A stretch of 64,000 nucleotides of DNA, taken from Botryllus schlosseri (taxonomy: Eukaryota). The notes below the pieces were generated by a model that saw only the letters and a program-made list of their open reading frames with translations, was not told where the DNA came from and did no database searches. Position numbers and translations under genes: made by a program. The first letter of the stretch is position 1, and each line of letters starts with the position of its first letter. The stretch lies in the NCBI GenBank assembly GCA_051294905.1, contig CM119371.1, forward strand, positions 31,558,001-31,622,000, written 5' to 3'. Of this stretch, positions 1 through 64,000 are shown piece by piece.

Positions 1-214
1 ACAAAGTGCAGTGAAATCGATATGGTCGAAAAATACCACAGTCTCGTAAATGTGATAGATAACGGGCATTGTATTGCTTGTGGTGGCAGAAATATCATAT
101 GAATGACGGTATGATCGTATGACGTCAAAATGAGTGATACTCGAATACTCGACTCGAAGCAAACTACTCGATTCAGAATAGAATCACTGAGGTGCTCGAT
201 TTTGCCCAGCCCTA
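1..214. mobile_element. Right end of a TAGGGCTGGGCAAA-family MITE (cut by the window edge)
   Basis: Colinear with 11750-11978; ends TTTGCCCAGCCCTA. Confidence 0.85.
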
Positions 215-689
215 GTACTGATACTGTTACGTCTCGTCAGGGATATCTATAATTAGAAATCCCTAGACGCGTGTATGGGTCAAAAGTCTGATGCAAAATA
301 GTTTTATCAGTTATCTTGTAACTCGCGATCTCAGTTTTAGAGCAATTGGGAATCCTATCTTTGTCCGACGTGGGCATAAAGAATTTTAATTCACATATTG
401 GAACTTGTACAGCAAATTTCATTGAGAGAGCATGATTGTGGTTACTCGTAATGTATTGGGTGTCATTGGATCTGGATCTTGACAAGTTCGGCGAATTTGG
501 CGATTTTTATGGCTGGAAAAGTTATGGTCAACTATTCGCTCCCATGACCAGGAAAGTCAGTTGACGTCCCTGTCCAGTGTCCTTGCACGCGAACGCGACC
601 TGAATGCAGATCGGCGATGCGTGCTGAGGTTGTGATGCGCATATATGATATGATGAAGGCTGAACGTGCATGATGTTTGCTGCTCAAAA

Positions 690-853
690 CTAATTGATAT
701 CAAATATTTTTGAAAAAAATCGCTAGAATATCGCTAAATGTTTTTAAAAAGTCGCTAGATTTATCGCTAGTCGCTAGATCGATATTTTTTGTCGCTAAAC
801 CGAGTGAGAAATCGCTAGATCTAGCGACAAAATCGCTAAATTGGCAACACTGC
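690..853. repeat. MITE end fragment rich in tcgcta repeats
   Basis: Ends aaattggcaacactg (reverse complement CAGTGTTGCCAA); other end not found. Confidence 0.55.
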
Positions 854-3084
854 ACACAGGTTGAAAAGCACTTTATGCTGTAGCCGTTTTTCAGGGTAAC
901 AGTAATTTCTTATCCACAACACGAATACCACCAGTCAGGGTTCCCCATGAACATGACAGAATTCATGACATTCAAAATTGGTGGTTCGGGTACTGTATAG
1001 GAAAATTCATCATCCCAAACCAAAATCCAACGGTACGCAAACCTAACCTCAACACACAACTCCGCAGCTGACCCTAAAACATATATATTCATTATATTGT
1101 AATCTTACTAATCCCCAAGCCATAATTTTAAGATGCTCTCAAACCCTCATCTTATGATTCTCCAGCCTGAATGCGAAACCAATTATGACCGCTCTGAATT
1201 TTGAAATGTTCAGAGGGCACACTGATTGGTAATGGTAATGTTTTATACATAACATAAGAATAGGACATGATCTATTCCTGCCCTCAAGAAATAGAATACA
1301 CTAGGCCCGATTAATAGAAAATCTACTGACTGAATATCGTCCGTGGAACGCCGTATCTACACCACCTTGGCGTGTAAGACATATTTGCTTCATAACATCG
1401 GCTGACAACTATCTGAAGTTCGTCCTCTGCGTGACTGCGTAATCGCGTCGAGCAAGTGCGACGATGAAGTCATTGTGCCATGTAACGGGTTAAGAAATTA
1501 CCCGGAGCCGCGACAGCTGCAGCCGGGTGCAACTCTGGAAATTTCAATAAATTGCAGCTCCATTACGGTGGCGTTCTGAAGAAAACGGCTGCGGCCAAAA
1601 ATTTCTTTTCGATCTGCCCTTCAATTTGAGACCACATCATTTTTTGAGTGCAGTGCCCCTTCAATCTTATCTACAGGGGTTGTGAACCTAGCTGCTCGTT
1701 TCCATTTATCTCCGTGAGAGCCATATGATATTCCACAGAACTTATTGTTATAATTAACTACATTTTAAAGCAAAACCAACATTAAATCTAATGTTAAATA
1801 TACGGCAACACGCTTTTTAGAGTTGAGCGCCTTTCCAAGGTACCGGAGCAGCATGCGTGGTGTAACGCATGGTTCAATCAGTACTCGGAGCCTAAATAAT
1901 ACCTTCCGCGACCGGGAATATTGTAAAATGATATTATTCAGTTGACTTTACTACGGAACTGTCGAATTATTCGGCGGTAATTTTACGTTTCTCTACAGGC
2001 ATACATTCAGACGACAGCGCGAGCATGTTGCCAAGTAATCGGTACTATAGATGTTTGTAATTGTAATCGGGAGTATCACTTCCGAGGGCGTTCATTTCAC
2101 GACGAATATTAGGAAGACAATGGGCGATTTGGAAACCTAATTGTCATACAGGCGTCGCCATGTCTGCTTTTCTCTCCGATCAATCAACGTATCACGCAAT
2201 CCATGTTTTCAAGGCGTGTGATATAGAGTATAGCAAATTCGTGATTGAGATTGCTTGTAACTTTGTTTTTTTGTTAACAATTATACAAAATACGTACCAA
2301 CCTAGACGTATTAGAATTGTCCGATGTAGACCCTAGAAAACTTGACAGTGTCGTATATGCCCTATTACTAATAAATTATTATTTGCATAGCAACCTCGTC
2401 ATACCCCTGTATGGACCTCATAAAAGACTTATCTCAGCCACCTCAAGAATATTCATTCCTATTGTTATGAAATTGCAGCAATATTGATACATAATATGGG
2501 AATTAGGTGCCAAAGAGCTAAAGAGTCATATCATACCATCAAAAGAGCCATATATGACTCCCGAGCCATGGGTTCCCGACCACTGGCTGACAGCAAAGCC
2601 TCACTGAGACGCCTAACTGGGCACCGTTGGCATAATAGTCAATCGAATGATCGTATATGACCCTAATGACCATAAAACGCAACGCTATACTGATGCTATA
2701 AAATGCATATCATCAATTTCGCCAACGGCACTTTCCTAACGGTGCACCTGTACCAGCTGCACAATTTATGATCATGTCATTGTACTTTGGGACAAGGCAG
2801 CGAGTCGATCACTAACTCTCAGAAATGTTCAAACGAACATGTGTGGCATTGTGCAACGTTTTGTTGATGACGAGTTAAAAACAACCGGGGTGAGGCTACC
2901 AGGATGGGAATACCGTTTCGAAACTATATTTATCGTTAACAATTAGAATAGTTCGGTTGCATATCACTTCCCAATTAGAATCATGGCGTTTGATAATCGA
3001 TTCGGATTCGAGCATTATAGAATCGTTCCTAAAAGCTAGCCAGCAAAGGTTTTGGGATCATGACAGCGAATGATGCAAACATAC

Positions 3085-3148
3085 CGCCTGTTTGTCGCAC
3101 TTTTTCTCAATCGGGATACTGGGCGTAGGCTCGTCGGTGCAGTAGAAC
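3085..3148 (-). CDS. LDLa-like exon (64 bp, ends phase 0); last exon traced
   Basis: tacag|..|gtatgt; (R)FYCTDEPTPSIPIEKKCDKQA. Confidence 0.85.
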
Positions 3149-6100
3149 CTGTATAAAATATTGAAGAATATATTCAAGGTTCCCGGAGCAACAAAGTGGG
3201 TGAATTATAGAAGGCATTATATCATTTCGGGGATGGAAAATTGGTTAAGTCGGTTATATATTCATTTGATTCAAAAATTTCAATACAAAGATAGTGTTAA
3301 CATTTAATAACTTATGTTAAAAGTCGATCAATCAGTTCAGTTATACCATCTTTTATTGCTGTGGCGTGAGACTCTAATTTGGGTCGCTGGCCGGATTCAA
3401 ACCAATCAGCGACTCTGACGACGATCAAGTTGGTATATTTCTATGTTCCATTTTGTTCAGTCGTAACGCGGCGTCGCGTCTATGCTTATGCGTTGTGTGG
3501 AACACACGATATTTAACTGTTAACTTTGACGTTGGAATTTTATTCATTACTTTTAAGTTACCATTCAGGTTTTACTGGAGACTGGGGCTGGGGATTTTTG
3601 GGGTAAGAATACGGTATGCATCGTTGCAAACAAAGATATAAAAATTATATGCTTCATGTAATATTCAACACGTATACTTTTCATACAACGGTTTCGCATT
3701 GGCGTATCCGAATCTGTGAATAACAATTAATTGGTCCATTTTTCAGAAAACTGTGAAATCAGTGTGCATATTTTCGCCTTACGGAATGTTGCCTCGATGT
3801 CGCTCACTTAATTTTACTGGCGACTTGAGTGACATATGTACATGCTCGACATCTGCTGTTTTGAATGATTATTTACGTCAAAGTATTTTTTACTAGAAAT
3901 CCCAACTTCTGTTGTAAATGTGCTACATAATAAAATCATTTCCGCTTATTCAGAATTGCATCGAGGGCCAGATGATGCGGACCGACGGGTCGTATGTTTG
4001 ACACCTCTGCTCTGTTGGCCCAACATGACAACAAACTACTTTTGTAGCGCAAAATGTTAGTGAAGGCTTGTCGGTATTCATACAAGCGAGTACATCTTGA
4101 ATTCACCTTGCACCGCAGCCACGTTCGTCGGCCTGATCTTCGCAAGTGATGGTCCCATCGCACAAAACATCCACTGGTAGAATGTACCTCTCTCCCGACT
4201 CTACGTGTTTGCATCTTTGAAAGAAATTGGGTTGACTTTTATCTAATGGTATAACATGGAGATAAAATATGGTAACCGGCTAGACCAGTCAATGTACAAT
4301 TGGATACGCAAGAGACAATGTGATGCATTGAACAGGTGGGGGAATGACGAATTGACCATTGGCGGTTTCTTAATCTGACATCCACCTTGATCTAATGCCC
4401 GGGTTGACGGTGTTCGATGTCAATCTTTATCCGGTTGTCTTTTTATTTATACGACCTTGCTTGCTCTTTTTATTCGCTGCATTTTAGAACTCCCGTTAGC
4501 GGGTCTTTTTCTTGTTCGGGAGTTCGGGAATCCAACCGAGTACCTCGAGCGACGCTGACAACGGAAATGGCCACTACGGCAACCCAACTTGAAATGTTAC
4601 CCCACCTCCAATTAATTTCTGAAAATATGCAATTCGATGGCAAAATCTTCTATTTGAAACTACTTAGGCCTACTTGAGTAACTTTCACACTCCCACTATT
4701 TATTTCCACTTCAGGTAGTCGTGATATCTCTTTGAGATTCATATTTGTACTTATAACCGAGTACAAATTTACTTCGTTACTAGTTCTGTTCGAGCATCAG
4801 CGCTGACTGCTTTCAAGACTTCTAGCTATGACGTGTGGCTGGAGTTCGACTCAAGTCGCAATTTCTCGGTGACTCGACTCAAATCAATGTGCATTACTCA
4901 AGCAATTCGAGTCGTATATTTAGATAGTTTTTCTGAGGTGTCCTATATTTTCTCACTCTAATTTAGAGATGCGACAAATCTCGCCATTGTTGCACGTCAA
5001 TTCAAGTTTATGGGATGGGTAAAGCATGAGCAATTGAGCAGGAGTGGGCCCACTAATAAGTATTGTGCACTGCGTTCCACAGTTTTCATCGCTTTATCAA
5101 TGATTCTTCACTATTTCCGCCAGTGCCCCATTTCATGGAGGTTAATGGCCTAGCCTACTTATATTAAGTCGATATATGGTAATGGTCGAAGTATATTTCG
5201 AGTCTTTGGGTGTAACTTCAGAGAATATGTCATGCTGGAATCGCTCCCGATGACCGCCAATCCATAAACCATGAAAATTGTTGCTAATTCGGGCTCAAAT
5301 GAGGTTGTCATTAAAGTCTTCGGGTATGAACTAAAAGCTATCCGGTTACAGCAGTGTTTCCCAAACTTCTTCTGACACAACATCCGCTGGACCACCATAG
5401 CGACACCCCTAACCACCTCCTACTCCATAAATAAAGGTTGTTTGGTCCATTGCACAGTCACTGCATTGTCGCGTAGACCTTTTGCGTTGATCTGATTTAT
5501 TGGCAGCCCAATACACGCTATGTACGCTATGTCAGAGTCACAATTAGTTCGAATTCCCGGAAAGAATCAGTGAAAACAATCGTGAAGCAAGTGTCACTAA
5601 ATAATTAGTCTGTTAGTTTTTGGTTAGTGAGAAAACTCAATGTTGCATAAAAATGAACACATACCGTGAGCATTATTGACGATTTTCGATTGAATGCGCC
5701 TTATACGACCGTGAACGACGTGATCACTTATTCATAAACCTGAATTTGGTGCACAGAGATTGCTATTAATTTACGGATTTTCCTAAACAGTTACCCATAG
5801 TTCAGGTGTACTTTCAGTGCCCTTCTTCTCTCGGCGCCCCCAATCGCGTAATTTTGTAGATAGCGCCCACTTTGGAAACAACTGGCTTTGAGCCTCACGT
5901 ACACTTGTACATACCTTGATTTCAGTTATGCTATGCACGATACACTGAATTCATAGTGTACTGCATGGTGTGGACACTAGCTTAATCTCACGACTCACTG
6001 CAATTGGTCAACGTCACACTTCCCATTTGGCCAAAGGCTATTTTACGGTAATTTTTGCACGACTTGCCGAGCGCAAAAATAAAATTGGTATCAATTGATA

Positions 6101-9100
6101 GCTACCGCGGTACTAATTGCGAACTCTCTGGCGGGAACTGTACGCATGTTAAGATAAAGGGATGCATTATGAGCGTTTCCATAGTTGCATTTCAATTAAA
6201 TTCCCGTCAATGCATGCATGTCGGCAATTCGAGGTCATCATGTTCCGTCTGCGCTCCGGCCATTGTAGGCTTAACGCCCATTCGTTCAAAATAGGATGTT
6301 AAGATACTCCGCTATGTCTCCATTGTAATATCGCCGTAACCGTCGACCATTTTCTACTAATCTGTGCAAGATATGATTTTCAACGGTCCTTTCTCATTGA
6401 GTCATGCCGTAATCATGACATCCCATTCACGACTTGTAACCTCTTGGTCCAGCCCGAGCTATTAACCCCTGTGGCTGAATTCGTGCTATCATGTCGTAGA
6501 ATCCTTTAAGTTTTGAGACGTGTATAGCCGAGGTTGAATTACATTGCAAGGGTACTTATACCTGGAGGTAACTTCAGACCGTGGTGCACCAGACCTTTAA
6601 GGGAAATAAGCGCCACTACAACTTTTAACCATAATAATAATATTAATTGCGAAAATATATATTTTATGCTGCTCATGGTCCTGGAACCCTCCAAAACCAG
6701 CTTCGAATGTTGCATTGTAAGGAAGTTTGGTATTGTGACGCAGCGATCCCGTCTGGAATTATTATCATTACAGAGGTATTATACAGTGACGCTTTTCGCC
6801 GTTTAGGCCTTGTGCGTCACGACACAGATATAGGTACATTTCAATTTCACAGTACAGTTCAGTTCATTTTCTTTAACATCATGCAGTGCTTTTCTCATTG
6901 GACGACTTTCAACCAGTGCATTCACTCTTTCACTCTTTTTCTCTCGCATGCGTCCGTCTTCGGTTCTCGGCTGCCGACTTTAGGAGAGCGCGGCGTGCTC
7001 TTTTGTCTGGGCTTTTCAACACACTGTTAGTACAGCGGGATCGGCGACGAGGAGCCCAGATAACTTCCGACACATAGAAACATGGTAGAGTCGAGGCTCG
7101 AACCCAGGACCATTGGTGTCGTGACGGTGTCGCTTAGCACACTGCGCCACTCGCTTCCCAAATCCCGTCTGGAATAATACAGCGCAGCTGAGGAGCCAAT
7201 CCACGCGAGAGTGAGAGTGTGAATGCTCAATCGGTTGTGCAACAATGGCCAATACGTTTGGGGTTTCCGCTGCTCCTCACTTGCTCCCAGACGGCATGGT
7301 TGCGTCACAATACCACGCTCCGTTACAATGCAACATTGGATGCTGATTTTCCGGGGTTCCAGAACCACGAAAAGAATAAAATTTGTATTTTCGCAATCAG
7401 TACCGCGGTAGCTTTCGATTGCTACTAATGTTATCAATTTTCGACCTCGACAAAGCATTCAAAAATCACCGTAAAATTGCCTATGGAAAGTGTGACGTAG
7501 ACTAATCGCAGTGAGTTGTGAAACTTGCTCGTGTCCACACGATGTAGGACACTATGGTGAATTTGTATTGGGCTTCCTCCGATTACTAAAATAACTGAAA
7601 AGTGACTATATCAACTGTTGTAGGTATATATTGGTGGTGTACCAGAGGGACAAGACTGGCAATTGATTGTAACTTTGAACAGAAGTAATGTTATCGCATC
7701 AGTATCTCGCCTAGACGTAACAGTATTTGGATTATATGGCTTTCTTTATGTTATTGCAATAAACACTTCACTCGGATTCAACCAAGACGAAACAAAAAAA
7801 GAAGAAGATGAAATTATGACACGGAGCTTTGTGACGTTGTTAAGACCCTGTGGAAATGTAGGCTATTTTTCAATCTCTTAACCAGCCCACCCTGGACTGG
7901 CTAATAAAAGTATGCGACTTATCGAACAGATCCACCTTTCAAACACTGCTTACTTGACAACTTTTCCAACCCTTCATTGTTTATTGAAACTTGGAATAGT
8001 TTAAAATTTAGCTACGGCTTCGGTTAGTAGTATCGATTACCACTCAGCCTAAACATCTGCTATAAGCTCCTTATTTCATGAGCATGAATGTTCTAACTCA
8101 CACAGTGGAAATTATGCCGTCGACAGAAGTACCTCTCCAATCGTAATCGTATTGGTAGATAAAACCGCAGAATTCTGGTAACGTGTCACAACGGCATTCT
8201 TCGTCCATGAAATCGTTGCATTCCGGTATCCCATCACAGGCCGTTGCATCTAAACATTAAACGAATATCAGATCACACATTTCACGAGGAGATGATTTTG
8301 AAATGGAATCGACTCACACTTGCCGTCCGGATCGCCGCATTTGTAGTCCAGCTTTTTGTGGCCTCGAAACGGACTACCGCTTGGTTCTAAATTCAACAAT
8401 AAATTAAGTGTCGTCGCAAATAACGCTAAGTGCGTGGTCAGCATTGGCATCGAGCAACCTCAGAACAAATTCTAGATTACGGAACACTAACCAAGTGCAA
8501 CAATGTTTTTCTCATCTATCTCCATGCAAAGAGAAGCAGGTGTTTATGTTATACATAGCAGTGGTGCATATAGCCTAATAAGGCCGTGTGCTCCACGACA
8601 ATGATTTAGTAATGTTCATAATCGTTGCCTTCGTAATCTTCCGGACGACTTCCACACTCGCGCACTTCCAAGATCAGTCTCTCTGGCTTTGCGTGCGACT
8701 GCAACTTAACTTTGCTGCCGAGTTTCATGGCTCGGCTCACCATCAATCTGTTTTTTTTTAAACACTGCAATGGCAGTGGGGTTAGCGACGAGGAGCCCAG
8801 AGAAACCTCCGACATGTAGAATTGAGATATACAGGTGTAATTAGTAATACGCATTTGAACTTAACATGAGAACCAAATTCATAATTTGCCTTTCTAGTTA
8901 AAATAGCTTTTATTTTTGGAATAATTATACTTCTGTTACAGCCGTTTCCGAATTCAAATTGCCGGGATTCTATTTTTAATATCGCTCTATGAAGATGGTG
9001 TCTTTGCGAATATTAGAGTAATTCCAGGAATAAAATTGTCATAACCGCTATTGAACATTACTAAGTGTGGTTTAGGAAAACCCTTAATATTTGTATCATA

Positions 9101-12100
9101 ATTTGCGTCTTAGCATTATTCACAGAGATGCACTTGGTACCTTCAATTGTCAGTGTCAATTGGGTAGTTCTGGAAATCTCGTAATATTTGTAGCACCAGT
9201 GGCATCGTGGCATTAGTCACAGGGATGCATTTCGGAAATGGCTATTGACGAATTAAATCACCAGGGTCAAGCCTAATCCTAACCTTTAATCTCGGATACA
9301 TTTCAAATATTTATTTCACTTACGGGCTCCTAGTTATATGTAGGCTATAACCTAGACGTAGCGTATAACAAGACATCCTGTGTGAATACTCGATTTGCTG
9401 CTAATACTTGTAACCCTGAAGTAATGGTAGCAAATGGGTCGGTGACTAGGCGGATAACTTCTATCTTTGAGTTTGGATATGGTCACGATCTGCGCAATAA
9501 CTTTTAATCGAATGCGGAAACAATTACCGCGCTATTAGGCTATTTTGGTATCAACATGTCGTTGACGTTTACGCACAATATCGTTTGGAACTTATTGGCA
9601 TTCTTTTGTCAATATCCAGTCCACACACGGAAAACGCGACCTCACGAATGTACTTTCCTTAATATAAATTCACAGCACAGATTTATTTAGTGAATATTAG
9701 TGTCAGTTCGATATATATCACATTTCTGTTAGGACATTTGATACAGAGTCATTACAGACGAGACGCAAATATATGTATATGCTACAGCTTTGGTGCACAA
9801 GGTCGGGAGCTGGACTGGGACCGGTTGACGCAGGGGTTCTTAAAGGTTTTAGACCACGACCCAAATCTTAGTTTCACTGGCATCTCGCAACCCATGCCTA
9901 ACACGTCGAAAACATTGTAATTATAATATTAGTATGTTACGATGCTAAGGTCACGTAACGCACAGACAATAGTTGTACCCAACACAGGTCTGTGAAACAT
10001 GTCTGACGCACGCGACATGAAATTGGTATGCATTATTTTCATCTGCTAGTCGTCATTGTAGTTCATTTCCATAACTGTCCACTTAGATTTCAAATTTTGG
10101 ATCATTTTTACGACCAGACTTATCAATCAGCGATTTTGAGCTAAGGTTTTTTAACCGCCTGTAGTTTTTGCACCGCACTTTGCACAACTGTATGTTGGCC
10201 AAAATTTCTTCAGCTGTCCCGGCGCGGAAGGGGTTAACTCGAAATATCATTGTATCATAGTCCAGCTCCCGCTCGTTGCATACCTCTGCACTAAAGCATC
10301 CTTGCACTAAATAATCGCAACGGCCTCCGACGGTGTTTTCAAGAGAAACCAAATTGTCGGACAAATTTTGTCATGAATTCAAACCATGCAATTTGTGTAA
10401 TATAGATGTCCACACAGTTTCGGGATCAAGCCATAATCTTGCAACGACTCTTCTGCGTGTCTCGCATATGTGCTATAGTACCCAAAATAGTGACCTCCGA
10501 CAGGAACAAACTATCCGCAGAAAATCCGCGAAGAACTATGTTGCAGGACTATTACCAAATATTACATACTTTCAAAACCCCTGGATTAACGCATGACTGC
10601 AGGCATGTTGGCATGTTGCAATGCCATGGCATGTTGCAACGTATTAATCCTATTTTCTATTACCCCTACATACCTTTCCCTGTGCAATATGCCTCATCTT
10701 CGCCGTCTGGGCAATCCAATCTGAGAACATGACGTAAACTCAAGTATCATTTGTAGGCATAATTATTGAGGAGGGCGAGGCAAGAAATATTTCTGAAAGG
10801 ACACTCCTTAAATCATCGGAATCTGGAAAGTGAAACTGGTGGCAGTAATTTGAGCAATGGATGAAAATTGAATGATGTCGAATTTACACATCCAAGGAGA
10901 AAGACAATGCACCGCACCCCCTTCGAAAACTTGATCGGACAACGGATCATCCCTTAGACAATGGCGACATAACCGTCATCAATCAGCTACTGGCTGTTTT
11001 TTAATCTTAACCTTCGCTAACCTGGCAAACCTTAAGACTAATCTGCAAGCGATTGGTGAACCCAAATTCTGTAACATTTACAAAAACAATATCGACCACA
11101 TTACCCACCTAGTACATTGTGCTAGAGCAATGGTTCTCAACCTTTTTGACCTCGAGGACCAATAAAACTTCGAAACAAATGTCGTGGACCGGATACCTAT
11201 CAAAATCAAAATTTACTCGGAATTTAATTGAGACAAATGCAATATTGAAAACTGCTGTTATGTTGAACGTTCTGCTAAGTGAGGCTCGCGAACTCAGCTG
11301 TTAAGTATCATTAACCTGATTATGAGCGTTCGGTTTCCTTTGAAAAAAGTTGCGACATTGATACTTGCTATTAGCATATACTGACAAGTGTCGCTGAATT
11401 GCACTGGTGGAATTGAACTAGTCTTCTCATAGAAGTTGTCGGAAACAAGATGTAGGCCAACTTTGAATATTTTCTTGCAGCACTCGCAACATTGTGACGT
11501 ACGCCGGAACTAGTCCATGAAATGTCAATTAGATTACGACTAGGGCTGGGCAAAATGATTCGAGTACTCGAATCTGAATAGAGTAGTTATTTCGATGATT
11601 CGAGTCGAGTACTAAAATACGTTTTTTTCGAGTACTGAAATTATAAGCTCCTCGCAACTTAAAGTTCATTTACTAACGAGAATTATAGTTTTGATACTAT
11701 ATTCTACTGAGGAAGCCCTGAAACGAAGTCATGATCATCCCACAACATTGGCAAGAAGTGCAATGAAATCGGTATGGTGAAAAAAATACCAAATCATATT
11801 TAATGCGATTGATAATGGGCATTATGTACTCTGTGGCGGCGAAATAGTTACATATTTGAACTTTGACATAGTACATTCTTTTGTGACGTCATAATGAGTG
11901 ATACTCGAATGCTCGACTCGAAGCGTAATACGTGATTCAGAATCAAATCACTCAGGTGCTCGAATTTGCCCAGCCCTAATTACGACATCATCCAGAAAAT
12001 AAGTTCCAAACTTATAAATCAATGTAAAAGTTATTGTTTTATTCTCTAATTAATGGAAAAGCGCCCAACTTATTGCGTTTTGGAATTGAGATTTAAAAGG

Positions 12101-15100
12101 ATAATATATTTGGCTTACCGGCAGGAAACTTCCTACGGACCGGCACCAGTCCACGGACCGGCAGTTGAGAACCACTGCACTAGAGCACTGGTGCTCGAAA
12201 TGGACACTGCATCAACAGCGGTGTTATAAGAACAAAATCAGTAATAGATTATTTATAAAAAACAAAGATATAACAATGATTATATACGGCAGCGTGACTC
12301 TCTTCAGTATGAGTCGGGTGTTGTTTTCTTTTTCTTTTTATCTCGGACCAATGCCCTAATCTGACTCAACAAACCCATAGTGTTCGTTTGAATCCAGGTC
12401 AAGAACCTCTGAATTAGATGTAAACTGATAGATATTTATTGGTTTGATGTAGCTATAGCATTCAATTGAGGAGACTTCTAAAAGTGAATGTATGGTATTT
12501 TGCAGGGCAGCCCACCTGCTATCGCAGACGCTTCTTGCGTTCACCAATAGTCTAGTTCCATTTCCCAAACTAGCGCATCGAATTGATGGTAGATTTGAAT
12601 TTCCGGTTGAGCTCGTATCTGAGACAGTCCACATCGATGAAATTGGCAGATAAATCGATAATATCCGTGAAAGTCACTTACCCCAGATTACATTTTCGCA
12701 AAGTTTTGGCCGAGCTACCGAAGAGCAGAGGCACTCGTCAGTGAGATCATGGCAGTCAAATACCCCGTCACATAGCTTTGAAATAGGTAGAACGAGAGAT
12801 GGTTCGGTCAGGCATTGGAAACATGTCTTGTCCGTGAGATCTTGGATATAAAGGGTACTTTATAAAAACATCAATAATTATAAAAGTAACGTTTTCCTCA
12901 CATTTTCCATCCCCGGGACAGAGGCACTCGTCAATAGCTGCAAGGTAAATCATCAATTGCAATTAAAGCTTTCTTATTTAGATTGTATTACATCATATTG
13001 TAAATATGCTGTGCAAATGGCATTAACCCCGAGATATCGCCATGTCCATCTTGAAGATATCATGATTATCAAGTTCACAGTATAACTATAAATTAGTAGC
13101 ATCGGTAATGTGACATCGAAAACTGTAGATATTGTATGATGCAACATAGCACTCACCCTGGTCACACAGCGAAACGCCGTTGCATATATCAGGTTTAGAT
13201 ATCATGCACTGCCGCTCTTTTCGATGACATATTCTTCCAGTAAAATCAGTCCTCTCCGGCCGGCTTAATTCATCGCTTCCATCTCTAAAATTTAGGAAGT
13301 GCTGTGATCTCGAATCATGAGTTGACTCGTGTCGCTGCCCACAAATGACTTGGCTTGGCTTGGCTCGGACCTGGCGCTTGATTAACATTACCTGTCGATA
13401 GTAGCTCATACTAAAACTCTGGAGTTTTGAAGCCGCTGAATATTATACTTCGAAAAACATTCTGAACGTCTCGGCTGTGCTGAGAAGTGACATACCATAC
13501 CATCAATAGTAATCCTGAATATATTAACGTATTCTACGTGAATAGTTCGATGAATATAGGCATCGCAGTCACTGTAGCTTAGGTATGGACAGGGTTGTAA
13601 CCAAGTCACAAGGCTCCGAGTCACAAGTCAATTTCACTTTTATAATTTTGACTCGAGTCAAGTCGAGTCATTTTCAACTCACCACCGAGTCAAGTCCGAG
13701 TCCAAGTCATCGATTAGAGGGTCGAGTCCGAGTCATGGTATTATGACTCGAATCGAGTCCAAGTCAATACGTTGACTGCTCAGTTCCCAGCTAAAATCTT
13801 GTTAAACTCACTTTCTATAACTCTGTTTGGTGATTTTGAATTGTTCGCATTTATAATATAGTGATTTTCCTCACTTTTAGCAGGCTCTGATCGCATTCTC
13901 ACGTGCTAGTACCAATAAACGAAATCCCAATAAGGTGGTTACTTTACTATTCTTCCAAATTACGATAAAATATCGGTCTTGGCCGTCTGCGTCTCGAGTC
14001 AAATGACTTGGTTCGAGTCATGCGCAATGACTCGAGTCCAAGTCGAGTCAATACACAAATTGACTCGAGTTGAGTCGAGTCATTTCCGAATTTTGAGAAA
14101 ATGACTCGAGTCTAGTCGAGTCATCAGAAAATCGTGACTCGAGTCTGACTCGAGTCGAGTCATGACTCGAGTCATTACAACCCTGGGTATGGATACCATA
14201 AATTCCGCCATATTAGCCCTCACCATGGCCATTAAAGTATCATTACAGCCACGCCAAGTTGTGTGAAACTAGCAGCTATATATTTATCGCCAGCTCAATC
14301 ATGGTAGGTGCTGATTCCACTAACGCTTGCCATCACCTTCATATTTCAATCGAAATATTTTATCATTCTTCCGGTCAATTCATGTCATACATGTAAATCA
14401 ACAATTAGTTCATTTTCATAAACTTTGAGTGAAGTTCAGAATTTCCATCATTAATCGCTCGAAATAGATATGCATTGACCAATTGGTTTCCGCGCAATTA
14501 CAGACATAGCATACTTTCGACTCACAACTCATATCGAGTCATTGCACATTTGACTCGTGTCATATGATTTCATTAGATTTTGAGATGACTCGAGTCAAGT
14601 CAAGTCAAACCAAGCATAATTTCGCGGTGTGCGGCATGATTCAAGACATTGCCTTTGATAAGATGGTTCATGTACAAATGAAGTCACTGTTTAACCTGAA
14701 TAAAATATCGAATAGAGGGTTTTTAACATCTTTCGTATTAGCTCCAATAACTGAGAGTGATTACATTTAGTCAATCGAAATTGACTTGAAATTGCAATCC
14801 AATATTTGATAAGAATCATCTGAATTGGGAAATTTTGAATGAGCAGTATGTTTATGAATAAATGCATGAAACAATTTATGCACGGAACCAGCATAATTTA
14901 TATCTGCTAGAACACCTATCCACCATTTTGGGAACCACACTGTTCATTTTCTTCCTGTAAACAGTCCAATATTCAAGTGTAATTGCTAAGGAAGTTGAAA
15001 GATGGAAATAGAATTGCAGCTGTAAAATACGTCCTCTTGTTACTTTTCTTGTCACATGTTAGCAGCATGAAAGTTTTTTTTTTTTTGAATACTCATTCGA

Positions 15101-18100
15101 ATTCCAAACCAGATCCTGCAGTGTTGATTTTATCTGGCATTGGATATATGAAATAGAACAGCTGCGTGTTACGTACCCGCAATCTCTAATTCCATTACAG
15201 TACTGGTTTCCCGGAATACATTTCCTCCCATTGGCGCAGGAAAATTCGTTCGCTTTACACGATCTGCCTGTAAATTAAGAAGAACCACAATGTGAAAATG
15301 GAATGTTTTTTTTTATTCTGTAGGTTAAAATTGAAGACAGGTATTCGGCATCCCGTCCAAACGTCATCAATATAATTCTCTCTCTTTTATTTTAGTCACG
15401 GTGACAATCCTTTCCCGCCAGATGAATATAACACTCGCCGGACTAAAACTGACTTTGGCCCACACTTACACTTATCCGACGGAATTTGGCGAGCTCATAA
15501 AACATACTCGACATTATAAATTTATTTAGACAAAGTAGGATACCAAATAGGGTTGAATTTAAAACAAACGGTGTTTAAAACATGTCAGTGTTTTAAACAT
15601 GAGCCTCTAAAAAAATTGTGTTTTTTTAAGTTGTGAAATTATGCCATATTTGTGTGAATAATTTTCGAAAAACATGTTGCATGAGCTTATACGAAGAATT
15701 ACCACCCGATATAGCTGTCGCATATCGACATCGGATGGTTGGAACCCTCAATATAGTCGGTTCAACAACAATAGTACATACATTTCGTAGCTATATTTAT
15801 CCTAAATTTTCAATTGTGAATATCAATCACTATCACATCACAATGGAATATTTGTGACGTTTTGACGTAAAAAACAGCATGAAAAACAATAAAAAACATG
15901 TTTCAAACATGTTTGTTTTATATTTATTTTTACATGTCACCCTAAGACCAACCATCCTCACCGTCGCATAATTCTTCCATGTACGGAACAAGGTTGGCTG
16001 GTAACTCGCATATCCGATATCGATAGTCATAATCAGGAGTCTTTCTGCGACATAATATTTCATTGACATCGATTCTTCTCCATTTCTTCCACGGTTCATC
16101 AGTTTCATCACTAGAAAAATAGAATTGGAATGCTCGAGTCTAATATTGCTGGTATTGTGGTAACAGGTCACCATGGCTCTTAAACAGACCTGGGCAAAGT
16201 GCGGCCTGCGGGCGAAATGCAGCCCGGGAAGCTATTCTGTGCGGCCCGCAAAAGGTTGCTTGGAATTTAAAACATGAAACTTGCTTTTTGAATGACTAAA
16301 ATCATAGGCTGTATCAAATGAGCAGGAAAATCGTTTACTTTAAAGTCTGTTCAATAATATGCCACGATTACGCTGCCTATACGTATACCCGGCGTACGTA
16401 GTCCATATTCAATATAAAGGCAATGTGGAAAAGTATGAGTAGCAATTGAAGTCACGAGAAATCACTTTTCCATATATAGTTTAGTTCAAACCTTCCTTGT
16501 TGGCATTGTCACATTACGCATTATACGGTATGTGTTTCAACTTGTTACGTCATACGTTTCCAAATCCCTAACTCGTAAAACAAGTCAATCAGTTCTCGTG
16601 ATATCTATAAGACTATCATCAATGAAGAATTAACGGCAAGCAAATAAGAAAGCCGAAACTGAAATTCAAAGAAGGTCTGGGTTTACAATTTAAAGCACTG
16701 AATATTCGTATACTGGAGTCAGGAGTAAACCCGTCCTTTCGGTTTTTGCCGAGCATTAAGGATTAAGATTAAGGATTCTAATTAAAGTCGGTCTTACGTA
16801 CTCGGTCAAAGGAGGTCAAAGTTCTGAAAAAAATGCAAGCTTCGCACAACATAGGGGCTATTTAAGCTGCACACTGCTCGACGGGCAGTGACCAATAAAA
16901 CAACTTTTGTACTATTGTATATACATATCAGTGCAGTGACTGGGAGACGTGAAAGCATCAGAAGGATGCCACGAAGCCGAAGTGTATTGAAAAATTTATC
17001 GGCCTTCGCGCGATATACCCCCAGCTTATAGTTGTTGCTCTGTTTATGGTCCGACTTGGATATTTCAGAATTCTCTCATCAACAGCCATAATCTTCTAAG
17101 TCATCTAATTACCCGTGGGGAATGCTAGCATTCTGGTTGCAATTTTTATTATTTTGAGATATGATGATACGGAGGCACGAAATTGTTCACTATCACAAAG
17201 GAAGACGTGCCTAAAAAGTTTGAGGACGACTGTTTTATAGTCTTAATAGAAGAACGTCTATAGGGGTTTAAAGAAAGTTAAAATGTATCATGTTTACCAT
17301 TGTTTCCAATCATGAAGGCAAATAGATGTATTTTTAATTAACCGTCACTTTCTCATTATCTAATATCAACACATTCACTGAGAAGCATTTATTAACAATG
17401 CATTTTAGAAATAAAATTAAAATACGCTGTAGAATATAGCCAACATTTTTCACTCGGCCCGCCAACCCATTCAGTATTTTTTTGCCCCGCGGAGGAAAAC
17501 AATTACCCACCCCTGCTCTTAACCATTAGTAATCCGTAGAACACTTACGTTAATCAGCAAGCCTTCTCGGAACCCCGAAAATCTATACATTACTACTATA
17601 GATTGCTGTTGCGAAAAATGAGCAATACACAGCAACAGAGTGTTTTAAGGGGCACTGCGCCCTATAAATGACGTGGTCTCAAATTGAAGCACAAATCGAA
17701 ATCAAATTTTGGCCGCAGCCATTTGCTTCCGAAATCCACCGTAATGGAATTAAATGCAATTAAATGAATTTTGGATAAACCCCAACTGACGCGGCTGCGC
17801 GTCATCGTTTCTTAACCCGTTGCGAAATTTCTGGTGCGATATCTTCACCGCCGAACTTGCTCGACGAGAGTTTTCTCAGCATGAATGCACGCGATTTTCG
17901 CACTTAATGATATGACATAAATATATATGTAAATCCGTAGTAGATTACGGCAACTGCAATATTATGCGAATCGGACTAGTGATGATTAGGGCAAGTTTTT
18001 GTTGCAGTCAAATCTGTGGAAAGTTGCATTTATTTTTCGCAAAAGTTGCAGTTAAAAGTTGCATATATTGACAATAGTAGCAGAAAAAAGTTGTATTTAT

Positions 18101-21100
18101 GGACAAATTTCCTTGAAATCATTAGAGTATGAGATACTCGAATCGATCCGGATCCAAGGCACTGTAGCAAACTTCGGTGTTGGCGACTTCAACAAAGTCA
18201 ATAGGCTGAAACAATTGACCCAGTGAACATATAATTTTCGTCGGTCTAGCCTGAATGTACGTCATATCAGAAAGGACCTCAAATTTAAAGGACGATGAAA
18301 TAATCAAGCAATCTATTTCGATATAGTGCCAAGTATTTCCAGTAAAAAGTTGATCAAAATCGAAGAAAAAGATGCATGAAAAATCTGATGCATGGAAAAA
18401 ATGGAGAGTAATTGAAAAAGCTGCAATATAATATTCTCCCAAACAGCTTAAAACACCCTACTACATACCTTCCGAGTATTTAGGGAGCTGCCGGAAGCAG
18501 TACAAAAATGTTGCAAAAGTTGCGAAAACTTGGCCCTAGTGATGATAGTAGAAGTGAGTGTATGTGTGATTCAAATTTGGTTTAATACGCTATGGGGGTT
18601 CCGAGACCAGTGTGTGTTATTTCTGTGACAATTCTGTTTCGGCTACGCAATTTATCACTATCAAATGATATATCGTACTCGCAGTCATGGCCACCGTCAC
18701 AATAGTCGTCCTTTCGTACACATCTTGACCCGGCGTCGCATGAGAATTCGTACCACAGACACGCTGAACCTAAAGAAAATATGCAACTAGTGATTTCATG
18801 AATTAAAATAATCTAAAATTTAACTTTCGGTTACAGTCGCACCTTCATGACATATGCGCGACGGAATTATTTAAAGTTCATAAAGTATGAGAGAGCGAGT
18901 GAACGAGATAGAAATTTACTGAGTGAAAGAGATTGTTTTGTTAATCGTCGATGCCGCTTATTCTGCATGGTGCGTACTGGGAGATCTTGGTACGGATTCA
19001 ACAGATTCGGATAGGTATGCAATATTCTTAGGAACCGTCATTAACCTTGGCTTGCAGCCGTCAAAGTGAATGAGTTAAAGAACATTTGTTGGTTAATTAC
19101 ATGCTACGATATGCGCAGGTTCTTTTAGATTGCAACCATAATAATATTCGTTTGGCGTGTGGCATTTGTAGTATTATCAAATCAGACAGCTGCAAACCCA
19201 TATTATAGACATCTTTGGCATGTATATATTTGGTACAGAGAAAGCATTTTGCCGTCATGGTTTGTCATTTAACTCAATGGTAAGAATGTCGATTATTGTT
19301 TAGATTGCGTACCAACTAAAATACACAGTGGCATCAACACTACACAGAATAAGATATCTTGGCAGAAGTTTGTATATGTTCTACGTCTTTTACATATTTG
19401 TCATATATGATTCGTAACTCTTATGCATAAGTCTTATTCTTGTTTTACAATATTTTCATAATATTACTGTCACTGCTGTAATCTGCAGCGTATAGTACAA
19501 AGTGATTATCTATCATTAGTGATTTGTCCTTTATATATGTTGATTGGGCGTCGCCTCTTACTTTAGTTAGTTTGCTGTATGTACATTGTCAGTTACGCTG
19601 TGTTATGTGTGGTCGCTAGTCACTAACATATGTTTTCATCGCACAGGCTTGTCTCAATCTATCTCTAACCGCAGGCGACCACTATTTTAAATCCTAATTT
19701 CACAACCCAGTTTCATTTGCTGTATTTTTACATTTCTTTGTTACATCGTTTCTCGCAACACATATGATCTCTACCTTCATCAACTGATCATCACTTGTCT
19801 CAATCGGTCGTGAAATTTGAGTCAGTTCCAAATGTTGTGTCAATAACTGTCCTATAGCAAAGAGCAGTTACAACTACATATCTAATATGCATTGTCGAAA
19901 TCAGTGGTTCTCAACCGGGGGTCGGCGAAGCATTTTCAGGGGGTCTGCGAGACCTCTAAATTTGATAAATGATCGATAACCTAACTTAATTTTTCTAAAT
20001 CGGGGAAATCACGAGGAAGCTGTGCTTCATAACTGCTGAAACTTCCGGATTTACGCCAACAGAATTTTTACTTGATATGAAATATCCCACTGCACATATG
20101 CGTGTTTTAATTTTCAATTTGCCAATAGGCAATAGGCATATTGCCGTTTAGAAATGTTTTAATAGGGCTTTTGCAACGGGTAAATTTTTAAAGTGAGGTC
20201 CGTAATCATATTGACTTGGAAATGTTTGCAAAACATTTAGGATTTCAGGTTGTCAGTCTCAGCAAATTAGTGAAGAGTCGTTTAAAAATGACATCTCGTC
20301 ACGAAATACATTTTGTCGCTTGGTGCCATATATGCTCGCATACCGAAAGGTGTCGTCGGAAGCGTGACGCGTAATTATATTACATCCGCTAACTCATCTT
20401 TTTATCAAATCGAGGTCACGGATTTTCAAGACAACACCACGTATTTCAAGAAATGCAGCTGCAGACTTATTGCTCTGAAATGATAAAAGTGTACCTAATT
20501 TCTACATCTATCTCAATTATATAGTATAGTGTTGTTTTCAGGACAAATCATTTTGTTGGTGTTTATCACTATAGCCTACAGTTAATATTTCCACAAGATG
20601 ACTGTTGCATGATCATTGAGATAAATTTGTATTAAAACTAGAGGGGGGCCGCGGAGTCCGTGACGGCCCAAAAGGGGTCCGCGAAGACAAAAAGGAAGAG
20701 AACCACTGGTATAAATCATATAAACATACAGTTATATTACATCCTCATATATTCCACTGCTGCCATTACCTTCGCAAGATTCGTAAAGATTTACCGGCGT
20801 TCCTTCAGCCAACACACAAACGCGCGAATCTCTCCAATTCACCTTACGACAGAAGCTGACATTGGCACTGTACTCCACATTGCCGTTGAAATATCGCTCA
20901 TCCGAACGGTCACTGTACAAAAATTCCACTTTTTACTTGGCCCATGTACTATATAAATCAAACTAAAAATTTGGAGTGAACGCAAGGTTGGATATGGCTA
21001 CAGCATTAGCAAATGATAGAGGTAGGCCTATTCCAAGAGGTCCGAATGTACGTACGGACAGTCAGGGTCCGAGTCACAAAAATAACGATTCGGAAGGCAC

Positions 21101-24100
21101 GCCGTCCCATCGATACAAGGAAATTCATCATGTTGACAAGTTGATCCTGGAAACATGAATAGGTTGTAGTAATCATGTAATGGGTTGGATAGGAACCTCT
21201 ACCAAATCCATTAAAATTCTCAGAAATGGTTTGACTGCGGGAGAGACTTGACATATTGCTATCAGTTATGCTCAGTTGTTGATGAAGTCTTCAATAAATA
21301 TCGCACCAGGTTGAACTATTCTTCCAGATTATGTTTTATTGCAGTAATTAGAATATTACAGCGATTTTGCTTTTTAATCAAAAAAATACACCTTCACATG
21401 TTAGGACATTGCCTGATTACAACCTATAGGCTTACAGTGCCCGGTTTTAATGCATAGGCATCACTTAACGACTGAGATTGTTGTATAAACTCATCTATGG
21501 GACCAGTGTATCACCAAAACAAAATGTAATTTTGAGAGTCGCACCTATTTGAAGTACCATTAGTTTATATTTGATATACCATTAAATTTGCATCTTGAAA
21601 TAATTCTAGATAGAAGATCTGCTCAAAACACACATTGTAGAATGCAATGTACGGCATTGTTCCATCACATTTATTAATTTGTGTGCTGGGTATCAAAACT
21701 GATTGGTTTGATTACCTCATTTTGCTTTACATGCTGGAAGTGAAAATCGGGTACTCAGGTTATTGGCAATCTCTGACACAAACTTTAGCTTTTACGAAAT
21801 TCCAGTTGGTGCAATCCACCGAAATAATCATATTCGTGCGAGGATATTTCTAAAAGGTCTGTAGAACGTTGTCAATTCGTATACCACCTATTGGGGTGTT
21901 AATACCAACCATTTTCACTAATAATGCAAGCGATGTATCAACTGATAACATAAAGGAAGTAAGAATCCGGCACCCATACCCGCACAAATCTTGTCTGCAT
22001 ACGGTACGTGGTTCGGTGGCAGCACGCAAACAACAGTATATAGACTAAATCTAGGACGTTCGTGACTCCGACAGAAAGTGACATCAAGGCCATAACTTTC
22101 GGAGCTATTCCTCTCTGAAGGCTCATCAGATCCATCCCTATAAGAAACTGCACTGATGTTTTAAGCTCATTACTCAGGTTACTCCAGTTTCTATAATATA
22201 GGAATATGTGAGGGTCGGTTACCTGTGAATCATTTCGGATTAAAGATTTGAAAATGAATTTGCAATTGTACAATGTACAGGTGTCATGGAAGGCTTGAGT
22301 GGTTTTCTAACTATGCGCGGGCGCGAAATATTATAAGAGCGGGGGAACCATTTAAAGGCTAATGACGCATTCTGAAACTATAAGCTCAGCTTCAAAGTGT
22401 TCCACAAAGGCAATGATAATAATGAATATTTATTTTGATATTTTTGCGCCGTACCGTCTACATCAGTGCTTTTCAACCTGTGTGACGGTTCCCACTCTTG
22501 CGAATGAAAAAAATTGCTGTGCGAATGACGAAGGTGGTGCGAATGGTTAGAATGAAAATCCGGATCAAGTGCGAATGAAAATCGTGATTAATGGTTAATT
22601 TTTCTGACGTGGAATAATTCAAATAAGCATAATAAGAAAGTTAGGGCCAGTGTAACTTTTTCAGTTGCGACGCTATTGTAAAAACTTAACACGACGCACC
22701 ATTGATCGTAGCTCTCACAAGCTGTAGTGAATTATTATTTTCGAACTATAATTATTACGTAACCAAAAGCCTGGTTTGGAAGCTGGTGTAGTGGCAGACA
22801 TGCAGTATATCAGCCTGTCTGAGCTTGCGACAGGCTGGAAAAATGACGTCAAATTGACTTTCTGCTTTCTTTCGCTGAACTATCATCATACTTTCGTAGA
22901 AAATGTTCGATTAGCGCGAGACACAAGGATAGTAGTAAATACCATCATTACAGACCCACATTTGCAAGTTATTGTAATGCAAATTTTTACCCCGTCAACG
23001 ATTATTAAGTATGGACCGCAAAGGGACCGATTTTGAGTCGACACGGTGCCAGAGCTATCTGTTAATATGTATGTAATGTCTATTGAATTTATTGCAAAAA
23101 ATCCTGAGATAGTTTTTACATATCCAAGCTCACTGTTTCGGGCACTGTAGCCAATAAGCGAGACACGCAGAAAATGTGACTTTATCATCAGAATTCATAA
23201 TAAGATTTGCGCTACAGTTTTTATTTTCTGGAAAGCGCGGCCTAAGACGGTTGGGATGAACTAATGTAGGGGTGCGCAACGAGCGAATTCAGGCCCATGA
23301 GACTCATTCATTTCGAGGTCAACTCCTTCTGCTTCGGGGCACATGAAGACGTAAAGTTTGGGCAAACATACATCTGATAAAATGCAGTGCCAAAAACTTA
23401 AGCGGCGACAAAACCTTGGTCTAAAAATGACCGATGCTGGATGGCCAACCCTTTCGAGATGGATTGTATATGCGCCGTTGTCGGCACGGAATAGTCCCGT
23501 TCTTGCAATCTGAGTAGACAGTAGTACAACTGCGATATACGCTGAGGAATTTAATTCACCCTGATTTGAAATCGCGTGCGTCAGACATGTTTTGTAGAGC
23601 CATGTTTGGTAGAATTGTGGTGTGCGCGTTCTGTATGTCATACATGCTCGTAAAATCGTAGGATGCAACTATGTAATATCAAAAATGAATTACTTTTCAT
23701 GGGTGAGGCTCGGGTCGCAAGATGCCACAAAAACTCTGATTTTGGTTGTAGTGTGAAAGCTGCTTCACCGGTAATAAACTGTTATGAATTCTCAAGTTAG
23801 ATTGAGCTAAAGAGTAGAGCACACAGTAATGTGAGTTCATTTGCTCTTCTCATGAACTCGCGAGACAGAAGTTAGAGCAACGTATCATAAGGTAGCGAGC
23901 TCTAATTTGCCTACTCTTCTTGATCGCTTTGCACCTTATGTTCCAACACATAAGGCAAAGGCATAAACACAAACATGTGGGTTTTTCATCAAACCGGAGC
24001 GTCCGGTACCTTTGTGTCAGCTCGCAAAAATGATTTCTGCCAGCAAGCATTTTTCACCCGCGAAAAATACGCTGCAGTTTGGATAGAAGTGCAGAACATA

Positions 24101-27100
24101 TTTTAAAACCTGGCCATCCAAGCACTATAGTAGACGCTATTGTAGAAATTCCCAACAACATTCTTTGGCCTAGGAGGTTTTAGTGAAATAATTAAAAGCA
24201 AAACGAGCGAAAAGGTTGCCTTCTTAATGAGACAATTGATCGCTTAAGCTGCTTAGTAGCCAATTTTCTTGCACATCTGAACAAAATGTTGTTAAGTAGC
24301 TTCATCTTCTTTCGTATAACAATTTCGATTAGTTTGTGCGAATGAAATTTATTTTACAACAAAAGTGAGAATGACGCACAAAAAGGTTGAAAAGCACTGG
24401 TCTACATCATGGGTTCTTGAACGGGTGTTCACGGACGCATGAGGGTTCACGAACTAGTTTTGGGGAGTCCGCGAAAGGGCGATGTGGAAATACATTATCA
24501 GGGAACTGTACAAATCAGATAATTCGCAGTGACTTCGCCGTTATTGGGACTTTCATAGTCACAAAATGGCCTCGTGGCCAAACGTTCGCAAGTGTTTAGT
24601 CAGATTACAATATTATATCATGAATTTCTTATTCACGTCAAGGATAGCCTTCTTACAACCTCTACAAATGCATATCACAGCGCCATGAACGTTTGCCCAC
24701 ACAATAACTCATATGATGGAAATAATAGCATGAGTGACATCGGAAAACATGCTCAGTGCACACTGGTATTCATGTCATATCAAATCGTATACATCTACAC
24801 CAGGGCCGGCCAACCTGTGGCCCGCGGGCCACATCTGGCCCGCAAGAAGGTTTTGAGTGGCCCGCGAGGTAATTTCCGAAATTTCTAATATTATCTAAAT
24901 GGATTGCATTGATTGCGAACTTGCAAGGTCAACCAAAAATTCGATTAGTCTGGCTGCAACACTTGAGATGTAATGACTAAAATATCAGTTCCGAAGCATT
25001 GACAGATCCATCAGCTATTCACATATTGGTATATCTTCGTACACTACAATAAAGCAGAATAATTTGCGATGAATTTATCAAAGTTAAGAATTTTCTACAA
25101 GCTTAGCGCAATATGTTGTCACTCGATTTCTTGTTTTTAATATTGTTGCCCATTTGCGAAAATGGAAGAACACCTATGTATCATATTGAGTCTAACTATA
25201 TTCGCTATTACGAGACAAAGTGTCGTTCAACATATGCGACCGTGCATTTGCGCTCGCAGTAAGACTGTCGACTATGAAACCTAGGCACGATATGATTGAC
25301 GCATGTTGGTCGCAGCTTTCGATATCGATATGTTCATGCGCCGAATAGCCCAGTCCTCGCAAACTTAGCCCAGCGATATAGAGCAGGTCCGCAATATAGT
25401 CAAGTGACAATATTATTGGCCTATGAACTTCAAAAAATTTTCGCGCCTAGCGCGGATAGTGGCCCGCTCAAAAGTTCGTCAATCGAATGTGGCCCTTTGG
25501 CTAAAAAGGTTGGCCAGCCCTGATCTACACCATGCAGGAAATTGTATACGCACATACACTCGGCTTGTCTATTGCAATAAACGTGTCCCGAAACGCACTG
25601 GGTGCCATCATCACAAGGGAATTCGCTGGTTGAGCATGATGAACCTAGAATGGAAATATGTTGGTTGCACCGTATCTTTAGCAAATCGGTGCCAAATCGA
25701 TTCCAGGACATTGCACTATATAAGTATATGTCAAAATGTACATTTCGAAGCAGTAATATCTGTAGCGTTGCATTTAAAACAAATGGTTGTTTAAAACGCT
25801 TTGTTTAGAACATGTTTTAAATAGTGTTTTAAACAAAGGCTTTTTAAAACAAACGTGTTTTTTTAAGTTGTGCCATATGCCATAATGCCATTATGCCATA
25901 ATTGTGTAAATACGTTCCAAAACAAATGTTGCATGAGCCTACGGACTATTACCGCTCGATATAGCCGACGTACACGTCATGGGATGATTGGAACCCTCGA
26001 AATAGTCGATTCATCATTACGTAGATGTTTCGTCAAAGAGCTATATTTACCGTGCATTTTCAATTGTCAATGCAAATCCACTATGGCATCACAATTGAAT
26101 ATTCGTGACGTCATGGCTTAAAAAAAGGTTTTAAACACGGGCCTTGTTTAAAACTTGTTTGTGTTGATTTAAATGCAACCCTAATCGTATGGCAGTTGTT
26201 TTCGGTGGCACCCGAAGGACAGTCAAACAAAGTCATTACATGTAGCCTATGGAATAAGAACCTTTACATTTAAAAACTTGCACGGATTCTTATCCTGACA
26301 TTCATTCTAATCGTCGATATCCCGGAATACGACGAGAAAATGCTAGAAGCAGCCTCTATCAAGTTTCGCTCGTTAGTAGGAGAGGCAGGTGAATTTTGTC
26401 GAGAGAAGGAATCTGTCAGGCAGTGTTGGGATCAAGTCACTGCCGTCATGAGGCGCGTCATTTCGAGTCACCGCAAATTTTGGGTCGAGTCGCGGGAGTC
26501 CTGAAATTTTTGCGGGTTTCTCATACTTTTCGATTGCAAGTCAATTTCAATTCATCATCCATTTTTAGAATGTGTCTTTTGATTTAATGTGTGGGTGCAG
26601 GATTTGTTTTCATTTCCCCTAACTTGTAAAATTTGTTCTATACAACTTCTATATTATTAGTAATACGGGGTATTTATGTAAGTGGCGAAGAATATCACAA
26701 GTGGGTACACTTCATGTTAAATATTTTGGGATTATAACTAAATGTAGGAGACGTGTTCGACGGGAATGCTCGTTGCAAGCTGTAAGAAGAACTGAATTCA
26801 TAAATGTAGACGAGAACTATTGTTTGAGCGTATGGAGAAATTTATGAACCCTTCATTTCATTGAAATGGTCAAGATAGGAAAAACAAAGTTGATTTGTTA
26901 TTATAACATACCGTTATATTCATCAATTGTCAACTGATTATTGAATGCTTGTGAATTTGCGACGACATACATTCAGTCATGCCTGCCAAGTCTATGCTGG
27001 CCGTCGCTGGGAATTCTAAATTAGCGAACGATTTCCTAAACAGTCGGCAAAGTGCATCTTTATTTAAATCTTCCGCCAATTTTTTGATACTACAAAACAC

Positions 27101-30100
27101 ATAACAATGTATGTATTCAGACCTATAATACGCAGTACACGTTCAATGCACGTAGTTAGTTTCACATAAACGATTATTACTCAACATATTTCTGCTGTGC
27201 GGTTGTATTGATTCAACTCATTGATCGCACCGCCGAAATATTTGCTGCTACTCATGTGGGCCTTCGGGAAATTTAATTCTCTATCCCTGGTGTAAGAGAA
27301 CAGTATGATCACTGCGTGTAATTGAAATGGTCAAGAAAGTAAAGCTTTTTTTTCTTAATCAAACACAACCTTTAATCACCAATCATTCAGCTTAATTATG
27401 AATATTTTATATGTGCATTGCCTGCACCACTGTCCTGAAACTCTATGCGCTTTCGTCTCCTAGTCACTGGAGACTAGTCATTCCATATTTCTAATACGCC
27501 AAAGTCGACTCAAGTCAAGTCGAATCATTCAATAAAAGTGTCTTGAGTCCTCCCAACACTGCGGCCAAGTAGATCCCGCGTTGCACAGTTATAGAACGAC
27601 ATACTGAAATGAACTTCCCATTGACACCATGGCTTTCTCACCAGTACATATAAGTTCGTGTTGTGACACAAGTCTCGGCGGTAAAACACAGATGAAAGGT
27701 CCCGACCGCCCACGGCAAAACATCGTATCGTGATCGTATGATATGTTGGATTTCTTCAAGGGTGGCTCGTCTGATCCATCGCTTAACATTTCGATACATT
27801 GCATGTAAAACATGGAAGGAATCTCCAACTCAATATGCAATTTATACTTACATACAATCTGGTGTGCCGTCGCAGAACGACGATACTGGAATGCATTTCG
27901 CGCCATCAAAGCATGGAAACTCATCGTCTTTGCATGATGCACCTTTGAAAATGTGGGGACGAAATTATATCAACAAACTTGGTAGAAATCATCAACGTCT
28001 GTTGCCAAGTGGACGTAGAGGTTACGCCGCATTTTTATAATACAAATAGGAATCAATGCTACGTCGTTTGAAGGTATGATAGTAATTCAAGTACGATATT
28101 TAGAATGTATATTTGGTAGATGGTTCTCATACTTTGGCAGTTACCCAGAGGTGGCTTATTTTGAAATTGCCTGTCGCATTTTCGTAGCACATATAATTAA
28201 TGACACTATAACTATGGTAAATAATAGGATGACTCGAATCAGACTTGAGTAAACTTTTTCGTATGACTTGACTTGACTGGCCGTTTCAGAAATATCGTTT
28301 GACTCCTGACTCGGGGCCAAATTTACGCGTCAATTTCAAGTCATCAAGTATTCAGTGTCGACTAATTCGCTGTATCTTGTAAAGTTTGGCTTGTAACGAT
28401 ACGCTAGTCTAGTGTGACCCGCGAGAGCAGTTCCGCGTAAGCGGGAGCGATACAACGCCCTTTTGCGTGTATATTCAACTCTATATTTCTTCCTCGATTC
28501 AAAATAAGTGAAGACTCAATCTTTATTTCAAACATTTAGCAAAATGCAGTCACTTTGTACCACGCCTCTTGCTTTTAAAATTTAAATTGACTCGTGACTT
28601 GACTTGAATTGACTCATCTTGACTTGAGTTACCTTCGAAAGTTGATTGACTTGATTTGACTCGAGTCACCTTTGAAAATCGATTGACTTGACTTGACTTG
28701 ACTCGTGTGAAAACGTGCTCTCAAGATGAGTTGTGACTCGATCCCAACACCGAATACCGGGGCTATTTTACCAACTCATCAGAAAAACTTCAATCCTAGA
28801 AGTGGTGCAAACATATCCTGAAAGAACGTTCCAGTTTTAAATTTACGAAATATCAAAAGCAGGTTGTTTCGCCTAAAAAATAAGAACTGGAAGTGAAAAT
28901 AGTCTAAAACACAACCACCAACGTAGGTTGTGAAAGTATACAAGCAAATCATACCTGGACAAAGTAGCTGTATTTGGTACTGTCAACTTTTGCAAAAACT
29001 AGGAAGCACTATATGGGTACTGTATTTGTTCCACATGTGAAGTGTTAACATAGATCGTCCAGCACATAATTTTTTGAACGTGTGGTAAATGAATGTAACT
29101 ATTTTTAACCGTCGCAAAACTCAAGGTGGCCAGTAAGGAAGTATTTCTAATTTTTCAGTCTAATCAAGTAGGTTTTTGACCCTACTGACTGAAGTCGTTC
29201 TGCTTTTATATGCTTTTATATCCCATTCAGCTCGACAGTGTTTTTAGATACTTTTCGAAGATTCGATTTTATAAATTATAAAGTAGTTTGTGGATGAGTT
29301 TGTAGCAGTTTTATTACGGCAATTGCGATGTAAACTGGTCGAAAACAGTGAACGATTTCAAATCACTGACAACAAAAGTGAAATTATCACGCCATTATAA
29401 CAGAGAGCTAACGTTTCACACGAGATCCAGTAAGAGATGGCTCTCGCTAAAGACCCAGATCTCACCGGCGCAAAGTTGACCAGATTGTGACGAAAGTCTA
29501 GACGGTAACAAGCAGATGAATCTTCCGTTCTTGGAACGATCTTTCCCTCGACAAAAATTATCATAGCGGCTGTACGATACGCTGTAGTTCCTCAATGGTG
29601 GTTCGTCGGACCCATCACTTCATAAAATAATAAGGTGATATTTATTTGCATGCACTTGGATGTTTGTGATTATGCAGTGGGATTGTGCAAACCTCAAAAA
29701 GCTAGATTCTAGTTCGTTTGAACATGAACCTTCATAAAGGCTAGCTGTGAACGCGAACATATGACGTTTCATAACGTCATGGGACGCCACAAGACTAATA
29801 CAAACACAAATGGATTGTTCCTTCTTTCAGCGCTCATGTTAGAACAGTGGTTCTCAAAGTAGGGGGCGTGATAGCACCTGAAAGGGGGCGCGAAGCTGCG
29901 GTCATTTTTTTTACCTTCAATTCATAGGGTTGCTCTGTATATAGTCCGAATCTCATATTTTATAATTTTCTCATCCACGGTCATAACTTTCCATGCCGTC
30001 AAACTATATTCGTTTACATTGCTAGCATTCTGGTTACATTTTGTGATATGACGTAATTCTTCACTGTCGAGTCACAAAAAGTTTGAGAACCACTGTGTTA

Positions 30101-33100
30101 TAACATATAATATGCTTGCGCATTTGTAGTGATGATTCAGAATAGGCTTGTTGTCATAGGGATGATGTCTGTAATGACGATGTGACTATAGCGAAATATT
30201 CTACATTGATCCTATCGTAACTTGCTGAGAAAATCCAAACATATCATGATTCAGTTAAAGGCCCACAAGAACCCCTTATTCGCATCAAATATTGCTCGGA
30301 CGATAAGAATCTTCGTGTTGTATGATGAATTTCCAATCTAGGTGTCACCAAGTGACAGGTAACTGCATTAAAAAAAATTATGTCTCTGCAGGTATACACA
30401 AAGCCCACGAAGGTTCTTCATTAAATGACAATCTCCAAATTTTCAAGGTTGACATACCGAACGTGAGCCGAACGTTCGCCTCATTCCTATAAGAGACTGA
30501 AGTAAACATACTTGCTATGTTTGCAATTCTTGTCACAAAGCAAATACATTACCATAGTCATGAACATGGGCATAGATTTCGAGAGAACATGCTACACATG
30601 CTGAATATGGTGAATATATTATGAGAAAACATAACTGCAATGACACAACTGCCATGTTTGTAACCGATTACTACAATACCTGCATACCTGCAATCACGGT
30701 CTCCATTACAAAACAGCGAGTTATGAATACACCTGGAGCCATCTGAACAGCTGAACTCGTCACTTGTGCATGACGAACCTGTAGTGGAATTGGAAGAATG
30801 CTATTAGAAAGGGATACGGTTACCCCTGGAGGTATTTTTCTAATTTGTACTCATTAAATTTATTAAACTGAATTATTTGGCCAGTGGTTATTTGTTCGTT
30901 TTTATTCACCGCTGTCAGGTAATTGTATCGCGGGAAAAAATAGTCTGCGTTGTATCACAAGCAATGTTCCCTCTAAGTTGCGCACGTGCGAAAATGCGCA
31001 GTACTTTCACGGTCTCTGCGCACAGAAAATCCAAGTTGCGCACAAAAAATCTGAAGTGATGACCTTGTTTTAATCGTTGCGCACTGTTTTCCAAGGGTCT
31101 GCGCAGTGAGTTGGTGAGTGTGCGCAGACACGTCAAAAATTAGAGGGAACATTGATCACAAGGGGTAAATTATGCACAACACCGTGTAAAGTAGATATCG
31201 ATAGATCATGGACGGAATACCAGCTCTCGAAAAACTCTTTCCTTCAAACTGGAAAAGTGCTACCTTCACATATGTCTTCTTGAAGCGTCGACAAATGAGG
31301 TGGCAGTTCGCAAATTGATCGCACACGCAGATCATCGTATCGATGAGCTCTTTGTCGACAAAATGTGACGTTTGGTGCGAAATCTTTACTGGAGTTTCTC
31401 AATGGTGGCTCGTCAGACCCATCACTATATATGATAAAATAAAGATACTGTATCCGGTATTGTGGTCTCTGTCATATATAAAATCCTACCATATCATTGG
31501 ACATATCAAATGCATAATTTATATATTCTGCTACTGAATACATAAGCATGAATTGGACATCTCTCAACTATCTATGGTTTGAAGCTTTCGGGCCATTGTC
31601 AAGTATGTTAGCCAACGTTGGTAATGGCGAATTTCAGTAATTTTCATGTAGGCTACCCGTGAGCTAGCTTACGGGATACGTAATGAGGCTTCGAGTCACT
31701 GGCTTCGTGGAGTTGTAAACATGGATGCGAATTTATCAAAGGGTGCTATATCTGGGGGAGTGTTAAAGCATATGTGAGTGAGGCTGCATGCGGAATCTGC
31801 CATTCGCCGACAAGATTTACCGACAAGATAGCGTAATGGTGAAGCGTCCGGCTTCTATATCCGTAGGTCGTGGGTTCGATCGCCGGCCGGGTCAGACCAA
31901 AGACCTGATTAGTAAAACTGGTATCCATGACTTCCCTCCCTGCTTGGCGCTCATGCATTACGGGGATAGCATGGAGGGTGTTGCGCGACTTAGAAAGCCG
32001 TAAAGGCTATATCTTGACTTCCTTGTCCAGCGGCATATGCACATCATGCACTCGTGGTATGCTAGGATTACCATACGTCCTCTTCTAAGAGGATTTGTCC
32101 TCTTTTTTGACTTTTTTGAAAGTGTCCTCGGAGGACGCCCTTCTGTCCTTTTTTTTTTGAGATTTTGTCCTCTTTTTCGAAAATTTAGGTCATATTTAGA
32201 TCAAAATGCGAGTGATATGCCGTAAATTAGCACAGAAGTGACGCTCTGGCTGGGCGAAACGTTGACCTTTTTTTCAGTCAACCACCTAGCAATGTGGAGA
32301 GAAAAGCGGTATTTTGAGCTACGAGCGAAAAGTTGACCTTTTTTTTCTAAAAAGTGTCCTCTTTCTAGATTTCCAAAATATGGTAACCCTATGCTATGCA
32401 TATTGCATATGCACATATCGTGTGTATGAGTATGATGAGTCGGTGTCTGTGCCACGAAAAACATCAAGGACATGAATAAATTACGTCCTTCCTTTCCATT
32501 CATGGTATCAATCAGTAGGCGCGTGATATGAAGGAGAACGAAGACATGGTGTATTAACGAGCTACAAACATTTCGTACAACATGTTCACTTTTGGCGATA
32601 CTCCGTCATACTCTCTTTAATATGTATGGGGCCTTCGGCTTGGTGAATCTAAATAGCAATAGAATTAGATCAAGTAAATTAATTCGGTTAAGTTTAATAC
32701 GCGTGTCACAATTACAAGCCAATTACTAAAAAGGTTTAGGCTTGACACTTTCTGTTAGCGGAGGAAAGGAAACAACATATTAAGTATCTGGAGCAACAAG
32801 CTATAAATCGAGTAAAATTAATATTGCAGCGCAAATCTCGCCAACACCGAAATAATTTGGACGCGTTCGGCTGCGTTTCTTCGTTTATGCAGCGACGACT
32901 TCAGGCTAAAGTGAAATAACGCAATACTATTATTATTACATACCGGCAATCATTCTTTCCGTTGCAGAAATTCTCCTGTCGAATACAAGTGGAGCCATCG
33001 TCACATGAAAATTCCGTTTTTGTACAAATCGGATCTGGATGACATGCAACATGTAGCATAATTAATTTAAGTTGAGTACTGCAAAGATAAACAGATTTTC

Positions 33101-36100
33101 TACTAGATTTTAACGTGAAATATATTGGTTTTCCTTGAATGATCGAGCTTTATTGTATCACTCGACAGCATATTATGTAGATTGTAAATTAGGATTACAA
33201 ATTCAAAGTCGTCTGTTTTCAATTCCGGTAATAAAACTTTATGAATATAAGAAAGTGTCCACCTCACCTGATTCCAATATATGGCAACCATATGTAAGCT
33301 AAATATACTTTATATAGTCATAATTCATAATATCAGTTCTGCTACTAGAACAGTGGTTCTCAACCTTTTTGTCTTCGCGGACCCCTTCCGGACCATCACG
33401 GACCATCACGGACCCCCACGAAGTTTTAGTTTAAAATTAGCTCAATTACCGTGTAATCGTCATCTCTGTCGTGTGCAAATGATAACAGTAGGCTTAGTGA
33501 TAAACAGCAACAAAATGCCTTTTCGTGAAAATAGGATCATTCTAGTCATGTAGAAATTGGGTTGAGTTCTATTATTTCAAAGCAAATTCTGCAACTGAAT
33601 TTCTTGAAATACATGCTCATGTCTTAAAAATCCGCGCCTTCGATTTGATATATAAGAGGGCCGCTGTACTAGAGTATAGTAGTAAAAGTAGAAGTAATGT
33701 CGTAAATTGGCACTCAGTTTACAAATAGATTTCAACAAATGTCAACCCAGTCTACTCCAAGTAAAAGAAGAAAAGAAAAGGCATACACAAATACTTAAGT
33801 AAGTAGTATCAAAACGTAGATTATGACTTGTCGCTGATAGTTGAAGGTGGCTTCTATCTAAGCTTCAAGACTCATATTCGAGTTAAACGCATAATGAATA
33901 ATGAAACTACAAATAATTACTAAAGCTGAAATCGACAAAAATATATATTAGGCTGGCGTGATGCAGGGGCTATCTCGCCCTGTTGTTGTGACAATTAATT
34001 TAATTTGAACAGTTCGAAGGACGACTGTCTACTTTTCGAAATCCGACGTGTGAAATACAACAAGTATTGTTATAAAAACTGTTGCGTATAAATTGACGAA
34101 CAACAAAACAGCTTGAGTTAGGAAGTGCAGATAGGCGAACTCAACTTGAGCACTCCAAGTTGTGGGAGTTACGGACCCCCTACTAACTTGAAAATCTGAA
34201 CAAATCTTACCAACCGAACATGTCTCACATAGACGCTCACCTTCGCAAAGTAATATTTCGGCAGCCGCAGAGGTAACCATGCATATACGTCCTGTAGTGT
34301 CGCGATATTGTCCTTTTCCACGACAGGTAGTGAAACTATCCCCAGTGACTATGGAGTTGTTGCGATACAGCTCGTCAGATCCATCACTTACCACATATCA
34401 ACAAGATTATTATGGAGCCTATACCTATGATAAACTAATTAAATTTTAATGTGCATATGCGTGATAATTCGTCAAAGTAACAATTTTGAATTTTGTTCAT
34501 AAGATTTGCAAAAAATCATTTCGAACTATTTCAAGTGACGCTAAATTTCAAAGAGCTCCACAGCTTCTCAGCGCCTCCCATATCGTCCCTTCAGTGTTCC
34601 TGCCCCCAACTAAATGCAAATGGCTCCCTGTGGGTGCTAGCCACAATTATTATTAACCACAGCTCCAATATATATTGTCTCTATTATGTGACTTTGTCTG
34701 TATACGCACTTGCATTGTACAATCCCGTCGCAAAACATGTCATTTGGTAAACATTGTGAACCATCCATGCATGAGAATTCCCAGAGGTTGCAAGTCGATC
34801 CTATGAGATGTTTTTACAATCGTTTATTATATAAAATCGATCAACATAATACATATAGTACAATGATTCCAAATATATTTCCCACGACCCGGAGTCGAAT
34901 CACATTAAGATACTCTCAAGGGAATTCGGTATTTTGGTAATTGTTTGCCCATCAAAACATAAACATCGTTCATCTAATCTGCAACGTTCTTCTGTCAGTT
35001 GACAAGTAATATAAGTATTATTATCGTACACGGGAGTCAGGCACCACTTCAATTGCATTAAACTAGCATCATTTAGATCCTAATGCCCATAAGTCGAACA
35101 TGTGCGACACACAATTCACATAACTAACTCGCTGACTAGTGGCGAGATAGCGCAGTGGTATAACCCACCGCTGCAACATCAATGGGTTGCGGGCTCGAGT
35201 CCGAGCGAGGTCGACTTCAAAATTCCTATCGAAGAGGTTCTTCTGGGCGTAAGCGATATCTTACAAAAAGCCTAGCAGTGAGCCGTTTAACAAGTCGGCC
35301 GATATGGAATCAAAATCACACAAAATCGGCCTGGTGCAAATGACCGTCGTAGTCGACAAACACCATGAATACCCCGAACAAACCAACAAACAAACTCACT
35401 GACTAGATGTGATATTTTTATCCGCGTGAAATAGAGGAAGTAACAGGCCGATGTCAGGCCGACATTTTAGGACCCTTGATCTAGTTTACAATTGCTCAAA
35501 TAAATTCACATATTTGCAGACTGAGTGTGCTGCTTGTGTGTATTCTTCCTATATAGTTTCAAGGAAGGTGGCCGGATATATCGTATTATTATACACGAGG
35601 GATTTGCATTTCGTTCACCTAGAACCCTACATGCAGTACGTTTATGTGCGGGCAGTAGTGTCAATTACCCAGTTTTCGTCGTCGCACGTTGCAAATATAT
35701 TCACATATATATGAGTAGAGCCTATACTCAGTAGATGAACGCTCACCGGAACACAGCTCGTTCTCATACGGTTGGAGACTTGGTTCTAGTACGCAAATCC
35801 ACTTTATTAGCATTTCTACCTCTGGAATATATGTTGCATACCCTCTTCCGGTACAAAACCTGATGCTGGGATCATAAGTGATGTTGTTGTATCTTAAAGG
35901 CGGCTCGTCCGATTTGTCTCTGAATGAACATATTGCATTTCGATAATGATGCTTAGATTGCCTGCAGTAACTTGGAAACACAAATGGAGCATCCTAATCC
36001 TTATACCTATATAGAGAAATACCCTAATACACCATATTTTCAGACGCTGGACTACGCTATGTATGGTTGGATTTAAAACAAACTGTGTTTTGAAAACTTT

Positions 36101-39100
36101 GTTTAACACATGTTGTAAACAGTGTTTTAAACAAAGACCTTTTTAAAAAACAAAATTGTGTTTTTTTTAAGTTGTAAAAACATGCCATAATTGTGTAAAT
36201 ACCTTTCAAAAAGCATGTTGTAGGAGCCTACAGACAATTACCACCCGATATAGCCGACGTATATCGATATGGGATGGACGTAAACCTCAAAATTGTCCGT
36301 TCAAAAGCAATAGTACAGATAGTTCGTGAAAGGAGCTATATTATTTACCCTATATTTTCAATGCTCAATATCAATCCACTATGACGTCACAATTAAATAT
36401 TTGTGACGTTATAGCTTAAAAACATGTTTTAAACAAGGGCCTGGTTTCAAACATGTTTGTTTTGAATTGATTTTTGTTTTAAATGCAACCCTAACTCTCT
36501 GACTAAATAAAATGGCATAACTTTGTACGGAATTCACTTCCCCAACTCTTTCAATCAATAACTGAGTTCTCATTGTGTGGAGACTATGAGGATATGTGAC
36601 TTTCGGATGAAGTGATCCTGTCAGGAAATGTCTACCATAGCTATACATAAAGAGATTTAGGTGTTGAAGTAAAGGTATTACGAGTTCCCATAAATCACTA
36701 TGCATCACAAAATGTAAACTTATATATTTCAATCTGAGGACCGAGTTTTATGAGCTGATAATGCATTAAGGTCCATAGCTTAGCATCATTGTTACCGATG
36801 GATAATTCAGCATCGCAAGAAACTGATTGTAGAAGCCCGAAGACTTGGCATTTTCGACCGAATATTACTATTGCTAAATTTGCTATTTACCGCTCCGTCA
36901 TTGCGCGAAATTTACTGAACTAGTGAAATTCCCCACATTGATGGCAATGATAGAGGGTATAGCCTAAATGTATACGATATTTCGTTTAATCTTCTACCCG
37001 CAATCAGCTTTTCCGTCACAGAATTCTTCGTTTCTCACACATCCAGATCCATCCAAACAAGCGAAACTGTACTTCGAGCATTGCTTACCTGCGATATAAA
37101 TCAGCGATATATTACATGACTCAATATTATAGCATACTTCAATGCGAGGCATAGTGGTACGAGCTTATCCAGCGTTTTTATGCTCACCGTACCCAAGACC
37201 TTAAATATGAATGATGCTATATTTACCAATATGCATACCAAACTATGATTCAACAACGGTGACGTGCAGTGAGGTTCATGGTTGGTGAGGCATTGACCCG
37301 TTAGAGTCGGATATACAGATATATAAACAAAAAATGTTGGTTGATTCAATCAGCGATTTCTTTCTTATCCCATTAGCATTATTCACATGCAAGCTACGCA
37401 AGGAAGGTACTTTGCCCATTTGTAATCGAAGGTACAGGTATGAGGGTTACAATACGTCCTCGTTTAGGAGGATTGGACATCCTCTGTCAGCTTTTTGAAA
37501 ATGTCCTTCGAGGACTCCTAAATGTCCTTCTTTTTGTCAATTCGTCCTCCTTTAAATCTACCATAATGGACAGATTATACTGTAAATGGGCACAAATGAC
37601 GCTAAATAGCAAAATGGCGGGTAATTCGTGAGTTGATCGAAAGTGACGACCTCTTTTTTTAGTCAGCACCACTAAATACAAGTAAAGGGTGCGTAAAACG
37701 GCAGTCGAACGAAAGTGATGACCTTTTTATTTTTTTGTAGACAACTTCACAAATTTTCCAGCAAGAATGCCGAAATCCGATGATTTCAGTCTTGATCAAC
37801 TAATTTTTAGTATTTGGGAAAAGTGTCATCCTTTCCCGGTTCCAAAATATGTTAACCCTAGCAGGTGTAGCTGGAAACTCATAACAGATATATCCACAAG
37901 GAAATGAATCTGTACTGCGCTACATGGTGGCCGTCGCAACTTCGGAATTCATACTACACCATCTGTTGGCGAAGTTGATATTGCGTTGTTTAATGGCGCT
38001 GCGAATTTCGGATTGTTAGCAAACAGTATGTGAGGTAAATTCATCTTTTCCTCGCCTGGGTATTGTTTATCAACATTGTCATTGCACGTAACAATGCCTA
38101 ATTTCACATTCTTTGTGGATTTTGCGGGAGTTTTGGTGTTCTGACGTAAACAATGTTTGGCTTTCCGGAATCAGTGCGACAATAGCATTCTATTAATACC
38201 AATTAATGCAAATTATGTTTGTAATGAGTTGGGTTATTACAGGTGAAGCTTGGTCAGTCCGTGCCTCACCTTTCTCTCACCTCTCTTTTCGTGCTATATT
38301 TCTGAACTATAAATATGTGAATTCCGGGATTCTGTATCTGGAAATGTTTCAAAATTAGTCACTGATAAACATCGATGGGAAATACACATAATTATTCGTG
38401 TTACAATCATTGAAGATTTTCACAATTTTCTTTTACTCATCCTAGCGTCTGGTCGGGCACTGCCTCACTTGCCTCCCCTGGCCGAACGTCACTGTTAGAC
38501 TACTCTTAGATCACATGACTCTATCGGTATTGGTTTCAAATAATTCTTTATTTTTATTGCAAATGCAGAGTATTGGATTATGAGTCTTCAAGACAATTTT
38601 TCAGCTATGACATGAGGTTTGTGGCAAAAACTTGCGATTGAACGACGGCAAAAGGTGTAATATCATACTTTCGCAAAATGCTTTTTTATCTCGAAGAAAC
38701 TGAGTTGTGACTTCGCAAAATCTAGTTTCCTTGCGACATATAATGACATCTGAGTAATTTGAGCTGCCTCTGTCCCGATAAACCTCGTCCGATCCGTCTC
38801 TAAACGATGAAAGATAAGTTAGAAATGGAGAATAATGATATGCTAGTGGAAATCGATGCTCAGTGGCCCTCATACTGATAAGCCTAATTGAGTAGCGCAT
38901 GGCTGTCTCCTGGATTCTGGCATGTTATCATTGTTGAGCTATGGTGCAATGTTTTTCATCGATTTACAGACTGACGCGGATGGTGGTGAGATAGCGTATA
39001 GTGGCATAATCCACAGTTGCAACATGAAGGGGTTGCGGGTTCGAGTCCGGCTGTGGCCGACTCCGATAAGCACTGGCTTTGCGGCGTGACTACTGCTGGA

Positions 39101-42100
39101 AATTCCCGCACATATCGCGCTCTCGATCGTGCAAGTTGTGTACTGACGTATACCACGAGACGACTAGTAACTTCCTACATAATAACTGATATCCTATTTG
39201 TGATAGTCGACGTTTCGGTCAGTTTCGGAAACTACCGGCACGCTCGTCTCAATCTTAAGACGCAAATTACACTGGTCTACAAATTTCGAGAAAAAATTTG
39301 CGCCACAAATTTTAATGATTGATTTAGGCCAATTTAAGGTCGCTGAATCCGATTTTGTGCTCCGAATTTCTCTATCACGTCAGATTTATTCGCTACGTAT
39401 TTTTCTGATTTTCATAAATTACTCAAATTTCGGCATCCGTTAATGATTTTACGTTGAGCGCACAACTGCAACAGATCAAACATTGTTATTCAACTAATCT
39501 ATAATAATGAAACCTGGGTAGTTGTAGAACAGAATAATTGAGTTTTCCGTGAACTTGAAACAAGCGGTTTTCTATCTTCATTCAATAAGGAACTCTTTTC
39601 GACACATTAATTCATATGGGGATGCAACTACTTTTATTCGGAAGCTGTTATCATCTTTATATACCACTCTTCATTTAGTAGCTCCGGACTTAATTTAGTT
39701 CCCATAGGACATTCTGTGGCCCACACCAAAAATCTTGTTTTCTATGCTTGAACAAAGCCAGCGATGAGCATTAGTTAATTTTTAGTGATGTTTTTATATG
39801 GTTTCGAGGCTTTCTGTTAGTATTTTGCATGATTATACGCCAGTTCTAATACGCAAAGCTTTATATTTTTGACGGTTTCTGATTTGCCGTAATATTTTAC
39901 TATGAACTAGAGTTGATCGAAGTGATCGGCGTTGCTACTCAAATAACGCCTTACATCTCTACTCAATTACAAGTAGAAGTAGTAATTTCCAAGACATGTA
40001 AACACTACTTCGAGGGGAAGACGAAATGAAAGGTCTGAGAATTACTAAAAGTAATTAAATATTTGGTCGGGGATAGGGTGGCCGCATACTTTCAATCGTT
40101 AGTCAGAAATGGCCACATACGAAATCGCAAGACGTATCATCTCGGCTAACGCGATATGTCTATAATGACCCTATAACCATTGGTAGAATCTAGGAAAATA
40201 TATTCAGTTACCGTGCTTTAGGGGCTGTGCCACGCAGTTATAATGATCATGTAACTCATGAGAGTGGTGCCGTGTCTTCTGTAATACCAGTCGATATTCG
40301 CTGCGCGCAACCAATACTTAACCGACGTCCTGCAAATGTACTATCGGGCGATGTACTCACTGACAGTTCTTTATCCCATCGCAAAAGAAAGACTTCGGCA
40401 CGCACTGCGATCCATCCGCACACGGAAATTCGTGGTATCTACACGCCGAACCTGGATAGATATACACAATCTTGACAAGTAGCCTACTCGACCAGCAACA
40501 TTCTACGGTGTTGCATGCAGGGTTGCATTTGCGACTACAGGTATTTTAAAATCTGTGTTTAAAACATGTTTTAGACAATGTTTGAAACAAGGCCTTTTTT
40601 AAAAAAAGTTGTGTTTCTTTAAAGTTGTAAAATTATGCCATAATTGTGAAATACTTTAAAAAAAACATTTTGTATGTGCCTACAGACGATTACCACTTGA
40701 TAAAGCCGACGTATACGACTAGGGTTGTGTTTAAAACCAAAATCAATTTAAAACACACATGTTTAAAACATGGCCCTTGTTTAAAACATGTTTTTTATTG
40801 TTTTTCTCTACCCATGATATCCTAATGATGACGAATACCTTCTAAAATGACGATACAGTGATTCCTGCGACTGCACAGCATGAAATGCTCGAAGAAAATT
40901 CTTGTATTCAACGAATATTTTATTGAAAAAAATTACTGAGTGGCTTCCACGGCACACTGAGCAGCATAGAGCAACAACTGCTTTACTTTTACGACATCAT
41001 CGTCAATATTGTCCATAAATAAGTCATCCTGCATCATAGACGGAGTTATGAAATCGTCCCGCCCTTCAAGTCGACTGAATATACCATTTACACGACTCAA
41101 AAGAGTCGTAGGGTATGTATCATCATCGTCACTTTCGCTGGGTACTTCCTCGGCTTCGCTGATTTCATCGATAACCTTCTCAGATTCTTCTTCCTCCGCA
41201 AGTATTCTATTAAACTTCCTTAATAAGTCTTTCGATTTCTGGCAGTCAGACTTTCCAAGCGAATGGTGACTTTTAATCTTCAGAATCATTTCTAGACTTC
41301 CGCAACTTAGCCTATTTCTTGACTCGGTAACGGTGGCTGCTGCTGCTGACCATAGTCGTTCACACGAGGCCGCGTGCGGTGAGCATGATAGTAAGGTCTT
41401 GGCTAACATAGAAATGTCCGGTGCATCGTCATGTACGTCACTCGAAAATATCATGGGATTTTCTGTAATGCATGGTGCCCAAACTGAGCTGTCTCCATGA
41501 AAGACACCTGTTTTCATATCATAGGCCATCCATTGCTTGACAAATTCGTGAGAAGTCGATCGCAAAGGATACAAATCCTTGAATAGTTGAAGCGCAAGGT
41601 CTCTTATCTTTCGCCTCCCTGACTGATTTAAGCCGCATCCCCGCGCTCTTGGATCCAAAATCCACGACACGAATTGGTGTGGCTCAATGTAATTGGCTGT
41701 CCTTCGTTTCATTTTGTCAAGCAATGAATCCTTCTCATTGGACTGCAAAAACGCACTGGATGATATACAACTCTTCAACCAAGTCCAACTTGTCAAAATG
41801 AGCCCTGCGGATGCATAGGCCTAATCCATTTCCGACAGGCCCGTGATTACGCGGTATGGTTTGAGCAGTTTGTATATTTCTTGTGTGTTTCGCCAGAACG
41901 ATTCATCATTAATTACTGATTTCACACAGGTGGCGCTTTTACTTTGTAAGTACGGCTTTCCTCGGTCCTCAACAAAGAAAACTTGAATTGTGGCTTGTAT
42001 GTTGAGAACATGTTCCAGCGAGGTCGCAAAGGAGTACCACCTTGACTCGGTAGGCAGCCACATCGGGATGGTTTCTCGTCCGTAATATTTGCACAAAGCG

Positions 42101-45100
42101 GTTCGAACTGCCACCGATTTTCGGATGTATGCAGCAGCTTGAACAGCTTTTATCGATTATTTCCCATACTCGCTCAATTTTCATCAAGTCCTTCACAAGA
42201 AGGTTTGATTGATGCGCCAAACAAGCTCCAGTCAATGTGATACCTGAATCTTTATTCTCTTTTAAAAGGTTTCTTGCCTTGACATAGACACTTGCGCTGT
42301 CAGACAAAGTGCATTTGCTTACTCGACGAATCAGACATCTCGTTCAGGGATTTCGCCATTCTCATCACATCAACAGCTATATCCTCGCTTTTCTTAGTTG
42401 GGCATGTTTTCTCTACGGCGAGCACTTCCTTTCCGCCATTTTCATTTATGATTATCCAACACGAATAATTTTGACAAGACGGACTTGTCCAACTGTCTGA
42501 AACCATCGTCAGATGTTCCGCCCTGTTGACGAACGATTGGATAGATGCATTGGTTTTTGTATGCAATATCGGTAATACCGACAAAGAAGCCTTGCTTCTT
42601 CTGAGTATTTTAAATTCTGGCTGTATCGAGAGACAGAATTTTTGGAAATGTTCATTTTCCAAAAAATTACACGGAACATTCTCTACCACTTATCAGTGCA
42701 AGAACTAAGTGCTCGTAAGCAGAATTAGTAGCTGCCTGATTAAAAGCACCCCTGTAAAACTGATGCAATACTGTTTGACTACTGCTGCTGCTCCCGACAC
42801 TCGAGCTGCGTTCACTTTCATCGTCCTTTTCCAATTGCACTGGACGAGCGAATTTGCACTTGCTGCTAATAGAGGTCCTGTTACACTCCCGAGTATGCTT
42901 GATCATCCGCGATATTTGTCCTTCAACTTCCTTGGCACAATAATTACACTTAGCCTTCTTTCGTACCTGTACACTCGAAGAGCTTGTACAAACTTCTTGA
43001 TATAAACTCCAGAGACTATGCTTTCTCCGTCCGGTCCGCATAACATGTACTGATTGCAGCGAAACAATATCCAGTATATTCACACTACAGAGAAACACAG
43101 CCAGACCTGTTCATTTGTGTTCGTTAAATGTTGGCCGTCGGCCGATTGTCAAGACTCAAAAGCGTGACAATATCGCTTTTAATTTTACTATTATGAAACA
43201 ATGGAAGTCGGCGACGATCATGGTTACACCCACCGAAGTATTTCTTCGGCCTATATCTATCGGTCTACCTCGTCATGCAGAATTTTTATGGACTAGGGCC
43301 ATCATCATCAAAAGATCCAATCGGTTCAAGTGATATATACTATATAGCCTGTATGTTATAGGCCTAATTGCTGACGCGGTGACGATGTCGAGGGTTCCAT
43401 TCCTACCATATTGTATGCGTCGACGATTTCGTGTGCAAATCGTCTGAGGGTTCATGCTATATGATTTTCGAAAATATCAAGACAGGTTACGACATAATTA
43501 TAAAACTTTTGAAAAAAAAAACACAATTTTGTTTTTTTCTAAATGGCATTTGTTTAAAACAATGTTTAAAACATGTTTTAAACTGAGTGTTTTAAACAAC
43601 CGTTTGTTTTAAATGCAACCCTATATACGACACGGGATTGTTGGAACCGTCAAAATATTCGGTTCAACAGCTATAGTACGCAGAAATTTCGCCAAGGGAG
43701 CTATATTTACCCTGTATTGTCAATAGTCAATGTCGATCCAATATGACGTCGCAACTGAATATAAGTGACGTCATGTCCTAAAATAATACGATAAAAAACA
43801 TGCTTTTTACAAGTGTCTTGTTTTAAACATGTTTGTCTTAAATTGATTTTTCTTTTAAATGCAACCCTAGCTGCATGTAGTGCAAGTACGAAATTTATGG
43901 CGTTTTTCTACAATGCATCGTTGAAAACATACTTCCAACCATGAATTTATTCCAAAGTTTGTGGCTAATTTGAGGACACGAACAATACCTTAACGTCACG
44001 AACGTACGTGATGTCTTATAAAAATGCGTAGAACGAATACCACCACGAACAACAAATGAACACAAGCGAGTAGGGCCTGACCATCGCTCGCAAGAATCGA
44101 GTCATGCAATTGAATAATGGAATCTATAGCTTCCATTCTCTTCATCGTGTTTTCAAAGTCCCCCGGATATAACATACATTCCTCTAATTCAGGGGTCGGC
44201 AACCTTTTGCTAGTCGCGGGCCAAATTTCGGGTGTACAACCTTTCGGCGGGCCGGATTTTTTCTTAGTACTATATTTTACGCTCACTTCGGTATATTATC
44301 CTATATTGCTGCAATCTCAATCATACCAATCCGAAGACACATGTATTTACACTTTAACGACACAGAATAATTGTGACAATTGACGCAGCTTGCTTTGTGA
44401 AAGGTTTTCAACTTCTGGTAACAAATCAGATGAAACAAGAATCAGACTCTATTCAAAATGGACGTCCGAAATACGTGATCTTAGCTTGCTCTTCGTGAAT
44501 TTCATTGTTCAAAACTATTGTTGACATGCGTACGTGCTTTCAAAAATCGATGCAATTTTTTTGCATTGCTGGTCAAGCTGGGATAAAGACCAATTTCAAG
44601 AACGTACTCTTTGTCAAAGTCATGCAGCGATATGCTCTTTGTATGAAATTTGTCATTCAACTGCATCGCATTTTAGAAAAGCCCATTTGAAATTTTCAGG
44701 CAATGGTATTGGCGTCCATATTAAACAGAGTACTGAATAGTCAGAATTCATTTTGTAGACAAGGAATGTCGGAAAAGCGGGTGAATATTCAGTAGTTTAA
44801 TTTCGTATCACAGTTACAAATGTAGTGTTGGTACTAGGTTTTCTCTCCTCCAGTATAGGAAAGTGAGCATAATTTTCGTTGTACTGTTGACATTTCCAGA
44901 GTCACAGATTTGTTTTGAATGCGCCTCAACATCTCATGTATGTAGTTGTTTTCCCCCTGAAGTTGCAAGTTCAATTTGTTCAGATGTGACGTTAAATGTA
45001 CCAGGAAAGCAAGATGAGATACCCATTTTCGATTACAAGATTATGAGTCGGCGATATTTGTATTTTCGAGGAAAGTTGCTGTTTCATTTCGCAGATCATA

Positions 45101-48100
45101 CACTCGTGTAAGCATAGCTGCTCGACTCAATGAGCGAACATGACAGATATATGCCTACATGACACCGCCATATTGATTCTCTGCATCTAGTAATATCTGG
45201 CGTAACTGATACAGTTGATGAGATAAAATCATATTAACAGTTTTCACCATTGTGGCCAAAACACTATTCAGGTTTTTTGTCTTGGCACACAATGCCTTCT
45301 GGAAAATCAAACTATAGACAGGCTAACTAACATACGGAGGCTGGTTATCTATAATTGAATAGTTTGAGATTCCGTCATTGCGTCTGAGATGCTCCAAGCG
45401 CCTTTGAAGCTATGGAAGGACACCTTTATTGTCACACCCCGTTAGAGTGATCAGCCCTTTAAAAAGGATGGAACACCTTCGGTTGCGAGATACACCCGAT
45501 TGATAAGAGCACTGATCCAGTCTAGTCTATCTCCATCTCCTACTTCAACCACCTTCGTTTTATGGCGTAACAATAGACTAATACGATGTAGGCTACTATT
45601 ATATCGTAGCAATGCCGCATTTTTTTCATGCAGCGCTGCACTGCAGATTGGAACTCATTATGAAGCGGCGGGCCGTATTCTTGTGATAACTAATTATCAT
45701 GTCGCGGGCCGGACGATTTCGCTTGGCGGGCCGGATCCGGCCCGCGGGCCGTAGGTTGCCGACCCTTGCTCTAATTCTAGGCGTAGTCAAATGAGTTCTA
45801 CAGAAGGGGAACCCCCTTCTGAAAAGAAAATGTATTATAAAAAGAGCCTCATTACAATTGATATACAAATATATTAGCTTATACTTCTTACCCTATATAT
45901 AGATAACGCGTGTCACTCATGCGCCATGGCACTAGTAAACACTCAATCGTACTTACCATCACAGAGCTCGTCCTGTTGTGCACGCAGTTGCGATGGCAAT
46001 ATGCAGAGCCTAGGAGTAAATGAATCCTTCCCTCTACGACAAATAGTCGTATAATCACTATAGTTGCTATTGACAGTCCAATAAGGCTCGTCTGATCCAT
46101 CCCTGTGGTTAAAAGCATTTTCTCGATTGGTGTGGGCACGTCGTGTGATTTCATTCAGACAACACTGGTCAACACATATTTTTAGGCAGACAATTTAAGA
46201 GTGGTTTTGGGGGTTCTGAAGGGCACTGATTCCGAATATGGCCATAGTTTTTTTTTCAAATTAACTATTGTTGTGAAGATAACCCATGGGGATATCATAT
46301 ACATAAATACACTCCAGTCATGTAGGCTACATAAGTATTTACCTAGATACTCAAATAACGTGGCATTAATTCAATCAGTTTCATGTCAACCACCTATTGT
46401 AAATTTGAAATAATCAGTTGGAATATAATATTAGTGATTTATTTTAAATCACAATTTTTTTTGTAAGATTTTAGCCGGTAAGCTATTCAGTACAGTTTCT
46501 TGAAAGGCTCCAGCAACCATCTGACATAATATGTTCAATTGTTCATCTCATCTGTCCTGATTTCTTTCTTTTGTTGTTCTGATGTCCTGGTGGAACCTCT
46601 CCCCTTGCTAATCAACAAGATGATCGGGAAATATATCAAGATGTTATAACAGGAAGTGAACTTTTATGCTCATGTTTGTGCTCAAGTGCTCGATATGCAG
46701 ATACAAATTTTCGGACCAACAGTTTGTGGTTGGGTCCTTTATGATCATCTAACAAGTTTTTTTTTTGTTAGATCTTAGGACAAATTACATGCAGTGATCT
46801 CCTTCCTAATGTGAAATTGGAATCTTTCATTGGTATTCGAATATACCAGATATCAGGTTTATGCTTGTCGTTTGATAGGGTTACAAGGTATACCCACTTC
46901 GTTGACCCAGCGGAAAATTATCCATTTATCAGTCAAAAGAAAGAAGACGCATATGAGTATTGTAGTTAAGCCTTCCAAGGACAAATTTTATAGTTTCATA
47001 CTCCTCTTTAATCTTAGTAGAATGACCAATCGATACAGGAGAATATGTGTTTCCGTTGTGAAAAACTACAATTTTTAGGCTTGACAACCTGCTTTTTTGA
47101 CAAACAAATATTTCGCAAAACGTCATGTTAAAATTGATAGAATGACTGAGAATGACATGAGGTTTCTTCATAGTCAATTAGTTATTTATGCGCAGTATAA
47201 AATTAGAAAAAACTACGATTTTCTTCCAATCAAGTGAAATATTCAAGGGTAAATACAGTAATTTAGGGCTTTATTAGGCGTATAAATATCTTCTGACAAA
47301 GAGTCAATCCGACAAAACTGATGTGATATTCGTAATCAGCAACCTCAAAAACACCAGAAACGGCTCTCAGATGTTCTGCCTAAAAAAAAATCATATTGTT
47401 GACCAGTGATAATGAAGATGGTTGTCATTTTGTTTTGTCCTTACAGAAAAGGCCCAGAAAATAACCCATATTGAAGGATGAATGAAAAAGTAAATGACTA
47501 ATATAAAGAAAAAGTACATAAAAAATTCAGACGAAAGATTAAGACAAAAAATTAGGGAAAAACAATATTTCGTGGGCCGAGATGAATGTTGGATTGCAAT
47601 ACCGCAGTTAATCGTTTTGCATTTCTATTCATAGTTTCTTGCGTATCACGTTGTACATTTTAGTCTTACAAATAAAAGAACTGCCATTTTATGTATCTAA
47701 GGATGCCATCGATCTTTGTTGTGATCAACCAATCTAATGCCCGAACTCCTGCAGCTAGACTTTTGTGTATAAATAGGTATCGGCATCAATATCATTCACC
47801 GTGATGAGATCGTGACAGGGTTGTAACCAAGTCACAGGGTTCCGAGTCACAAGTCAATCTCAGTTATATAGTTTTGACTCGAGTCAAGTCGAGTCATTTT
47901 TACTTCGCCACCGAGTCAAGTCCGAGTCCAAGTCATCGAGCAGAGGTTCGAGTCCAGGTCATGGTATTATGACTCGAGTCCGAGTCCAAGTCATTGTGTT
48001 GACTACTCAGTTTCCAGTTAAATTTTTGTTAAATCCACTTTTTATAACTCTGTTTGGTGATATCGAATGGTTCGAATTTATAATACACTAATTTTCCTCA

Positions 48101-48689
48101 CTTTTAGCAGTTTTCGGTCGCATTTTCAAGTACCAGTACCATTAGACGAAATCCCAATAGTGTGGTTACTTTACTTACTTTTATTTCTCTTCGAAATTAC
48201 AATGAAATGTCGGTCTTGGCCGTCTGAGTCTCGAGTCATATGACTTGGTTCGAGTCATGCGCAATGACTCGAGTCCAAGTCGAGTCAATACACAGATTGA
48301 CTCGAGTCGAGTCATTTCGGTATTTTGAGAAAATGACTCGAGTCAAGTCGAGTCATCAGAAAATCGAGTCATGACTCGAGTCATTACAACCCTGGATCGC
48401 GAACCTCAAAACTACAGGAACAGGTACATGCGGACTGCTGTGTAGTTGAATTCACATTGTAGCATCGTGTTACAGGCTGCACTATACAAAGCCATGGTGT
48501 AATTAAATATACGTAACCATATCGTGTTAACACGATTCGGAGGCACTTTCCATGTGAATATTGCTATCCGAATGCACACCGCAAGCTGTAACGCATACCT
48601 GCAATCAGTTATTCCATCGCAAAATTTCTGCGTCGGTATACACATTGTCTGGTCCGTGCATGCAAATTGGTTGCCTGGACACGTCAAAC
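3085..48689 (-). CDS. Multi-exon gene (30 exons traced, ~1,120 aa, incomplete at both ends): LDLa-repeat-rich secreted or cell-surface protein, probably the ectodomain of a GRL101-like LDLa receptor
   Basis: Thirty exons with GT/AG boundaries join in compatible phases with no stop codon (3,362 nt). They encode 11 LDLa/DGSDE units plus C-terminal LDLa-like modules. No start codon, signal peptide, TM segment or stop codon was securely found in the window. Confidence 0.9.
4107..4214 (-). CDS. LDLa-like exon (108 bp)
   Basis: caaag|..|gtgaat; CKHVESGERYILPVDVLCDGTITCEDQADERGCGA. Confidence 0.88.
6124..6643 (+). mobile_element. 5'-truncated retroposon fragment with (AAT)n tail
   Basis: Flanked by a 10-bp TSD taattgcgaa (6114-6123 and 6644-6653). 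Confidence 0.68.
6760..7161 (-). mobile_element. tRNA-derived SINE
   Basis: Box A TGGCGCAGTGTG and box B GGTTCGAGCC on the minus strand; 14-bp TSD atcccgtctggaat; related fragment at ~8680-8820. Confidence 0.8.
8102..8249 (-). CDS. LDLa-like exon (148 bp)
   Basis: tttag|..|gtgagt; ATACDGIPECNDFMDEECRCDTLPEFCGFIYQYDYDWRGTSVDGIIST. Confidence 0.85.
8318..8386 (-). CDS. 69-bp exon
   Basis: tttag|..|gtgagt; PSGSPFRGHKKLDYKCGDPDGK. Confidence 0.8.
10674..10720 (-). CDS. 47-bp exon completing an LDLa acidic motif
   Basis: ctcag|..|gtatgt; LDCPDGEDEAYCTGK. Confidence 0.88.
11128..12177. mobile_element. hAT (Buster-type) MITE hosting the 11541-11978 MITE
   Basis: CAATGGTTCTCAAC..GTTGAGAACCACTG; TSD tgctagag/cactagag (6/8). 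Confidence 0.75.
11541..11978. mobile_element. hAT MITE (TAGGGCTGGGCAAA family), nested
   Basis: TIR TAGGGCTGGGCAAA; perfect TSD attacgac. Confidence 0.92.
12516..12618 (-). CDS. LDLa-like exon (103 bp)
   Basis: ctcag|..|gtgggc; TSSTGNSNLPSIRCASLGNGTRLLVNARSVCDS. Confidence 0.82.
12682..12840 (-). CDS. LDLa-like exon (159 bp)
   Basis: ccaag|..|gtaagt; LTDKTCFQCLTEPSLVLPISKLCDGVFDCHDLTDECLCSSVARPKLCENVIW. Confidence 0.88.
12902..12937 (-). CDS. 36-bp micro-exon (phase 1-1)
   Basis: tgcag|..|gtgagg; IDECLCPGDGK, completing CNGVSLCDQAIDECLC. Confidence 0.82.
13157..13284 (-). CDS. Exon B11 (128 bp), transition into the C-terminal LDLa-like region
   Basis: tttag|..|gtgagt; DGSDELSRPERTDFTGRICHRKERQCMISKPDICNGVSLCDQ. 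Confidence 0.9.
13590..14185 (+). mobile_element. hAT MITE (CAGGGTTGTAA family, GACTCGAGTC-rich)
   Basis: TIR CAGGGTTGTAA; perfect TSD ggtatgga. Confidence 0.92.
15177..15267 (-). CDS. Exon A11 (91 bp), LDLa half
   Basis: tacag|..|gtacgt; RSCKANEFSCANGRKCIPGNQYCNGIRDC. Confidence 0.92.
15548..15944 (+). mobile_element. TAGGGTTG-family hAT MITE
   Basis: TAGGGTTG..CACCCTA ends; TSD ataccaaa/agaccaac (6/8); aaaacatgtttt-type subterminal repeats. Confidence 0.82.
15962..16110 (-). CDS. Exon B10 (149 bp)
   Basis: tctag|..|gtgagg; DETDEPWKKWRRIDVNEILCRRKTPDYDYRYRICELPANLVPYMEELCD. Confidence 0.9.
16185..17515 (+). mobile_element. Non-autonomous hAT element (1,331 bp)
   Basis: CAGACCTGGGCAA..TTACCCACCCCTG; TSD ctcttaaa/ctcttaac; gcggccc subterminal motifs. 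Confidence 0.8.
17649..17900 (+). mobile_element. TTAA-flanked GGGGCACTG-ended repeat (Kolobok-like?); inverted copy at ~1400-1660
   Basis: ttaa|ggggcactgc start; reverse complement matches 1520-1660; only one end seen in each copy. Confidence 0.45.
17987..18538. mobile_element. hAT MITE (TAGGGC family)
   Basis: TAGGGCAAGTTTT..AAAACTTGGCCCTA; perfect TSD gtgatgat. Confidence 0.88.
18679..18769 (-). CDS. Exon A10 (91 bp), LDLa half
   Basis: tttag|..|gtacga; SACLWYEFSCDAGSRCVRKDDYCDGGHDC. Confidence 0.92.
19902..20708. mobile_element. hAT (Buster-type) MITE
   Basis: CAGTGGTTCTC..GAGAACCACTG; TSD gtcgaaat/gtataaat (6/8). Confidence 0.75.
20770..20912 (-). CDS. Exon B9 (143 bp)
   Basis: tacag|..|gtaatg; DRSDERYFNGNVEYSANVSFCRKVNWRDSRVCVLAEGTPVNLYESCE. 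Confidence 0.9.
21056..21146 (-). CDS. Exon A9 (91 bp), LDLa half
   Basis: tccag|..|gtacgt; STCQHDEFPCIDGTACLPNRYFCDSDPDC. Confidence 0.92.
21980..22137 (-). CDS. Exon B8 (158 bp)
   Basis: tatag|..|gtatgg; DGSDEPSERNSSESYGLDVTFCRSHERPRFSLYTVVCVLPPNHVPYADKICA. Confidence 0.9.
22464..24399. mobile_element. Internally deleted hAT (Buster/Charlie-type) element (1,936 bp)
   Basis: TIR CAGTGCTTTTCAACCT; perfect TSD gtctacat; faint transposase remnant (DEKPTCL) on the minus strand near 23900-24050. Confidence 0.88.
24801..25522. mobile_element. hAT MITE (722 bp), 31 bp from the exon A8 donor
   Basis: CAGGGCCGGCCAACCT..AGGTTGGCCAGCCCTG; perfect TSD atctacac. Confidence 0.9.
25554..25644 (-). CDS. 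Exon A8 (91 bp), LDLa half
   Basis: tctag|..|gtgcgt; SSCSTSEFPCDDGTQCVSGHVYCNRQAEC. Confidence 0.92.
25763..26183 (+). mobile_element. TAGGGTTG-family hAT MITE
   Basis: Colinear with the other copies; right TIR AAATGCAACCCTA; TSD poorly preserved. Confidence 0.8.
27642..27781 (-). CDS. Exon B7 (140 bp; follows a 70-nt intron)
   Basis: ttaag|..|gtgaga; DGSDEPPLKKSNISYDHDTMFCRGRSGPFICVLPPRLVSQHELICT. Confidence 0.9.
27852..27942 (-). CDS. Exon A7 (91 bp), LDLa half
   Basis: caaag|..|gtaagt; ASCKDDEFPCFDGAKCIPVSSFCDGTPDC. Confidence 0.92.
28230..28752. mobile_element. GACTTGACT-rich MITE remnant (CAGTGTTGGGATC-type end); related fragments at ~4830-4910, 14500-14610, 26420-26560 and 27500
   Basis: Ends GATCCCAACACCG; many gacttgact/gagtc motifs; no clear TSD. 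Confidence 0.55.
29466..29617 (-). CDS. Exon B6 (152 bp)
   Basis: tgaag|..|gtgaga; DGSDEPPLRNYSVSYSRYDNFCRGKDRSKNGRFICLLPSRLSSQSGQLCA. Confidence 0.9.
29845..30095. mobile_element. hAT (Buster-type) MITE
   Basis: CAGTGGTTCTCAAA..TTTGAGAACCACTG; TSD tgttagaa/tgttataa. Confidence 0.85.
30688..30778 (-). CDS. Exon A6 (91 bp), LDLa half
   Basis: tacag|..|gtatgc; SSCTSDEFSCSDGSRCIHNSLFCNGDRDC. Confidence 0.92.
30962..31154. mobile_element. hAT MITE (193 bp)
   Basis: TIR CAATGTTCCCTCTAA; perfect TSD atcacaag. Confidence 0.9.
31264..31424 (-). CDS. Exon B5 (161 bp)
   Basis: tatag|..|gtagca; DGSDEPPLRNSSKDFAPNVTFCRQRAHRYDDLRVRSICELPPHLSTLQEDICE. Confidence 0.9.
31821..32500 (+). mobile_element. 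tRNA-derived SINE (second family) interrupted by a MITE
   Basis: TAGCGTAATGG box A, GGTTCGATCG box B; resumes after 32391 and ends aataaa followed by a cctt-rich tail. Confidence 0.68.
32063..32391. mobile_element. hAT MITE (TAGGGTTACCATA family) inserted into a SINE
   Basis: TAGGATTACCATA..TATGGTAACCCTA; TSD tggtatgc/tgctatgc. Confidence 0.85.
32944..33034 (-). CDS. Exon A5 (91 bp), LDLa half
   Basis: tccag|..|gtatgt; PICTKTEFSCDDGSTCIRQENFCNGKNDC. Confidence 0.92.
33351..33666. mobile_element. hAT (Buster-type) MITE, degenerate right end
   Basis: CAGTGGTTCTCAACC left end; flanks tactagaa/tactagag. Confidence 0.6.
34241..34386 (-). CDS. Exon B4 (146 bp; weak acceptor, possible alternative donor at 34211)
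   Basis: gtaag|..|gtgagc; DGSDELYRNNSIVTGDSFTTCRGKGQYRDTTGRICMVTSAAAEILLCE. Confidence 0.85.
34710..34800 (-). CDS. Exon A4 (91 bp), LDLa half
   Basis: catag|..|gtgcgt; STCNLWEFSCMDGSQCLPNDMFCDGIVQC. Confidence 0.92.
35140..35392 (+). mobile_element. tRNA-derived SINE with (AAAC)n tail
   Basis: TAGCGCAGTGG box A, GGCTCGAGTCC box B; TSD aactcRctgactag. Confidence 0.82.
35747..35919 (-). CDS. Exon B3 (173 bp)
   Basis: ttcag|..|gtgagc; DKSDEPPLRYNNITYDPSIRFCTGRGYATYIPEVEMLIKWICVLEPSLQPYENELCS. Confidence 0.9.
36062..36493 (+). mobile_element. TAGGGTTG-family hAT MITE
   Basis: Colinear with the other copies; TSD acgctatg/actctctg (6/8). Confidence 0.82.
36998..37088 (-). CDS. Exon A3 (91 bp), LDLa half
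   Basis: cgcag|..|gtagaa; KQCSKYSFACLDGSGCVRNEEFCDGKADC. Confidence 0.9.
37442..37860. mobile_element. hAT MITE (TAGGGTTACCATA family)
   Basis: Similar to the 32063 copy (gtcct repeats); TSD acaggtat/gcaggtgt (6/8). Confidence 0.75.
38669..38799 (-). CDS. Exon B2 (131 bp)
   Basis: tttag|..|gtatga; DGSDEVYRDRGSSNYSDVIICRKETRFCEVTTQFLRDKKAFCE. Confidence 0.9.
38983..39100 (+). mobile_element. SINE head, same family as 35140
   Basis: gagatagcgtatagtggcataa..gggttgcgggttcgagtccg. Confidence 0.7.
40361..40451 (-). CDS. Exon A2 (91 bp), LDLa half
   Basis: tccag|..|gtgagt; SACRYHEFPCADGSQCVPKSFFCDGIKNC. Confidence 0.92.
40720..43623 (-). mobile_element. hAT DNA transposon (2,904 bp) with decayed full-length transposase, nested in a MITE of its own family
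   Basis: TIRs TAGGGTTG...GCAACCCTA; perfect 8-bp TSD tatacgac (40712-40719 and 43624-43631); ends match the TAGGGTTG MITE family in reverse orientation. Confidence 0.92.
40933..43041 (-). pseudogene. hAT transposase pseudogene (BED finger, DDE core, C-terminal dimerisation domain)
   Basis: BED-like W..AKCNYC..HTREC; LTMVSDSWT; CLAHQSNLL; TESRWYS; SPHAASCERLWS..SRNRLS. Frameshifts near 42690, 42300 and 42150, and an in-frame TAG at ~41822. Confidence 0.9.
44190..45768 (-). mobile_element. Internally deleted hAT (Buster-type) element (1,579 bp)
   Basis: CAGGGGTCGGCAACCT..AGGTTGCCGACCCTTG; perfect TSD ctctaatt; remnant VRSLSRAAMLTRVYDLRNETATFLE resembles Buster VRWLSRG..LR.EI..FL. Confidence 0.85.
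45957..46102 (-). CDS. Exon B1 (146 bp, phase 2-1), DGSDE + 3-Cys module
   Basis: cacag|..G|gtaagt; DGSDEPYWTVNSNYSDYTTICRRGKDSFTPRLCILPSQLRAQQDELCD. Confidence 0.92.
46196..47370 (-). mobile_element. Second, older Chapaev3-like transposase remnant
   Basis: SLKIVVFHNGNTYSPVSIGHS (46929-47177) and MSIKVHFL..HLDIFP..QGERFHQDI (~46500-46700); inverted subterminal motif g(c/g)ctgatt(c/a)cgaatat near 46220 and 47330. Boundaries approximate. Confidence 0.6.
47816..48394 (+). mobile_element. hAT MITE (CAGGGTTGTAA family), same orientation as the 13590 copy
   Basis: TIR CAGGGTTGTAA; TSD gatcgtga/gatcgcga (7/8); highly similar to 13590-14185. Confidence 0.92.
48599..48689 (-). CDS. Exon A1 (91 bp, phase 1-2), LDLa half
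   Basis: tacag|G..AG|gtatgc; LTCPGNQFACTDQTMCIPTQKFCDGITDC. Confidence 0.92.
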
Positions 48690-49614
48690 CTGTATCGATT
48701 TGATTGAAATGCTTACCATGATAATTTCGGTAAATCACACGAATATATGCAAGAAATAATTGATACCTAACCTTCAATGCAGATGATTAATACCATGGCC
48801 GCAGTTCCAATGTAAACATGAAGCATCCTCCATTTTAACATTGAGCTTTTGATGTTTCGTGCTGGTGTCATTGATGCCTTAGATCACGGGTCGCTGACTT
48901 AAAAGTGGTCGTATGACACGTTCCAAATTTCGTAGTAGCTGCGGGTCACAAGACCGCAATATCGACACGCGATAGGCACCACTTTTATGTCAGTACAACA
49001 CCGTGCTCTCTCATATGACGGTGACGGGCATAGTTACCACAAAAGAAGAGATATTTTATCAAGGAAATACGACTACAACAAAAAATATCATGATCATCAC
49101 TTTTGTTTTATTTTGAACTATGAGCTGCGCCCGATACTCGAAAACGCTTTACGGAAACTAGGGAATCGATATTCGGAATAGTGAGGCACGATGCTAGCTG
49201 AAATACTATCTCATTGAATGCTTGATCTTGTGGGGATGCCCTAACCAGTTTTCAAGCATTTCGAATTTGGAACTGTCTGGGCCATTAAACACCAAGGCAA
49301 TGTGCCCAATCATATCAGCTGATTATCCCTTGATGGAATGCTGTTGCCACCCCCGAAGTCGTTTCAGCTAGTGAGGAATAGTGATGTTGGGCACAGGAGA
49401 ATAGCTCATTTTGAATACAACAGCAACAGCAACAACAACAATATTTTGAAAATAAAATCAATTTCAGCATTTCAAAATGCTTTACTTAACGTGTTTTCGA
49501 AATTTGAAATCAGATCGCGGGCGGTGAAATAATACATTGTGGGTCGCATGCGGCCCGGGGACCGAGTGTTAGTGACCTCTGCTTTAGATATCGAAAATAA
49601 CTAGCTCTTATAAC

Positions 49615-52600
49615 TAGAGGCCGACCGATATTGGATTTCTGAGCCGATACCGATAAGACCGATATCCAGTACCTCCACCGATAACCCCGATATATTCAGC
49701 CGATATTCAAAAGATATGGAATCTAGTTCAAGGCCCATATTTAACACCTCAGAGCATTTATTTCAACAACTTTACAGCCATTGATATGCTAGAACATGAA
49801 ATACATGATCTAGTGGCTATAAAAATATATCAAAAGCACCAATCCAGCAGTTGCAGATTACAGTTCACGAAGCACAATTTCTCGGCCCTTTCTCCTCGGA
49901 GTGAACTTCTGTGGTCTTCCATAAATGATGTATATAGTACTAAACACAGTGAGCAGTCTTTCACTTGGTACCATAGTTAGTGGCACAGCAAGAATTGGAA
50001 ATCTTTCTTCATTTCGGTGCCACCGCTCCCTTGCAGGGGATCTTTCCTTCAATAGTTTCACCAAATATTAATATTGATATTCTTCTGGCAGTGTACCTGG
50101 AGCCTTCAGCACATCATTACCAAATAACTGAAGAGAATGTGCAAAGCAACTGAAATTGTCCACGTCTGCAACTGCTCCACCCGTCCCCCTTGGGCCTTGA
50201 CCATGACCAGCATTTCAACAATCAATTGATCAATATTTTACGCTCTTTTAGTCAGAATTGGCCAATGTTATCGTGGAATCCAAAATTTTCTTATCAATTA
50301 TTGGCTTTACTCCACGTTTGCTTGATTTTCTTACCCTCTATGCTCGCATATTTCCTATCATGGTGGCCCCGCAGGCCTCAGTCAGAAGACTTCATACATT
50401 ACTGGTATAATTAGCGGGGCTGATGCACGATGCAACGTGACTCGTAGAAATGCAAGGCCAAGGATATAGGAGCATGTGCATTTTCCGCTCGCATATCTGT
50501 TGTCACGATGCACAGTGCACACTATAGCCTATGACGACAGTGTCATACAAATGATCGCATGATCTCATGCATGATCGCAGCTTCATATGATTCATATTTC
50601 CGACAGTTAATCACCGAGCATATGGATATTTTTTCACAAGAGCTTCCCTCATTTTAAATTAACAATCCACCGAATATTAGCCAATCTCCAGGCCATCAGA
50701 ATTGTACCAATTTTCGCTTTGCAGATCTAAATTATACACTAACAGGTTGCGGCATTATGCTACTCAGATAGTCCATTCATATTTACCATTATGTACAACA
50801 ATAGGACACTCAGAAACTCTATTTTGCGTTATTCGCTATATACTATATACATATATATACGGTACTATATAACCATACAATAAATCACTTCATTCCATCA
50901 ATTTTAACAATGCACTGTGATTGAGTCCTAGCCTAAAATGAGGTATGGATCGGGAATTGACTACATAAATATATCGACGATCCATTCTTATTAATTCACC
51001 CTTTCGTCTGGATGTATAGAACATTTGCAAGTCAAGTCATTTTATATGGAATCTCATTACGCTTATAGCAATCCTATTCAGACGTTTGTCCTATCGCATG
51101 ACCATACCTAGACGCACGGCCATCACTCTCCCCCCACTTTTTTTAAAAGGGTAGGTTGTTTTATATAATTCCCTAATACACTACGCATTTTGTAACTGTG
51201 AAACTCTTGTTATTGGCTTCATCGCTGCATTCAGTTGTTCTATCCCTCTCCAATTATAAGGTGAACACACGAATCGAGGGATCGATTCATCTTTTAGTTC
51301 TATTCTACATGAATACTTCATGGCTGGTTTCCCCCGCAAATGCCCGACAAGATCTTCCAATTCTGTGGCAAACGGCTCATACACCGCTCTCCATGTTTTT
51401 TCGTCTATAATAGTATTGGCGTCGTCATTAAGATCGGGCTGTTGGAATGGCGCTTTTGACAGCAATACGGATTGCTTACGAAGCTCTTCCAATTCCAATC
51501 TAACCTCTATATCCGATTCATTTTGCAACACATATTCCGTTATTGGACCATCGAATACCTTTCGCGGGAAATATTTTGGCCTTTTATTTGTCGTTAGAAA
51601 CGAGGCAAATAACTCTCCACTATGAGATTTTTGATGCTTCGGTACGCTTACGTCAACATCCACTTCGGGGCCTATTGGATTGAAAAGATCTTGCGCCCTA
51701 AAACTTTTCGACCCGTCGCACTCACATTTTACACCGAATGTGACCAAATTCCGTGCCTGCACTTCACCACTATTTTCAGCGCATGTCCTATCGGCGCTGT
51801 CACTATTATATTGGCACGGGTGCGACTTTACAATTTCTAACGACCTAACATTCGAAACAGCCTCGCGATTGCTGTTTTTCACGTTATCTCCTTGTTTGGC
51901 CAAAGTTTTTATCTCCCGCCCTTCACCATCATATTCTATTACGGCATGTGTCGACAATGAACACGGAACACCTATTTCGGACTGAGTCAGCTCTTTAACA
52001 CCGTATCAATTGAAGGCAGCGGTATAACCTTGTCTATCCAATGATATCAAATAATATTTAACGGGACATTACCACACGCAAAAGGAATTGAAACCCCATC
52101 AATTTCTATATATATCAATGACTCGACCTGTGACGACCCACCTATACCTTCTATTGTCGATGTAGCCAATTACCCGCGTATAAAGCTAATTTCCTCTACG
52201 ATCGGATAATTATCTGCCAAAACTTCGATTTTGTAGCTTAGTCAAATCATAGCTGTCCAATCGGGAAATAGTCTAGCCTACTATTCCAGAGTACTACTCA
52301 AATAGTTTTTTTTTACATGCAGACATATACAACGTTGTCTCTACTTCTACTTGAGTATCAACGCTGACTACTTTGACCAGCGTAAAATTTATTTCCTCTA
52401 TCTAATCAAGTTATCCGGGCAAACTAGATAGAATTGAAGATAATAATTGTTGATGCGCCTTTATATCGACTTCATGGGCATCAGCAGTGGACAATGTAGG
52501 CCTACGACATTTTCTAAAATACCATCAGCAACTGTATCGACATGTAACATGTATCGGAAAACAGCTATCATGCACCAAATAATCAGCCTATTACTGGGTG

Positions 52601-55600
52601 ATATCAATATTGTTTCTTCCGCAGTAATAAATTGTTTTTTATCGATCATTTTTGGACGCTAAGAAGGTAATAATACCTGTGGCACCTTCTCTCGATCGAG
52701 GGGCGTACAGAAAGTCCCCTGTACAATGTGAGGATTTGCGTTCGCATTGAGTGACACTCTTTCTGTCATTGACCGTGGTGTTGGGTGATTTCCAGATCCC
52801 AACTTCATATCTTCTGTGACTTCGGGCGACGACTGACGGGACCCACACTTCGGAAGAGGTGTTACTGGTTTGACTTTTGCCGGCGTCGGCATTTCTAACA
52901 GATTTGCAACCCGGTGTATGATTTCACTCCTGGCCACTCCAGATTTTGGTTGGCTCCTTAAGATTGGTTCAAGCGAATCGGCAATATTTTTGGTACTCAC
53001 TTTCCGGACGGTAGTCAAATAAGTTGTCGCTTGTTTGACGTCTTTTCTGGCTTTTTTGAATAGTTTTGCCGTCTTATGTAGAATGGACGTCACCTTTTTC
53101 ACGAATTTTGTTTGATGCTGGACACGTGCTGTCAGCTGACCTTCATTAGCCCGAGTCGTTAGCTGTAATTGTTGAGTGGTCTTCATCAGTTGGGTGTTTT
53201 TGCGAAGGGTGCGAGTGTCCTCTTTACGTTTTCGTAGCCAAAATAACTTCATGATTGATTACCGCTCACCTCCCCACTCTTCAGAAATATGTGAAAGTCC
53301 ACTCTCTTCTGAAGACGAATAATCCAGAAGCAACAATGATTACCAGGCGCCTTGAATTACAATTCCTCAGGGTGCCTCCAAATGTTTGTAGTAGAAATAT
53401 CTTGCCTACAATCTTGTCAGTAGGAAGATATTGTTTTTGCCTGGTTCTTTTGCTTGTAATCCAATTTTGGTGAATCACTGTTGCTGGAAGTGCAGTCTTC
53501 GAAGTGTCTTGAACTTTCAATGACCTTAGGGTCCAGTCTTAGCTAGCATATTTGTACGTATTTGACCTTGGTACCTTAATACAACCAAATACTCCAATAT
53601 TAGAATTTACACTCAAATAGCGATGTTACCATAGCAACAATACATTCACAAAATCCATCCAACTGTTACTAAAGTTTTCTAAAATCGTGCAATTCAACAC
53701 ATATGCGATTAAGACCATATTTCAACAGCAATTCCACGTATCCTATACTCTATTTCATGTATTCAATTGACCCAGGGCCAAAGCATTCTGGTGAAGGGCT
53801 TGTTACATCTTCATATTATCGTTTAAGGCTGATCAAGGTTTTTTGTGTATTTGTATAATCTCGAATACACTAGGGTGTTACTTATCTAATTTTATGACAG
53901 TTCTCCCAAGCAACTTGTCTTGGTTTTATAACCGTCTAACCTCACTCAAGTGTAGGGGTCCTAGTCGCTGGGCGTGGACTAGTTATGACGCACACTAAAT
54001 AATTCACACAAAATCACACAATTTCTAATATACGTTGATCCAAAAAAATGCAATACTTACTTACACATATATACGTAATCACTTTATTGACCGTTTTTTT
54101 CTGGGGAGACGCAAAGTGTGGATATAATATGACGCATAATATATAATACATACAGTACATATATCGCCAATTCACTGTAACGCCTTTTCACTGCAAAAGT
54201 TCGCAGACACCGAAAATGACGGAGCCATCATTATAAAGCATCTTAATATTTGCATGTATTGTACATAACAACTACAGATAAGCCGGGAATAGCCATTAGC
54301 CTAATCCTTCGCATTAGCCACTAGTCTAATCCTTTACATTAGCTTCGGACACCTTTGTTACGCATAACAAGCGTGTCAGATTTGGGTTGTATACAAGGTG
54401 GTTTTCACTAATCACCTAGCTATCGATAGTTAGTTGACCCAAAACGATCACCTAATTTTTAATGGCCTGCTTCGAGAATAGTCATCTGCCTACGACCCTA
54501 TAGCCTACACTCTGTCGTAATTATTTTCTGGGCTACAATATTGATACTATTTCCAGAGAATATTAGATAATGTTTCCTTATAAGGTGGGTAATCACACCT
54601 TTGTTGTTTAGCAACAACACACGTGTGCTTAAAGGCGTCTTATGGGCCGCCGTGGCAGTTAGTTTCAACTTCAACGAAAGCTGTGTACCTTATACATAAA
54701 CACCAATCCATAATCTATATGGCTATCGCCAACAGATATATGTCGTCCTAATTTTTACAGGCATGCTTGCTCCTTGGTATATTACGGATATTCAATTAAT
54801 GCAGTAAAGCATACAGGAATTTACAGTTCAAACATAAGATTACGCCATACTCTTTTCAATTACCGTGCCTCATCTCCAATCTAATCTTTGGAGTGCAAAA
54901 TAAGTAAGTCAAGAAATACGAAATACAATGCATTACAGGCTATATACATTAAAATTAGTATTTCACCATATAGGCGAATATACGATTCATAAGTGTTTAC
55001 AAAGTGCGAATAATGATACAGGACGAGTGGCCACTATTGCTTGACACAAATTGACACCATATTGCTTTAAAAGGGTCATATAAAGACACCATAAAACAGA
55101 GTCTAATAACTCGGTTCACAAGCATTATGTTATTTCGATATCTCAGCTCAACGTGGATTTTTTCTAACAAAATGACATTCAAACATTAATACAATGCGTC
55201 AAGACTGCTTACTACAACTATACACTTTCGGTAAATATTATTTTTGATTAGCCTATATCTAGGTACTCGATCCTTATCCATTATGAGCTCCTAGTACTAA
55301 AGACATATTTTATTCATTTCCGAAATATGCTCAATTTCAAATCTTCAACTTTTTACTACATTCTGACACTAGTCAACAACATCTTTACAATTAATACAAC
55401 TAATCTTGCTCGCATGATGCTTTTACTGGCAAAATACGGTTCATTTGTTATCATTACATTTGCATTTCAAGATCCGACTATATACTTCTGATTTCCGTTA
55501 ACACTATCCTATTTCTCGAATCCAAAAAGGTCTGGAATCACCGTCCTGTTTAGATCCGCGCTAATACAATAATGACGGCGACTAACGTATTATCCTATAT

Positions 55601-56794
55601 TTAATGTGTGACGATCAACATCTGGCCATATGTCCAAGCTTCCGGTATTTAAATTCAGCTAACTTCCTCATCGCATCCCTCGGGAATTTAACTTGGTGAT
55701 GTATTTTCTAGTTTATGATGTCATCAACCGCAATTTAATTTCAATTTGGGTTTTCAACAAATAAAAAGATTCATATAAACCTTTTGTGTTGCATCGTTAC
55801 AGTCCGTAGATTTTGATAATAATCCGTGATATCTCAAAACATACGCAACGGTCCGAATTTTAGATAGCGCCAATTAGCCATAGTTGCTATGCATTCATCA
55901 GCGTAACTATATCCTAGAATTACGGGTCCCTAATTGTGGATCTTTTGGTTATAATAACTGTGATTCCACGGTTTTTCCCGCTTTTATACCGACTCGTTAT
56001 ATGTCAGTCTCTATTCTACTTGCCCCACATTATAGTTCGCCTGCAAACATATTCACATATTTTATATCGGTATTTGTGATAAATTACATCGGTATTTGTA
56101 ATAAATAACATAAATTCACGGGGCTCGATTTTATAGAACTACTAAAGTAGTATTAACACCTTTATTTCCCATTTCTGCCTTAAAAGCAGACAGGTTAATG
56201 TAATTTCCATCCGGTAAAAAGCAGTGTGCCCATTAATAATTTTCCGTTTATGATACGGCGGATTTTGCCTGAGCGCCGGGACCGAAATACCGTTGACTTA
56301 GGGCAGATCGTGCACAAGCTCCTAATTAGCTCTGTTGGTACCGAACCAATAGCCCTATCTTCCGAGAAATGTTTAGACGCGACCCTTTTCTCTATCATCA
56401 CGAGGGTCGGTCCAGCATGATTGAAGTTCTCATTTCTCTTACTGATTGAAATCTTCAGCAGCAATCCACCTGCTCTCTGTCTTTGGTGATCGATTACTGC
56501 AGGAGGATTCCCACGAAGTCAGTGGGGCATAACGGTGGTTAGTTATATATAATATTTTTCAGATAGGCACGCCTACTGCCTGTATGTAGTATGCACTATA
56601 TGCAGCTTGGCCATTTATTTTTGTAATTTACCGTCCTCACGTCGTCTATCGACTTCTCTGACTCCCTTCCACCATGTTGTGACGTCACGAAAATGGCCGA
56701 TATTTTTTTACCTTCAATGGCCGATACCGATATTTCTCTCAAAGCGTGATATCGACTCGATATTATCGGCGAGCCGATAATCGGTCGGGCTCTA
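49615..56794 (-). mobile_element. 7,180-bp non-autonomous hAT element with transposase remnants and a large internal cargo
   Basis: TIRs TAGAGGCCGACCGAT / ATCGGTCGGGCTCTA; perfect TSD cttataac; CCGATA subterminal repeats; remnants CFAHSLQL and W.RNEERFPILA..MVPSERL at ~49830-50150. Confidence 0.85.
51181..53520 (-). pseudogene. Degenerate Ty3/Gypsy-like gag-protease-pre-RT remnant lacking RT, RNaseH and integrase
   Basis: Basic Lys-rich ORF 52659-53252; protease-flap-like TIEGIGGSSQVESLIYIEIDG (~52050-52160, after frameshifts); pre-RT-linker-like DLVGHL..CRIELKDESIPRFVCSPY; PPT-like tract at 51126-51144 followed by TG. No second LTR found. Confidence 0.5.
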
Positions 56795-58479
56795 CTTATA
56801 ACGCTACATAGGAAATTGTTAACTGTAAAATTCGAATACTTTTCCTTCCGACAAGTCCGCCTGAATATATTTCAGGAATCAATCTTGTTTTAAGCATTGC
56901 GATTTCATATAGTTGGATGCTAAAGTTGTTATCAGGGAAGGCTAAATCTATCAACATCAGATCTCTGCATGACCTATATAGCTATAGTAGAAGTGCATAA
57001 CTGTCAGATTAAAACTTGAGACATATCCTGATCACGAGAAAAGGAAACAGTTACACAGGTTTTGTCATACTCAGACTAAATGATGCGGCAAAGATATATT
57101 ATTTTAATAGCGAATTTCAAAATTATTTCGTCAATACCTTGGTACTACGTACGAAATCAAGACAACGAGAGCTTCTGCGCATCACACTTCAAGCGACGGC
57201 CTTCTATCAATAATTTGGTAGTTTCGTCACGGGAAGTCGAAACAAACTAATTGACGTATAGGAATATCAGATCAGTATTCGCCAAGTTTGTACAGGCCAT
57301 CGCAAAGTCGACAGCGTTGACAGTAATCGATCAATGAATGATCTAAAACTGATTCATGCACTTCAGGTCAATACGACACAGGCCAGTACGTAGTTTTTAA
57401 TATAGTCTCAATAATACGCCACGTTGTTGCACACGCAACGGGAAAATACTAAAGTTAAATAACATTGGATCGTAAATCCTCGTAAGTACTACTCGTCTGC
57501 ATTAGAACGATTTCGGCCGAAAATTCCGATAGGCATTGTTGCGTTCACTACAAAATAAAGTTCCTCATAATAATGCTCTCATTACATCCAATAGATGGAA
57601 ATCAGATCCGTGCTTTCTCGTTCCATTCCTTTGTAGCTATTAGCCACGCAGGCTTTCTCTAATTGTCGCTCGCAAAACTATACCCGTGGCTAAGCCATGT
57701 ATACAATCAATGGTCAATCGTTTGTATAAGGACGTTTAAATCGTTTTCTGGGCAGGTCCTACCATCAATAACTACTCTTATACCTTCACCTCCGATAGCT
57801 ATGTTACTACTCATGACTATATGCGATTGATGTTGGGTAAAATCGGTATGGCATCACAAAAACTATTTGCTGTTTGACTAGAATTACTCGATTTCTTGAA
57901 TCGTTTCGCCTGGACACACTTATTATTTGGTTAGTTATTACGGCAATGCTCCTGTCTCATTCCTAGAATAAGATTCTTGACAGGAGTGGCATGGCATGAC
58001 ATATCTCCTACACTCTTCGCTGAAAAAAAAACGCCTTGTCAATTTATTCTGATAACATCATAGCTATCAACCAAGATAGTTAGCAGTAACCTATTTTGAT
58101 ATCTTGCCTGAATTGAAAACCGATAGGTGATTATCATGGACGGATGGCTAATGTTACAACTCGCGTGAAAACGATGAAAGAAATTGTGGCATCGAGAGAA
58201 ATAATTTAATATTCATCCAATGTTCGCTTGTCGCTTGGCAAAGATGGACTGGAAAAACAAGTTTGCCTTATTTATATGGTATGTGGATATAAATGGTTTC
58301 ATAATGCTTGACGTTTATTGTGTTGTGCACCAGGCTTGGACGTCTATTCTGTATTGCAAATATTAAGACCGGAATAACCATATGCTACCGATATTACCTC
58401 ATGAATATGTGATTAAGTATAGCCAACGGAACTATGTGGAAGGAGTGATTTCTTGTGATTCAATTGCTATTCATACATT

Positions 58480-58717
58480 GCCACATTGCCTTTATTTGGA
58501 ATATGGATTACGCATGAGAGTTACGTCGGTAGCGTAATCGTGGCATATTAATGTACAGACTTCAAAGTAAATGAATTTCCTGTTCAATTGATACAGCCTA
58601 TGGTTTAAGTCATTCAAAAAGCAAGTTTTATTTTTTGAATTCCAAGCAACTTTCGCGGTCTGCACAAAATAGCTTCGCGGCCGCATTTGGCCCGCGGGCC
58701 ACACTTTGCCCAGGCCT
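58480..58717 (-). mobile_element. Inverted partial copy of the 16185 hAT family
   Basis: Ends TTTGCCCAGGCCTG; reverse complement matches 16185-16390. Left boundary approximate. Confidence 0.72.
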
Positions 58718-59313
58718 GCAATAAACATACTAAATAACGATGGATCCGAGCGCTTGTTAGATATTTTACATTAAACAACCCTGTTTATATTCTTTATATC
58801 GAATTCGTTTTTCGTTGATTACCCACTTGCAGTGTATATCGTCCTTTATCTTGTATGATTGCGGGTCAAGCTCATACTCACAGCAGGGAGTCTTTCAATG
58901 TTCACAAACAGAAAGCTGAATATTTCGAGCAATCTTTTGTAACAAAGCACGTTAAATGGCTGGCAAGGTACATGCTCGTTTAGAGTTGAATTTGTTTTTT
59001 AAGCAGACTGCAACATGCAAATAGTGATCTGAAGTTGAAATGCAAAGACTTTCAACCGATGACGATTTAATGAAGTGAGAAATTATAATAAATAAAAAAA
59101 GGCTCACAGTGCATAATCTAATAAAATCCGTTTCTGAACCCGAACCTCTAAGTTTCTGAGGGTCACACACCGAACGCGAACGTGAATCGTACGTTCACAC
59201 CATCCTTAGTACATAGTCATAGATTATAAAATACAAAATTAAATAGAGTTTCATTGTCCCACGCTCATCTGTACTGTATTGGGACAATATAGGGCAAAAA
59301 TTACCATTCATAA

Positions 59314-61170
59314 CACAATGTAACAACAAAAGAAAAAAAATTGTTCCCAGGTTCTAATCAATTTTCGCCTATTTCTCTGGACCAGTAAGTGTAAAAAATC
59401 AACTTTATTCCATATAAACTTTGCTTTTGTGGTTTAAAGAATGAAATTCCAAAATGTAATATTTGCCATTTTATAGATATTTCTGTTTGCAGGGTTGATT
59501 TTTGAGGTTTTGATATTTTATGATTTGCAATTGATAATTTTGTAATATTTTTTAATATAACTCGGAAGTAATTGTGGACTTAAAAATGGTGGCGATTTTG
59601 ATGGTATGCACGGAGGGTTCACCAAGTATCCTTGGAACCTTTGCCTTTCGGATAGGGCTACCACAGAACACTACGAAAAGCAAATATGGCCAAAACGAAA
59701 CGAATTTGTTGTTGAAGAAAATACCGTGAAGCAAACTCGGTTGATTAACCCAACCAAAGTGCTTATGCCTCCCCTTCACGTAAAACTTGGCCTAATAAAG
59801 CAGTTTGTGAATGCATTGAATAAAGGTGGTCACGCACTCCAGTTTCTCCAGAACTTGTTTCCTGAACTATCAGAAGCTAAAGTAGAAGTCGGTGTATTTA
59901 TTGGCACACAAATTAAAAATATTGGTCGGATGATTTTATCCAAATGCTTAATGATGTTGAAAAGAAGGCTTGGGATAGCTTTGCAGATGTGGTGAATGGG
60001 TTCATGGGTAATAATTAGGAATATAACCATGCCGAACTTGTTGCCAATTTGTTAAAGTCGTATGGAAACATGAGGTGCAGAATGTCTATGAAACTATATG
60101 CTTGATGCTTACTTGGACGAGTTCAAAGATAATATGGGAGCTTATTCATAAGAACGAGGGAAGCGATTGCATCAAGACATGGAAGATTTTGAGATGAGAT
60201 ACCAAGGGCAATATAAAGAGAGCATGATGGGAGATTATGTCTGGGCCTTAATGCGAGAAAGTAGAGATGTGGAGAATAAAAGAAAATCCCGCAAAAACAT
60301 CCATTTTTTAATAATATTATACTCGAATTGTTTTAGCCTGAAATATTAATTTAGTTTTGCATTTGACGATGGTATCGATTCGGATACAGTTAAGACATTT
60401 ATGTGCAAATTTCCATGTACCAAATGCCGCTGCTTTGTGATTTGATTTTAATAACAAAAGTTATAATTCGTTGCTTATGATTATGCAAAGTCAGAAATAA
60501 ACCTATGACTGACAGAAAATAGCCAAAAGTTGGTTCTAATTGCTTTGCGGACAATTCAGAATATTAAGTAAATACGTTTATAGAATATAACTTCTTAGTC
60601 GATGCCAAGCAACTAAAAATGGACTTACGGCCATTTCCTATTGGGCTAATCAGTAAAACCATGCACAATATTGCACATACTGGCAAATTTAAAAAACATT
60701 GTTCTCCAAACCACAAAATCAATGTTTGGAATAAGATATATTGATTTTTGGAAGTTTCCAGGTGAGACAGATCAGGAAAAATCAATTAAGACCTGGAAAT
60801 AAAAATCGTGTTACAGGATGAAATCCAGCAAAGCACTCCATTTTTAACTGATTTATACTCAAACTGTTTTAGCCTGAAATATTTATTTAGTTTTGCATTT
60901 AACATTGATTCAGATACAGTTAATACAGTTGTGTGCTAATTCCCATGTGCCATGTATCAGCGATCAAAAACAGTTTGGTAAACAATTTCCTATAGGGTAA
61001 ATCAGTACAACCGAGCCCAAAATTGCACATTCTAACAACTTCAAAAAATATCTCGCCTACTCACAAAATCAAAGTTTGGAATGAACTATATTGACTTTTG
61101 GAAGTTTCTAGGTAAGAGTGATCAGGAAATATCAATTAGAACCCGGGAACAAAAATCGTGTTACACGGTG
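59314..61170 (+). mobile_element. Chapaev3-like (CMC) DNA transposon, internally deleted, with a duplicated 3' end
   Basis: CAC...GTG termini, TAA TSD, degenerate TIRs (ttgttccc.ggttctaat); transposase remnant GGFTKYP..PPLHVKLGLIKQFV..LFPELSEAK and G.R.HQDMEDFEMRYQG..MMGDYVW (59600-60300). Superfamily call is from recalled motifs. Confidence 0.65.
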
Positions 61171-61316
61171 TAATCACTGCGGTCATTGCCAAATAAAATG
61201 TCAGGATATGAATACTTTTATCGCAATCACTGCGCGAGGAAACGGTTATGTACGTTCTCTTTGCTTTCAATTCTGTAGCTGCCATCTGATCTAACGCATG
61301 ACCTCTCAACCTAAGG

Positions 61317-62696
61317 GAGAGAGAGATTTTTATTCATCATCGCAAAATAACAAAACAGGCAACAAAATAGCATAAACTTCAGAATCACGGACACATACAA
61401 AAAAAATGGATTCAGTGTCAATTTCAAAGTAAATGAGATGTGTACGAATACGATTTACAGTTCATAGGATTGGCCAATATGTTTTACGATTGGAAGATGA
61501 AGCTGCAGCGAAGTGATCTGTTGATAATCGAGTCTACTGCAGCTGATCGAAGCAGATTGGCTATCAATTGCATACATCGTACTGCAACAGTGAATTGTAA
61601 GATTGACGGGATAAATGTAAAAGCACATGTTAGGAAAAATGGAGGAAAATAATATAAAGTGTACTGGTCTGAAGCAAACAAGATATGTTGACCGGTACTA
61701 GTTCACACTAAAAATACATTTTAGCTTTTGTATGATTCAATAAGGAAGGCAGGATACATGGTTTTAAATACATATAAAGTATTGCTCCTAATATGCGAAG
61801 GAATGGAGTTCCATATTAGAGGCAATGGTTTTGTGATGGGCCCTAGGTAAATACAGATTCATAACAGAACCTCTTGTAAAATGAGAATGATGTTCACTGA
61901 TAGGTGTAAAGTAGTTCGAGAAAATGTCAGGTAGGGTGTTATTGTAGAACTTATGCATCAGAATGCCGACTTCAAATCTGTAAATATCATCAATTTTCAG
62001 GATTTTTAAATGATAATATAAAGGGTTAACGTGATCTCTACGATTGGCAAGGCATATTAGTTTGATGGCTTTATTTTGCAGGCTCCTAACTCGATCCAAA
62101 TGTTTCTCCCATGTGGATCCCCAGAGAATGATACCATAAGTTAGATGAGAGTGAAATAGGGTATGATAAATCATTATTCGTGTGGATTGACGTAAAATAA
62201 AACGTGACTTTCGAATGATACCTATGGTTTTAGATAGCTTGTTGCAAATAGAGGTTATATGTTCACCCCATGTCAGATTGTTATCAATAACTATACCTAA
62301 ATAATGTATGCTTTTCTGTAGAATCAGGCTTTCCCTATTCAGCCTTATATCAAAATTACTATTCGAAGTCCTTCCAAAGAGCATACAGTGAGTTTTTGAG
62401 GTATTTATGGTTAATCTATTATTATTCATCCAATCCAATATTTTTTGCAGATTTGAGTTGCAAGAGGACTCTAAGTCAGTTATATTGTTCGACGACAGCA
62501 TCAGAGATGTGTCATCTGCAAATAATTGGATAGTAAAGTCAGAGGCATTATTTAAGTCATTTATATAGATCAAAAACAAGAAGGGACCTAAAACGGATCC
62601 TTGTGGTACACCCATTTCAACTATTGATTTATCAGATGAAAATTCGTTACTTTTGACACGCGTACAACGCGGCACGAAAAGGAGTCGTGGATACAA
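61317..62696 (-). mobile_element. 5'-truncated non-LTR retrotransposon (CR1/L2-like RT C-terminal half)
   Basis: GVPQGSVLGPFLFLIYINDL, FADDT, YLGIVID..LTW..HI; 3' end AATAAA followed by a (TC)n tail at ~61317. Confidence 0.88.
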
Positions 62697-64000
62697 TTAT
62701 TGGCATGCTCTTAACATTTTAAATCGTATTTCAGATCGGTCACGTCATCACTAAATTGTGATACTTTTTATTACTCTCGAATAACTATCGATGTTGTAAG
62801 AGCGATAATGCCATCAAAATACCCGTTTCCTTCGATCTGCGCTGCACTCGTATTTTTAAGGTCATTACTCTCGAACTTTTCAGAACGCGATCCAAATCCT
62901 AAAATGTACGACATCTCTCGACCCAGGCCTAACGTATAGCAGTAAATTCATATCTAATGTAAGCATGCTACGATTTACATGCACGTACGAGATAAAGAAG
63001 CAGACAATCAGTTTTGTACGATTCGCAGTTCCATGAAACATGATTCATTACCAAAACGTCAGTGATTCCTTAACGTCGATGCCACTTAAATTTTTCCTCG
63101 TATTTTTATTGCATGTCACGTACAGCAATGCATTTTATTGTCACGAGCTGCGTGCAGAACACTCAATCATTGGAATTGGCGATTGATTTTACAAAACCAA
63201 GCGCTGAACAACAATTTCCGCACTACCATGCGAAGTGCAGGTGTATTTCAAATCGAGACACCAGGTATTTTGTTCTCGTTACGATGGATAATGATAAGCC
63301 ATATGTGGAATTCTGTGTTATTCAGCCTCAAAAAGTTAAACTCAAACATTTCTATAATACCCGCATATTACAAACGTAATTTACATATTTTCAGAAACAC
63401 CTAAGAGCAGATTACTACAAATGGATTGTGTAATAAAGGGTTAGACACATTTTATATGATCAAGCTATATTGTCAGAGCAACTATTCTGCATTTGTCTCT
63501 AATTGACTACAGTACCTTACACGGTGCACTTTTTAATTCACTAAACATCCATATTAGCTGAAAGCGGGACAAATCATTTTTGCATGAAATTCGTCATCAT
63601 CCATTTTCTTTGGTAGTTATTGGGGTTCGCCGATCTCATCTACAACTGCACCTGATTCTTCCTCATCAACATTTAAATTCAAATTGATTTCATTAAAAAT
63701 TACATCGTTTTCTGAATGCTAGATTTCCAAAGAATATGGTGACCTGAGCCAAGAGCGTAATCAAAACCCACAACAAATGGCGCACACGACGAATCTCATG
63801 ATTTTTCTTGAATATCGATTTTGCGCCTCAATGACGTCTAGAGTCTACGATTGTGATGTTACAGACACTAGAAATTGTTATTTTTTTCTGGATTTGTAAT
63901 TGGAAATATAGAGCCGATTTACCCCCATTGACAAAAATGTTCCCGACTCCTGTCATACATGGACTAAAGAATATCCTTGACCAGGACCAAATGATCATGC

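What the first reader, a model, noticed from the sequence alone, without database searches (positions are those of the whole stretch)
13157..48689. Tandem array of 11 exon pairs encoding an apparently undescribed 8-Cys extended LDLa module
Seen in sequence: each unit is a 91-bp exon (C-x6-C-x5-C-x6-C-x5-C, five LDLa cysteines) plus an exon starting D[GKRE][ST]DE. Canonical LDLa has a sixth Cys 2-3 residues after DGSDE and pairs C1-C3, C2-C5, C4-C6 (established). Here that Cys is missing in every unit. Instead, in units 1-10, three Cys follow as DE-x14-16-C-x6-19-C-x13-C-x-[G/S/D]; the x13 spacing holds in 9 of 10 (x11 in B4). Inference: the orphan LDLa C4 pairs with one of the new Cys, giving a larger 4-disulfide, Ca2+-binding fold repeated 10 times. 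I do not recognise the 3-Cys extension as a named domain.
Basis: partly seen in the sequence, partly recalled or inferred. Interest (0 to 1): 0.85.

Follow-up and report, generated by a model that had tools for sequence, protein, structure and literature searches.

The report
Stapled one-and-a-half LDLa repeats, sea squirt
The array is real and transcribed, but its "new" 3-cysteine extension is a decayed second LDL-receptor-type repeat fused to the first, a building block found only in the outer part of a sea-squirt receptor family known since 2008.

Summary
Observation confirmed. On the minus strand, 11 exon pairs (a 91-nt A exon plus a 128-173-nt B exon) all have AG/GT borders and splice into one open frame. 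An RNA-derived contig joins A3-B3-A4-B4 exactly at the predicted borders.

A exons are LDLa C1-C5. B exons start D-x-[ST]-D-E, lack canonical C6 and carry three more Cys.

No Pfam family or solved structure matches the extension. It is still not a foreign domain. Profile-profile comparison and intermediate forms in Ciona, Phallusia, Clavelina and Styela show it is a degenerate second LDLa. That second repeat has lost C1', C4', C6' and its calcium cage, so new C6=C2', C7=C3' and C8=C5'.

Canonical pairing then gives C6-C8. It leaves orphan C4 to pair with C7, an inter-half staple. AlphaFold2 folds the unit confidently (pLDDT 88), and structural alignments put C7 where canonical C6 sits.

The unit is confined to tunicate proteins. 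Many of these are LDLa-repeat rhodopsin-type GPCRs, the "LDLRR-GPCRs" of Kamesh 2008, which treated the repeats as ordinary LDL-A.

The window holds the ectodomain, collinear with a Styela GPCR. No 7TM exon lies inside it.

Verdict: a new variant of a known kind, of moderate interest.

The parts
48772..48841 (-). Putative first coding exon (ATG plus hydrophobic signal-like peptide, phase-1 donor)
   Evidence: Inferred only. It is the best hydrophobic ATG-to-GT candidate, 82 nt upstream of A1. Homologues P0005, P0001 and P0014 start with a signal peptide directly before unit 1.
48599..48689 (-). A1, 91-nt exon, LDLa C1-C5
45957..46102 (-). B1: DGSDE plus 3-Cys extension (x15, x11, x13)
40361..40451 (-). 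A2
38669..38799 (-). B2 (x15, x6, x13)
36998..37088 (-). A3
   Evidence: lies in the spliced X3 contig
35747..35919 (-). B3 (x16, x19, x13)
   Evidence: lies in the spliced X3 contig
34710..34800 (-). A4
   Evidence: lies in the spliced X3 contig
34241..34386 (-). B4 (x15, x13, x11)
   Evidence: lies in the spliced X3 contig
32944..33034 (-). A5 (corrected borders)
31264..31424 (-). B5 (x16, x15, x13)
30688..30778 (-). A6
29466..29617 (-). B6 (x16, x12, x13)
27852..27942 (-). A7
27642..27781 (-). B7 (x16, x8, x13); only a 70-nt intron after A7
25554..25644 (-). A8
21980..22137 (-). B8 (x16, x14, x13)
21056..21146 (-). A9
20770..20912 (-). B9 (x15, x10, x13)
18679..18769 (-). A10
15962..16110 (-). 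B10 (x14, x13, x13)
15177..15267 (-). A11
13157..13284 (-). B11: the 'twin' form (x13, x6, x7). C8 is followed by N-G-x3-C, so the second LDLa half keeps its C-terminal lobe.
12682..12840 (-). Next exon. It finishes unit 11 (D-L-T-D-K-x-C, which is C6') and encodes the conserved C-F-Q-C...C-D-G-x-F-D-C-x-D-L-[ST]-D-E-C module.
   Evidence: AG/GT and phase. Matched by 23 of the 26 tunicate family proteins tested, from Ciona, Phallusia, Clavelina and Styela; most of them carry 7tm_1. Weak Pfam LDLa hit.
10684..10719 (-). Fragment of an LDLa-like C-lobe (D-C-P-D-G-E-D-E-x-x-C); exon borders not determined
   Evidence: weak tblastn matches to P0022 and P0027
8140..8256 (-). LDLa-like module collinear with Styela GPCR P0021 residues 538-583; borders approximate
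4106..4219 (-). Reduced LDLa-like module; borders approximate
   Evidence: weak Pfam LDLa hit at profile 17-37; weak match to P0021 612-650
3106..3150 (-). Possible last juxtamembrane 'R-F-Y-C' module; weak
   Evidence: E 2.4 only; position collinear with P0021

Best explanation
The window carries the 5' and ectodomain part of a sea-squirt gene of the tunicate LDLa-repeat receptor family.

Gene layout. After a probable signal peptide come ten tandem 8-cysteine units. These are followed by one 10-cysteine 'twin' unit and several reduced LDLa-like modules.

What each 8-Cys unit is. It is one and a half LDLa repeats.
- The first half is a normal calcium-binding LDLa. It has C1-C5 and the D-x-S-D-E cage, and has lost C6.
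- The second half is a decayed LDLa. It has lost C1', C4', C6' and its acidic cage.
- What remains of the second half is a beta-hairpin and a helix with three Cys, plus a usually conserved N-glycosylation sequon.
- The mapping is C6=C2', C7=C3' and C8=C5'.

Predicted disulfides. By homology to canonical LDLa these are C1-C3, C2-C5 and C6-C8. The two orphans, C4 and C7, form a new staple that locks the halves together.

Inferred function. This would give a stiff, glycosylated string of ten calcium cages spaced about 75-85 residues apart. It would presumably bind basic ligands as LDL-receptor repeats do. In the full-length receptor it would present them to a relaxin-receptor-like 7TM domain that would lie beyond the left edge of the window.

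Shown versus inferred.
- Shown: exon structure, splicing of A3-B3-A4-B4, homology of the extension to LDLa, tunicate restriction, confident fold prediction.
- Inferred: disulfide map, calcium binding, ligand binding, presence of a 7TM.
For: Exons and frame.

Splicing: X3 contig A3-B3-A4-B4. Full-length transcripts of relatives have the same unit order (P0005 with start and stop, P0014).

A exons are Ldl_recept_a.

The extension derives from LDLa:
- hhalign of the twin-form extension against 250 canonical LDLa gives probability 94.7, E 6e-8. It aligns C7 to C3, the next Cys to C4 and the one after to C5.
- hhalign of the 8-Cys extension against the twin-form extension gives probability 95.3, E 2.4e-8. 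It aligns C6 to C6, C7 to C7 and C8 to C5'.
- Pfam LDLa hits twin second halves from profile position 11-17 to 37, three below and one just above the gathering score.
- Intermediates keep x13 spacing but retain G-F-K-C ... C-V-L-P-x4-[G/F/N]-D-D-x2-[DE]-C-x-D-x-S-D-x-C.

Fold: AF2 single unit pLDDT 88.3, pTM 0.74. Two units give pLDDT 82.2 with the same secondary structure twice.

The staple: complete single LDLa chains align to the model with their last residue at model 62-65 (C7 is residue 63). None ends at C8, residue 77. Examples are 8ua8_R at 4..63, 3a7q_B at 4..62 and 7fff_D at 2..62.

Cage conservation: D-x-[ST]-D-E in 11 of 11 units; D or N after C4 in 11 of 11.

Family:
- P0021, P0032, P0044, P0053, P0056 and others combine such units with Pfam 7tm_1.
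- Window exons are collinear with the P0021 ectodomain.
- The family was described in PMC2396169.

Specificity:
- 70 extended against 39 canonical units in 27 tunicate proteins, versus 5 spurious against 1432 canonical in 116 other LDLa proteins.
- Only 19 hits to the B-exon profile in 1.84 billion proteins. The credible ones whose source species is named are Styela clava; the rest are unnamed transcript or genomic contigs with the same module.
Against: - No atomic coordinates were available, so no S-S distance was measured. The disulfide map is indirect.
- The direct profile comparison of the 8-Cys extension with canonical LDLa is not significant (probability 0.8; B versus A exons). Homology rests on intermediates.
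- Only 2 of 5 AF2 models of the two-unit construct were confident.
- No 7TM exon is present in the window.
- One relative, P0005, is a complete secreted protein without a 7TM, so the receptor assignment of this particular gene is open.
- Two bulk RNA-seq runs showed no reads on the exons at the sampled depth. Transcript evidence for this gene is therefore a single contig.
Confidence: 0.7

Rival explanations
1. One reading: the 3-Cys extension is an independent, previously unknown domain unrelated to LDLa, grafted after a C6-less LDLa.
For: No Pfam hit on the ten B exons scanned. No PDB sequence or fold match beyond residue about 40 of the unit. Direct hhalign to LDLa is insignificant.
Against: Transitive homology at probability 95 in both steps. 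Intermediates retain the F-x-C, C-V-L-P and D-C-x-D-x-S-D-x-C LDLa motifs at the same spacings. Pfam LDLa hits the twin form. The E-to-C6 spacing of 14-16 equals the canonical distance from E to C2 of the next repeat.
Confidence: 0.1
2. Same unit, different wiring: C8 is a displaced canonical C6 (C4-C8), and C6-C7 closes the variable loop of an insertion.
For: The C8-x4-C1 linker equals the canonical C6-to-C1 linker. The C6-C7 loop varies from 6 to 21 residues, as disulfide-closed loops often do.
Against: C8 aligns to C5', not C6', in profiles and intermediates. Structural alignments place the end of canonical LDLa at model residues 62-65 (C7), never at 77. The co-loss of C4' and C6' fits canonical pairing in the second half.
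Confidence: 0.2
3. The gene encodes a secreted multi-repeat glycoprotein with no 7TM, like P0005, rather than a GPCR.
For: P0005 is a complete 715-aa ORF with signal peptide and stop, 7 units plus the same C-F-Q-C module, and no TM. P0001 of Styela has 13 units and no 7tm_1. There is no 7TM ORF in window 1-3200.
Against: Window exons continue collinearly with GPCR P0021 to about its residue 650-690, just before TM1. P0005 ends about 85 residues after the C-F-Q-C module. Most family members found carry 7tm_1.
Confidence: 0.3
4. Artefact: ordinary 6-Cys LDLa repeats whose C6 lies in a missed micro-exon, or a decaying pseudogene.
For: None found.
Against: An RNA contig joins A to B directly at the predicted borders. 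Transcripts and RefSeq models of relatives show the same 8-Cys units. The frame stays open over 22 exons with invariant Cys.
Confidence: 0.02

Closest known systems
LDL-receptor class A repeat (LDLa, complement-type repeat; Pfam PF00057)
   Same: The first half of every unit has the C1-C5 spacing, the F-x-C and C-[IV]-P motifs and the D-x-S-D-E calcium cage. It superposes on solved LDLa modules at about 1 A over 34 residues. The second half is a remote derivative. Phase-1 introns bound the unit, as for classical LDLa exons.
   Different: C6 is missing. The second half lacks C1', C4', C6' and the acidic cage. The unit has 8 Cys in 70-84 residues with a predicted inter-half disulfide. An extra phase-2 intron sits just before D-G-S-D-E.
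Ciona 'LDLRR-GPCR' family (Kamesh, Aradhyam and Manoj 2008, PMC2396169)
   Same: Tunicate lineage-specific proteins with 1-10 N-terminal LDL-A repeats, no LRR and a relaxin/INSL3-receptor-like rhodopsin 7TM. Ciona, Phallusia, Clavelina and Styela members carry the twin and 8-Cys units and the C-F-Q-C module found in the window.
   Different: The paper describes the repeats as typical six-cysteine LDL-A and does not mention the missing C6 or the extension. The window shows no 7TM. Its array of 10 units of the 8-Cys form is at the long end; comparable arrays were seen only in P0001 of Styela (13) and the unnamed transcript P0014 (9).
Relaxin-family receptors RXFP1/RXFP2 (LGR7/8) and snail GRL101
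   Same: Rhodopsin-type GPCRs with N-terminal LDLa module(s). The tunicate family's 7TM clusters with them according to PMC2396169.
   Different: They have canonical 6-Cys LDLa (one in RXFP1/2, about 12 in GRL101) followed by LRRs. No LRR is detected in tunicate relatives.
Styela clava uncharacterized proteins LOC120346100 (P0021), LOC120342772 (P0001) and LOC120327042 (P0032)
   Same: The same 8-Cys unit (x21, x8-9, x13), a terminal twin unit and the C-F-Q-C module. P0021 and P0032 add 7tm_1.
   Different: Only 30-48% identical to the window's exons. Unit numbers differ. All are unannotated.

Membership tests
LDLa (PF00057) | Significant match to the curated family profile | tested here: met
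   All 11 A exons match, best E 1.1e-8. The one tabulated covers profile positions 2-28 of 37. Homologue units match 2-34/35.
LDLa (PF00057) | Six cysteines, with C6 two to three residues after D-x-S-D-E | tested here: not met
   No Cys for 13-16 residues after DE in any of the 11 units.
LDLa (PF00057) | Acidic calcium cage (D/N after C4, D before C5, D-x-S-D-E) | tested here: met
   D-x-[ST]-D-E in 11 of 11; D or N after C4 in 11 of 11; D before C5 in 8 of 11. Calcium binding itself was not tested.
LDLa (PF00057) | Disulfides C1-C3, C2-C5, C4-C6 | not testable with these tools
   No model coordinates are returned. Indirect evidence puts C7 at the C6 position.
Second, degenerate LDLa (for the extension) | Detectable homology of the extension to LDLa | tested here: inconclusive
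   Direct comparison is not significant. It is significant through the twin form (probabilities 95.3 and 94.7), with mostly sub-threshold Pfam hits and motif-retaining intermediates.
Tunicate LDLRR-GPCR (PMC2396169) | Tandem N-terminal LDL-A-type repeats without LRR | tested here: met
   No LRR in relatives. LRR exons in the window were not searched for exhaustively.
Tunicate LDLRR-GPCR (PMC2396169) | Rhodopsin-type 7TM, relaxin-receptor-like | not testable with these tools
   No 7TM ORF or tblastn hit in window 1-13000. It would lie beyond the left edge.
Tunicate LDLRR-GPCR (PMC2396169) | Ectodomain collinear with confirmed members | tested here: met
   Exon 12840-12682 is matched by 23 of the 26 tunicate family proteins tested, most of them with 7tm_1. 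Further exons are collinear with P0021.
LGR type C (RXFP1/2, GRL101) | LRR block between LDLa and 7TM | tested here: not met
   Pfam finds only Ldl_recept_a and 7tm_1 in P0021, P0022 and P0027. None was seen in window ORFs.

The most novel reading that the evidence does not exclude
The 8-Cys unit is a structurally new, disulfide-swapped LDLa derivative. Two adjacent repeats each lost the cysteine facing the other (C6 and C1'). Their orphaned partners (C4 and C3') formed an inter-repeat staple. The second repeat then decayed into a glycosylated hairpin-helix spacer. This would turn the normally floppy beads-on-a-string LDLa array into a semi-rigid rod that serves as the ligand-capturing arm of orphan tunicate GPCRs.
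Probability: 0.55. Interest if true: 0.55.

Novelty: new variant of a known kind. Interest (0 to 1): 0.5.

Why it matters
LDLa repeats are among the best studied extracellular modules, and their six-cysteine, three-disulfide pattern is treated as invariant.

Here a whole animal subphylum uses a derived form. Two repeats appear to be welded together by a swapped disulfide, and one of them is hollowed out. All evolutionary intermediates are still present in living species, which makes this a clean natural example of how a new cysteine-rich module arises from an old one.

There are practical consequences too:
- Domain databases annotate only the first 34 residues of each 75-85-residue unit and miss the second half. 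Tunicate LDLa-GPCR ectodomains are therefore under-annotated, and repeat counts such as "1-10 LDL-A" are incomplete.
- The family is still orphan. Knowing the true unit boundaries is needed to design expression constructs for ligand fishing.

Tried and rejected
- Pfam on the ten B exons of units 1-10: one chance hit only (DUF7495, E 0.059).
- hhalign of B exons against A exons: nothing.
- Foldseek and VIA-align against the PDB, a PDB profile search and the ESM Atlas shape search: only the LDLa core matches.
- AFDB clusters: one uncharacterised 208-aa protein (F6V7E5) covers the whole unit, TM 0.66. Its sequence could not be fetched.
- ESM Atlas feature search: generic LDLa clusters only.
- I looked for model coordinates to measure S-S distances; none are exposed.
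- I looked for a 7TM in window 1-3200 and by tblastn with three GPCR relatives; none found.
- Bulk RNA runs X9 and X13 gave no exon coverage, only intronic repeats.
- The window's own annotated protein was not found in the protein collections. Structure prediction therefore used units of homologues (P0005 with a 31-unit alignment), not the window's spliced sequence, which has no reference.
- Literature searches for a description of the aberrant module found only the 2008 Ciona GPCR paper, which does not mention it.
- The idea that C8 is a displaced C6 was considered first and demoted.
Full report
**1. The observation**

Scanning all six frames for the LDLa cysteine spacing finds matches only on the minus strand. 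There are eleven regular ones between 48689 and 15177, plus a degenerate one at 13229. Each is followed downstream by an ORF beginning D-[GKRE]-[ST]-D-E.

Reading the borders shows a strict pattern.
- A exons are 91 nt, preceded by AG in phase 1 and followed by GT in phase 2.
- B exons are 128-173 nt, entered in phase 2 and left in phase 1 just after the third extra Cys.
- My first coordinates for A5 were 3 nt off; the correct exon is 33034-32944.

Joined, the 22 exons give an uninterrupted frame.

- DE-x14-16-C, C-x6-19-C, and C-x13-C in nine of ten units (x11 in unit 4).
- A four-residue linker to the next C1.
- D-x-[ST]-D-E is kept in 11 of 11 units.
- Nine of the ten extended units carry an N-x-S/T sequon in the extension.

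Unit 11 is different, with spacings x13, x6 and x7.

A plausible signal-peptide exon lies at 48841-48772. This is inference only.

**2. Transcription**

A 741-nt contig of run X3 lies on 37088-36998, 35919-35746, 34799-34710 and 34386-34241. The two of its joints that are listed are CT..AC on the plus strand, which is GT..AG on the minus strand. That is A3-B3-A4-B4 at exactly the predicted borders. The contig has 240 further nt upstream, outside the stretch.

Two bulk RNA-seq runs sampled at 6% and 13% had no reads on the exons. Expression is therefore low or tissue-restricted there.

**3. Known families**

All A exons match Pfam Ldl_recept_a (the one tabulated at profile positions 2-28 of 37). 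The ten B exons scanned (units 1-10) match nothing.

A profile of the ten B exons was searched against 1.84 billion representative proteins. It found 19 hits and only 3 below 1e-10. The credible ones are:
- Two Styela clava 'uncharacterized' proteins.
- Two transcript-derived proteins from unnamed runs (P0005 and P0014).
- Short ORFs that are B-exon equivalents on other unnamed genomic contigs.

In these proteins the same unit recurs 2-13 times with the same spacings. It also shows a conserved C-[LV]-L-P motif after C7.

P0005 sits on a 2316-nt contig as a complete ORF with start and stop. The A-B unit order is therefore confirmed in mRNA of a relative.

**4. Fold**

A unit of P0005 was folded with a 31-unit alignment. 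It gives mean pLDDT 88.3 and pTM 0.74. The model shows the LDLa hairpin and turns, then a second beta-hairpin whose first strand ends at C6 and whose second starts at C7, then a ten-residue helix ending at C8.

A two-unit construct repeats this pattern at pLDDT 82.2, although only two of five models were confident.

Structure searches match only the LDLa core, at about 1 A over 34 residues:
- Foldseek and VIA-align against the PDB.
- A profile search of PDB sequences.
- The ESM Atlas.

One uncharacterised AFDB protein covers the whole unit, at TM 0.66.

**5. What the extension is**

Searching with P0005 and P0021 brought in many tunicate proteins that combine LDLa with Pfam 7tm_1. They come from Styela, Clavelina, Phallusia and Ciona.

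A second unit type appears in them. It is again C1-C5 without C6. It is then followed by C-x~10-C-[FL]-L-P-x4-C-D-G-x3-C-x5-D-E-C, which is a second LDLa that lacks only its first cysteine. Window unit 11 together with exon 12840-12682 is of this 'twin' type.

Profile-profile comparison gives:
- Twin extension versus 250 canonical LDLa repeats: probability 94.7, E 6e-8. C7 lies on C3 and the following Cys on C4 and C5.
- 8-Cys extension versus twin extension: probability 95.3, E 2.4e-8. C6 lies on C6, C7 on C7 and C8 on C5'.
- 8-Cys extension versus canonical LDLa directly: not significant.

Pfam's own LDLa model hits twin second halves from profile position 11-17 to 37; three of the four tested fall below the gathering score and one just above it.

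Intermediates in Phallusia and Styela keep the x13 spacing. They still read G-F-K-C ... C-V-L-P-x4-[G/F/N]-D-D-x2-[DE]-C-x-D-x-S-D-x-C. These are the F-x-C2, C3-x-P and D-C5-x-D-x-S-D motifs with C4' replaced.

The E-to-C6 distance of 14-16 residues equals the canonical distance from E through C6, the linker and C1' to C2'. This last point is my calculation from the established LDLa consensus.

Hence C6=C2', C7=C3' and C8=C5'. The second repeat has lost C1', the pair C4'/C6' and the calcium cage.

**6. Disulfides (inferred)**

Keeping canonical pairs gives C1-C3, C2-C5 and C6-C8 (that is, C2'-C5'). The leftovers are C4, which lost C6, and C7, which lost C1'. They should pair with each other.

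Independent support comes from structural alignment. When complete single LDLa chains are aligned to the model, several place their last residue, the C6 position, at model residues 62-65. C7 is residue 63. Examples are 8ua8_R at 4..63, 3a7q_B at 4..62, 7fff_D at 2..62 and 8yw0_E at 2..65. No single-module chain reaches C8 at residue 77.

No coordinates were available, so this remains indirect. I put about 0.75 on the C4-C7 and C6-C8 wiring.

**7. Gene family**

Kamesh et al. 2008 (PMC2396169) described a Ciona lineage-specific 'LDLRR-GPCR' group. Its members have 1-10 N-terminal LDL-A repeats, no LRR and a relaxin/INSL3-receptor-like 7TM. The paper treats the repeats as typical six-Cys modules. 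No other paper in the library uses the term.

Several lines tie the window's gene to this family:
- Exon 12840-12682 is matched by 23 of the 26 tunicate family proteins tested, most of which carry 7tm_1.
- Further exons are collinear with Styela GPCR P0021 up to about residue 650-690, just before its TM1.
- No 7TM ORF lies in 1-3200. A 7TM, if present, is beyond the window.

Secreted relatives without a 7TM also exist (P0005), so I leave 0.3 on a secreted product.

**8. Specificity**

A regular expression for 'LDLa without C6 followed by three Cys' was run over all fetched proteins.
- In 27 tunicate proteins it finds 70 such units against 39 canonical ones.
- In 116 non-tunicate LDLa proteins it finds 5 chance matches, with unrelated spacings, against 1432 canonical ones.

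**9. Verdict**

It is wrong in treating the extension as unrelated to known domains and the gene as unplaced.

This is a new, tunicate-specific variant of the LDLa repeat inside a family known since 2008. It is interesting mainly as a case of module evolution by disulfide swapping, and as a correction to how these orphan receptors' ectodomains are annotated.

Noticed in passing
window 51184-52005 (-): A 274-aa open reading frame lies about 2.4 kb upstream of the putative first exon. It has no Pfam hit and its relation to the LDLa gene is unknown. It could be a separate gene or a transposon remnant.
   Followed up: partly
window 61791-62696 (-): A 302-aa ORF with a reverse-transcriptase domain (RVT_1, E 2.6e-15), likely a non-LTR retrotransposon fragment.
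   Followed up: partly
window 31797-32400, 33190-33590, 36000-36570: Intronic stretches show enormous summed contig depth in runs X1 and X3, and thousands of partly matching RNA reads with many fixed differences and loose ends. They are dispersed, transcribed repeats inside the introns of the array.
   Followed up: no
window 49318-49485 (-): An ORF containing a run of eight Cys codons, which looks like a trinucleotide repeat, lies between the putative signal exon and the upstream ORF.
   Followed up: no
window 3106-4219, 8140-8256, 10684-10719 (-): Reduced LDLa-like modules that lack the C1-C3 pair (R-F-Y-C ... C-D/N-G-x3-D-C-x5-D-E-x-C type). They are shared with the juxtamembrane region of tunicate LDLa-GPCRs and are a second non-canonical LDLa derivative in the same gene. 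Pfam scores them only weakly.
   Followed up: partly
window 32759-33166: An X3 contig of 409 nt covers A5 with its flanking intron sequence contiguously. It has 16 differences and one indel. It is either unspliced RNA or DNA from a divergent allele, or a paralogue.
   Followed up: no
P0027, P0049, P0056, P0064 (relatives, not the window): Intermediate units have lost C4' but keep C6'. This gives an odd cysteine count, and how that Cys is satisfied is unexplained.
   Followed up: no
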